Positions 1-64,000 of a stretch of DNA of 64,000 nt are shown here, one piece after another. The number at the start of each line of letters is the position of its first letter. The stretch's first letter is position 1. The stretch spans positions 4,712,001-4,776,000 of the forward strand of contig JAWMAR010000070.1 in NCBI GenBank assembly GCA_036785375.1. Reading direction: 5' to 3'. The stretch comes from Leucoraja ocellata (Eukaryota). The notes below the pieces were generated by a model. That model saw only the letters and a list, made by a program, of their open reading frames with translations. It made no database searches and was not told the DNA's origin. Made by a program: the position numbers and the translations under genes.

Positions 1-289
1 TGGCGTGCACAGCCTAAAGTTGTCAGACTACTTGTTCAATTTGATCTTATTTGAATTTGCAAGTCGGGTTGATTGCATTAGTCGAAACAGGGTGGACCAC
101 GCGAAGGTTGCAATCCCCCACCCAAGGCTTCTATGATTCATTCTGTCACCAGCCCCATGCTATTGCTATAAATATACTTACTGTAACGAATGGTAATTTC
201 GAAACTCAAGCAGAGCTGTGCAAAGATACAAAATAGGAACAATATCACAAGTTCCACTGGAATCATTATTTGCTTTCAAAACGTACACT

Positions 290-329
290 ATGGACTTTGT
301 ATTTCTTTATTTCATGATCACCATTTCGG
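290..329 (+). CDS. Gene A (CD300/pIgR-like receptor) exon 1, signal peptide MDFVFLYFMITIS
   Basis: ATG at 290, hydrophobic 13 codons plus G, then GTAAGT donor (phase 1). It joins in frame to the V exon at 2548 and is 40 nt long, like the gene B leader. Confidence 0.8.
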
Positions 330-456
330 GTAAGTGCCTGCAATTGCTGTTGGCTGCATATCGGTACATGATAATAGATAGATTAGGTTTCAGTGGAATT
401 AAGGATGATTGGGAGAGGTTGGCTTGCCTAATGATAAGATTGTTCACATCAACAGT

Positions 457-728
457 GGGGCGACACGGTGGCGCAGCGGTAGAGTTGCTGCCTTACAGCA
501 CCAGAGATCCGGGTTCAATCCTGACTATGGTTGCGGTCTGTATGGATTTTGTACGTTCTCCTCGTGACTCCAAAGATGTACATATTTATGTCATTTGGCT
601 TGGTATAATTGTAAATTGTCCGTACTGTGTGTAGGATAGCGCCCGTGTGCTTGATTAGCTGGTCGGCGTGGACTCGGTGGGCTGACGAGCCAGTTTCTGC
701 GCTGTATCTCTAAACTAAACTAAACTAA
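457..728 (+). mobile_element. tRNA-derived V-SINE (HE1-like); representative of more than 20 copies on both strands
   Basis: A-box GGTGGCGCAGCGGTAG, B-box GGTTCAATCC, V-domain-like core and (CTAAA)n tail. Other copies at about 5104, 6413, 8377(-), 13109, 20366, 23290, 23797, 29127, 29628, 33065(-), 36671(-), 37254(-), 37748, 41410(-), 48798(-), 49867, 56530(-), 57301(-), 61570(-) and 63375. Confidence 0.85.
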
Positions 729-1906
729 GTTTGCTTGTATGGATGTGAAATCATACAGTCTCCATTATCCAACCTCTCTATCTGCAATGTATATTGTTCA
801 CAGAAGATCAAACATACCCAACTGGATGATCCAATCTGAGTGTCCGACCCCTCTTTGTACTTGTGGGAGGTTGATGCACACAAGTCGGTCCTCTTGCCTC
901 CTACCTTACGATAGTGACTGCATCAAAAATCTCATGATTGTCTGCAAATTGTTTGGAAATTCTCTGACGATGTTTCAAGTCATCCTTGTTTCCTTCTACT
1001 TTGTGCAGCATCTGTTCGTGATAGATTGCTTTGAATTTTCTTTCCAAATAAATAAAGCCATTTTAAGCATTTTAATTCTGAGCACACTTATCCGTTTTCT
1101 ATGCTTTTTAAATTGATTTCGGATTCACTAACTGGGCTGGATGCCAACCCAAACATGTCGCTTATCCTTCTCCACAGATGCTGCCTAACCCGTTGAGTTA
1201 CTCCAGTGCTTCATGTCCTGTTCTGAGCCATATTGTGTCAGTATAAGGATGGTTAGGTGATTGGGGAAAATACAAGTGCAATATGACATGAAGAATTGTG
1301 AAATTATCTATCTTGACATGAAGCAAGGAAGAGCAGGATATTTTTTAAGAGCTGCCAGCGTGGTTACAATTTGGCATTCCTTGCAATCCCGCTGTCCCGT
1401 TTGTGAAACCGTTTCAATTATGTGAGGAGTTCAGGAAGTGAAAAATAAGTACTTAAAGCAATGTATATATATCTTGGGATGAAGTAAGGACAAAATATTT
1501 TATTCAGCATGAAATTATGATCTGCCAGTTTCACATTTAAACAATCAAATGAAACAGGTGTATCTTCCCGAGAGTAGGTGAATTGTGCACCAGAGGACAT
1601 AGGTTTCAGGTCAAGGGGAAAAGATTTAATCTGAATTTGAGGGGTGACTTTTTAATACATAGGGTGGTGGGTGTATGGAACAAGTTGCCAGAGGAGGTAG
1701 TTGAGGCTGGGACTATCCCAACGTTCCAGAAACATAGTCAGGTGCATGGATAGGACATGTTTGGAGGGATATTGCCAAACATGGGCAGTTGGGATTAGTG
1801 TAACTGGGACATTGGGCCAGTGTAGGCAAGTTGGGCCGAAAGGCCTATTTTCATGCTATCACTCCATGCCTATGTTGGGTGAATTAGAATTTGGTGAGAG
1901 TTAGGA

Positions 1907-2220
1907 CATTGGAAAAGCAGCCAACATAACCAAACACTTGTCTCACCCTAGTCATTCCTTTTTCCTGTTCCCATCCAGCAGAACGTACATAAGCTTGAAA
2001 GAATGCATCACCAGACTCAGGAACATCTTTCCCACTGTAATCAAGCTGTAGAACGGTCCTTCCATAAGCTAGGGTACTATCCTATTCACCTCTATCCCAA
2101 TGCAGACATTGTACTTTGTCTATGAAACTGATGCACTACAATGCTTAGAACTATTCTGCACTCTGTATCTTCCCCTTTGCTCTATTTATTGTACCAGTAG
2201 GATGATTGCATTTATGTTAT
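1907..2220 (+). mobile_element. Rex1/Babar-like LINE 3' fragment
   Basis: Degenerate SHP.HS.F...PS.R.Y.SLK..TRL.N coding remnant; similar copies at 28460-28980(-) and 53860-54340(+). Confidence 0.6.
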
Positions 2221-2547
2221 GTTTAGTTTAGTGTAATTTAGTTTAGTTTATTATGGTCACATGTACCGAGATACAGTGAAAAGCTTTTTGTTGCGTGCTA
2301 TCCAGTCAGCCAATAGACTATACATGATTACAATTAAGTCATCCACAGTGTACACATACAGGATAAAGGAAATAACATTTAGTGCTTGGATTGCAGGCAA
2401 AACAAAGCTTTCCACTGTACCATGGTACACTTGACAATAATGGACCTAAACATGGAGCAAATGTTTGAAAGTCCTTTAGTTCTCTAGTTATTAATCTGCC
2501 ACAAATATTATGTTTTAATATGCATTTTATATTTTCACACTGAACAG

Positions 2548-2880
2548 TTACAAATGCTGCTCTAAGTGGACCACGTGCAGTAAATGGAACAGAGGGGCAA
2601 TCAGTCCATATCACATGTACATATAATCGATATTTCAGCCACTTCCCAAAGTACTGGTGCAAAGGCGGTGACTGGATGAGATGTACCATTCTGGTACAAA
2701 CCGTTGGCCATAACAAGACAACGTCTGATGGCAGAATATCCATTACAGATGATACCAAAGTCGGGGAGTTCTCAGTCACCATGGAAAATCTCACCCTGAA
2801 TGATGAAGGGTGGTATTGGTGTGCGATTAGGAGAATTGTCATTGACCTGCGAAGTCGTGTGAAACTTAATATCATTGAAA
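2548..2880 (+). CDS. Gene A exon 2, CD300/pIgR-type V-set Ig domain
   Basis: AACAG acceptor and A|GTAAGG donor, 333 nt, phase 1-1. Translation VTNAALSGP...VHITCTY...KYWCKGGDWMRC...DGRISITDD...FSVTMENLTLNDEGWYWC...VKLNIIE has the B- and F-strand Cys, DxGxYxC, and the extra KYWC-x7-C pair typical of CD300/pIgR/TREM. Confidence 0.93.
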
Positions 2881-3569
2881 GTAAGGCTTGAATATACTTT
2901 TGTAAACGTCAATGCTCTTACATAGTCTGCTGTGTGAATTATTATATAGTTTGCGGTTTACATAGCTTTTAACAGAATTATTATTCTAGAAAGAAATTAA
3001 GATATTTTCTGTTGGAACATTAATTTTTAACTATGTTAATCTTAATTGTAATTTAACCGTTAAATTTTAATTTAATTTAACCTGTAATTTAAGTTTTCAT
3101 TTAATTTAATTTCAGTTCAACAGGAACATGGATAGAATAGGTTTGGAGGGATACGGGCCACCGCAGACAGCTGTGACTAGGGTAGCTGGGACATGTTGTG
3201 GGCAAGTTGGGCCGAAGGGCCTATTACTACGCTGTTTGACTCGTCCATGGCTCTATGGCTCTAATTTAAATGTTAACCTAGTCATTGTACTAGTTTCACT
3301 GCCATCCTGGAGAGTTTCTCTCTGTATAACTCATTTACACCTAGCTCACAGCTATCAATAGCCTGTCTCCTTGATCATCGTTACTGTTTTGCATATCTTT
3401 CATTCATTTGTTCTATATCTCTCTATATCACTGTCTATCTCTCATTTCCCTTTCCCCTGACACTCAGTCTGAAAAAAGGTCTTGACCCGAAATGTCACCT
3501 ATTCATTTTCTCCGGAGATGCTGCCTGACCCCGCTGGGTTACTCCAGCTCTCTGTGTCGATCTTTCTAA

Positions 3570-4437
3570 ACCTCGTCAAAAACCTTGGTGTGATATTTGA
3601 CTCAGCGTAGAAATTTGACAAACAAGTCAATGCTGTGGTAAAAGCTAGCTTCTTCCAGGTTCGGACGATAGCTAAAATAAAACAATTCCTCCATTTTGGC
3701 CTTGAGGTCCAAACGAAACGGCATTTCGTTTGGACCTCAAGGGGTCCAAATGACAATTAAATTGAATCTTGAATCTTGAATTTTGACGACCTCGAAAAGA
3801 TCATCCACACATTTATCTCCTCCTGCCTCAATTACTGCAACTCCCTTTACACTGGCATCAGCCTATCTTCCCTGTCCCGCCTGCAACTGGTCCAAAACGC
3901 CGCAGAGAGACTCCTGACGTGCACACGAAAAAGGGACCACTTCACCCCGATTCTGGCCTCTCTCCACTGGCTCCCTGTGCGGTACCGAATAAATTTCAAG
4001 ATCCTTCTTTATGTTTACAAAGCCCTTAACGGGCTTGCCCCCACCTACATCAAAAGTCTTCTTACCCACCACACCACCTCCAGGTCCCTCAGATCAGCCG
4101 ACTTAGGGTTACTGACCATCCCGCAGTCTAGGCATAAGCTCAGGGGTGACCGCGCCATTGCGGTTGCAGCTCCTAGACTGTGGAACAGCAGCATCCCTCT
4201 TCCCATCAGAACTGCCCCCTCCATCGACTCAAAAGACTCATCGACTTAAAACTTATCTTTACTCTCAAGCCTTTCTTGACGTCCTCTGAGGGAGGGGTAT
4301 ATGTATGTATTTATGTATGTACTTAATCTATGAACCAATGTTGTATAACGTTAGTACCTCCACCAATGTAAAGCACTTTGGTCAACGAGAGTTGTTTTTT
4401 AAATGTGCTACAGAAATAAAAGTGACTTGACTTGACT
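3570..4437 (+). mobile_element. L2 LINE 3' fragment (ORF2 C-terminus and tail)
   Basis: ORF 3776-4249 reads LNYCNSLY...LQLVQNAAERLL...HFTPILASLHWLPVRYRINFKILL...APRLWN; tail GTAAAGCACTTTG...AATAAA(GACTT)n. Confidence 0.9.
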
Positions 4438-4606
4438 TAACTTCATATTAAACCAGCATCTGCAGTTCCTACCTACACAGTACATTTTAACTTTTTGTTT
4501 GTGAACAAATTGATGGGCAAACATGTTATAGACATTTACCTGCACTACTAGCCAGCAGTAATTGACCTCAATTTTAACAAGTCATCATTTACTTTTTCAA
4601 TCACAG

Positions 4607-4631
4607 ATCCGTCAACATCAAAGGATATCTG
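4607..4631 (+). CDS. Gene A exon 3, 25-nt stalk micro-exon (NPSTSKDI)
   Basis: TTTTTCAATCACAG acceptor and TG|GTAAAG donor. Phase 1-2 exactly bridges the V and TM exons, as in genes B and C. Confidence 0.7.
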
Positions 4632-5473
4632 GTAAAGACTAAATCTTTATAAAGTTATATCTTCTGAATACTTACCCTATATCTGCATAGCTATTGTGAT
4701 GAATACTTCTGTACAAGGGGTTATCACTGCTTCTTGGTGGTTTCACTGGTCAATGTTTGTCTAGAAAGTTGGGGGAGAATGTGGAGAATGAAGGATTATT
4801 TATTTACGGTTTCAGAATCAAGGGGAATATTATAGAACATGTAAAAGTGTACAATATGTGGCAGAGAATCAAGATGTTGGATTGCACTTTAGTTCAGATT
4901 AGTGATACAACGTGAAATTGATCCCTTGGCAACAAATGATCACCTGTATCCTTGTTCCATCCTATACCCAGTGGACCATTTACAGAAGTCTGAAGAAGTG
5001 GCCTGGCCCCAAATATTACCCATCTCTGAACTCCAGAGATGCTCCCTGACCCGCTGAGTTACTCCAGCACTTTGTGTCCCCAACAGTCTTGCCCAAGTAA
5101 ATATGGGCAGCACTGTGGCGCAGCGGTAGAGTTGCTGCCTTACACAACCTGGGTTCGATCCTAACTACGGGTGCTGTCTGTACGGAGTTTGTACGTTCTC
5201 CCGTGACCGCGTGGGTTTCCTCCGAGATCTTCAGTTTCCTCCCACACTCCAAAGACGTACAGGTATGTAGGTAAATTGGCTTGGTGTAAATGTAAATTGT
5301 CCCTACTGTGTGTAGGATAGTTAATAAGCGGGGATCATTGGTCGGCGCAGACTCGGTGGGCCGAAGGGCCAGTTTCTGCACGGTATCTATATTGCTACAA
5401 ATAATCGGACGCACATCCACCTGTACTCTTATTAAACGCCTTTGATTAAACTGTTTTGACTCTTTCCTCTTAG

Positions 5474-5570
5474 GAAACATAATACTAACTACAATTTCAT
5501 ATGGAGCATTTTGCGTTGGATATTCTTTGCCATTCTGCTTGTCTGGGGTATCGTGACCACGAGAATGTAG
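5474..5570 (+). CDS. Gene A exon 4, Arg-containing TM and stop (WKHNTNYNFIWSILRWIFFAILLVWGIVTTRM*)
   Basis: TCTTTCCTCTTAG acceptor, hydrophobic helix with an internal Arg, TAG at 5568-5570. The exon continues to a CAG|GTAAGA donor at 5583. Confidence 0.82.
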
Positions 5571-6965
5571 GCAAAGAAAACAGGTAAGATTTATTTTATT
5601 CACCCCTTTCTGCATCTTTAAATGCAACATTGACAACACATTGGAGTAACTCAGCAGGTCAGGCAGCATCTGTGGAGGAGATGGATAGGGGATGTTACAG
5701 GTCAGGACCTTCCTTCAGACAGATGAGGGAACACCTTGCTGGGAATTAAGTTAGTAAGTTCATGTGATGAGAGTAGAATTAGGCCCATTCGGCCCATCAT
5801 GCCTACTCCGCAATTCGATCAAGGCTGATCTATCTCCCCCTCCTAACCACATTCTCCTGCCTTCTCCCCATAACCCGACACCTGGATGTAATAGCAATCT
5901 CTGCAAGGGTAAAGCTGTTGCCTCACAAGCCAGAAACCTGGGATTGATCCTGAGCTCAGGTGCTCTCTGTGTGGAGTTTGCACGTTCTCCCTGTGATTAC
6001 GTGGGTTTTCTCCTGGTGCTCTGATTTCTACCTCCCCCCCCTCATATCCTCAATCTTTCCCTCTTAAACCCATTCTCCTACCTTCTGCCCATTACCCCTG
6101 GCACCTTTTATAACAATTTTTCAGAATTAATAAAAAATTAAGTGTCCTTTCCTCCTTTCCAGTCCATCATGTCAGGCGATAGCAAGGAATATCCAGCAGA
6201 GATTGACAGGTTCTTGATTAGTACAGGGGTCAAAGTCCACGCGGAGAAGGCAAGAGAATGGGGTTGAGAGGGAAAGATAGATTATTCATGACTGAATGGC
6301 AGAGTAGACTCGATGGACCAAATGGCCTAATTCTGCTCCTATAACTTACGAACATAAACTTTCTTTAGGATAAGCCTGCATCTGCAGTTCTTTGTAGTTA
6401 CATATTCCTTGTAGGGTGCCATGGTGACGCAGCGGTAGAGATGCTGCCTCACAGCACCAGAGACCCGGGTTTGATCCTGACTATGGGTGCCGTCCGTACG
6501 GAGTTCGCCCCGTGCGTGACCTGTGTTGGTTTTCTCCGGCAGCTCCGGTTTCCTCCCACACTCCAAAATGCAGGATGATAGACTACTTGTCTTGGTAAAA
6601 TTGTACATTGTCCCTAGTGTGTGTAGGATAGCGTTAGTGCACCGGGATCGCTGGTCGTCACGGACTGGGTGAGCCGAAGGACCTGTTTCTTAGCTGTATG
6701 TCTAATCTAAACCTAAACATACTGCCAAATCGGTAGTTTGCTTCTCTTTTAGACAAGTTCTATCCTACCCACTAGGGACAATGTACGGGAAGTTACAGGT
6801 GACCTGTCGGTTGCCCAACCTGTCGGGGATTCTGGAGTTCTCTGATTTTATTCCTTTTGTTCAGCATGTGTGTATAATGATGATTGCCAAGTACAAATTT
6901 GCAGGACACAAAGACTCAATTCTGTTTTGCAAGATGCAAATTGTCTTTCATTCTTTGCCTTCCAG

Positions 6966-7027
6966 GGCGAGAGTGGTCTGTTACTCTGCACCACTGCCCC
7001 ATAACTCATCAGCTCTTTCAACACTGA
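6966..7027 (+). other. Candidate gene A downstream exon (3' UTR, or relic cytoplasmic exon GREWSVTLHHCPITHQLFQH*)
   Basis: Strong pyrimidine tract TCTTTCATTCTTTGCCTTCCAG followed by non-repeat sequence; open in the phase set by the 5583 donor. Confidence 0.35.
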
Positions 7028-7439
7028 AAACCATCCAGTGAACTGAAGAACAAGGACTATCCTCAATGTATTCCTGTTTATCACATACACACCATCGACT
7101 GGCCGACTGATCTGATGTAAATACTGTGCTCTCAAAGCATTAGTTCCCTTACAAGGACTCTGCTCCCCAATAGAAGGGGAATTTGTTTTCTCCAGTTTTT
7201 AGTTTATTGTCACATGTACCGAGGTATAAGGACATAAGTGATAGGAGCCAAATTATGCCATTCAGCCCATCAAGTCTACTCCGCCATTCAATCATGGCTG
7301 ATCCATCTCTCCCTCCTTACCCCGTTCTCCTGCCTACTCCCCATAACCTCTGACACCGAAGAATCTATCTATCTCTGCCATAAAAACACCCATTAACTTG
7401 ACCTCCACAGCCTTCTGCAGCAAAGTATTACACAGAGTC

Positions 7440-7970
7440 ACCACCGAGCGGGCGACAGCATCCTTTGCCAAGGATCGCCAGTGTTGGAGCTCCGACTGCG
7501 GGATGGAGCAACGGTCTGCGGAGCTTCTAGCCGCGGCTGCGGCGCGGTCTTTAACATCGCGGAGCTGTGACCCTTTGCCAAGGATCGCCAATATTAGAGC
7601 TCTGACCGCCGGGCCTGTGGATTATAACATCGTGAAGCCGCAAGAAGCGGCTGATTCAGGAACTCCAAGCCACGGAGTGTGTTCCGATCCGTTCCGACAT
7701 CGGAGCTTCGATCATCCCGACGAGAGGGCCTGAACATCTGTAGCAGCGACTGCGGAGGGTTCAAGGCCCCCGACCACGGGTGAATAAAGGAGGAAGATGA
7801 CCAAACTTTATTGCCTTCCATCAGTGAAGAATGATGATTCCACTGTGGTGGAAGTTCATGTTAAATTCTATTATGTATGGTGTTCATTTTACTTGTATGG
7901 CTGTATGTTAACTCAAATATCGCTGTTCCTTAATTGGTGCATGTGACAATAAATGTGAACTTGAACTTGA
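7440..7970 (+). mobile_element. GC-rich non-autonomous retroelement, 5'-truncated, with Rex1-like tail
   Basis: GC-rich body, TGCCTTCC...CAGTG/CACTGTG core, and GACAATAAA(TGAACT)n tail. Confidence 0.55.
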
Positions 7971-10879
7971 ATAATCTCTGTTAAGCCCATGACTGCAGAC
8001 TGCTAAGCAGAAAGGGGGGGGGGGGAAATCTGCCTCTAAAGAAAAGCCAGTGGTTCAAACTGGTCACCGAGTGATCTTACTTCAATAATATCTACCCACT
8101 GCAAGCTTGTTCAACGAGAACCTCAAAGTTTGTTCCAGCTGGCCTCCGTTGCCTAAAATGTCTCGAAACGGTTGAAGTTCCTCATCTTGTGCTTCACTTT
8201 GGTTGCAATGAATGCGGGAGGAACTTTGTCACGGCCGTGCCAGTCCCAGCGACTTCTTCCTCCATTACATATGTGCTGAAGTGTAAAGCTTCACACTGAG
8301 TGTTATTTTCTGGACTGAGAATGTTCACGTTTGTTCATAACAGTGATAGCTATGACTAACTTTTACAGAAGAGGAGTTTAGTTTAGTTTAGTTCAGTTCA
8401 GTTTCGAGATACAGCATGGCAGCAGGCTTTTCGGCCACCTAGTCCGCACTAACCAGCGATCCCCACACATTAGCACTATCCTACACACACTAGGGATAAT
8501 TTACAATTATACCAAGACAATTACCATACAAACCTGTACGCCTTTGGAGTGTGGGAGGAAGCCGGAGATCCCGGAGAAAACTCACACTGGTCACGGGGAG
8601 AACGTACAAATTCTGTACGGACAGCACCCATAGTCAAGATCAAACACGGATCTCTGGCACTGCGAGGAACAAACTCTACCACTGTGCCATTGTGAGACCC
8701 TGTGTAATTTCGAGCATTAAACCTTTAGTGTTTTTCCTGATTGCTTGCGACACAGTAATGTCAATTCCCCTGAGAATTCTCCAATATTCCAGCAGAGATG
8801 TGAGGAGATTCACACAGAATTACATGAAATAGGGAACTATTTATGATTGTCACGTAGCATTAACAGCTGGGTTGGTTATTTTGGGCAGTCAATAACCAAT
8901 TTCTCATTCTTTGAACCAAAGATCAGAAACTATTTTGTGTACTCAGCTCAAGTTGCCAATGTACAATGCAGGTTGCTAACGCTCACAGTCAGGAACTAGT
9001 TTAGTTTAGTCGAGAGATAAAGCATGGAAACAGGCCCTTCGGCCCATCAAGTCCGTATCAACCATTGATCACCATTCACACGTTAGATGTTACCCCACTT
9101 TCCCATCCACTCTCTACTGAGGCCAATTAACCTACAAACCTGTACGTCTTTGGGAAGTGGGAGGTCGGAGCACCCGGAGGAAACCTAGGGGGTCAACCTG
9201 CAAACTCCACACAATCAGCACCCCAGGTCAGGATCAAACCCGGGTCTCCTGGTGCTTTGAGGCAATTAACTTCACAATTATGCATGAACGCAACATTTTA
9301 TTTGCACCTTATTTGGTCTTGGTTTAATGAAAGCCAGCCATGTTTGCAAAATTACTTGTTTATCAATAAAGCAGTCTCTGAATTCTCGTGATTTAAAAAA
9401 AAAAGGAAACGTGGTATAAACTATTTTGTGGAAAAATTCACCACACTCATGAGATTTTTTTTTTTAAACTGTCATCACTTCTGCACACTACTTTCTAAAA
9501 CTATTGCAGACATGGGGAAACCTGAACTTCCTCACCGTCTGCATTTATTTACTCATTTGGGGGTTGTAGTGTTGCTGACAAGGCATGTGCGTATCGCCCA
9601 TTCCTTACTGCCCTTGTTGAAGTGGCTGTTAGCTGCCTCGTTGAACCATTGCTATCCTGGCAAAGGTTCCATCACAATTGGGGAGTGTGTTCCAGACTCA
9701 GACACAGCCAATAATATATTTTGAAATCAATATGGTGCGTGACTGGAACTGATGAGTTGGAAGCATGACTTGATGACTCAGAGCATAAGAAATAGAAGCA
9801 GGGGTTAGTCATTCAATGCTCAATTTCGCTTTAACACTAATGGCACTTACATAAACTAGGGTACTGTCAAATTCACCTCTACCCCATTGTAGACATTGGA
9901 CTTCCTATATGGAACTGATGTGTTACTATGCTGAGAACTATATTCTGCACTCTGTATTTATGCTTAAAGATACCTCACGGAAACAGGCCCTTCGGCCCTC
10001 CGAGTCTGGACTGACCAGTGATCACCCATTCTATCTTGCACAATTCTCTCCTACACACCAATTTACAGAAACCAATTAACCTACAAGCCTGCATGTATTT
10101 GGAATGTGGGAGGATACCTGAGCAAACTGAGAAAACCCATGCGGTCATAGGGCGAACATACAAACTCTATGCAGACAGCACCCATTGTAATCCCAAAGAC
10201 GTGCGAGTTTGTAAGTTGAAGATAGATATAAAGTGTTGGAGTAACTCAATGAGTCAGGCAACATCTCTCAGAGATTCTCTGGAGTGAAAGGTTGGGAGAC
10301 GTTTCAACTTGGGCCCATTCTTCAAACGGGGTGTGAAGGGTCCAGAACTGAAACGTCACCCATCCTTTTTCACCAGAAATGATGTATAACCATTGAGTTA
10401 CTCCAGCACCTCACATCTATCTTCAGTATGAACCAGCATCTGCGATTCCTTTCTACACAGGTTTTTAAGTTAAGTAGCTTCTGAAAATTGCCCTTAGTGT
10501 GGATGGAACTAGTATACGGCGGAGCGCTGGTCAGTATGGACTCAGTGGGTCGACAGGCTCATTTCCACACTGCATCTCTAAACTAGGCTTCACGGCTACC
10601 ACTGCTGATGTTGCTTTTGTATTCCTGGAATTTAATGAACAATTGTCCAGTTGCTTTGCTAGATTTCATCTTCCATTCACAAATCATTGTTCCAGGTCAA
10701 CATGTATCCAATTCAGCAATGTAACTACTCTGATACAGTACGCACTTTTAAACAGTAACTGAGCAATGGGGATCATGGGCGACTGACAATAGTGTTGAAC
10801 CAGCCAGCTTCCACCTGGTCCTTCCAGGTGGTGGTATCAGTTGGACCGAGCTACACTTGAAGAAGCTCAGACCAACTTA

Positions 10880-11700
10880 AGGACGAAGGACATTTATTGC
10901 CACATTCGCCATTTCTGGCGTAATAAAATTTGAGTTGCCATTTGCAGCACACCAATAAAAGTAAGACACCATATTAAAAAGAATTGAACATACAACATAA
11001 AAACATCCCTCTACAATGGTTTCCACTGTGAGGGAAGGCACAAAGTCCAGTTCTCTTCCCCTTGTTCACCCGTGGTCGGGCCTATTGAGGCCTCCGCAGT
11101 AGCCGCAACAGCGGTCCGATGTTACAGGCCCTCTCGCCGGATGATGGGGCGTCGGGAGAACACTCTTCAGCGGCTTGGAGTGTCTGGAACTGGAGCTTGC
11201 TGCCAGAGACCACGGCTCCCGAAGTCCACATGGCTCGCTGGTCGGAGCTCCGACACTGGCGATCTCGGCGAGAGTTCCCATGCTCCGCGGTGTTTCAAGT
11301 CAGCGCCACCCGCAGCTGTAATCTCTGCAATGACAACTTTGCGATGTTGGCAGTTGGCGGTCTCAGCACTCCGGAGCCCATCGCACGGCGACCCAGGCAA
11401 GGCATCGCCCGCTCCACGATGGCGTTCCAGCGCTGTGCCACCTCCGCCGAAGCCCTGTCCGGTCCCGGCAGGAAACGCCGCTCCAGTCCCATTGATAGGC
11501 CGCGAGGAAGGGGTGAAGATACAGCCCGCAGGAAAGCCGCATCTCCAACCAGGTAGGGACTGAGAGAAAATAGTTTCCCCCTCCCCCCCACATAAAAAGG
11601 TTAGACCTTCAAACGAACTTTTAACATACTAAAAAAAATTTAAAAGGGTGAAAGGACCGACAGCTGCAGGCAGGTCTGCCATCCTCGACTGCGCCCCCTC
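10880..11700 (-). mobile_element. GC-rich non-autonomous retroelement (family copy)
   Basis: Homologous to 42161-43080 and 52768-53745 (shared GGAGCGGGCGATGCCTTGCCTGGGTCGCC and the hairpin core). Confidence 0.7.
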
Positions 11701-13315
11701 GATGCCTTATGAAATTATGATAGGGGTTGAGAGAGGAAAATAGATCAGCCATGATTCAATGGCGGAATAGACTTGATGGGCCAAATGACCTATTTCTGCT
11801 CATATGTCTTAGGGTCAATGGCTATAGCACCAAATGTGGTCTTCATTGTAAGTCCTATCAAAGTTACCGTGCGAGTCCCGAAGTTACAACAGAGTTCTAT
11901 TACTGAGACCCATTGTAAGAAAGAAAAGAAAAGGTTGAGAGGGAATGTAATAAAAAGGATGGTACACAAAAAATCTGGAGAAACTCAGCGGGTGCAGCAG
12001 CATCTATGGAGCGAAGGAAATAGGCAACGTAATAAAAAGGATGTTGGTGTATACCAAAGGTAAACACAAAATGCTGCAGTAACTCAGTGGGACATGCCGT
12101 ATCTCCAGAGAAAATGGATATGTGACCGTTCAGGTTGGGACAGAATCCTAGAATCATACAGCATTGAAACAGGCCCTTTGGCCCAACTTGCCCATGAAAA
12201 CCAACATGTCTCGTCTAGGCTAGTCCCACCTGCCTGTGTTTGGCCTATATTCCGCAAGACCTACCTTAGCCATGTACCAGTCCAAATGATCCTTCCCCAG
12301 GCTGATTGTGGAGGGAGAGGGGACCTGCAACCAAGAAAAGACCAGGATAAACTAGGGCTAGCAATAGATATCTGAACAAGGTTTAGAGGGATATGAGCCA
12401 AATGTGGGCAAATGGGACTAGGTTAGATGGGGCATCTTGGTCAGCATGGGCAAGTTGGGTCAAAGGCCCTGTGCTATATGACTCAATAGGAGTAAGCCAA
12501 ACTGCTTGTAAGTCGGAAATGAACAGGAAGTGCGTGGGAGAGAAGCACATAAATAGCTACAGTATGACGGGAAAGTTCACAGGGGCGGGGTGAGCGGCCA
12601 CCAGCTGGCTTCACTGAGTCCTTAGACTTTTAGACTTTAGAGAAACAACGCGGAAACTGGCCCTTTGGCCCATCGACTCCATGCTGACTAGCAAGCAGGA
12701 GTGTTATCCTACACACGAGGGACAACTTACTATTTTTACCGAAGCCAATTAACCTACAAACCTGTACGTTTTTGGAGTGTGGGAGGAAACCGGAGCACCC
12801 GGAGAAAATTGCCGTGTTAAACTATTCTCCTCTGTCTGCACATGATCTATAGCCATTAGTTCCTTGCAGATCCATGTGCCTCTTAAAAGCCATTCTTGTG
12901 TCTGTCTCCACCACCACTTCTGGCAGTGCATTCAAAGCACCCAACACACTCTGTGGAAAAATTTGTCCCGCACATCGCCTTTGAATTTTCTCCCCTCACC
13001 TTAAAGCTCTTCCCACTAGTCCTTGAAATCTCTACCCTGGGCAAAAAGGTTCTAACCGTCTACCGTATTTCGGCCACTCATAACTATATATACTGCAGTT
13101 CTATCAAGGTGGCACAGTGGTAGAGTTGCTGCCTTACAGTGCCGGGTTCAATGCTGACTGTATTTTCCATATGGAGTTGGTACATTCTCCCCGTGACTGC
13201 GTGAGATTTCACCGGGTGCTCCAGTTTCCTTTCACACTCCAAAGACGTGCAGGTTTGTAGGTGAATTGGCTTTGGTAAAATTATAAATTGTCCCGCATGT
13301 GTGTAGGATAGTGTT

Positions 13316-13530
13316 ATGCCCCTGTCCCACTTAGGAAACCTGAACGGAAACCTCTGGAGACTTTGCGCCCCACCCAAGGTTTCCGTGCGGTTCCCGGAGG
13401 CTGCAGGTGGTTGCTGGAGGTTGCAGGTAGGGAGACTGACAAAAACCTCCGGGAACCTCACGGAAACCTTGGGTGGGGCACAAAGTCTCCAGAGGTTTCC
13501 GTTCAGGTTTCCTAAGTGGGACAGGGGCAC
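13316..13530. mobile_element. Palindromic MITE, family 1, inserted in a SINE
   Basis: About 88-bp inverted arms ATGCCCCTGTCCCACTTAGGAAACC...; second copy at 59644-59873. Confidence 0.85.
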
Positions 13531-14062
13531 AAGTGTATGGGGATCGCTAGTCGGCGCGGACTGGGTGGGCCGAAGGGCCTGTTTCAGTGCTGTATCTGTA
13601 AAGTATCTCTAAAGTAAAGCATAGTAAAGGTCTCCTCTCAGCCTCCAGCAAACCAGTTATAAAAGACCCAGCCTATCCAGCCATCCTCACATCTCGGCCC
13701 ATCCACAATAAATAATCCCAAGAATGATAATGAGTTTAGATGTAAATTTGTTCGGCAATTTTTTCAGCAGAGCTCATCGTACCAAATGCATTATACAGGA
13801 TTTGAAGCATTTAATAGGGATTGCAACAGCCATAAGATTTTTAACTCTACTTGCAACAGTCTTTTCGTCACGAACAATCACACAGTGGATTCAATTCTTC
13901 CAACAAGGCTCAGAAAGCAAACAATTAGGCTTTCACAGGGGCCTGGGCATTGTACAATGGATGCCTTGGTACTGATTTATGGGGCTAAATCTGAGGCTAT
14001 CAAAACAAGAAGTTACACTTTCTATTCTCCATTTGAGTTGAGGTCATGGTCTTGCAAGTGTG

Positions 14063-14091
14063 GAGGGGAAGTGGAAGTTTACACACAGCTG
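14063..14091 (+). promoter_or_regulatory. Putative gene B proximal promoter: tandem ETS/PU.1-like GGAAGT sites and an E-box
   Basis: GAGGGGAAGTGGAAGT and CAGCTG, about 65-90 nt upstream of the ATG, in non-repeat DNA. Confidence 0.4.
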
Positions 14092-14155
14092 CACAGAAGT
14101 AGGACCTCAGACGAAAGAGCTGCTTTTAAAGTGGAGTTAACAAGAGTAATTAGAA

Positions 14156-14195
14156 ATGGGTCTTACTCTTCTCCTGTCCGTTGTTTTTCTCTCAG
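14156..14195 (+). CDS. Gene B exon 1, signal peptide MGLTLLLSVVFLS
   Basis: GAAATGG Kozak-like start, hydrophobic leader, CAG|GTAAGA donor, phase 1. Confidence 0.85.
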
Positions 14196-17100
14196 GTAAG
14201 AAAACCATTGCCTTGCTTGGATTTTTTTAAGTGTTGGAAATTTGGATTTGTATCTGTCTGACCAAGGATCTGTTGGAATTGCTCGCAACATTCGGTTCAT
14301 CGGTACAAAATATCCTTCAACTGCCCTTCAGCATGGAATTTTCTTTTAAATTCATAAAGTTTCATTTTTAACTCTCAGAGAAATGTAATTGTGTGTGTCG
14401 GAAGGAACCTCGGATGCTGGTTTACGCAGAAGATAGACACAAACTGCTGGAGTAACTCAGCGGGACAGGCAGCATTTCTGGGTTGAAGGAATGGATGACA
14501 TTTTGGGTTGAGACCTATCAGGGAGAGCATAATTGTGAGAATAAAGGTTTTTTTTTTAAAACGTCAATTTTTGTGCAAAGTTTGGAGAATCATGGGAGAA
14601 AAAAAAACAAACATGTTTAAATGTAGTTTAAAAGCTTTCATTTCCTGTAATGGAAAATTAAGAAATTTAAAACTGGATTGAAAAATACAGATTTTTGTTG
14701 GGATTTGAAGAGGCTTTTAGATAGGTGCAAGGGGATGAAAGGAATGGAGGGGTGTATCCTGGCTAGACACAAAAAGTTGCAGTAACTCAGCGGGACAGGC
14801 AGCATCTCTGGGGAAAAGGAATAGGTGATGTTTTGGGTCGAATGAAAGATATGCAAAAATGTAACAATGATCATAGCTTTCATATATTTCATTTATTTGT
14901 TCTCTATCTCTCTATATCAACATCTATATCTCTCGTTTCCCTTTCCTCTGACTCTCAGTCTGAAGAACGGTCTCAACCCAAAACTTCACCTATTCATTTT
15001 TTCCAGAAATGCTGCCTGACCCGTCGAGTTACTCCAGCCTCTTTTGTCTATCTTTGATTTAAACTGGCATCTGCAGTTCCTTCCTACACATATAATATCC
15101 TGGCATCATGATCAGCACAGACATTGTGGGCTGAAGGGCCTGTCCCTATACGGCTCTTTTCCATGTTCTACATTAGCTAACCGCATTATCTTTTAACATT
15201 AATATTAACCATAGTACAACTACAGCAGCCAGTCATTATCCATATAAAGTGGTAGTCTAATATGGCGACCTGTTTCTGGCATTGCTGACCAGTAGTAATG
15301 AGCCCCTGCATGAATGCAATGAGGTTTAATTGAAGCAACTTTGTACACTCTTGTTTTGATCGGGGAATTTTTGTTCGATTGCATCTGTCAAAACCATTCA
15401 CGAGCCGATTAGTTTAAAGAATTTATAAATAATTCTGCTGAGCTGAATTACATGAAATGAAATTGCTTAATTATTACCGACAGGCCAAACTTGTTCAGGA
15501 TTTGGGTTTAGTTCTAGTGTAGATATACAACGTGAAAACAGGCCCTTCGGCATCATGTTCAGCACAGACATTGTGGGCCGAAGGGCCTGTTCCTGAACTG
15601 CACTGTTCTTCATGCTGTGTTCTATTAAAATGCAGTTGAAAAAATATTTATTGTTTATGAAACACTTTGAAACAACTTTGAACAATGAATGGCACTGTAT
15701 GTGTGATCGTTCTTCTGTTAATATTGTAATTTCCAAATAGAATTTCTCTGAGTTCAACCTATTTAGTCAGACAGAATCAATCAACGTATTTTTTCATGAT
15801 AGAATTGTGCTAAAAGACAGAAAGAGGAAGAGATGAGATGGCAGATCTCAGAGGTGAATTTATATTATTTGTTGGATTCATAGAATCCCTAAATCTCCTA
15901 GGGTTTAGTTTAGTTTCTTAATGTCACGTGTACCGAAGTACAGTGAAAAGCTTGCAAGTTGTGTTGCATGCTATCCAGTCAGCAAAAAGACTATACAAGG
16001 TTACAATCAAACCATCCAGTGTACAGATATGGGATAAAGGGAATAATGTTTAGTGCAAGAAAAAGACAGTTCAAAGGTCTCCAATGCAGTAGATGAGAGA
16101 AGACTGCTCGAGACCTCCCATCTAGTTGATCTAGTTTTTGATTTACATGGATCCAGTTTTAACTTAAAATGTCATTTCTTGGATTACCCACAGCCTTTGC
16201 AAAATGTTCTTAACAGATTAGCTAGGTAATGGACCACAAGTACTGAAGAAACGTCTATGATCACCATTGAAGGTGCCAGGGACAAGATAATGCTAATGCA
16301 CATTTTATATTGAATGGGTAAATGAGGATATTAGTCTGGGAGGAGTCTTCCTGAAGTGGAACGCCAGACTACATAAAAGGACTACTCTTTCTGATGTTTC
16401 TATGTGCCATTCTACACTGGTCACCCTGAATAGACAATGCAATGGAACATTTTTTAAAGAAGGACTCACTCAAATCAGTAGTGGGTGCACATTTTGTACG
16501 CTTCCATTCTCTCTGGGGTATTTAGTGTCATTTGGTTCAATGGTTGTTGAGGCAGGGACTATCTCAATGTTTAAGAAACAATTGGACAGGTAATTGGATA
16601 GGACAGGTTTAGAGGGGGATGGGCCAAACACAGGCAAGTGGGACAAGTGTAGATGGGGCATGCTGGTCAACACAGGCAAGTTGGGCCGAAGGGTCTGCTT
16701 CCACACCGTATGACCCTATGGTTCTTTACTGAAAGTGAGATCATGTCCATTTGCATTTGAAAACAAATGGACCTAAAAACTTTGCAACTATAATCACTTC
16801 CATTAAGATTGTATTTTCAGCAAAACCATACATTTAGTTTTAGTTTCAGAGATACAGCATGGACACAAGCCCTTCAGCCCACTGAGTCCATGGCGACCAT
16901 TGATTACCCATTCACACTAGTTCTATGTTATCCCACTTTCTCATCCATTCCCTACGCACTAGGGGGATTGGTGGATTGGGGGATTGGACTTATGGTGGCC
17001 AATAAACCTACAAATCACAAGGTCACAGGGAGAAAATGCAAACTAAAACATCAAACTGTCTGCAATTTGGTTTTGGACAGAAATGCAGAAGTAATCAATT

Positions 17101-17386
17101 GTTAGTCAAACAGTCAGACCAGGTGCAAGGTAAGAGAGGCTAAGATGACCTGGAAGCAAGCCCTTCAGCCCAACCTGTCCCTGCTAACCCTCACTTCTTT
17201 AATGAATGAATTATACTTTATTGCCACTTGTACCTAGGTATAGTCAATTGCTTTGTTTTTCTGGAGGACAGGTGATGCTTTGGCTCAAGTCTGAAGGGTC
17301 CCGATCCAAACATCACATATCCATGTTCTCCAGAAATGCTGCCTGACCCATCGAGTTTCTCCAAGGCAGTACACCATGTGTAGAGC

Positions 17387-17463
17387 ACCACAGCCTAGAC
17401 TGTACTCCACGTGTACGACACCACAGCCTAGGCTGTACTCCACATGTACGACACCACAGCCTA
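17387..17463 (+). repeat. 33-bp tandem repeat, about 2.3 copies
   Basis: ACCACAGCCTAG[A/G]CTGTACTCCAC[G/A]TGTACGAC repeated. Confidence 0.85.
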
Positions 17464-18028
17464 CAGCCAATACTGTACCCCACCATTGGTCACAAACTCG
17501 CTGGTCACCAGCCGCCTGCCACTGCGGACTGGGAGAGTCTGTGTTCCACGTGTACATGGAGTGTGTGACATTGCAGCCCCTGTTCCAATACCTGAAGGGG
17601 CTGCTCCTCGTCTTCTGCCCGCACTTCACCCCCACCATCCTCGTCTTTGGTTAGGGGAGAGGGTAGGAGGGCCGAAGATGTCCTGGTTGGGTTGCTCCTA
17701 GGCCTGGCCAAGCTGGCCATCCGCAAATCACAGTGACAGGCAGAAGGGGTGCTCTGCCCGAGCTGGCTGCCTGATCCTTTTGTGGGGTTACGTCCACGCC
17801 CGGGTAGTACTAGAGAGGGACTACACGCTGTCCACGCGTGCCCTGAGGGATTTCCAGGACCGCTGGGCACTGTGGGGGGTGGAATGTATCCTCGATAAGG
17901 ATACGAAAATAGTGATTTCATATTGAAGAACATTTACTTTATTTTGTGTTACGGCAGTGGGTTGTTTGTATTTTTGTGTGTATTTTGGTAAATAGTTGAT
18001 TAAAATTATTTTTGGTTTAAAAAGAAAA
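17460..18028 (+). mobile_element. L1/Tx1-clade LINE 3' fragment
   Basis: Zinc-knuckle-like ACHCGLGESVFHVYMEC, downstream LGLAKLAI, then a T/A-rich 3' UTR and A-rich end. Confidence 0.7.
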
Positions 18029-18116
18029 CATGTGTCACCATCAAAGGAGCTCATTAGCGCCCAACAGTAGCAGCGTTCCCCTCTTGTACATTTGATGCAT
18101 GTTTTTGACCTCTCAG

Positions 18117-18452
18117 TGACACACGCCGACATCAATGGGCCGAGCGTGGCAACTGGAATCGTGGGAGGCGTAGTGGAAATCACATGCAAATTCCACAAGC
18201 ATTTCAGCAGCGAACAGAAGTACTGGTGCAAAGGATACTATCGACGAAGCTGCGTGATTTTAGTTCAAACACAGGGCCTTGCGAGGAAAAGCAGAGATGG
18301 CAGAATAACGATAACAGCTGATAATAACAAAGGAGAACTTAAAATCCGAATGGAGGGACTAACAAACGCCGACAAGGGCTGGTATTGGTGTGGAATAGAA
18401 AGGTACCACCTTCTGGACCCATTATATCCTGTGGAGCTTAATGTTCGTGAAG
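18117..18452 (+). CDS. Gene B exon 2, CD300-like V-set Ig domain
   Basis: CTCTCAG acceptor, GAAG|GTAAGA donor, 336 nt. Translation includes VEITCKF...KYWCKGYYRRSC...DGRITIT...MEGLTNADKGWYWCGIER...VELNV (ORF track 18092-18463). Confidence 0.95.
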
Positions 18453-18950
18453 GTAAGATGTAGATTTGTGTTCATTCATATAATGCAATTTGTCTCTATA
18501 TTTTTGTTCAACTAAGCATATGGTTGGACACTAAACTGAACATGGAACATTAATATAGAAAAGAATATAGATGCTAGTTTCTCCCCAAACAAAGATACAA
18601 ATTGCTGAAGCAACTCCATGGGTCAGCCAGCATAGTCAAGGAGTCATAGAGTCATAACAGTGTGGAAACAGGCCCTTCAGCCCAACTGACCCATGTCCCA
18701 TCCATACTAGTCCCACTTGCTTGTGTTTTGCCAAAATCCCTCTAAACCCGTCCTACACATGTCGAATTGCTTCTTAAACGTAGCGATAGTACCTGCCTCA
18801 ACTACCTCCTCCAGCAACTCATTCCATAAACCCATCCGCCTTTGTGTGAAAAAGGTGCCCCTCAGAATCCTAACAAAGCTCTCCCCCTTCATTTTAAACT
18901 TATGCCCTCTCTGGAGATCTCTGGAGAACATGAATAGGTGATGTTTCGGG

Positions 18951-19450
18951 TAGGGTTGCCAACTTTCTCACTCCCAAATGAGGGACAAATCCCCAATGGC
19001 AATTCGTTGACCGACTGGGCCGTGGCTGGGTGAATGATGAGTTGGCCCGGGTGCTGCACTGCACACAAAGCCCGGCCGGTGGGCCAGCTGAGGAGTTTTG
19101 GCCCGGGCTGCGTGCCTTCGCGCGCAAAGTCCGGCACTCCGTCCAACTCATGAACCGATGATCGGCCATGAGAAGGAGGGGTGGTGGTGACGGCGGTAAA
19201 CCAAGTTCGGAAGGTCGGACAGCTGGCCGGGCTGCCGAACAACGGGGCCACGGGCGAGGCGCTGCTGCTGCACTCCATGGGCTGCACTACGTCTGGACGG
19301 GTGAGACAGGGCCGGACGCCCCGACCCGACAATCCACCCGACCCGAGTAGTAACAGTCAAATATGGGACAAGGGTGGTCCTGTACGGGACAAACCAATTT
19401 ATGCCAATATACGGGATGTCCCGGCTAATACGGGACAGTTGGCAACCCTA
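18951..19450. mobile_element. 500-bp non-autonomous hAT-type DNA transposon
   Basis: TIRs TAGGGTTGCCAACT / AGTTGGCAACCCTA; 8-bp TSD GTTTCGGG / GTTTCAGG (7 of 8 match). Confidence 0.85.
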
Positions 19451-20116
19451 GTTTCAGGTCAAGTCTGAATAAGGGACCTAACCCGAAACATCACATATCC
19501 ATGTTCTCCAGAGATGCTGCCTGACCCATTGAGTTACTCCAGCACTTTGAGTCTTTTTTTCCAGTGCGATTCATACTTTTGGTTTTAAAATTTGGATGAA
19601 AGGTGGGGTTTTCTTGTACCTCATCTCCCGACCTCCCAAAGCCTTTCCACCATTTACAACACATAGATCACCCATGATATAATGGTGGAGTAGACTTGAT
19701 GGGCCGACTGGCCTAATCCTGCTAATATAACTTATGAACATGAGCAGACAAGGCAGTAACATAATGGAATCATCTGCACTTGCCCGCAAGAACGCAGCTT
19801 GAATCTGGCCCGGCTCACCTGCTGTAGATTGAAGACCCACAGAAACCCATCTGGAGAATCAAAGGACACTGTTTATGAAGCCACCTTGTTAATAGATTAA
19901 CAAAGACATTAGGAGAGAAAGAAAACAATTAAAAGATCAAGGTCTGACCTGCAGTTCACTGATTTCTTTGTCACTCCGTTTGTTTTCTCTCTCTACCTTC
20001 ACTTGTTAATTTATTAGGATGTTCTTTCTGTTTGTGTTGCATTATAACAGTAAATCCACAACTCAATGTTGGTGAAATAGTGAAAGATAAAATTATGTTT
20101 TCATACATTTTACCAG

Positions 20117-20153
20117 CTCAAGCGCTACTTCCTTCGGACAAAGAAAGACTAAG
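20117..20153 (+). CDS. Gene B exon 3, stalk (AQALLPSDKERL)
   Basis: TTTTACCAG acceptor, AAG|GTAAAC donor, 37 nt, phase 1-2. Confidence 0.75.
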
Positions 20154-22621
20154 GTAAACATCAAATATATTTTTGTCATTCTGCACAAAAAATAACAAAT
20201 GGACTATATTGCGCTAAATATTGAAAGAAGGATATCAATAAAGTATGGTCAAAGAATCTTGGAGTTGTACAGCATAGAAACAGGCCCTTTAGCCAAACAT
20301 GTCTATCCTGACCATTGTACCTGTGTACCTATACACTTCACTGTATTAATTCCAAATAGCTTGGGATGGCAGGGCGGCACAGCGGCAGAGTTGCTGCCTT
20401 ACAGTGTCAGAGACTCGGGTTCGATCCTGATTAGAGGTGCTGTCTGATCGGAGTTTATACATTCTCCCTGTTACCTGCGTGAGTTTCCTCAGGGATCTCT
20501 GGTTTCCTCCCACATTCCAAAGACGGCAGGTTGGTTGGTTAATTGGTTAATCCTGTATGCATTGTAAATTGTTCCTAGTGTTCGGATACTTAGAAACATA
20601 GAAAATAGATGCAGGAATAGGCCATTCGGCCCTTCGAGCCTGCACCGCCATTCAATATGATCATGGCTGATCATCCACCTCAGTATCCTGTACCTGCCTT
20701 CTCTACATACCCCCTGATACCTTTAGCCACAAGGGCCACATCTAACTCCCTCTTAAATATAGCTGCTAGTGTATGGGAGTCGCTGACTCAGTGGGCCGAA
20801 AGGCCTGTTTCTGTGCTGTATTTCTGAACTAAATTTCAATGTCTTGCTCATTCAAATATTCATTTAGTTACCTTGTAGTATTCCTGCCTCCAGTACACAC
20901 TCTGGCAGCTTATTCCAGATACCAACTACTCTCCAAGTTACTCACCTCCTCCCTCTCACCTTAAAAATGTGCCCTCTAGTTTTTGACACCTCCACTATGA
21001 GAAACAGACTGTGGCTCTCTACAATACTGGGCCTCTCATTATTTCATATATCTCTCTATCTTGTCAGCCTCCTTTGCCAGGGAAAACAGACACAACTTAT
21101 CCAATTTCCTCCCATCACTCGTGCCTTCTAGTCCAGGCCACAGTTGAAGCAGTTCAAAGAACTTAATAGAATAAAGGGTTGTCTTTGTTAAGAAAATTTT
21201 GGTCTGGTCCAGAATTGCATATCCACTGAACCTCAGAAGACTGAAAGGTAACTTAATGAAAAGTGGAACATCCTTAAATCTGGAGATGGGGAGATTGCTC
21301 CCTCTTGTGGGAATAGTCTAGAATTTGGAGTCCATGTTTAAAAACAAGGGGCGTTCATTTAAGACTGAGATGAGAGGAAGTTATTTTCTCTCAGATGCTA
21401 TTAAGTCTTCGGAATGTTCTTCCTTGGAAGTGGAAGTGGAACCTATGACTACATTTTAAGAAGAACGGTCTGATGAGCAGGGGTATGAAAGGCTATAGGG
21501 GGACTGTTGGGGTAACGATCTTGATCGATTGATTGAAACATGCAGCATAGATACAGGCACATTTAGTCCATGCCGGCCATCGATCAGCTATTCACTCTAG
21601 TTCTATGTTATCCCATTTCCACATCCACGTCCTACACACTAGAAGCAATTTACGGAAACCAATTAACCTACGAATCCGCACGTTTTTGGGATGTGGGCAT
21701 TCTTTTTAGATATGATAGTCGCATTTAACAGGCTTTTAAATAGGGACATGGAATGGCAGGGAATCACGTGCAGGCAGATGAGATCCGTTTAACCTGGCAT
21801 CATGTTCGGCACATACATATTGTGGGCCGAAGGGTCTCTAACGGTACTGTACTGTTCTTTGTTCCATGACACCGGAGCACCCAAAGGAAACCCACGTGGT
21901 CTCAGGCAGAACGTGCAAACTCCACACAGACAGCGGCTGAGGTCAGGAGCTTATTAAAGGGCAGACAGAGCAGGTTTGGGGAGCTGAGTAGAACATTGTT
22001 CCTGATTTTTGAGCGAGTAAATATTTTTAAGATTTCCTTTCCCATCAGAGAGATGGTTCCCCTGGTGTCGGCTGTATCTATACCGACAGAGAGCAGTAGA
22101 ATGAAGGCCATTGAAGGCCCAGCATTAATTCTGATCCCACCACATAGCTCACAACCACCTCTTATGGGATGCGAGATCTTAAACTATAAGACTATAGGAC
22201 ATCGAAGCAGAATTGGGGCATTCGGCCCATCGAGTCTGCTCCGCCATTCAATCATGGCTGATTTATGTTTCCCCCTCAACTCCATCCTCTTGCCTTCTCC
22301 CCCTTTGACGCCCTTATTAATCAAGAACCTATCAATCTTCGCGTTAAAAATACCCAGTGACTTGGTCTCCACTGCTGTCTGTGCCAATGAATTCCACTGA
22401 TTCACCATCCTCGGGCTAAAGAAATTCCTCCTCATCTGCTTTCCAAAGGTACGTCCTTTTCTTCTGGGGCTGTGTTCTCTGTCCCCAGACTTTCCAACTA
22501 CTGGAGACACCCTCTCCATATACGTATCCTGTACAACCACAGGGTTCCCCAAATCCCACCCACATCTCCCTCACTCTTGTGGAAACCCTTCTACACAGAG
22601 TTGACTTTGAGCAAAGACTAA

Positions 22622-22843
22622 AGGGCCTGTCCCACTTAGCAATGTTTTCGGCAACTGCTGGCATAATTGACTGTAATAGGTCACCGAAAAATTTGCGGCG
22701 TGATGACGTATTGATGCGCGGTGTTTTTTCAAGTGTCACAACATTTTTTTTGTTGCCGCTGGATTTCGAAATGTTCAAAATCTTTTGGCGACACTGATAT
22801 GACGCCGGCAGTCGCCGAAAGAATCGCCAAGTGGGACAGGCCC
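22622..22843. mobile_element. MITE family 2 (TIR AGGGCCTGTCCCACTT)
   Basis: Terminal inverted repeats; second copy at 55028-55301. Confidence 0.8.
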
Positions 22844-23323
22844 AGAAGCCACAGGCAGTATGAGCAAGCCCAGGCCCACTGCCCACTCTGTTCCGTTCAG
22901 ACAGCTCACTCTGCCACCTTGACTGATTCTAAAAATCGTTTTCACACCTTACCCTTCCATATGTCTACGTCTCCCTCTCCCCTGATTCTCAGCCTGAAGA
23001 AGGGTCTCGACCTGAAACGTCACCCATTACTTCTCTCCAGAGATGCTGCCTGTTTCTCCGGCATATTGTGTCTCTCTTCAGTGTGAATCAGCATCCGCAG
23101 TTCCTATATACATAACAGTAAAAAAATTAAATTATGTTAGATAAATCAAAATATTGATAAACAATTGATCAATAAATAAAAATAATATAAATTAAAGACA
23201 TCAATTAATTAATTAAAGTGGGAAACATAGGATTTTTGCATACCTATCTCGTAAGAACACAATGCTGAACTGAATAGGGTCATTCTAAAGTGGCACGGTG
23301 GCGCAGCGGTAGAGTTGCTGCCT

Positions 23324-23442
23324 GTTTTTAAATTAAAAAATGTATTCAATTCTTAAAAAAATAATATTACACTACAATAAAACAAACCAGATCCCACCAC
23401 CATAGTACAATACAAACAAATATCCTTAATAAACTACTGTAC
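23324..23442 (-). mobile_element. 5'-truncated retroelement tail inserted in a SINE head, 13-bp TSD
   Basis: AGAGTTGCTGCCT at 23311-23323 and 23443-23455. Confidence 0.75.
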
Positions 23443-24284
23443 AGAGTTGCTGCCTTATCGCCAGTGGCCCTGGTTTGTTCCTGATTACGGGTGCTGTCTG
23501 TGTGGAGTTTGTACGTTCCCCCTTTGATCGCATGGGTTTTCACCGGGTGCTCCGGTTTCCTCCCCCATCCCAAAGACGTGCGGGTTTGTGAGTTAATTGA
23601 CTTTGGTAAAATTGTAAATTGGCCCTAGTGTGAGGGATAGTGCTAGTGTGCGGGATGATCACTGGTTGGCGTGGACTCGATGGGCCTAAGGGCCTGCTTC
23701 CGCGCTGCAACTCTTAAGTCTAAAGATTAAAATCTAAATGAAGAACCAGCTTAGAGAAATGTATAACTGAGGGGAATGGTATGGATATGGAATAGGGGTA
23801 ACACAGTGCTTCCCCACAGCGCCAGAGACCTTGGTTCGATCCTGACTGCGGGTGCTGTCTGTCTGGAGTTTGTACGTTCCCCCTGTGACCACGTGGGTTT
23901 TCTCCAGGTGCTCCGGTTTCCTCCCATATCCCAAAGACGTGCATGTTTATAGGTTAATTGGCTTCTGTAAATTGTCCCTAGTGGCTAGGATTGAACTAGA
24001 ATGAACGGGTGACAGTTGGTCGGCGTGGACTCGGTGGGCCGAAGCGCCTCTTGCCACGCTGAATCTCTAAACCTAAAAATTAAAAACTACTGGAATTAAA
24101 TAAATGCAAAGGAGTTGCCTGCAACTTTGACTGTACTGAGAGGTTAGAAAGTGGTACCATACATTAAATCAGAAATAATAAGATCTTGCATAATTGTTCA
24201 TTGTTATCTTTCATGTTTCTCTGATATGCGAGCCGATATGTCTGCAATTATTTTAATGATTTTCTCTTTTTCTTAACCGCCAAG

Positions 24285-24385
24285 GTTTTTCTTAATAATC
24301 GGACTAGTCTTCGGAATATTAACGATTATGTTTATCGGACTCCTGTTCCTGGTTATCAGAAAAATTAGAAAGAACAAAAATAATG
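24285..24385 (+). CDS. Gene B exon 4, uncharged TM plus basic stop-transfer (RFFLIIGLVFGILTIMFIGLLFLVIRKIRKNKNN)
   Basis: Pyrimidine tract then CAAG acceptor, ATG|GTAAGT donor, phase 2-1; about 24 hydrophobic residues followed by RKIRK. Confidence 0.88.
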
Positions 24386-24504
24386 GTAAGTTCAGAAACT
24401 AATGCAAGGTCAAACCTTGTTTCAATGGCACACACTAACCTAGGTTTTAAATGGATGTGGACACAAGGAACTGTAGATGTTGGGAACATGCATAGAGCAA
24501 GAGG

Positions 24505-24577
24505 GCCCGGATAGCTCAGTCGGTAGAGCATCAGACTTTTAATCTGAGGGTCCAGGGTTCAAGTCCCTGTTCGGGCG
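24505..24577 (+). tRNA. trnK-UUU: tRNA-Lys (anticodon UUU), intact, intronic in gene B
   Basis: GCCCGGATAGCTCAGTCGGTAGAGCATCAGACTTTTAATCTGAGGGTCCAGGGTTCAAGTCCCTGTTCGGGCG: a 73-nt cloverleaf matching the canonical vertebrate tRNA-Lys3 sequence as I recall it. No encoded CCA. Confidence 0.96.
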
Positions 24578-24581
24578 TTCA

Positions 24582-24586
24582 TTTTT
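24582..24586 (+). terminator. Pol III terminator (T5) after tRNA-Lys
   Basis: TTCATTTTT directly follows the discriminator base. Confidence 0.7.
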
Positions 24587-24901
24587 AGGGCGGGCCGGTG
24601 GCGCAGCGGTAGAGTTGCCGCCTCACAGCGCCAGTGACCCGGGTTCGATCCAGCGGGTTCTTGTCTGTACGGAGTTTGCACGTTCTCCCCATGACCTGCG
24701 TGGGTTTGCTCCTGGATCTCTGGCTTTCTCCCACACTCCAAAGACCTACAGATTTGTAGGTTAATTGGCTCGGTATAATTGTAAATTGCCCCTAGTGTGT
24801 ACGATAGTGTAAGTGTGCGGGGATCGCTGGTTGGCGCGGACTCGGTGGGCCAAAGGGCCTGATTCCGCACTGTATCTCTAAACTAAAAAAACTAAACTAA
24901 A
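24587..24901 (+). mobile_element. Full-length V-SINE abutting the tRNA-Lys terminator
   Basis: GGGCGGCCGGTGGCGCAGCGGTAGAG...GGGTTCGATCC...CTAAACTAAA. Confidence 0.85.
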
Positions 24902-27900
24902 CATGAAGTGCAGGAGTAACTCAGTGGGTCAGGCAGCATCTCTGGAGGAAATAATGTGTCGGAATGAACTGTAGATGCTGGTTTAAACAGAAGATAGACA
25001 CAAAATGTTGGAGGAACAACATCTAATCCTTTGCTGGGGTGGCTTACAGCCCAATGGTACGAATATTGATTTCTCTAACTTCAAGTAAACTCGGCATTCC
25101 CTCTCTCTCTCTATCCCTCCCCCACCCAAGTTGCTCCAGCCTTGTTTTCACCTAACAAACAGCTAACAATAGCCTGTTTCCTTTATCATGGTCAAGAAGG
25201 AACTGCAGCTGCTGGAGAATCATGGTTTATCATGGTTACTTTTTTGAATATCTTTCACTCATTGTTCTTTGTCTCTCTGCATCTTCGTGTATATCTCTCG
25301 TTTCCCTTTCCCCTGACTAGTGTGAAGGGTCTTGACCTGAAACGTCACCCATTCCCTTTCTCCAGAGATGCTGCCAGTCCCGCTGGGAGTTACTCTAGCT
25401 TTTTGTGTCGGTCTCTGGAGGACACAGATAGGTGACCCTTCAGGGCAAGACCCTTCTTCAGACACATTGCATTGGAGGAGAGAAAGCTGGAAAAGAGTTG
25501 TTGCGGGACAAAGCCTGGCAAATGAGAGTTGGAACATCTAAAAATACATCTGCAGCTCCTTATACCTCCAAGTGTGAGTTGGACACAGTTGTTGGGGGTT
25601 TCTAATTGGCAGATGGGCGGAAAAAGGTTGGGGGTGAAAACTGAAACAAAATGATGATAAAAAGGGAACAAAGGTAAATAAGATAACAAAGTGTTTATAA
25701 GGGGAAGAGGATAGAAACACATTTAATTTACTTATTGTCATGTGTACTGAGGTACAGTGAAAATCTTTTTTGTTGCGTGCTATCCAGTCAGCAGAAAGAC
25801 TAAACATGACTAAACAGCCATCTACAGATACGTGATAAAGGGAATAACATTCAGTGCAAGATAAATTCCTGTAAAGTCCAATTGAAGATAGTCCAAGGGA
25901 CTCCAATGATGTGGATGGGAGGTCAGGACCGCTCTCTAGTTGGTGGTAGGATGATTCAGTTGCCTGATAACAGCTGGGAAGAAACTGCCCCTGAACCTGG
26001 AGGTTCAGTATGCGTTTTATAAAGTGAAATGTTAAGCCATAAGGAGGAAGGGGGGAGGGAGGGGGGAGGGGGAGGGGGGAGAAGTCAAGTCACATTTATT
26101 TACATAGCACATTTAAAAAACAACTCTCGTTAACCAAAGTGCTTTACGTTTGTTATTAGAATAGTATAAACAAGCAAACTACATACATATATACATACAT
26201 ATAGCCCTCGCTCAGTGGACGTCAGGAAAGGCTTGGGAGTGCAGATAAGGTTTTAGTCTTGACTTAAAGGAGTCGATGGAGGGACAGTTCCGATGGGAAG
26301 GGGGATGCTGTTCCACTGTCTAGGAGCTGCAACTGCAAAGGCGCAGTCGCCCCTGAGAAGGAGGACGGAAGTGGAAGGGGACGGAAGGGACAGGAGGAAA
26401 GACTGGTTGGGACAGTGGAAGAATGAGTCTGTACCAGGGTCAGGAAAGGAAGGGTGGGGGTGGGGGGGGAGAAGAAAGAGAATGGGGTGGGATGTTACCT
26501 AAAATTAAAGAATTCAATGTCCATGTCGTTAAGTTGTAAGCTACCCAAACAGAATTTAAAGCATTGTTTTAATGGTCGAGTCTTGGTTTGCAATAATCTA
26601 AACACATCTGCACTTGAGAACTGTGTGCATGTTGTCAGGCAGAAATCTCCTCATATTTTTATTTCAATAACCTCATATTTTTTTATTTCGTTCTGGCATA
26701 GATCTCATTAAAGGGGTCTGCCAGAATTGCTGAAACCTCCTGTATCTCTTTGGAAGAATAGGAGTTCTGTTACTCTGTCTGTCTATTCAGTACAATATAA
26801 TGGTGACATGATTGCCACTAGCGTTGAGACAATTTGTGTGTGGTACAAAGCTGCATGCATTGTTCCTTGCTGACGGTCTTAAAATCTTAGAGAGTCACGT
26901 GAGCTGCACAAAGGTGATTTTCATGTGCTAATGGACCATTTGTCAGCAGTCTCTCAGAGTCAAGTCCACCCCCAGTCTGGTACTGTGCAAAGAAACAAAA
27001 CAGTTATACTTTCTCGAACAATTATCAACACACGAGATGAGTGAGCTGGCTAATATGAAATGATTCTTTTGTTAATAAAACAGGCCCTGAGAGTTCAGCA
27101 GCATCCTCTCTTTCTGCGCCCCCTCCGTGATTCCTCCTGCTCTCCGACACTACGACCACGTATATCTTTCGTTAATTTGTTCTATACATCTCTCGTTTCT
27201 CTTTCCCCCGACTGTCTGAAGAAGAGCCTCGACCCAAAACATTACCTATTCCGTTACTCCAGAGATGCCGTCTGAACCGCTGAGTTACTCCAGCTTTTTG
27301 TGTCTATCATCAGTTTAAACCAGCATCTGCAGTTCCTTCCTACACATATCATCTGCTTCACTGTCAAATCTCCTCAAGGAATGCCTACTTTGAAGAAGTT
27401 CTCCTCCTCCCTCCGTCGAGAGTTCTGCAACATCCTCTCTCGCTGCTCCCCCTCTGTGAGTCCTCGTGCTCACCAACTCTATGACCACGCATATCTTTCA
27501 TTCATTTGTTCTCTATCTCTCTATATCTCGTTTCCTTTTCCCAAGACCCTCAGTCTGAAGAAGGGTCTTGACCCGAAACACCACCTACAGTATTCCTTTT
27601 GTCCAGAGATGCTGCCTGACCCGCTGAGTTACTCCAGCTTTGTGTGTCCATCTCCTGTTTTACTACCTGCTAAGTAATCTTGTTTGATAGAAACATAGAA
27701 AAATACGTGCGGGAGTAGGCCATTCGGCCCTTCGAGCCAGCACCGCCATTCAATATGATCATGGCTGATCATCCAAAATCAGTACCCCCGTTCCTGCTTT
27801 TTCCCCATATCCCTCGATTCCTTTAGCCCCAAGAGTTAAATCTAACTCTCTTTTGAAACTATGCAGCGAATTGGCCTCCACTTCCTTCTGCGACAGAGAA

Positions 27901-30078
27901 TTCCACAGATTCACAACATAGAAACATAGAAACATAGAAATTAGGTGCAGGAGTAGGCCATTCGGCCCTTCGAGCCTGCACCGCCATTCAATATGATCAT
28001 GGCTGATCATCCAACTCAGTATCCCGTACCTGCCTTCTCTCCATACCCCCTGATTCCCTTAGCCACAAGGGCCACATCTAACTCCCTCTTAAATATAGCC
28101 AATGAACTGGCCTCAACTACCCTCTGTGGCAGAGAGTTCCAGAGATTCACCACTCTCTGTGTGAAACAACTCTCTGGGTAAAAAAAAAAAATCCTCATCT
28201 CAATCCTAAATGGTCTACCCCTTATTCGTAAACTGTGACCCCTGGTTCTGGTCTCCCCCAATGGCTTGTTAAATTATATATTGATGTTCTGTTAGGAGTT
28301 AGTTTTTTGTGCCTCTGTTTAGTTTGAGCAGCAAGGTATGTAGATTAGGCAGAAATTACTGTATATTACTACAAAATACCAAAATATCAATTATAAACCC
28401 AAGACACAGTTCAATTCTTTAGATTAAATTATTTCTGTATAAAATTCTCTTTGGTTTATATTTAGGATTATTATTGTCACGTACTGAGGTACAGTGAAAA
28501 GCTTTGGTTTGCATGCTATCCAACCAGATCACATAATACTACACATAAATACAATCGTCAAACATAAGTACCATAGGTAGAGCAAAGGAGAAGATACAGT
28601 GCAGAATATAGTTCTCAGCATTGTAGAGCATCAGTTTCAGAGGCAAAGTCCAATGTCTGCAATGGGGGAAGAGGCGAATCGAACAGTACCTTAGCTTAAG
28701 GAAGCTACCATTCAAAAGGCTAATAAAAGAGGAAAAGAAGCTGTTGCTGAGTCTGGTGATGCGCCCCTTCAGGCTTCTGTATCTTTTGCCTGACGGGAGC
28801 AGGGAAAAAAAAGAATGACCAGGGTGGGACAAGACTTTGATTATGTTGGTTGCTTTTCCGAGGCAGCGTGAAGTGTAGATGGAGTCAATGGTGGGGAGTC
28901 TGGGCTACATCTACAACTCTCTGCGATTTTCTGCCGTCTTAGGCAGGGCTGTTCCCAAACTAAGCTGGGACGCAAGCTAACAGTATGCTTTCTACGTTGC
29001 ATCATGTTAAGTAAATAGGAGAGTGTGTCTAAGCACAGCAAACGACAAGGGAAGTCATTGTTGAGTAACAGATCTCATCCTGCCCAATTAACACAAATGA
29101 TCCGAAACAACTTTCAACTAATCTGACAGCATGGTGGCGCAGCGGTAGAGTTGCTGCCTTACAGCAACAGAGACCCGGGTTACATCCTGACTACAGGTGC
29201 TGTAGTTTGTACGTTATCCCTGTGACCTGCGTGCGTTTTCTCCGGGTGCTCCGCCGGTTTCCTCCCACACTCCAAAGACGTATAAATTTGTAGGGTATTT
29301 GGCTTGGTATAATTGTAAATTGCCCCTAATGTGTAGGATAGTGTTAGTGTACGGGGATCGCTAGTCGGCGTGGACACAGTGGGCAGAAGGACGTGTTTCC
29401 GCGCTGTATCTCTAAAACTAAAACTGAAAAACTAATCAGCATCACACCTGGATGATAATTGTTGATCTGACTCTATCTTTAAAGCTCGGCCTTTGCATTT
29501 AATTGTTCACAGGTGCGAGTGAACGTGTGGATGGCTGTAAAGTGGAATTTAAAGGAATGCAGGAGATTGAAGGTGAAGGGACAGGTGAGTGGGCCAAGTT
29601 TATAAAAAGACCAGGAAATCTTAGTATTACACAGTGGCGCAGTGGTAGAGTTGCTGCCTCGCACCACAAGAGACCAAGGTCCGATCCCGACTACGGGTGC
29701 TGTCTGTAAGGAGTCAGTACATTCTCCCGGTGTCTGTGAGGGTTTTCTCTGGGTGCTCCGGTTTCCTCCAACATCCCAAAAATGTACAGGTTTGTAAGTT
29801 AATTGGCTTACGTAAATTGTAAATGGCCCCGAATGCGCTCGGTGGTGCTAGTTTACGGGTTGATCAATAGTCAGCGCGGACTCGGTGGGTCGAAGGGCCT
29901 GTTTCCACACCGTGTCACTCTATGACTCTTTATTAACACAGCATCTATTTAGGTTTTTCTTTTAACATTTGGGTATGCATGCTAAAAAAAAACCAGTGCA
30001 TTTTAGAAATTACATTTGACAAAAAATGTTTTAAATGTTTTCGATTGGCACGACTTAATATCTTTGTGTTTTTTTTAG

Positions 30079-30134
30079 ATAAGAAGGAAGGCGACTCAAC
30101 AATAGAGAACTCCGTCCCGAAGTCGAACTCTATG
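30079..30134 (+). CDS. Gene B exon 5, cytoplasmic (DKKEGDSTIENSVPKSNSM)
   Basis: T-rich TTTTTTAG acceptor, ATG|GTAAGG donor, 56 nt, phase 1-0; same length and phase as gene C exon 5. Confidence 0.8.
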
Positions 30135-30439
30135 GTAAGGCCTACAAACTTTTGGCAACATTGGAAGTTTCAGTGCCTGCAAAATTATTTAAGGGGCGCG
30201 CTGCAATTGTGATACACATCTTCTTTATTTGCAACTACGATATCTCGGTCAACAAATTTTATTTACTATTGCAATCAAAGTTGTAAACCTTCTCAGAATA
30301 GAGAAACCAAAATTTAAAATGTGAGCCAAAGATCGACACAAAATGCTGGAGTATCTCAGCGGGATAGGCAGCATCTCTGGAGAGAAGGAATGGGTGACCC
30401 TTCTTCAGTCCCGTCTCCACCCAAAACGTCACCCATTCC

Positions 30440-31425
30440 ATATAACCATATAACAATTTCAGCACGGAAACAGGCCATCTCGGCCCTACAAGTCCCTGCC
30501 GAACAACTTTTTTCCCTTAGTCCCACCTGCCTGCACTCATACCATAACCCTCCATTCCCTTCTCATCCATATGCCTATCCAATTTATTTTTAAATGATAC
30601 CAACGAACCTGCCTCCACCACTTCCACTGGAAGCTCATTCCACACCGCTACCACTCTCTGAGTAAAGAAGTTCCCCCTCATGTTACCCCTAAACTTCTGT
30701 CCCTTCATTCTGAAGTAATGTCCTCTTGTTTGAATCTTCCCTATTCTCAAAGGGAAAAGCTTGTCCACATCAACTCTGTCTATCCCTCTCATCATTTTAA
30801 AGACCTCCATCAAGTCCCCCCTTAACCTTCTGCGCTCCAAAGAATAAAGACCTAACTTATTCAACCTTTCTCTGTAACTTAGTTGTTGAAACCCAGGCAA
30901 CATTCTAGTAAATCCCCTCTGTACTCGCTCTATTTTGTTGACATCCTTCCTATAATTGGGCGACCAAAATTGTACACCAATTGGCCTTGTACAATTTTTA
31001 ACATTACATCCCAGCTTCTATACTCAATGCTCTGATTTATAAAGGCTAGCGTACCAAAAGCTTTCTTTACCACCCTATCTATATGAGATTCCACCTTCAA
31101 GGAACTACGCACGGTTATTCCCAGATCCCTCTGTTCAACTGTATTCTTCAATTCCCTACCATTTACCATGTACATCCTATTTTGATTTGTCCTGCCATTT
31201 ATCCTCACATTTATCAGCATTAAACTCCATCTGCCATCTTTCAGCCCATTCTTCCAAATGGCCTAAATCACTCTGTAGACTTTGGAAATCCTCTTCATTA
31301 TCCACAACACCCCCTATCTTGATATCATCTGCATACTTACTAATCCAATTTACCACACCTTCATCCAGATCATTGATGTACATGACAAACAACAAAGGAC
31401 CCAACACAGATCCCCGAGGCACCCC
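30440..31425 (-). mobile_element. CR1-clade LINE 3' fragment (RT C-terminus)
   Basis: SGVPRGSVLGPLLF..YINDL...SKYADDIK and YRERLNKLGLYSLERRRLRGDL...FFTQRVV..WN.LP. Confidence 0.92.
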
Positions 31426-32415
31426 AGAAGGCATTCCTTCTGTCCAGAGATGCTGCCTGTCCCGCTGAGTTACCCCAGCATTTTGTGTCGATCTTTGGTT
31501 TCAACCAGCATCTGCAGTTCCTTCCGACACATTTAAAATGTGAGCTACATCTCACCTTAAACATGCCATAGGTAATGCTGGAGAAACTCAGCGGGTGAGG
31601 CAGCATCCTCCGATGATGCTGCCTCACCCGCTGAGTTCCTCCAGCATTTTTGTCTACCTTCAATTTTTCCAGCATCTGCAGTTCTTTCTTAAACATGCCA
31701 TAGATCAACCCTGGGGAGGATAGATTTAAAAAGTCCCTGGTAAATCTGTCCCTGCTTACCTCAAATTTTTAACCTCTAATTTTAAATTCCCCTACCCTGG
31801 GATAAAGCTTGTGAATCTAGGTCCCTGACCATTTTATACACCCCCTCAAACTCCTCTGCTCCAGAGAAATAAGTCTCAGCTTATCCATCATCTCTGGGTG
31901 ACCACAACAGTTTATGCATTCCAATATAATATCTTTACTTTTTTTTACTGTATTTCTTTGAATTGACTAAATGTGTTGATGTACTATAATTATTAAATGT
32001 TCCATTCCTGCCACTCACACTCATGATTGATGGATGCAGCATGGAAACAGGCCCTTCAGTCCACCGAGTCCATGCCAGCCATCTATCATCTGTTCACGCT
32101 AACTTAGTTTAGTTTATTATTGTCACATGTACCGAGGTACAGTGAAAAGCATTTTTGTTATCCAGTCAGCAAAAAGACTATACATGATGACATCTAGTCT
32201 GAAGAAGGGTTCCAACATGAAACTTCACCTATTTCTATTCTCCAAAGATGCTGCCTGACCCGCTCTGTAACTCCAGCAGTTTGTGTCTATCTTTGGTATA
32301 GGCCAGCATCAGCTGTTCCTTCCTACACATACATGGTTACAATCAAGTTCTATATAAGACGACTTGTGATCCACTCCCGACACACTAAGGGAAATTTGCA
32401 GAGGCCAATTAGCCT

Positions 32416-32518
32416 GCATAGGGAGATCTTGAAAGAACTGCCAACAACCGAGTGAGGTGGAGGACATTTGTCAATGGCCTATGCTCTCAAGAGGAGCAAA
32501 AAGTTTAAGAAGAAGAAG
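32416..32518 (+). mobile_element. RTE-like LINE 3' tip inserted in a SINE, 9-bp TSD
   Basis: DLERTANNRVRWRTFVNGLCS-like coding end, (AAG)n tail, AATTAGCCT on both sides. Confidence 0.7.
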
Positions 32519-35387
32519 AATTAGCCTACAAACCCGCATGTCGTTGGGATGTGGGAGGAAACCAGAGAACTTGGAGGAAACCCACGCGGTCACAGGGAGA
32601 ATGTGCAAATCCCTTGTGCTCTGGCGCTGCGCCACTCACTCTTCTGATCCATATTTTGTTATAAGATAGATGAACACCATTTCGGACCATCAAGTCTACG
32701 CTAACTCTCAGGGCTATCATATTTAGTCAATGCACAAACATCTGCTTTACTCTGGCTGCTGAACTTTTCCTATTAATCAAAAGCTTTGCCCTCAGATGAA
32801 TCCCAATCCCGTTCACCTTTATCAGTTCAATGTCCTGATTGTACGTTCAGCCAAGCCTCTCCAGTTCAACAACTCCTCACATGGAAACATGATAACAACC
32901 AGATAATCTCTTTTCACTTTTCTCTGAGCAGTGTGGGTTAAGGACAAACTATTGGCAACAACGTCAATTGCAGCTCTCCTGCTCTTTTACTAGGTAAACC
33001 CTGGGGATTTTTATGTAGATACCAAAAACTGCACATGCTGGATAATACACAAAAAGACACAAAGAGTTTAGTTTAGTTTAGAGATACAGTGCGGAAACAG
33101 GCCCTTCGGTCCACGCCGACCACCAATCCCCATACACTCGCTCTATCCTACACACTAAGGACGATTTACAATTTTCACCGAAGCTAATTAACCTGCAAAC
33201 CTGCACGTCTTTGGAGTGTGGCAGGAAACTAGAGCACCCAGGGAAAACCCACGCAGTCGTGGGGAGAATGTACAAACTCTAGACAGACAGCACCTGGTGC
33301 TGTAAGCAGCAACTCTACTGCAGCGCCACCGTGCCGCCCCACTTATAGGTGACGTTTCAGATCAAGACCCTTCTTCAGATATGTTAGCTTCAAAGTCTGA
33401 AGAAGGGTCTAAATCTGTAATGTAATCTATCCATGTTCTCCAGTGATGCTGCCTGACCCGCTGAGTTACTCCAGCCCTTTGTGGCCTTTCATGGGATTCT
33501 TCTGTCAATTTGAGAGTGTGTAATGATCCTTGGATTAAGATTCATCCCATTTTCCTCTGCCTACGGTTTCCTCTACTTGACAATTCAACCATCCACCCAC
33601 AAGAGTGGTCCTAACCTCCCATCCACCTCATTGGAGACCTTTGATCTATCTTCAATTGGACTTTACTGGACTTTATCTTGCACTAAAATTTATTCTGTAT
33701 CTGTACAATAGACAATAGACAATAGGTGCAGGAGTAGGCCATTCGGCCCTTCGAACCAGCACTGCCATTCAATGTGATCATGGCAGATCATTCTCAAACA
33801 CTGTGGACGACTTGATTGTAATCATGCAGAGAAGCCACAAACCCATACGTCCCAAAGTCATATTGGTTTGTATGTTAATTGGCTTCTGTAAAATTGTCCC
33901 CAGCGTGTGAGATAGAACACTTGTTAGCCAGCAGGAACTTGGCGGGCAGAAGGACTTCCATGTTGTAAATCCAAACTAAATTAAACTATATCAATATCAA
34001 ACTTGGTTACTTGAATTTAGTTTAGAGATACCGCATGAAAACAGACCCTTTGGCTCACCAATGCCAACCACCAAGCACCCATTCATACTCTTTCTATGTT
34101 ATCCCACTTTCTCATTCACTCCCTGCACATTAGGAGCAATGTTTTTAACGGAGCCCAGGAAACCTACAAAGTTGCACATCTTTGTTAATCAACAACTTTC
34201 TTTCTTGTACAAATGTTATTGGCTCCAGCACCACTGTTTGTTTTACTGGGAAATATATTATTGCTAGAGCCAGCAGTTTAGTTTGTTGGACAAAAGTACA
34301 TCTTCAATTAATCAGGTTTCACTTTTTCCAGGCATATTTTTTTTTAAAATAGGTGCAGGGGTAGGCCATTCAGCCCTTCGAGCCATTCAATATGTTCGGA
34401 GAAGGCAGGAATGGAGTACTGATTGGGGATGATCAGCCATGATCACATTGAATGGCGATGCTGGCTCGAAGGGCCGAATGGCCTACTCCTGCACCTATTG
34501 TCTATCTAGAATCAGTACACTGTTCCTGCTTTCTCCCCATAGCCCTTGATTCCGTTAGCCCAAAGAGCTAAATCTAACTTTCTCTTGAAAACATCCAGTG
34601 AATTGGCCTCCACTGCCTTCTGTGGCAGAGAATTCCACAGATTCACAACTCTCTGGCTGAAAATGTTTTTCATCATCTCAGTCCTAAATGGCCTTTATCC
34701 TTAAACTGTGATCCCTGGTTCTGGACTCCCCCAACATCGGGGAACATTTTTCCTGCCTGTCCAATCCCTTAAGAATTTTTTATGTTTCTATAGATCCCCT
34801 CTCGTCCATATCTAAGTGTCTAAATCTCTACTCTATCTACAGTAAGTGTGTTCAATTCAAAACTAGTCCCAAGCTGCACAAATCCACTGTCTAAATTCTG
34901 GGGAGCAGGGAACCTCTGGGAATTAGTTTAGTTTTGTTTTAGTTTAGTTTATTATTGTCATGTGGCCTGGGGTACAGTGAAAAGCGTTTTTGTTGCGTGC
35001 TATCGAGTCAGCAGCAAGACGAGACATGATTACAATGTACAGATACAGAATAAAGGGTATAACGTTTAGTTCAAGTCCAGAAAAGTCCAATTAAGGATAG
35101 ATCAAAAGTCTTCAATGAGGTAGACGGGAGGTCAGGACCGCTCTCGTTGGTGAGAGGTTGGTTTAGCTGTTGAATAGAGAAAAACAGGGAGAATATACAA
35201 ACTTCGTACATGGATATGTGACAGTTCGAGTCGGGACCCTTCTTCAGACCCTTCGCCAGAGTCCAAGAAGGGTCCCGACCAGAAACGTCACCCGTCCAAG
35301 TTCTCCAGAAATGCTGCCTGACCCACTGAGTTACTCCAGCACTCTGGGCGGGTTTTTTTTGTAAGCCAGCAACTGCAGAACTTCCAC

Positions 35388-35810
35388 TCGATTCGCAATA
35401 ACCAACCTGATCTCCCGGTGGCTCAGCACTTCAACTCCGCCTCCCAATCAGAATCCAACCTTTCTGTCTTGGGCCTACTCCATGGCCAGAGTGAGGCCTA
35501 CCGAAAAATTGGAGGAGCAGCACCTCATATTTCGCTTGGGCAGTTTGCACCCCAGCGGTATGAACATTGACTTCTCTAATTTCAGGTAGTCCCTCCTTTC
35601 TCCTCCCCTTCTCAGCTCTCCCTCAGCCCACTGTCTCCGCCTATTCCTTTCTTCTTCCCGCCCCCCCCTCCCCCCATCAGTCTGAAGAAGGGTCTCAACC
35701 CGAAACATAGCCTATTCCTTCGCTCCATAGATGCTACCTCACCCGCTGAGTTTCTCCAGCATTTTTGTCTACTTTCGATTTTCCAGCATCTGCAGTTCCT
35801 TCTTAAACCT
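35388..35810 (+). mobile_element. Penelope-like element 3' end (GIY-YIG endonuclease C-terminus, then terminal repeat with hammerhead-like core)
   Basis: Frameshifted PDLPVAQHFNS...LSVLGLLH...KLEEQHLIFRLGSLHPSGMNIDFSNFR*, followed by CTGAAGAAGGGTCTCAACCCGAAAC. Confidence 0.8.
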
Positions 35811-35869
35811 CTGCAGTTCCCTTGTTTCTAACACATCGGTTTTGTTTCTTTCCTTCTCAATGTCCGCAG

Positions 35870-36061
35870 TTGGCCAAAGAGATGGAAGCCGGAGTTACCT
35901 ACGCCACCGTAGCAATCCAGCAGAGCAACAACCACCAGGAAGACTCCACCATGTACGATAACGTCAACCCCCCCAAGGTTCAAGAAGAGAAAAAGCCGCC
36001 GGTTACCGAGCCTCCAAACGCAGAACCGTTAGAGTATTCGACAATTGCATTCAAAAAGTAA
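35870..36061 (+). CDS. Gene B exon 6, ITIM/ITSM-bearing tail and stop
   Basis: CCGCAG acceptor; translation LAKEMEAGVTYATVAIQQSNNHQEDSTMYDNVNPPKVQEEKKPPVTEPPNAEPLEYSTIAFKK*, containing VTYATV, TMYDNV and LEYSTI. Confidence 0.88.
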   Translation: MAKEMEAGVTYATVAIQQSNNHQEDSTMYDNVNPPKVQEEKKPPVTEPPNAEPLEYSTIAFKK

Positions 36062-38132
36062 AATTCTTCCCCTGATGTTCCAGCCATTCTTTGCAGAACA
36101 ACATCCCTCCAAGTCACAACTTATTCCATTTGGATACACGTGTCATTTTGCACCTTGTGTTCATCCACGGGTCATAATCCCACGTTAAAAACTGCTGGAA
36201 GAACTCAGCAAGCCAGCAACATCTGTGAACGCAAAGAGATGGCCGATGTCTCTGAGCCAAAACATCGACCATGACTTTGTTTCTGCATATGTTGCTTGGC
36301 TCATTTATTTCTTCCAGGGGTTTTTTTTTTTGCTAAGGGGAAGTCAAATAGATCTCAGTTCTTTTCTTCACACAAAATGAAATGGAAATATGGGATTTCC
36401 TCTCTCAAATATTTGCTGAGGTGCGCATGGTGGTAGGGGAGGGAGGACAATTGAAAAGTTTGCTAGGCTGGGGAATCTGATCTTCACCACCCAAGATACT
36501 TCTAGATACAAATCAGCCACGATCCAATTGAACTGTAGAAGAGGCTCAAGGGGCCGAATAGCTGTCTCTTCTAACCTAACCTGCCCATTTAACCTAAGAT
36601 GTGACATTTTAGTCAACTTCACTAATATCCTACTCAACTACACAGTCATTCCCCAGCAAAAGAAAAAGCTTTAGACTTTAGAAATACAGCGCGGAAACTG
36701 GCCCTTCGGCCCACCGAGTCCGTGCCGACCCGTACAAAAAACACTATCTCAGAAGCCGATTAACCTACAAACCTGTGCGTCTTTGGAGTGTGGGAAGAAA
36801 CCGGAGCACCAGGAGGAAACCCACATGGTCACAGGGAGAATGTACAGAATCCGTACAGACAGCACCTGTAGTCAGGATTGAACCCGGGTCTCTGGCGCTG
36901 CGAGGCAGCAACCCGAACACTGCGCCACTGTGCCACATCCCTTTTCTCAGATTCAGGGATAAACAGAAAGGTGGAAGGTGCTGCTTCAGATATAACGGGG
37001 AGCAACAGGAAGTTGAAACACAATGTTATTTGATGGATCCTTGCATTTCTGGGTTGTCTGCTGTAAGATGGCTGTGCCATTCTGCTACATACTGCACCAG
37101 AACAACATGAGGGAACATGTACAACTAGCATTTCTTCCTGATTATTCACTATTTAATCATTTGTTTATTTTGCATACAGTTGATGTAGGCTTTAGTTATT
37201 CATAATGCATGGACTGCCTATTTGCACTTAACTTGACTGATGTGCTGTGGCTTTAGTTTAGTTTAGTTTAGATATACAGCGTAGCTACAGGCCATTCAGC
37301 CCACTAAGTCCACGCCGACCATCGATCACCCGCTTCCACTAGTTTCATGCTATCCCCACATCCTACACACTAGGGACAATTTGCAGAAGCCAGTTAACCT
37401 ATAAACCCGCACATCTTTGGAATGCGAGAGGAACCGGAGGACCTGGAGGAAACCCATGTGGTCACAGGAGAAATGTACAAACTCCATATGGACATCACCC
37501 GTGGTGAGGATCGAACCCGGGTCTCTGGTGCTGTGAGGCAGCACTCTACCACTGCGTCACCGTGCTATCCTTGTGGTCTGGTGTTCTGCTCTCCAGGTTT
37601 AGTTCTGCATTAAAGGTATGGATGCAGCTGCACATGATTCATTGTGATGGAACAATGATAGACTCTGTTGACCAACTAAAGGGAAATGATCTTAGCTTCA
37701 TTTCCAACCACAACTGTGGGCTGAGCCGCTGGGAGACACAGAATTAACAGCACTGTGGCGTAGAGGTTGAGTTGCTGCCATACAGCGCCAGAGACACGGG
37801 TTCGATCCCGATTATGGGTGCTGTCTGTACGGACTTTGTACGTTCTCTCCGTGACCCACTTGGGTTTTCCCCAAGAGCACTGGTTTCCTCCCTCACTCCA
37901 ATTATGCACAGGTTTGTAGGTTAATTGGCTTTGGTAAAAATTGTAAATTGTCTCTTGTGTGTGTAGAATAGTGTTAATGTGCGGGGATCTATGGTTGGCG
38001 CAGACTCATTGCGCCGAAGGTCGTGGTTCTGCACTGTATCTCTAAACTACATTAAACTAAACAAGAAGAGAGCTGAAATTAAGATGGATAATAGGTGCCG
38101 TTAAGGAGAAGAGAGATAGGGCATAGGACTTT

Positions 38133-38275
38133 TTCTTCTTCTTCTTGCGTATGGCGTGCACAGCCTAAAGGTGTAGGACAACTTTTTCTATTTGATCTTA
38201 TTTGACTGTGCACACCAGGTTGATTGCATTTGTCGAAACAGGGTGGACCACATGAAGGTTGCAATCTCCCACCCC
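38133..38275. repeat. Short dispersed repeat, also at 1-122
   Basis: TGGCGTGCACAGCCTAAAG...GTCGAAACAGGGTGGACCAC..GAAGGTTGCAATC appears in both places; (TTC)n end. Confidence 0.8.
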
Positions 38276-40723
38276 GGACATAGTACTAAGGGACTAGGAA
38301 CTGGATATGTAGAAAAGATGGGAACCAGTACATGGAGGACAGGAGACAGGTGCACGAGATTCAAATGAATCGTAAACACTTGGGCTGAAAGGCTAGGTAC
38401 TCTTTTATCAATTCCATATCAAGTGGCATTGTCAGAAATTACATTTTTCCATCCTTGTTATATTGGATCCAATCCAATCATTATCACTTTGAGATATAAG
38501 CTCCAACTAATTTCACCAAAAATCCAACTTGAGGTATTAACCCGTCCACAGTTCCACATTGTCCACACACATCTGTGGAGATTTAAGTCTGCAATGTGCG
38601 AGGTGAATCATTTAAGAATTAACGTTTACTAACATCAATATTAAATTCATATTGCAATGTGATGCTACATGACCACAACTTGGAACCTTGGAGATGTGCC
38701 CTGAGTTGCAGAACCATTTGGGTACTTTAGTCACTGTTGAGTCAAGTAGAATGGTCCTTCCCCTAATTAATGCTTTAATTTTGGTCAAGGTGATCAAAGA
38801 ACCTTTGCACAGCTGATCAATGATTGCTGAGCGACTTTGTTGACCTGTACGATATTGAGTCTTACCACTGGAGTGTGGTTTTGTAAAGAAACATATGTAG
38901 TGTCAAACACACAATCAACTTGAGGTTGAGAATGAACTGAATCTTCTTAATTTATTGCAAAGGGAATAAAAGGCTTCACTGAGTCCATTTGCAGTGATGC
39001 AATGGATAACCAGGAAGACAATAGTTGCATTTTATGTTAAGGTTGATAATGAATTATGTTCTAATATCTTTTTGAGCAATGAATTCTTGTTCCCTGATAC
39101 AAGCGCAACATTAAACTTTGTATTTGTGCAAATGATACTGAAATCTTGTTTGTTATGTCAAATTTGAACTACAACTTGACAGTAACTCAAAAAATTATGT
39201 TTTAAAATGTCTTTTGTAACAGTTACTGACTTTTAAATAATGATTTCTACATTCCACGTGTTAAGAAATTGAAATACAATATACTTAATGTATTTTCTGT
39301 AGTATTATTGCCTGAATAGCTCACATTTCTTTTCAGTCTAACTTTGCATTCGAACGATTACTAGCTTCCAAGAAACTTTTTTTTTATCAATACGTGACCA
39401 CTTTTCATGTTTAAATGATTGTGCTCCTCTTTACGTCCATGTTGGTATTAAAATTTTACAAACGCTTGCTTGGATTACGAAGCTTTTCTTTCCACCTCTC
39501 ATCTCTCTGATTGCAAAGTCTGTATATGTAAATCAAAGGTAGAATCTTTGTCCTGTGGTAAAAATGCTGAAGTCTAAAGGGCACAGCTTTAAGGTGAGAG
39601 TGGCTACGTTTAAAGGAGATTATCTTTTACACAGAGATTGAATGTGGCCAGTTCCTGTGCTGTACTGTTCTATGTTCTATTAAATACACAGTGGATAGTG
39701 TCATAGAGTCATAGGTTCATACATCATGGAAACAGCCCTTCAGCCCAACTTGCCCACACCAACCATCCTGCGGGCATGAACATTGAATTCTCCCAATTTT
39801 GTTAGCCCTTGCTGTCTCCTCCCCTTCCTCAGCCCTCGGACTGTCTCCTCCCATCCCTCAGCCCCCGGGGTCCTCCTCCTCCTCCTTTTTCCTATCTTCT
39901 CCCCGCCCCCCATCAGTCTGAAGAAGGGTTTCGGCCCGAAACTTTGCCTATTTCCTTCGCTCCATAGATGCTGCTGCACCCGCTGAGTTTCTCCAGCATT
40001 TTTGTGTCCCTTCTACACTAGCCTTACTGCCTGCACATGGCCTATGTGCTTCTAAACCTGTCCTATCAAATGTACCTGTCCATATGCTTCTTAAATGTTG
40101 CAATAGTCCCTGCCTCAACTATGTCCTCTGGCAGCTCGTTCCATACACCCACCACCATTTGTGTGAAAAAGTAACCCCCGAGGTTGATATTAATTTTTTT
40201 CCCATCACCTTAAACGTATGTCCTCTGGTACTTGATTCTCCTACTCCAGGCAAGAGACTCTGTGTGTCTACCAGATCTATCGCTCCCATATCTGGAACTG
40301 GAAAGAAAATTGTAGACTTTGCAATCCAAGCACCGAATTTCAATATTCTGTAATTCTGTGTAAAAAAAAAGACCATATGTTGCACAAGATGTGTCCGTAC
40401 AACTTATAGACACAGCCACTTCTTTCATAGGTCCTGGTTCCTATGACCCAGCAGTTGTGACATGGTCTATGCGATCCATGCCAGAAATACAAATAAGCAC
40501 ACACTGAATATCACCTGATGAAGTAGGCTCGAAACAGGGAAAACACATCTTTGACATATGCAACATTATCTTGGCCATCAGATAACCTTGTGGGAGGTTA
40601 CACAATCTATTGCAAACATTTTATTCTTGCTAAGTCCAGATAGGCAGCAAATGACAGGATCCGGACAAACGTACACAGCGCAAAGTGGCGTTCATATGAA
40701 GGATTGACAAATTATTATTAATC

Positions 40724-40772
40724 ATGAAATATATTCATTTTACTCTGTTCCTGACCACCTTTTCATTGGCAG
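40724..40772 (+). CDS. Gene C exon 1, signal peptide MKYIHFTLFLTTFSLA
   Basis: ATCATGA start, hydrophobic leader, CAG|GTAAGC donor, phase 1. Confidence 0.82.
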
Positions 40773-42160
40773 GTAAGCAAAACTATTTGATTATGTTTTA
40801 TGTAGGAAGGAACTGCAGATGCTGGTTTAAACCGAAGATACACACAAAATGCGAGAGTAACTCAGCGGGACAGGCAGTATCTCGGGAGAGAAGGAATGGG
40901 TGACTTTTCCGGTCGAGACCCTTCTTCATAACAAATTATGTTTTATTTCAACTATCATTCACTCCAGTTTAGTTTAATTTAGTTTAGTTTGCAGATAGAG
41001 CCCTTCGGGAAACAAGCCCTTTGGCCCACGGAGAGGAATGTTAAGGAAAATTTGATTTTATATTGTAACTTTAATAAACTTCAATTTCTTGAGACTTATT
41101 AAATTATTTTAAAAATAAAGCCATTGATGTCAAGGAACATTGCCACAACATTCAAAGCTTCCACAAGCAACAACATAATCATCATTATTCAGTGATTAAG
41201 GCTGAGAAATAAATATTGTCCTTCTCTAGAAAGAGTATGTGCTGCAGCAGGTACGTGGCAGAAGAAATAGGTATTAGGAGGAGCTCTAATTAAACAGAGA
41301 ACTTTGCCTTTAAGGGCACTACACCCTAAAAAATATACTTGTAGTTGTACTCTTTCAGGCATATAGTGTTTAGTTTAGTTGAACTAAACACTACATGCCT
41401 GAAAGAGTACAAGCGTGGAAACAGGCCCTTCTGCCCACCGAGTCCACGGCAACCAGCGATCATCCGCACACTAGTTCTATCCTACAAGCTGGGGACAATT
41501 TACAGAAGCCAATTAAACCTACAAACCTGCATCTCTTTAGAAAGTGGTAGGAAACCGGAGTACCCAGAGAAAACCCACACGGCCACAGTGAGAGTGTACA
41601 AACTCCGCACAGACAGCACCCGCAGTCAGGATCGGACCCGGAACTCTGGCGCTGTAAGGCAGCAACACTCTCATTGCAATGTTCATGTATTTTGTGTTTT
41701 ATGACCGTTTCCTTGGTGTATCCCTTAATTGGTACATGTGACAATAAACTGACCTTGAAACCTTGAACTAAACTAAACCAAGCCCTCTTTTAGAAATTAG
41801 TTGAGTCTTGATCCTGGTGCGAATCATTGGGTTGTGAATACAGAAGAAGCAGAACGCATTTAAACCTCAGTGCATTGGCATAAGCTTGTGGGATAGGTAT
41901 TATCTACAGAACATGACCCTGTCTCTAAATATTTAACCATAGTGCCCTTGGTTAGGAAACAAACAACTCCCTCGATAGACTTTAAACGGCATTTTTGGGA
42001 AGTTTACCAGCAACTGGTTTCACAATCATTGCTGGTGTTTCTATTATCTTTAAGCTGCTGGGACCCGACACATTTAATGACCCCCCCCACCCACCCACCC
42101 CCACCCACAACCTTCCACTTCTCTTCCTCTGAGATACTTAGTATGTTCACTATGATAGCA

Positions 42161-43080
42161 CAAGATGGCGGACTGCAGGGGTGATGCGCCGTTGTGTATG
42201 GCTGCTCCGCCTGCAGTCCGTCCTTTCACCCTTTTTTATTTTTATTTTTAGTCCTGTCACTACAAAATGTTTGTTGGAGGTCTTCTTTTATGTGGTGGGT
42301 GGGGGGAGGGGAAGGGGGAAACTATTTTAATCCCAGTCCTACCTGGTCGGAGATGCGGTTTTCCTCCGAACCGCATCTTCGTCCTCTCTGTGCGGCCTAC
42401 CATCGAGTTGGAGCAGCGCTGGAGCGGCGTTTCCTGCCGGGACTACAGCTTCGCCGGTGGTGCAAATGCTGGGACACCAACACGGAGCGGGCGATGCCTT
42501 ACCGGGTCGCCTTGCGGTAAGCTCCGGGGCACTGTGAACGCCGACTGCAACATCGTTGAGCTGCGGCTGCAGAGCGTCCAGCCGCGGGCGGGCCTGAGAA
42601 CTTTGGATTTAAAACACCGCGGAGCCTGGGATCCGGGATCGCCAGAGTCAGAGGTCCAGCCGGCGCGGCCTGAGAACTTTGGACAATGCAGTCTTCGGGG
42701 AGGAAGCGGCCGCTTCAGTCCAAGCCGCTGAAGGATGTTCACCTGACGCCGATGATCCAGCTTTGCGGCAGGAGGGCCTGAAAACACCGGGTTGGCTGAG
42801 GAGGCCACATATAGACCCCGACCTCGGGTGGACTACGAGGAGGAGAACTGGATATTTTTAGTGCCTTCCCTCACAGTGAATTCTGCTGTGAGGGGACGTT
42901 TCTTGTTGATTTCTGTAGTGTACTGTTCTGTGTCTTTTTTCTTTTTCTTTTTTATTTTATATGGATTTATTGACATTTAATCTATTCAATTAGTTTAATC
43001 AATCTCTGTAAAGCACTTTGGTTCAAAGTGATTTTGTTTAAAAGTGCTATATAAATAAATATTATTATTATTATTATTAC
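42161..43080 (+). mobile_element. GC-rich non-autonomous retroelement with L2-type tail
   Basis: Starts CAAGATGGCGG and ends GTAAAGCACTTTG...AAATAAA(TAT)n. Confidence 0.7.
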
Positions 43081-44229
43081 TATGACAAAGCCTTATAGTA
43101 CAGCCCCTTACAACAGTGTTTACATTTATACGATACAATAGGAACTTTATTTTTCACAGGAGGGAAATAGATCTGCCAACGGTCATAAAACTCCGACCAT
43201 CGATTACCCATACACTAGAAATAGAATCAGAAATACACCATGGAAACAGGTCCTTCGGCTCAAGTTGCCCACCCCGACCAACATGTCCCATCTACACTCC
43301 TCCCACCTTCCTCCATTTGGCCCATATCTCTCGAAACGTGTACTATCCATGTACATGTCTAAATGTTTCTTAAACATTGCGATTGTTTCTGCACAGACAG
43401 TACCCGTAGTCAGGATCGAACCTGGGAAGCGGGGACCAGTCCCTTCATAGCTGGTGGAAAGAGAGTATTTGCTGGAATCGGATAGAAATTGATGACATGT
43501 CGATGCCAAGACAAACTGTGAAGTCCCGATTCAGCTAACATGCCTAAAGTCAATCCTCCAGGTCATCTGTACAAACGCTGGCCTCATGTACGATTATTAT
43601 TACCAACTTTGGGTTGTCAGGAATGGCTCAGTGCAGGAAGCCACCATTAAGTTGGGGGAGTCCAGAACCAGAAGTCACAGTTTAAGAATAAGGGGTAGGC
43701 TATTTAGGACTGAGATGAGGAAAAACCTATTCACCCAGCGAGTTGTCTGCCACAGAAGGCAGTGGAGGCCAATTCACTGGGTGTTTTCAAGAGAGAATTA
43801 GATTTAGCTCTTAACAGAATCAAGTGATAAGGGGGAAAATCAAGAATATAGTACTGATTCTGGATGATCAGCCATGATCATATATTGAATGGCGGTGCTG
43901 GCTCGAAGGGCATGTGTATGTGCATGCATATGTGCGTGTTTGTGTCCATGCATGTGATGTGCATGTTTTTGTATCGTACGTGTATTTGTGTATGTGTGCA
44001 TGTCCGTGTCCATTTGTGTATGCCTGGATGTCACTTTTAATGGGATAGGTTGGGCCGAAGGGCCGCTTTCAGCGCTGCATGACTCTATGGACTCCAAGAC
44101 CATAAAAAGAAGGAAGACAGTGCAAAGAAAAAACCAAGACAACAAAATAAGACATTAGTGCTCGTCCTCTGATGACCTCCAAGCGTTTTGCTGGACAGAG
44201 TAATTGCCAACTGTGCTTTGTACTTACAG

Positions 44230-44550
44230 CTGCATTAACTGGGCCGAAGCTAGTGTCCGGGACCTTGGGAGGAGCCGTTACCATAAGATGCCAGTATCAT
44301 GCATATTACAAGTATCATGAAAAGTACTGGTGCAAGGGTTCTGATTGGAAATCCTGCAGTGTTCTGGTCAATTCTGCAAGCCAACATAAAAACATTGATG
44401 ATAGAATAAGAATGGTGGACAACCAAACTGCTGGAGAATTTATCACTAAAGTGACCCAACTCTCTGCCAACGACACTGGGCTTTACTGGTGCGGCATTGT
44501 GCAACTCGGCTATGACAGAATGGTTCCAGTGCGACTGAATGTTACAGAAG
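44230..44550 (+). CDS. Gene C exon 2, CD300-like V-set Ig domain
   Basis: CTTACAG acceptor, GAAG|GTAAGA donor, 321 nt. Translation includes VTIRCQY...EKYWCKGSDWKSC...RIRMVDNQTAGEF...QLSANDTGLYWCGI...VRLNV. Confidence 0.95.
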
Positions 44551-44942
44551 GTAAGATCAATCTTAATTTCTTCCTGATGAGATGTTCCCATATACCCAGA
44601 CCAAATGGGGTGTAGAAACAAGGAACTGCAGATGCTGGTTTACTAAGGAAAGACACAAAATGCTGAAGTAGCTCAGCAGGTCAGGCAGCATCTCTGGAGA
44701 AGGGTCTCGATCCGAAACTTCACCTATTCCTTTTCTCCAGAGATGCTGCTGAGTTACTCCAGCTGTTTGAGCCTATCGGTGGAGAACGTGAAGAGGTGAT
44801 GTTTCGGGTCGGGAAGAAGTCATTTTAGACGGCTTGCATGATGCGTGCATTAATGTGTTTGGATGAAGTGCATAGTTAACAGTCGGAATTATGCTCAATG
44901 AAGCATTCACATATTATTTATGCTTCAAATAGTCACAAACTA

Positions 44943-45990
44943 AACATAGAAAATAGGTGCAGGAGTAGGCCATTCGGCCCTTCGAGCATGCACTGCCATT
45001 CAATATGATCATGGCTGATCATCCAAATCAATATCCTGTACCTGCCTTCTCTCCATACCCCCTGATCCCTTTAGCCACAAGGGCCACATCTAACTCCCTC
45101 TTAAATATAGCCAATTAACTGGCCTCAACTACCTTCTGTGGCAGAGAATTCCAGAGATTTACCACTCTCTGTGTTAAAAATGTTTTTCTCATCTCGGTCC
45201 TAAAGGATTTCCCCCTTATCCTTAAACTGTGACCCCTTGTTCTGGACTTCCCCGACATCGGGAACAATCTTCCTGCATCTAGCCTGTCCGACCCCTTAAG
45301 AATTTTGTACGTTTCTATAAGATCCCCCCTTAATCTTCTAAATTCTAGCGAGTACAAGCCGAGTCTATCCAGTCTTTCTTCATATGAAAGTCCTGACATC
45401 CCAGGAATCAGTCTGGTGAATCTTCTCTGTACTCCCTCTATGGCAAAAATGCCTTTCCTCTGGTCTGTAATTCCCCGTTTTTACTCTCCCTCCCTTTTTA
45501 AAAAGTGGGGTTACATTAGCTACCCTCCAATCCTCAGGAACTACTCCAGAATCTAAAGAGTTTTGAAAAATTACCACTAATGCATCCACTATTTCTGGGG
45601 TTACTTCCTTAATACAATACAAATTTATTATCATTTGAGCCCCAGTGAGACTCAAACGAAATGTTGTTTCCACAGCCATACAAACAAAGACACTGTCTTA
45701 CAGACATACACATAATTAAATCCACACAAACATCCATCACAGTGAAGCCAATGTGTACTTAAGTACTCTGGGATGCAGCCTATCTGGCCCTGGGGATTTA
45801 TCGGCCTTTAATCTGCCGCCTAACACCACTTCCTGGCTAACTTGGATTTCACTCAGTTCCTCCATCTCATTTGACTCCCGGTCCCCTGCTATTTTCAGCA
45901 GATTATTTATGCCTTCCTTAGTGAAGACAGAACCAAAGTAGTTATTCAATTGGTCTGCCATGTCCTTGTTCCCCATGATCAATTCACCTG
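44943..45990 (-). mobile_element. CR1-clade LINE fragments (internally deleted)
   Basis: LSYEERLDRLGLYSLEFRRLRGDL; VPEDWRVANVTPLFKKG; KSPGPD.LHPRVLK. Confidence 0.9.
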
Positions 45991-46639
45991 TCAATTCAAC
46001 ATATTCAGCAATCAAGACATGATATATACCACAATGACATACAGCAAAATTATAACACAGTATCTCAACTCTTTTTACACGTTGCAATGAATGCAATTTC
46101 TATTATTTATTTCCACTTCCAAACAAATATGTGGTTGGATTATTCAGCGTATGATCAACGTGTGTCAATAAATCCTGGACCATGGTAACATATATGCTTA
46201 ACCATGCACACTACAGATTGATGCAAGCATCGTTTCTGCGAAGGACCAAAAATTATCATGACATGGCCATTGCATGGGTCGTTATTGCTATTGGTACAGA
46301 AACACTCTCGCTTCCCACATAATTTATCCACAACAAAATATACAGGTTGCAAGGACATTTTTATGATAACAGCTGTTAAAACCGACTATACCCATCTGAC
46401 AGGTTAAACATTACACTAACTGACAAGAGATGGCCAAAGGACTTCAAATGCAGCAAATGTTCTTTTGACAATATGTTTAAAGTTGTCAAAATGCCACGGT
46501 AGCAGTAACAATTGAACACTGCAGTTTTAATGTTTCACTGGTTCACAATTTAATTAATCCATCATTATAGATTAAAACAAATAATAACATTAAGAATTAA
46601 AACACATTTGACTGCATTCCATTATCAAACATTGTAATT

Positions 46640-47240
46640 GTCGGTGCGGGACGGATAGATGGGGGCTTTGAGAAGGCAATCAGTGCAGAATGGATGGAGT
46701 GAGGCAGGGGGATTAGTGCGTATTGGTTGAGTAGATAAAATTGTGAGGGGAGAGTGCAGGAGATGTCAGTGGGGGAGTACGGGATAGATGGGGTAATCAG
46801 TACCTGATGGATGGGGGGGGGGATCAGTGCAGGATGAATGTGTGGATCAGTACAGGATGAATGGGGGTGGGTCAGCATAGTGTGGATCGGGGGGTCTGTG
46901 CGGGATGAATGGGGAAAGACAGTGCAGGATGGATGGGAAGGGGGTCAGTACAGGATGAATTGGGGGACCAGTGTAGGATGGGGGGGGGGGGGGGTGCAGG
47001 ATAATCAATGCGAGGTGGATAGGAAGACCGGTGCAGGATAAATAGATGGGGGGGGGGGGGTAGATGGGGAGGGGAGCACAGGGGGTAGATGGGGAGGGGA
47101 ACACAGGGGGTGGCAGTGAGGACTGAATAGATGGGGAATTTGAATCAGTGTGGGGTGGAGAGGGTTGGTCCCAGGATAAGGGGGGGGGGGGGGGGCGTAC
47201 GAGAGAGAGGGGGGAAGGGGCAGAGGAGGAAGGTCAGCGC
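46640..47240 (+). repeat. G-rich degenerate minisatellite (GATCAGT[G/A]CAGGATGAATG-like units with poly-G runs)
   Basis: Repeated CAGTGCAGGAT / CAGTACAGGAT units separated by G-tracts. Confidence 0.7.
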
Positions 47241-48642
47241 TCCTCGGACAACACCGGCATCATCGCCCCGCAGCCCGTCCCTGCCCACCGCCAAAGGGGG
47301 AGGTAGTTGGTCCGCCTCCACTCCTCCGCCAGCAAACAGGAAGGTGCGGGGCCGAGCGGTGCAGGTGCTTCAGACCAAAGATACTAGGAGGCTCCTCTAG
47401 TATCATTGCTTCAGACGGCGGAAGGAGGCATCCCCCTTCTTTCCTCCTTCCCTCCCTCCTCGGCATGGAGGGTTTGTTTTGAAAGCGGTTATCGCCGTTG
47501 GCGTAGTGGCACTCAGCAGGCAGGGTGCAGAACGAAGTGCGGGGCCCGTCATTCACTCCGATAAACTAAGGCGATGGTGAGGTGCGAGGGCCCGGCGGGG
47601 GGGAGCGCGGGCACGCGACGAGGGATCTCCCTTTTCCCCCCCAAATCATCCCGCGGGTCGGATTGGACCCTTCGAGGGTAGTTTAAAACCCCGATATAAA
47701 ACAAACAGATTTCCCCCTCCCCGCAACGCAACGCAATATTCCACGGTTCTACTCACACAGACTAGGCCCGGAGCATCGAGGCGTTGCATTTGAAATGGCG
47801 GCGATCTGATCCCCCCCCCCCCACTGCGCACGCGCGGAGAGCCGACGTCATTGTGCGTCCTTTGTCACCAACTTCTGCGTCTTTTGTCACCAGCTTCCCG
47901 CCCCCCCCCCACTGCGCAGGCGCGGATGGTCGCAAATCTAACTTACTTTTGATGAAATTCAGCGAGCAAACGCGATAATTCCCGATATTTTGGATCTTAA
48001 AATCACCACGGCAAATGTCAGCTGTTCACTTCCGCCGCTTTCTACCTTCAGTTCCCTCTTGTAATTACCTCACTTTCTATCTTTTGTTTTGCCTGAAAAT
48101 TTAGGTCGCTGTGCTTCACGGTCACCCCGACTAGCACAGAAATTTCAGCTCAAAAATCGGCCGTTTTCCATGTTTTTAACGGGTGGGAAAGTGCGTGTTT
48201 CCCCATTCACTTACATGTACCAAACTGAGAGATGTCCTCCAGTTAAAATTTTCGGTCACGTGAGGGGGGATCTACGCTCATTTGACCTTTGGTGAAATCA
48301 CCCTATTAGAAAAGACTGATATAATGCTTTTAAATAAGAAATACTCAGATTTTTATTACAATTTAGGAATCTATGGTCAAATTATAGTCGTCAGAAACTG
48401 TTGGTCACAAACGTCACAAATGGTCGGCGTAGACACAGTGAGGCCATGGTGTTTCCATGCTATATCTCTAAATTAACTAAACTAAACCAGACCATGCCAC
48501 AATAAACTCTGTGTAGGTTCCTTCACAGAATGGTTGTTCAACTTTTCCAAAGGCCAAAGACAAAATGTTATCTCTATATAAACAATGTGTTGGATATAAA
48601 CGTATACAAACTGTAAAGTGTAATTGTGCGATTGTTTTTCAG

Positions 48643-48709
48643 ATCCAACAACACAACCACCTACAATATCTCCTGAACTTCAGGAAACAGCTCATCACGG
48701 AAATCAAAG
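48643..48709 (+). CDS. Gene C exon 3, Thr/Pro-rich stalk (DPTTQPPTISPELQETAHHGNQ)
   Basis: TTGTTTTTCAG acceptor, AAG|GTAACA donor, 67 nt, phase 1-2. Confidence 0.8.
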
Positions 48710-50203
48710 GTAACAGTGGAATAGATAAATAAACAGAATTGGTTGTCATAGTGTCGCACATCCGATAAGCCAATCCAAATGCCCGTATCCATGTACCTTA
48801 GTTTAGTTTAATGATACAGTGTGGAAACTGGCCCTTCGGCCCACTGAGTCCGTGTCGACCAGTGATCCCCACATAATAATATCCTACACATACTAGGGAC
48901 AATTCACATTATTTAGAAAGCCAATTTACCTGCAAACTTGTAGGTGTTTGGAGTGTGGGAGGAAACCAAAGATCGCGGAGAATCAGGTTACGGGGAGAAC
49001 CACGCAGGTTACGGGGAGAACGTGCAAACTCCGTACAGACAGCACCCGTAAACCTGGGTCTCTGGCGCTGAAAGGCAGCAACTCTACTGCTGCGCCACCG
49101 TGCTGTACCTGTCCAACTGTCTTTTAAATGTTGTTGTAGTATCTACCTCAAATACTTTGTAACTTAGTCAGTGCCCTTTACCTGGTGACTAATCGCATAC
49201 CATGGGTATGCAAGCCAAGAATTTCACTGTGACTTGTTATATGTGACAATAAACTATTCAATTCAACTTCCTCTGGCATGATTACTGTTGGTGTCAGTTT
49301 ACTTCTTATCCCACAAAGCCTTGAAGATTTAGTTTAGGGATATAGCATAGAAACCGGCTCCTCAACTCACCAAGTCCACCCTGACCATTGATCACCTGTT
49401 CAGACTAGCTCCGACGTTATCCCACTTTCGCAACCACTTCCGTGACAAATCTATGTCACGCAATCAACAAAACTGACACATTTTCCCGCTGATTTGACCT
49501 TTAGTGAACTTTGAGTGCTGCAGTTATATTAGCTGTGTTGACCAAGTGTTGAAAACAGTGTGCAAAATATTAGACACTTTTGCCTTCGCAAGAGCACTAA
49601 TAAGAGAATGGAATGATAATGCTTTTAGTGGATCTTCTTCGTTGAAACAAATTGGCCCAGATCAGTCATCACGAAGCAAATTCCATTTTACAAGCCACAT
49701 TTCAACCACAGCCATGGAACCCGCTCAATATCAATGCCCAGATGAGACTGTTGATGAAAGAGTGGAGAAAATACAAGCTTGTACTTGCATCCAAAACTCT
49801 GTAATGATTTGGATTGTGCAGCTGTTGCTGTTAATGCATGGATGAAAGCGCCAAGCATCTCCTGCAGCAGCACGGTGGTGCAGTGGTAGAGTTGCTGCCT
49901 CACAGCGCCAGGGACCCGGGTTTGAACCTGACTACGGGTGCTGTCTATACGGAGTTTGTACATTCTCCCTGTGACCCCTTCAGTTTTCTCTGCGTGCTCC
50001 CGCTTCCTCCCACATCCCAAAGACCTGCAGTTTTTAGGTTAATTGGCTTCTGTAAATTGTCGCTAACGTGTAGAGAGTTGATGAGAAAGTGGGATAACAT
50101 AGAACTAGTGCGAACGGATGATGGCTGGTTAGCACGAACTAGGTGGGCCGAATAGCCTGTTTCCATACTCTATCTCCAAACCGAACTAACCTAAACTAAT
50201 GTT

Positions 50204-50450
50204 TAAGATGGGACTGCAGATGCTGGAAAATCGAAGATAGACAAAAATGCTGCAGAAACTCAGTGGGCGAAGCAGCATCTTTGGAGCGAAGGAAATGGGT
50301 GATGTTTTGGGTCGAGACCCTTTTTTTAGACTAAGGAAATAGGCGACGTTTCGGGTCGACACCCTTCGGGTCTCGACCCGAAACGTCGCCTATTTCCTTC
50401 GCTCCATATTTGCTGCCTCACCCGCTGAGCTTCTCCAGCATTTTTGTGTA
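50204..50450. repeat. Inverted pair of Penelope-like termini (representative of many copies)
   Basis: AGGCGACGTTTCGGGTCGACACCC / GGGTCTCGACCCGAAACGTCGCCT, with inverted GCAGCATC and CTCAGC arms. Confidence 0.75.
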
Positions 50451-50987
50451 ACCTAAACTAATATCAATTTGTTGTACTAACTGATTACAGAATCGCAGGA
50501 TTATTACATCTTAGGAAATGACTGTTCAGCCCATCTAATCTCAACTAGCTCTGTGTTGGAGTAACCCAGTTGGTCTCACTATCCTTCACTCTCCACGGAT
50601 CCCGGCAAACTTTTCATGTTTAAGTATCTACCTAGTTCCCCTTCGAACACTTTCATTCCATCTGCCTCCACTGTTTCCGCACTGTATCTCTAAACTAAAT
50701 TAAACCACTCACCTCTGGTATTGGCCCAAACCACAAGCTATTTTAAAATGAACTTCCCCATGTTACTTTCAGTTACTCTTTTATTGCCAATTGAAAATAA
50801 AAATAAAGTTTTAAATAGGAAGTATAACAACCTGCAACAAACTATGGTGTAAATATGATTCTATATTTAAACTGAGTTGCCGCTCATGTAGATTCCTAGG
50901 GGGAACTTCATTCTAAGGGTGAATATTACTCAGGGCTTCCTCTCTTGATTGCTCTCTAATAACGTGCTCAATTGTGTTTCCGTAGGA

Positions 50988-51503
50988 ACATGAACGATGT
51001 GGAGGTTTGCAAACATCTAAAGCTGAATGGAGACAGAAGGAACTGCAGATGCTGGAATCTTGAATAAGATGAAAAGTGCTGGAGCAACTCAGCAGGTCAG
51101 GCAGCAACTGAGGATAGACAATGGATAGACAATGTTTTGGGTCAAGACTGCAGTTTTGGGGTTCCACGTGTCTCCTGACCCACTGAGTTACTATGGTAAC
51201 TTACTCTCAATTCCAGCATCTGCAGTTCTTTGTGTCTCAATCTTAAGCAGGGTCCCAACCTGAAACATCGCCAATTCATTCCTTCCACAGATGCAGCTTG
51301 GCCCATTGAGTTACTCCAGCACTTTGTGCTTTACTAAAGCTGATCTTGACCCAAAACATTGTCTATCCATTGTCTATCCTCAGTTGCTGCCTGACCTGCT
51401 GAGTTGCTCCAGCACTTTTCATCTTATTCAAGATTCCAGCATCTGCAGTTCCTTCTGTCTCCCTTCAGCTTTAGCAGTTTGCAAACCTCCACATCGTTCA
51501 TGT
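50988..51503. repeat. Near-perfect 160-bp inverted duplication (50988-51147 / 51344-51503)
   Basis: The arms are reverse complements, including non-repeat flank; the ORF track gives the same peptide on opposite strands. Confidence 0.9.
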
Positions 51504-51574
51504 CCCCATGTGACTTGTGTATGTACCTGGTGTTGGGTATATAGTTAGTGTCTGGGGGTCTGCATCCCGCAAAC

Positions 51575-52200
51575 ATCAGTGGTTTTAGCAACAGATGCTA
51601 GCAATGCTAGCATTTATTTCAAGAAGGCTAGAATACAAAGACAGAGATATAATGCTGAGGCTCTATAAGGCGCTGGTAAGGCCGTTTTTGGAGCATGGTG
51701 AGTAATTTCGGGCACCGTATCTGAGGACGGATGTGCTGACTCTGGAGAGGGTCCAGAGGAGGTTTACAAGAATTATCCCAGGAATGAGTGAGTTATGAAT
51801 GAGCGTTTGACAGCGTTGGGCCTGTACTCGCAAGAGTTTAGAAGAATGAGGGGGTATCGCATTGAAACATACAAAATAATGAAAGGCTTGGATAGAGTGG
51901 ATGTGGAGAGGATGTTTCCACTAGTGGGAGAGTCTAGGACTAGAGGTAATTGCCTCAGAAATAAAGGACGTTCTTTTAGGAAGGAGATGAGGAGGAATTT
52001 CTTTAGTCCGTGGAGGACGTCAATGGATATTTTTAAGGCAGAATTAGATAGATAGATTCTTGATTAGTACGGGTGTCGGGGGTTATGGGGAGAAGGCAGG
52101 AGAATGGGGTTAGGAGGGTGAGATAGATCAGCCAGGATTTAACGGCGGAGTCGACTTTATGGGCCGAATGGCCTAATTCTGCTCCTGTCATTTATGACAT
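51575..52200 (+). mobile_element. CR1-clade LINE 3' fragment
   Basis: ERLTALGLYS.EFRRMRG..IETYKIMKGLDRVD; typical 3' tail. Confidence 0.88.
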
Positions 52201-52302
52201 GATCTAACAGAAATGGGAATAGAAAATTGAAAACCGTAAGAAACAACAAGTATGAAAATTGGCTTGGGATAATTAACTTTTGCTTTTATTTTATTCCCAC
52301 AG

Positions 52303-52406
52303 TTCCGTAAATATATCCATTCTTCTGGGAAGCATATTTGGAGTTTTGATTGTTTTGATTGTTACTGCTGTTTTTGTCATAAAATGCAGGAAATATTCCG
52401 CAGCGG
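52303..52406 (+). CDS. Gene C exon 4, uncharged TM (SSVNISILLGSIFGVLIVLIVTAVFVIKCRKYSAA)
   Basis: TTTTATTCCCACAG acceptor, CGG|GTAAGT donor, phase 2-1. Confidence 0.88.
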
Positions 52407-52766
52407 GTAAGTGACGCAACTTTAAACATTCCATTAGTACATGAGAAAACTTTCTACATCCAGTGGATGAGCTGAAGAGGGAAATGTGGAATTCTCCAGA
52501 AATCTCTCCCATTCCTTCAGTTCTAACCCTACAATAGTCGAGAGTGTTTTATTGTCATATGTCCCAGATAGAACAATGAAATTCTTACTGCAGCACAACA
52601 GAATATGTATTCATAATAAATAATATAACAAAAACTCAGAAAAAAACCCCCAACAATAACAGTGCAATAATAATAATAATAGTCTATTGTAGTTCAGAGT
52701 GTATGAGGTTGTAGTGTTTAATAGCCTGATGGCTGCAGGGAAGAAGCTGTTCCTGAACCTGGACGT

Positions 52767-52767
<1 letters not shown>

Positions 52768-52798
<31 letters not shown>

Positions 52799-53745
52799 AT
52801 TTTATTTTTGGGCGCCTTTCAGAAATCTCAAGGACACCTCACAGAGATTAACAGGAATAAAAAACGTATAATCAGAATAAAATAAATAATAAAGACATCA
52901 CAGAAACACAAATTAAAAACAGAATTCAATCCAAAAACAAAAAATCAAAAACACAATGTGAAAAAGAGAGCAGTGGCAGCTAACGCGCGCCAGCGTCCAC
53001 TCTCCCTTCCGACAGCCATCTTGGACAAAGACTAACAGGATTACTTACAGACAACAAAAAAATCATCCCCTCACAATGGATACCACTGTGGGGGAAGGCA
53101 CAATGTCCAGTCCCCAACCCCAAGTTCACCCAAAGTCAGGCCTATTGAGGCCACCGCAATTGCCTCTACGGAGGCCCGATGTTCCTGGCCGTTCTCACCA
53201 GGTGATCTTGCCCCAGCGTTGGGAGAGTTCTCTCAGCGGCTGGGCCACTTGGAATGGCCGCTTCCTAGCTGGAGACCGCGGCTTCCGAAGCCGACAAGGC
53301 CGCGCCGGCCTGGAGCTCCCAGGCTCCCGATGTTGAAATCGGCGCCGCCCGCTCCGCTCTGCAGACCCGCAGCCCGGAGGTGTCGAACACGGCGGACACA
53401 GCTCACCGGAGCTCCAGCACGGCGACCCAGGCAAGGCATCGCCCGCTCCGCGACAGCGCCCCAGCGCTGCGCCACCACAGAGGCCGAGGTGCTGGGCGGT
53501 CTCCGCCAGGAAACGGCGCTCCAAGCCTGCTGGTAGGCCACGAGGACGGTCGACGGGCAGCCCGGAGAAAAAGCTGCCTCATCGACCAGGTAGGGACCTA
53601 GAAGTAAAATTGCCTCAAACCCCCCACATTAAGAAGTCAATTTCTCCAACGGACGAAACACAGGACTTACTAAAAACCTTTTTTAAAAAAAGCAAAGTAA
53701 ACGGACGGCTGCTGGTTAGCAGCCGCTCCCCAAGATGGCTCCTCA
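52768..53745 (-). mobile_element. GC-rich non-autonomous retroelement (family copy) with a third tail type
   Basis: Same body; the minus-strand tail reads GAGGTGTCCTTGAG...GAAAGGCGCCC-AAATAAAATG(TAT)n. Confidence 0.7.
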
Positions 53746-55027
53746 CATTCCCAAGTTCTAGTTATAGTTCTCAGGCTCCTGTACCTTCTTCCTGATGGCA
53801 GTGGTGAGATGGCCAGGATGGTGTGGGTCTTTGATGTAGTTGGCTGTCTTTTTGATGACGATAGATCAGACGATAGTGCCCTGGCGAGGAAAAGACTACA
53901 AAAAGTAGGAAACACTGCCCAGTCCATCATCGGCTCTGACCTCCCTGCCATCGAGGGGATCTATCGCAGTCGGTGCCTCAAAAAGGCTGGCAGTATCATC
54001 AAGGACCCACACCATCCTGGCCACACACTCATCTCCCTGATACCTACAGGTAGAAGGTACAGGAGCATGAAGACTGCAACAACCAGGTTCATGAATAGCT
54101 ACTTCCGCACAGCAATCAGGCTATTAAACCTGGCTCGGACATAACTCTGAACATTAATAGCCCATTATCTGTTATTTGCACTTGATCAGTTTATTCATTC
54201 ATGTGTGTATATATTTATATAATGGTATATGGACACACTTGTAGTCAATGCCTACTATGTTCTGTTGTGCTGAAGCAAAGCAAGAATTTAATTGTCCTAT
54301 CAGGGACACATGACAATAAACTCACTTGAACTTGAACTAGATTCCTTTGATGGTGAGCAACTCCAAGCAAATTCACACCCCTGTGTACAGTTGCAAATTT
54401 GATTTGAAGGGACCACAAAAATACTCCAGGAACATTTACATCAAAAAGATACAAAATAAAGCTCCATCCATCCATGTGCTTGTGAGGTATACCTGAATTA
54501 TCAAAATTATATATTATGTATTAACAAAATCCTAATTCCACTTCTAAAAATAGATGCTAAAACAAAGGAAAAGAAACAGAAAAAGAGCACACTATCAAAC
54601 ATTACTTTGGAGTTGTTTAAAATGTGGAAAAAATGGCAACAAATGGGATTTTTAGTTTAGTTTACAGATACGACATGGTACACCAAATCCATACCGACTA
54701 TTGATCACTCACTCACGCTAGTTCTACATTATCCCACATTTACGTCCATTCCCTACACACCAGGGGCAATTTTACAAAGGCCAAATATCATAAAAGCTTT
54801 TTATTGTACCTCGGCACATGTGGCAGTAAACCAAACTTAAGAAACTAAACTCGACTACAAACACCGCATGTTTTTTGGGATAGACAATAGGTGCAGGAGT
54901 AGGCCATTCAGCCCTTTAAGCCAGCACCACCATTCACTGTGATCATGGTTGATCATCCACAATCAGTACCCCGTTCCTGCCTTCTCCCCATATCCCTTGT
55001 CTCCGCTATCTTTAAGAGCTCTATCTA

Positions 55028-55301
55028 AGGGTCGATTTTCTCGCCGACTGCCGGCATCATTGACTGACATATCAGGTCACAGAAAAATACGCGGCATGAT
55101 GATGTATGACACGGTGATGATGCGGTGTGATGACATATGACACGGTGGTGACTCGGCGTGATGGCATATGACGCGCGCTGTTTTTTCAAGTGTCGCAACA
55201 TTTTTTTTGTCGCCGCTGGATTTTGAAATGTTCTAAATCTTTTGGCGACCCTGATATGACGCCGGCAGTCGGCGAAAAAATCGCCAAGTGGGACAGGCCC
55301 T
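55028..55301. mobile_element. MITE family 2 inserted at TA in a CR1 tail (left TIR partly deleted)
   Basis: Host sequence CTATC-TA-ACTCTC is split as CTATCTA|AGGG...GGCCCT|TAACTCTC. Confidence 0.8.
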
Positions 55302-55825
55302 TAACTCTCTCTTGAAAGCCTCCAGAGAATTGGCCTCCGCTGCCTCCTGAAGCAGAGATTCCACAGATTCACAACTCTCTGGGTTAAAACATTTTTCCTC
55401 ATCTCCATTCTAAATGGCCTACCCCTTATATTTAAAATGTGGCCCCTGGTTCTGGACTCCTCCAACATCTGGAACATGTTTCCTGCCTCTAGTGTGTCCA
55501 ATCCCTTAATAATCTTCCATGTTTCAATAAGATACCCTCTCATCCTTCTAAAGTTTAGGGAGGAAACGGGAGCACCCGGAGAAAACCCACACGGTCACGG
55601 GGAAAACATGCAAACTGATGTGTTAACACTCAGATTATTTGTGTTTTCAATAAAATTAGGACATGGATCATGTGGGGCAAATAGTAATCAATTCACCTTG
55701 GCTAACGACCTCATATATCCTCAAGCCAAGTTAAGAGTATTTCATTATCAAATATATTGAAAACAGAACAATGAAATTCTCGCATGCAGCAGCTTAACAG
55801 ACCCTTCAGAGAGAACAGGGAAAGC

Positions 55826-55980
55826 CTAAGTTACTTGTCTCATCCGACAGCATCTCCAACAATAATTCAGTGCTTGAGTTCCACGCTGAATGGTTAGACA
55901 CGATCTTTGTGTTCGACTCATATGGCAGTGGGATTTGAACCCCCCCAACCTCTGGCTCACAGTGTCACCAGCTGACACCT
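55826..55980 (+). mobile_element. Ancient Deu-domain SINE relic (SacSINE1/AmnSINE1-like); others at about 32930-33020 and 61950-62235
   Basis: GTCTCATCCGACAGCATCTCC...GTGGGATTTGAACCC...AACCTCTGGCTCA resembles the Deu-SINE 3' region as I recall it. Confidence 0.45.
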
Positions 55981-56991
55981 GCAGGAATCTATGGAGAGGC
56001 TGCACTCGAGACGAACAATGAATAAGAATATGCCCTGACACTACAGACTCGAATCGAGCAATAGACAGAGAACAATATACAATGCTGTACATACAAGACA
56101 CAAGTATGCACAAGGACAGTAACATAACGTTCCAATCATAGGAGTGATAAAATAGGTCCTGTGTGTGTGACATTCATTCAAGTCCATCCTCCATCACCAC
56201 AGTATGGTTCAATTATTCATTTACTGAATTATTAAATCAGTACCAAGAGCAAGAGGAGCCATTTTGGTGTTTTCAGGTGGATTAAAGACAGGCTGACATT
56301 TAAAAAAAAATAGCAATCCTACAGTGACACATGATGTGCTTGGATGTGTTTTAAAGGGACATCTTCTGAGATATAATGTTTTCTTGCTGTTTAGTTTAGT
56401 TTAGAGATACAGCGTAGAAACAGGCCCATAAGCCCACCGAGTCCAACCAGCGTACACTAGTTCTATCCCACACACAAGGGACAATTTACAGAAGTCAATT
56501 AACCTACAAACATGCACATCTTTGGAGTTTGGTTTAGTTTAGTTTAATTTAGTTTAGTTTGGAGATACAGCGTCGAAACAGGCCCTTTCGTCCCACCGAG
56601 TCCTCACCAACCAGCGACCACCCCCTACACTAGTTCTATCCTACACACAAGGGACAATTTCCAGAAGCCAATTAACGTACAAACCTGCACGTCTTTGGAG
56701 TGTGGCAGGAAACCAGAGCACCCGGAGAAAATCCACGCAGGTCACGGGCAGAACGTGCTAACTCCGTACAGACAGCACCCGTAATGAGGATTGAACCCGT
56801 GTCTCCGGCGCTGTAAAGCAGCAACTCTACCACTGCACCACTGTGCTGCTTTAAAGTAATAAATTACCTTTCAGTCGACTTGCTTATTGCAAATGTCAAA
56901 ACACACTGCAGACAACTATTCATTAAAATATGTACTGCAACGGATTAATTTGTAGGCATATTACTGCAATCTATTTCTTTATCATCCTTAG

Positions 56992-57047
56992 GGAAGAAAG
57001 GAATTGGTCACAAAGAGGAAGAATATAATGCTGTCTGCAATTCTGTG
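56992..57047 (+). CDS. Gene C exon 5, cytoplasmic (GKKGIGHKEEEYNAVCNSV)
   Basis: CATCCTTAG acceptor, GTG|GTAAGG donor; 56 nt, phase 1-0, with xKK...NS[MV] ends matching gene B exon 5. Confidence 0.8.
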
Positions 57048-59124
57048 GTAAGGAATTCTCATCTGATGTCTGTCTGATCATTAATAGAATGTGTCTCTAT
57101 GCTATCGCTTGGATATTTATTTATGCGGTGTATTCTATACAATATTGTTCCACATAATCCACTAAACGCCAAGTACAATCTGGGCGCATGTGAGTGCCCA
57201 AGGGTTATGGGGATCAGATGGAGTTGGTGTATAAGATTAAAAATACAGATCACAGAACAGTACAGCACAGGAACAGGCCCTTCGGCCCACAATGTCTGCA
57301 GTTTAGTTTAGTTTATTTTAAAGATACAGTGTAGAAACAGGCACTTCGGCCCACCGAGTCCGCGCCGACCAGCAATCCCCGCACACTTACACTATCCGAC
57401 ACACACCAGGGACAATTTACAATTTCACGAAGCCCATTAGCGTACAAACCTGTACGACTGTGGAGTGCTGGAGGAAACCGTAGCTCCCAGAGATAACCCA
57501 CGCAGGTCACAGGGAGAACGTACAAACTCCATACAGACAGCACCCGTAGTCAGGATCGAACCCGGGTCATAGGCACTGTAAGGCAGCAAATCTACCGCTG
57601 CGCCACCGTGCCGCCCCTGTGCTGACAATGATAGTGAGACTAACCCCTTTCTGCCCGCACATAATCAGTATCCCTGCATATCCATGTGCTTGTCCAAGTG
57701 TCTCTTAAATGCCACTTTCATAATCTGCCTCCACCACCATCACACACAGCTGTGCAAACCAGTCACCCACCACCCTCTATGTGTAAAAAAAAAAGTAAAC
57801 TTGGGCCTTACATGTCCTTTAAACATTGCCCCAAACACCTTAAAGCTATGCTCTCCAGTCTGGGGAAAAAGGTTTCTGGCTGTCTCCCCTCTCAATGCCG
57901 CTCATAGTTTTATATAGGTCTCCCCTCAACCTTCGGCATTCCAGAGAACACATGGCAGATCTGTCGTAAAGAGGCAGATCATCTCCTTAGCTTCTACTTG
58001 TTGTTATCTTATGATGAGCATGGTTCAGTTACAACATGTGACAGGGTCATCTTCATATATTCACATTATAACAGAAGTACAATATAGTCCTGTTTTAATC
58101 TAAATATATGCACAGAGTCTCTTGCCCAGAGTGGGTGAATTTGTGGCCCAGAGGACATAGGTTTAAGGTGATGGGAATCTGAGGGGTAACTATTGAAGTA
58201 GACTATTATTATTATTGCACTATATTTGTTTATTTATTGAGTGTGTGTGTATGTGTGTATATATACATACTGAAGTTTTTTTTTTCTCCCATTATGTACT
58301 ATGTTTCCATATTCTGTTGTGCTGCAGCAAGTAAGAATTTCATTGTCCTATCTGGGACATATGACAATAAAACACTCTTGACTCGTGAACTTTTTTAAAC
58401 GACATGTCGGCTGGTGTGGACAAACTGGGCTGAAGAGCCTGTTTCCACACTGTATCACACTATGACTATATAAAGATGGCTCGTTGGCAAATTGTAACTG
58501 AACCATGCTAATCATTTAAAAAAAAAACATAAAGTACAATATCGTCCTTCAGCTAACCCATTTCATTTATTGTTCCAATTAAATCAATAGACAATAGGTG
58601 CAGGAGTAGGCCATTCGGCCCTTCGAGCCAGCACCGCCATTCAATGTGATCATGGCTGATCATCCCCAATTAGTACCCCGTTCCTGCCTCCTCCCCATAT
58701 CCCCTGACTTCGCTATTTTTAAGAGCCCTATCTAGCTCTCTCTTGAAAGCATCCAGAGAACCTGCCTCTACCACCCTCTGAGGCAGAGAATTCCACAGAC
58801 TCCGTTACGTCTCCGTTCTAAATGGCTTACTCCTTATTCTTGAACTGTGGCCCCTGGTTCTGGACTCCCCGAACATCGGGAACATGTTTCCTGCCTCTAG
58901 CGTGTCCAAGCCCTTAACAATCTTATATGTTTCAATGAGATACCCTCTCATCCTTCTAAACTCCACAGTGTACAAGCCCATGATTATAACAAGAATTAAA
59001 AGAGAGCCATATTCAGCATTCTGTGGTGGAATCAATAATCAATAAAAGATTTAAATTTGTTTTGGCTTAAAGATCGACGGATGACATACTGTTTAACAAT
59101 AACATTTTGACCTTCTTTTGAAAG

Positions 59125-59262
59125 TCTTCCAGAGATGACGAAGAAGGTAAATTAAGTGACACGACCACGGATAAATCCAGCACTCAGACACAAGAAACCT
59201 TCCGCGATATTCATCAGACACCAGACCACGAAGAGAAGGAGAATCTCTCATGCCAGAATTGA
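59125..59262 (+). CDS. Gene C putative terminal exon (SSRDDEEGKLSDTTTDKSSTQTQETFRDIHQTPDHEEKENLSCQN*)
   Basis: CCTTCTTTTGAAAG acceptor, open phase-0 frame in unique sequence, loose similarity to gene B exon 6. An alternative AG at 59131-59132 and a possible donor after 59146 leave the boundaries uncertain. Confidence 0.6.
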   Translation, partial: SSRDDEEGKLSDTTTDKSSTQTQETFRDIHQTPDHEEKENLSCQN

Positions 59263-59643
59263 TCCGTTCTCAACAATTGGATTATAATTATAGTGTATCT
59301 GCTTTCAACACTTCAAACTTGTACGTTAACTTTAATGGGTCCTTTCAACTCAGTTATTAGCTTCATTTCTACAGCCTGGCATTGAATCAGAGTCTATATG
59401 TTATTTAGATTTAGTTTTAGACTAGGGATACAGAGCGGAAACAGGCCCTTCGGTCCACCGAGTCTGCACAGACCAAAGATCACCTGTACACAGGTTCTAT
59501 CCTGCAGACTAGGGACAATTTACGGAAGCCAATTAAAGTGAACAATGACCAATGATCCTGCGTACACTTGCACTATCCTACACGCCAAGGACAAGTTACA
59601 GAAGCCAATCAACCTACAAACAAGCCACCTGTCCCGCTGAGTA

Positions 59644-59873
59644 ATGCCCCTGTCCCACTTAGGAAACCTGAACGGAAACCTCAGGAGACTTTGCGCCCCA
59701 CCCAAGGTTTCCGTGCGGTTCCCGGAGGTTTTTGTCACTCTCCCTACCTGCTTCCACTACCTGCAACCTCCGGCAACCACCTGCAACCTCCGGGAACTGC
59801 ACGGAAACCTTGGGTGGGGCGCAAAGTCTCCAGAGGTTTATGTTCAGGACTCCTCTAAGTGGGACAGTGGCAT
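59644..59873. mobile_element. Palindromic MITE, family 1, flanked by TA
   Basis: GTA|ATGCCCCTGTCCCACTT ... AAGTGGGACAGTGGCAT|TA. Confidence 0.85.
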
Positions 59874-62695
59874 TACTCTTATCATTTTGCGTCTATATTC
59901 GGGGTAAACCAGCATCTGCAGTTCCTTCCTGCGCATCTTTGGAATGTGGGAAGAAGCCAGAGCACCTGGAGAAAACCTATGTGGTCACAGAAAGATCATA
60001 CAGACGGCAACCGTAGTCAGGATTGAACCTGGGTCTCTGGCGTTGTGAGGCAGCAACTCGACCGCTGCGCTACTATGCCACCCTAATGTCAGTGTTGTAA
60101 ACAGATAAATGCCTCACATTAGTGTACTGCGACACTACTTGAGTAGAAGGGGTAACTCTGCACTAAACCAGAGTGAGGGTTAACTTCTCGATTCACCCTC
60201 AGACACAGACCCAATGCCTTGGTTTTACAGAGGAAATGCCTTCAAATCCTTTCATGAAGTTCTTTTCCAAAATAATTTCCATGCACATAGAGTGACACAG
60301 TGTGGAAACGGGCCCTTCAGCCCAACTTGCCCACACCAGCCAACTTGTCCCTGGCCAGCTACACTAGTCCCACCAGGCCCATATCCCTTGAAACCTGTCC
60401 TATCCAAGTACCCTATCTAACTGTTTCTGAAACGTCAGGATAGTCCCTACCTCAACTACCTCCTCTGGCAGTTTGTTCCATATATCCACCATCCTTGGTG
60501 TGAAAAAGTTACCCCTCAAGATTCCTATTGAATCTTTTCCCCTTCACATTACACCTATGTCCTCTGGTCCTCGATTCCCCTACTCTGGGCAAGAGACTAC
60601 GTGCATCTACCCGATCTATCCCTCTCGTAATTTTATACATTTCTATGAGATCACCCCTCATCCTCCTGCGCTCCAAGGAATAGAATCCCAGCCTACTCAA
60701 CCTCTCCTTATAGCTCAGACCATGTAATCCTGGCAACATCCTCATAAATCTTCTCTGTACCCTTTCTAGCTAGACAACATCTTTCCTATAACACGATGCT
60801 TTTGAAAAACCCATCTGGTTATTATATCAATTGATCACTAATTTACTGTTCTCGCCTCCAATGACAAGAGCAGCTTAGGTTAACCAATAAAATATGTTTG
60901 TTAAACTTTTAAACAAAACCAGTTCTGCTCTTTGGCATCATTCTTTCCTAAAAGCAAGTGATTATGCAACGCTTACACAATACTTGGGGTGCTGTGTCTG
61001 GTAATATGATTCATGTAGCTATTTATTGTAGATCAGTGCTAGTTTCGATGGAGGAACAGGCAAGGATAACATGTGGGGTATGAGAAATATAAACAGAAAC
61101 ATAGAAAATAGGTGCAGGAGGAGGCCATGCGGCACTTTGAGCCAGCACCGTCATTCATTGTGACCATAGCTGATTGTCCCCAATCAATAACCCGTGCCTG
61201 CCTTGTCTCCATATCCCTTGATTCCACCAGCCCCGAGAGCTCTATCTAACTCTCTCTTCAATCCATCCTGTGACTTGGCCTCCACTGCCCTCTGTGGCAG
61301 GAAATTCCACAAATTCACAACTCTCTGGGCGAAAACATTTTTTCTCACCTCAGTCTTAAATGGCCTCCCCTTTATTCCAAAACTGTTGCCCCTGGTTCTG
61401 GACTAGCCAACATTGGGAACTATTTTCCTGCATCTAGCTTTTCCAGTCCTTTTATAATTTTATATGTTTCTATAAGATCCCCTAAACTCCAGCGAATACA
61501 AACCGAGTCTTTTCAATCTTTCCACATATGACAGTCCCGCCATCCCAGGGATCAATCTCGTTTGGTTAATTAGTTTGGTTTAGAGATACCGCATGGAAAC
61601 TGGACTATTGATCCACCGAGTCCACGCCGACCACTGATCACCTGTACACACACTAATTCTGTTATCCCACTTTCTCAATCATTCCCTACATATTTGCGAC
61701 AAAATTTTCAGAGGTATTTAACCTACAAACTTGCATGGATTGGGGATGTGGAAGGAAGCCGGAGCACAAGGAGGAAACCCATGAGGTCACAGGGAGAACG
61801 TTCAAACTCCACACAGACAGCACCCGTAGTGGGGATCGAACCCGGGTCTCTGGCGCTGTGAGGCAGCAGCAAACCGCTGCACCACCGTGCCGCCCTGAAG
61901 AGAGAGAGCAGGCTTGTGAGAGCAGACAGCAGAGCAGCAGGCCAGCTAAATGCCTCATCAGAGTGACAGCACCTTCAGCTACTTTAGACACAGTGCATAG
62001 GACAAACAGAATCAAGGGATATGGGGAGAGAGCAGGAACTGGGTACTGATTTAGGTTGATCTGCCACGATCATATTGAATGGTTCAAAGGGCCGAATGGC
62101 CTACTCCAGCGCCTATTTTCTATGTTTCCATAGCAGAGCTCCCTCGGTACAACACTCCCTCCGTGCTCGGCATTCTGGAGTGGGAACTGAACCAACATCT
62201 CTCTAACTCACTCAATAGTTTTCACCCACTGAGCTTGCACTGCAGGACCCAACACTGGGCCTTGATGTGGCTCAGTTAGCGTGGTAAAGTCACACAGGAC
62301 TCCTGCTAGAAACAGCGTGGGAAATGTTGAACTTAGACCACAGGTCTCACATTGAAAACCATGTGAAACCCAACCGCTTCTGAAATGAGGAAGCACCGCG
62401 ATGACTTTTCATGTTTGCATTCAAGGAATCTGTGGCAACCTCTTTAGTTTAGCCTATTATAGTCACGTGTACAGAGGTGCAGTGAAAAGCTTTTCTGATG
62501 TATTATATCCAGTCAATGAAAACACTATATACGATTACAATCAAGCCATCCACAGGATACAGGTACAGGATAATCCGACCTCTACAATGTAATCTCACAG
62601 AGGCTGATGGGTACATGGAGGGAGCATGTCCAGAGAAGGTAGTGTAGACAGGTACTAGTAACAACATTGAAAAGCATAAGGACATGGTACGTGGA

Positions 62696-63310
62696 TAGAA
62701 ACATAGAAATTAGGTGCAGGAGTAGGCCCTTCGAGCCTGCACCGCCATTCAATATGATCATGGCTGATCATCCAACTCAGTATCCCGTACCTGCCTTCTC
62801 TCCATACCCCCTGATCCCCTTACCCACAAGGGCCACATCTAACTCCTTCTTAAATATAGCCAATGAACTGGCCTCAACTACCCTCTGTGGCAGAGAGTTC
62901 CAGAGATTCACCACTCTCTGTGTGAAAAAAGTTCTTCTCATCTCGGTTTTAAAGGATTTCCCCCTTATCCTTAAGCTGTGACCCCTTGTCCTGGACTTCC
63001 CCAACATCGGGAACAATCTTCCTGCATCTAGCCTGTCCAACCCCTTAAGAATTTTGTAAGTTTCTATAAGATCCCCCCTCAATCTTCTGAATTCTAGCGA
63101 GTACAAGCCGAGTCTATCCAGGCTTTCTTCATATGAAAGTCCTGACATCCCAGGAATCAGTCTGTTGAACCTTCTCTGTACTCCCTCTATGACAAGAATG
63201 TCTTTCCTCAGATTTGAAGACCAAAACAGTACACAATACTCCAGGTGTGGTCTCGCCAGTACCCTGTAGAACTGCAGTAGAACCTCCCTGCTCCTATACT
63301 CAAATCCTTT
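62696..63310 (-). mobile_element. CR1-clade LINE 3' fragment (further minus-strand copies at about 27690-28260, 34350-34810, 54880-55555, 58586-58980, 60290-60795, 61095-61560 and 63855-64000)
   Basis: ORF 62777-63148 GLSYEE.LDRLGLYSLEFRRLRGDLIETYK...; TAGAAACA-repeat tail. Confidence 0.9.
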
Positions 63311-64000
63311 TCCTTTGAAGGTTTTGATAGGAAAGGTTTGTAGGGACAGGGGTCAAATGCAGGCCTGGTTTTTATGGTGGTGCAGCCATAAAGTTGCTGC
63401 CTTACATGGTATAACAGCGCCACATAACCAGGTTCGATCCTGGCTACAGGTGCTTGTCTGTACATAGTCTGTACTTTCTCCCAGTGACCTGCATAGGTTT
63501 TCCTTGAGAACTTCAGTTTCCTCCCACACTCCAAAGCCATACAGGTTTGTAGGTTAATTGGGTTGGTGTAAATGTAAACATTTGTGTTGCTGTGCAGGGA
63601 TCACTGGACGGTGCAGACACAGTGGGCCGGAGGGCTTGTTTCCCCACTGTATCTCTAAACTAAACTAAACTAAAGAGGGACCAGCGTACATGGGACATCT
63701 TGATCGGCATTGGGCAAGCTGTTTCCCTGCTGTATCACTCTATGATTTTATGAATCACATCCTCAAACTCAGCTTTACCCGGTCTCCAATGCTCAAGTAT
63801 TTGAATACTTCAAGGAGTTTATCTGGTGACGTGAGTTGACATCAGTTCGCATTTGACAATAGACAACAGACAATAGGTGCAGGAGTAGGTCATTCGGCCC
63901 TTCGAGACAGCATCACCATTCAATGTGATCATGGCTGATCATCCACAATCAGTACCCCGTTCCTGCCTTCTCCCCATATCCCTTGACTCCACTATCTTTA

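What the first reader, a model, noticed from the sequence alone, without database searches (positions are those of the whole stretch)
290..59262. Three-gene CD300/pIgR-like receptor cluster with activating, inhibitory and tyrosine-poor members in a cartilaginous fish
Seen: three tandem same-strand genes with identical intron phases (1, 1, 2, 1, and 0 where present) and V domains carrying the KYWC-x7-C second disulfide. Spliced ORFs are about 164, 253 and 244 aa. Established: mammalian CD300 clusters pair charged-TM activating receptors with ITIM-bearing inhibitory ones, and related MDIR receptors are described in skate. Inferred: this is a complete paired-receptor innate immune module with a third, possibly decoy, member. 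The ORF track hides it because many exons are only 25-104 nt long.
Basis: partly seen in the sequence, partly recalled or inferred. Interest (0 to 1): 0.85.

Follow-up and report, generated by a model that had tools for sequence, protein, structure and literature searches.

The report
Skate CD300-like (MDIR) receptor gene trio
Three neighbouring skate genes each encode a small immune-type surface receptor with one antibody-like domain (one built to activate, one to inhibit, one with neither signature); they are real, but belong to a receptor family already described and annotated in skates.

Summary
Three same-strand genes lie at 290-5570, 14156-36061 and 40724-59262. Each has a leader exon, one pIgR/CD300-type V exon with the KYWC-x7-C motif, a short stalk exon and a TM exon. 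All 14 coding introns are GT-AG, the phases are 1,1,2,1,0, and the products are 164, 253 (277 with a cassette) and 244 aa. Gene A has an Arg in the TM and a 4-residue tail. Gene B carries VTYATV, TMYDNV and LEYSTI. Gene C has an uncharged TM and no ITIM.

It is not new. Gene A is the orthologue of a deposited clearnose-skate MDIR cDNA (ABC86795.1, 164 aa). All three have RefSeq models in Amblyraja radiata (164, 277 and 241 aa), and there are imperfect ones in Leucoraja erinacea.

"Complete paired module" is overstated: the V domains are only 37-46% identical, and each gene has shark or ray relatives of the same build (clade support only for B). A near-identical four-V relative of gene C exists. 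Unchecked notes of this scan place many more such genes nearby, so the scan found this before on other DNA. "Decoy" has no support. Spliced models were searched exon by exon only.

The parts
290..329 (+). Gene A exon 1: ATG and signal peptide (MDFVFLYFMITIS), phase-1 donor
   Evidence: 12/13 identical to P0158 and to P0159. The X1 contig piece 218-329 ends at this donor.
2548..2880 (+). Gene A V-set exon (333 nt) with KYWC-x7-C
   Evidence: Pfam V-set E 1.2e-18. CLM-1/CD300f 76 bits. 105/110 identical to P0158. X1 and X5 contig pieces stop at 2547 and 2880.
4607..4631 (+). Gene A stalk micro-exon, 25 nt (N)PSTSKDI(W)
   Evidence: tblastn. AG/GT and phases 1 to 2. 7/7 identical to P0158. X1 depth is 1.82 in bin 4601-4800.
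5474..5570 (+). Gene A TM exon: FIWSILRWIFFAILLVWGIV with Arg, tail TTRM, TAG at 5568-5570
   Evidence: 30/31 identical to P0158. The W..[LM]RW motif is present in 6 of 7 homologues.
5571..5583 (+). 13 nt between gene A's stop and a GT donor (5584-5585) that appears to be used; the 3'-UTR exon was not located
   Evidence: Sequence. X1 record 8 (347 nt) lies on 5473-5584, with 211 further letters lying elsewhere.
14156..14195 (+). Gene B exon 1: ATG and signal peptide (MGLTLLLSVVFLS)
   Evidence: 13/13 identical to P0171 and to P0170.
18117..18452 (+). Gene B V-set exon (336 nt)
   Evidence: Pfam V-set E 1.3e-12. CLM-1 62.5 bits against the best pIgR domain at 48.7. 108/111 identical to P0171.
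20117..20153 (+). Gene B stalk exon (37 nt)
   Evidence: 11/11 identical to P0171; AG/GT.
24285..24385 (+). Gene B TM exon (101 nt), uncharged TM plus basic anchor
   Evidence: 33/33 identical to P0171.
29513..29584 (+).
   Evidence: 23/23 identical to P0171. Present in 7 of 7 skate B sequences and in Pristis X1, absent from Pristis X2 and from the 253-aa shark proteins.
30079..30134 (+). Gene B cytoplasmic exon (56 nt)
   Evidence: 18/18 identical to P0171.
35870..36061 (+). Gene B last coding exon: VTYATV (ITIM), TMYDNV (ITSM-like), LEYSTI (ITIM), TAA
   Evidence: 63/63 identical to P0171. VTYA[TA]V is present in 15 of 15 B-type proteins.
40724..40772 (+). Gene C exon 1: ATG and signal peptide (MKYIHFTLFLTTFSLA)
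   Evidence: 16/16 identical to P0151 and 15/16 to P0190.
44230..44550 (+). Gene C V-set exon (321 nt), the only V exon between leader and stalk
   Evidence: Pfam V-set E 3.8e-13. CLM-1 76.6 bits. 105/106 identical to domain 1 of P0151. No other V hit in 40.7-48.6 kb.
48643..48709 (+). Gene C Pro/Thr-rich stalk exon (67 nt)
   Evidence: 21/21 identical to P0151.
52303..52406 (+). Gene C TM exon (104 nt), uncharged
   Evidence: 34/34 identical to P0151.
56992..57047 (+). Gene C cytoplasmic exon 1 (56 nt) with EEEYNAV
   Evidence: 18/18 identical to P0151. YNAV/YNPV is present in 7 of 7 skate C-type sequences.
59125..59262 (+). Gene C last coding exon: acidic, Ser/Thr-rich, no Tyr, TGA
   Evidence: 45/45 identical to P0151 and 42/45 to P0190.

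Best explanation
The window holds three separate, tandem, same-strand genes for single-V type I membrane receptors of the CD300 (CMRF35-like)/pIgR-type. In skates this family was published as MDIR. The source is probably Leucoraja erinacea or a very close relative.

Shown:
- the exon structures and the V fold family;
- the second Cys pair;
- the TM and tail motifs;
- relatives of the same build in skates, rays and sharks.

Inferred for gene A: the TM arginine and 4-residue tail mean that it signals only through an acidic-TM, ITAM-bearing adaptor, so it is an activating receptor.

Inferred for gene B: after tyrosine phosphorylation its two ITIMs and one ITSM-like motif recruit SH2 phosphatases, so it is an inhibitory receptor. 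It has a 72-nt cassette that lengthens the membrane-proximal tail.

Inferred for gene C: it has an uncharged TM, a Pro/Thr stalk and an acidic Ser/Thr-rich tail with one conserved YNAV (YxxPhi / YxN). It is more likely a trafficking or adaptor-coupled receptor than an inert decoy.

A and B look like an old activating/inhibitory paralogue pair. In Heptranchias their products are 51% identical across leader, V and stalk. C is a separate lineage in which the number of V exons varies.
For: V identity:
- Pfam V-set in 3 of 3 V exons.
- Among single-domain solved chains the best match is always CLM-1/CD300f, at 76, 62.5 and 76.6 bits. pIgR D1 (1xed) scores 51.8, 39.2 and 38.6.
- Per-domain pIgR scores for the B V exon are at most 48.7 bits.

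Gene structure: 14 of 14 coding introns are GT-AG, the phases are conserved, and the lengths are 164, 253/277 and 244 aa.

Orthologues:
- A matches P0158 (A. radiata XP_032898780, 164 aa), P0159 (R. eglanteria MDIR ABC86795.1, 164 aa), and 171-175-aa proteins in Heptranchias, Heterodontus and Narcine.
- B matches 253-aa proteins in 5 shark and ray species and 277-aa proteins in skates.
- C matches P0190 (A. radiata, 241 aa) and P0202 (Rhinoraja, 242 aa).

RNA:
- Run X1 covers gene A's exon bins only, with 0 depth in bins 801-1000 and 4801-5000.
- X1 contig pieces end at 329, 2547, 2880, 5473 and 5584, within 1 nt of five predicted exon boundaries.
- The unplaced remainders are 29, 30 and 24 letters, which fit the neighbouring exons.
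- Four Logan contigs of 965-1276 nt carry complete 277-aa B ORFs whose exons span 21.9 kb here.

Motifs: the TM Arg is in 6 of 7 A homologues, VTYA[TA]V is in 15 of 15 B proteins, and there is no canonical ITIM in 13 of 14 C-type tails.

Tree: a B clade at 96/99 holds 10 of 10 B rows, and the skate A clade is at 99/98. The A-B relation is shown.
Against: - No function was tested, and ligands, adaptors and phosphatase binding are inference from motifs.
- The tool only guesses that X1 and X5 are RNA, and the unplaced contig letters were not shown. The gene A junctions are therefore consistent with the model, not read letter by letter.
- The one raw-read RNA run laid (X15) had 0 depth on all gene A exons.
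- No RNA evidence is specific to gene C. The Logan ORFs P0189, P0199 and P0201 carry the V type of P0151 domains 2-4, not the window's.
- Monophyly of the A lineage is not resolved on V domains alone. It needs 3 changes, although starred branches force only 1.
- A catshark Gnomon model (P0155, 745 aa) joins a B-type gene to a C-type gene.
- A 2014 survey reported no FcRgamma homologue in shark genomes (PMC4016189, passages). The adaptor for A is therefore unidentified.
Confidence: 0.85

Rival explanations
1. The three V exons belong to one multi-domain pIgR-like gene, and the small exons between them are not used as modelled.
For: Multi-V proteins of this family exist: P0151 has 4 V, P0003 has 3 V and P0010 has 2 V. 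The catshark model P0155 runs a B-type gene into a C-type gene.
Against: - Each V has its own ATG/leader exon, TM exon and stop codon.
- Single-V orthologues of matching length exist for all three genes.
- X1 contig boundaries tie gene A's own exons together.
- Logan contigs carry complete B ORFs.
- The three V types are only 37-46% identical. Tandem V domains inside real multi-V proteins of this family are near-identical.
Confidence: 0.03
2. Gene A is a decaying copy of an inhibitory receptor. On this reading the in-frame TAG, 13 nt before a conserved donor, is a disabling mutation, so the 'activating' member is a pseudogene.
For: The stop lies just before a phase-conserved donor. The raw RNA run X15 shows no reads on its exons.
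Against: - The same end (..TTRM..TVRM..TARM..VKLKI..TVKM) and the TM Arg are kept in 6 of 7 homologues from skates, an electric ray and two sharks.
- V identity to A. radiata is 105/110.
- X1 holds exon-only contigs.
- A stop 13 nt before the last junction is too close to trigger nonsense-mediated decay (the roughly 50-nt rule, recalled).
- No relic cytoplasmic exon was found downstream.
Confidence: 0.05
3. Gene B is the elasmobranch counterpart of mammalian TMIGD3 rather than of any CD300 gene, so the cluster is not a CD300 locus homologue.
For: - With the catshark B orthologue as query, the 16 non-elasmobranch hits among the 25 listed were all mammalian, and all TMIGD3 or ADORA3-TMIGD3 fusion proteins. 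No CD300 was listed.
- One shark B orthologue is named TMIGD3-like.
- B-type V domains score higher against 7 TMIGD3 V domains (means 60-73 bits) than A-type (50-60) or C-type (45-53).
Against: - That search sees only proteins sharing 5-residue words within a length band.
- CLM-1 scores about the same against the B V exon (62.5 bits).
- In the tree TMIGD3 joins at an unresolved base with no affinity for B.
- Atlas neighbours are CMRF35-like and pIgR-like clusters.
- Only the V domain aligns, covering 34-50% of the query.
- No curated CD300 sequences could be put in the tree.
Confidence: 0.15
4. Gene C is a signalling-dead decoy that only competes for ligand.
For: It has no ITIM and no charged TM residue. 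Its last exon has no tyrosine, whereas ray and shark relatives have them (for example Mobula LCYIHET against skate TFRDIHQT).
Against: The 72-residue tail is 59/63 identical over its two cytoplasmic exons (17/18 and 42/45) between this window and A. radiata. YNAV/YNPV is kept in 7 of 7 skate sequences. A decoy tail would be free to drift or be lost.
Confidence: 0.1

Closest known systems
Skate MDIR (modular domain immune-type receptors; Cannon et al. 2006, Immunogenetics 58:362, PMID 16738934)
   Same: Gene A matches the deposited R. eglanteria MDIR protein ABC86795.1 exon by exon (12/13, 94/110, 4/7, 24/31) and has the same 164-aa length. [quoted passage not shown]
   Different: It is a different skate species. 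B and C were not compared with MDIR2-4 (ABC86796, ABC86797 and ABC86799), because those sequences were not retrieved. The original paper is not held, so I saw only its reference line, and which MDIR number ABC86795.1 carries is not known to me.
Mammalian CD300/CMRF35-like family (CD300a, c, f and others)
   Same: - A single V domain with the extra C-C' disulfide.
- CD300f is the best single-domain match among solved structures for all three V exons.
- The same three architectures occur: charged TM with a short tail, an ITIM/ITSM tail, and neither. The last resembles CD300g, which is recalled and not tested.
   Different: Identity is only in the range of distant relatives (62-77 bits). Orthology and synteny with the 17q25 cluster are untested. 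Mammalian activating/inhibitory pairs such as CD300a/c have much more similar ectodomains (recalled) than A/B here (46%). Lipid ligands are untested.
Polymeric immunoglobulin receptor (pIgR)
   Same: The V-domain type is the same. Full-length pIgR chains are the top PDB hits because four or five domains add up. The gene C relative P0151 has four tandem V domains and is named 'pIgR-like' by RefSeq.
   Different: The window genes have one V each. Per-domain scores are lower than to CD300f: pIgR D1 scores 34.5 bits and D4 48.7 bits against 62.5. No ligand or transcytosis evidence exists. Reviews state that pIgR is absent from cartilaginous fishes (PMC4016189 and PMC13337447, passages).
RefSeq models in Amblyraja radiata and Leucoraja erinacea
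   Same: A. radiata XP_032898780 (164 aa), XP_032898782 (277 aa) and XP_032898783 (241 aa) match A, B and C in length and sequence, and their accessions are near-consecutive. L. erinacea XP_055510913 and XP_055511095 match A and B.
   Different: - The L. erinacea model of A starts at an upstream ATG (197 aa) that is out of frame in this window.
- Its model of B lacks the leader exon (271 aa, starting inside the intron).
- A few residues differ, so the window is another individual, haplotype or very close species.

Membership tests
CD300/CMRF35-like receptors | Single V-set Ig domain with a second (C-C') disulfide, KYWC-x7-C | tested here: met
   Pfam V-set in 3 of 3 V exons. The motif is read in all three. 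That this Cys pair forms the C-C' disulfide is recalled from CD300/pIgR D1 structures.
CD300/CMRF35-like receptors | V domain closer to CD300 than to other V-set families | tested here: met
   CLM-1/CD300f scores 76, 62.5 and 76.6 bits. By comparison, for the A, B and C V exons, pIgR D1 (1xed) scores 51.8/39.2/38.6 and NKp44 42.4/31.3/40.5. TREM2 scores about 30 and TIM-3 about 31.5 against the A V exon.
CD300/CMRF35-like receptors | Orthologous genomic position (synteny with the CD300 cluster) | not testable with these tools
CD300/CMRF35-like receptors | Lipid (PS/PE/ceramide) ligand binding | not testable with these tools
   This needs binding assays. The feature itself is recalled.
Skate MDIR family | Orthology to a deposited MDIR cDNA product | tested here: met
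   Gene A against ABC86795.1 (P0159) gives 83% over the V exon, the same 164 aa and all four exons aligned. B and C were not tested against MDIR2-4.
Activating receptors that use TM-charge adaptors | Basic residue inside the TM helix plus a very short tail | tested here: met
   FIWSILRWIFFAILLVWGIV followed by TTRM and the stop. Conserved in 6 of 7 homologues. Adaptor pairing itself was not tested.
ITIM-bearing inhibitory receptors | (I/V/L/S)xYxx(I/V/L) in the cytoplasmic tail | tested here: met
   Gene B has VTYATV and LEYSTI plus TMYDNV (TxYxxV). VTYA[TA]V is present in 15 of 15 B-type proteins. Phosphatase recruitment was not tested.
Paired receptors in the strict sense | Activating and inhibitory members with near-identical ectodomains | tested here: not met
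   A-B V identity is 46%. In Heptranchias, A against B is 51% over leader, V and stalk.
pIgR | Two or more tandem V domains in one chain | tested here: not met
   There is one V exon per gene in the window. The relative P0151 does have four.
pIgR | Binding and transcytosis of polymeric Ig | not testable with these tools
TMIGD3 | V domain specifically related to TMIGD3, and linkage to ADORA3 | tested here: inconclusive
   B-type V domains score highest against TMIGD3 V (means 60-73 bits), and the 16 non-elasmobranch hits were all mammalian TMIGD3 or ADORA3-fusion proteins. The tree gives no supported grouping, and linkage could not be examined.

The most novel reading that the evidence does not exclude
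Gene C and its near-identical four-V relative (P0151) may be the cartilaginous-fish working counterpart of pIgR/CD300g. This would be a V-domain receptor with an uncharged TM, a mucin-like stalk and a sorting-type tail (YNAV plus an acidic Ser/Thr cluster). It would carry polymeric IgM or other cargo across epithelia or endothelia. V-exon number would be tuned by recent tandem exon duplication. That would answer the question, still posed in a 2026 review (PMC13337447, passages), of how cartilaginous fishes move immunoglobulin into secretions without a recognised pIgR.
Probability: 0.07. Interest if true: 0.8.

Novelty: already known. Interest (0 to 1): 0.2.

Why it matters
It matters little as a discovery. 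The family (MDIR, CD300-like) was published in a skate in 2006, and the orthologues are in RefSeq.

It has modest value as annotation:
- The window gives clean models where the Leucoraja RefSeq models look imperfect. A is 164 aa, not 197, and B has a proper leader and is 277 aa, not 271.
- It shows a 72-nt cassette in the inhibitory member.
- It shows a stop codon 13 nt before a donor that appears to be used in the activating member.
- It suggests that the A/B activating-inhibitory pair and the C lineage predate the shark-ray split.

The surveys that report no pIgR-type genes in cartilaginous fishes (PMC4016189, PMC13337447) do not mention these pIgR-type V receptors in the passages I read.

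Tried and rejected
- Relic cytoplasmic exons after gene A's TM exon. tblastn and blastn of B and C tail exons against 5571-14100 gave only chance or repeat hits. The 3'-UTR exon of A was not located.
- The sibling note that gene C's last exon is gene B's ITIM exon with the tyrosines erased. BLASTP found no alignment at E <= 100. Tyrosine loss is seen only against C-type relatives in rays and sharks.
- TMIGD3 orthology of B remains inconclusive.
- A V-domain tree with curated mammalian CD300, PIGR, FCMR and TREM anchors was not done.
- In the tree, domain hits covering under 70 profile positions were dropped. Only 7 of the 16 TMIGD3/ADORA3 hits were used. P0001, P0152, P0169 and P0192-P0202 were left out.
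- Synteny could not be examined.
- Pfam on four retroelement-like ORFs found 0 families.
- Papers. The MDIR paper and a 2010 review are not held. Searches for MDIR with skate and CD300 terms found only PMC3031540 that concerns this receptor family. Supplements were not asked for, and they may hold MDIR sequence tables.
- Whether gene C and P0151 are one locus with a different V-exon number or two recent paralogues was not resolved.

Full report
**What is there**

The window has no N. A six-frame scan for YWC finds three V-like open stretches, all on the + strand, at about 2.5, 18.1 and 44.2 kb. Pfam V-set matches them at E 1.2e-18, 1.3e-12 and 3.8e-13. Each carries KYWC, seven residues and a Cys.

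Against solved structures, full-length pIgR chains come first only because several domains add up. Among single-domain chains CLM-1/CD300f is best for all three, at 76, 62.5 and 76.6 bits. It is ahead of CD300c and CD300a, pIgR D1 (51.8, 39.2 and 38.6) and NKp44, and for the A V exon also ahead of TREM2 and TIM-3. For the B V exon the per-domain pIgR scores are 34.5 (D1), 48.7 (D4) and 46.8 (D5). A phmmer pass over 1.84 billion representatives found 2624 proteins at E <= 0.001.

**Gene models**

I mapped stored orthologous proteins onto the window with tblastn and read the splice sites.

- Gene A: 290-329, 2548-2880, 4607-4631, 5474-5570.
- Gene B: 14156-14195, 18117-18452, 20117-20153, 24285-24385, 29513-29584, 30079-30134, 35870-36061.
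- Gene C: 40724-40772, 44230-44550, 48643-48709, 52303-52406, 56992-57047, 59125-59262.

All 14 coding introns are AG...GT. The phases are 1,1,2 (A), 1,1,2,1,1,0 (B) and 1,1,2,1,0 (C). The summed coding lengths give 164 aa, 277 aa (253 without the 72-nt exon) and 244 aa. It is absent from Pristis X2 and from the 253-aa shark proteins.

**Transcript evidence**

- In run X1, which the tool guesses to be RNA, depth is confined to repeats and to gene A's exon bins. Bins 801-1000 and 4801-5000 have 0 depth.
- X1 contig pieces end at 329, 2547, 2880, 5473 and 5584, each within 1 nt of a predicted exon boundary. The 1-nt offsets fall on a G that fits either side.
- The unplaced remainders of 29, 30 and 24 letters are what the neighbouring exons would supply. 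I could not see those letters, so this is agreement with the model, not proof.
- X5 holds one more piece ending at 2880.
- X2's share came from repeats only.
- The raw-read RNA run X15 had 0 depth on every gene A exon, so the gene is silent or rare in that sample.
- X1 record 8 runs to 5584 and then has 211 letters elsewhere. The donor 13 nt after the TAG therefore seems to be used, and the stop lies in a non-terminal exon.
- For gene B, four Logan contigs of 965-1276 nt carry complete 277-aa ORFs. Here those exons are spread over 21.9 kb, so the contigs must be spliced. P0171 matches 269 of 272 residues exon by exon.
- For gene C no RNA evidence is specific. The Logan ORFs P0189, P0199 and P0201 share its non-V exons at 100% but carry the V type of P0151 domains 2-4.

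**Identity of the genes**

- Gene A. The V exon is 105/110 identical to A. radiata 'CMRF35-like molecule 7' (XP_032898780, 164 aa) and 94/110 identical to the Rostroraja eglanteria 'modular domain immune-type receptor' ABC86795.1 (164 aa). Proteins of 171-175 aa exist in Heptranchias, Heterodontus and Narcine.
- Gene B. It matches A. radiata XP_032898782 (277 aa), Rhinoraja XP_078277144 (277 aa) and L. erinacea XP_055511095 (271 aa). It also matches 252-253-aa proteins in Carcharodon, Heptranchias, Rhincodon, Pristiophorus and Pristis.
- Gene C. It matches A. radiata XP_032898783 (241 aa) and Rhinoraja XP_078277145 (242 aa).
- Species. The non-V exons of gene C are 134/134 identical to L. erinacea XP_055510909 (P0151). 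That protein has four tandem V domains where the window has one. Gene A and B products differ from the L. erinacea RefSeq proteins at one and four residues. The window is therefore L. erinacea or something very close to it.
- RefSeq model quality. The L. erinacea model of A (197 aa) starts at an upstream ATG that is out of frame here. Its model of B starts inside the intron before the V exon.

**Relations among the three**

V identities are A-B 46%, A-C 42% and B-C 37%. In Heptranchias the A and B products are 51% identical over leader, V and stalk.

A maximum-likelihood tree of 47 V domains gives these results:
- A starred B clade (96/99) holds 10 of 10 B rows.
- A skate A clade is supported at 99/98.
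- The shark A rows sit beside B with weak support (81/95).
- C-type rows form two groups.
- The window's C V domain is sister to domain 1 of P0151 (97/88).
- A-lineage monophyly is not resolved.

Near-consecutive RefSeq accessions in A. radiata (A, B, C), Rhinoraja (B, C) and Heptranchias (B, A), and a catshark model that fuses a B-type gene with a C-type gene (P0155), suggest conserved adjacency. This is indirect evidence. So A and B look like an old activating/inhibitory paralogue pair, and C is a separate lineage. They are not a recently diversified pair with a shared binding face.

**Mechanism (inferred from motifs)**

- A has Arg in the outer third of its TM helix and the tail TTRM, both kept in 6 of 7 homologues. 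By analogy with receptors that assemble with acidic-TM ITAM adaptors (recalled), it should be activating. The adaptor is unknown.
- B has VTYATV, TMYDNV and LEYSTI. The first is present in 15 of 15 B-type proteins. It should be inhibitory.
- C has no ITIM and no charged TM residue. It keeps YNAV/YNPV in 7 of 7 skate sequences, and its acidic Ser/Thr-rich tail is almost unchanged in A. radiata. That argues against a decoy and for sorting or adaptor binding.

**Context and novelty**

[quoted passage not shown] The original paper (PMID 16738934) is not held, and I saw only its reference line.

Unchecked notes of this scan report tandem Ig exons about 5 kb beyond the window's end, and many CD300/pIgR/MDIR-like clusters from about 0.8 Mb before the window to about 0.17 Mb after it. 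The trio is therefore a slice of a large region, and the scan noted the same kind of thing before on other DNA.

Two papers state that pIgR-type genes are absent from cartilaginous fishes (PMC4016189 and PMC13337447, passages). This leaves a small opening for the bold reading about gene C and its four-V relative.

**Verdict**

This is a real and well-read gene trio. It belongs to a family, and corresponds to genes, that are already described and annotated. Interest is low.

Noticed in passing
window 29513-29584: A 72-nt phase-1/phase-1 cassette exon in gene B, encoding ASERVDGCKVEFKGMQEIEGEGT with one Cys and no Tyr. It is included in 7 of 7 skate sequences, skipped in Pristis X2, and absent from the shark proteins.
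   Followed up: yes
window 190-329: The L. erinacea RefSeq model of gene A (P0192, 197 aa) starts at an ATG at about 190. In this window that ATG is in another frame than the ATG at 290 (two tblastn pieces in different frames). The X1 contig on 218-329 shows one gap. This points to an indel polymorphism in the 5' region.
   Followed up: partly
window 40724-48709 versus protein P0151: Gene C has one V exon. L. erinacea XP_055510909 has four near-identical V domains but identical leader, stalk, TM and tail exons. This is either a very recent paralogue just beyond the window or a V-exon copy-number difference.
   Followed up: partly
window 24505-24577: ARAGORN calls a tRNA-Lys(UUU) 120 nt after gene B's TM exon. 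It is probably the head of a tRNA-derived SINE, as a sibling first-stage note says.
   Followed up: partly
window 5001-5400, 1601-1800, 4401-4600: Extremely abundant repeats lie in gene A's introns. Summed contig depth reaches 408291 in X2 at 5001-5200, with many back-joints between about 5078 and about 4449.
   Followed up: no
proteins P0155 and P0008 (not in the window): Gnomon models in Scyliorhinus torazame (745 aa) and Heptranchias perlo (635 aa) fuse neighbouring receptor genes of this family. They indicate adjacency of B- and C-type genes in sharks, and they are a warning about automatic 'pIgR-like' models.
   Followed up: partly
window 62777-63148 (-), 45115-45399 (-), 30517-30903 (-): Repeated ORF fragments share the string ...LGLYSLE.RRLRGDL.E..K... 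They look like pieces of one retroelement family. Pfam found no family for the two tested (62777-63148 and 30517-30903).
   Followed up: partly
(B-type V domains): Mammalian TMIGD3 (and ADORA3-TMIGD3 fusion) V domains are the nearest mammalian hits returned for the B lineage and share KYWCRGY..(x)C. A possible B-TMIGD3 relation is unresolved.
   Followed up: partly
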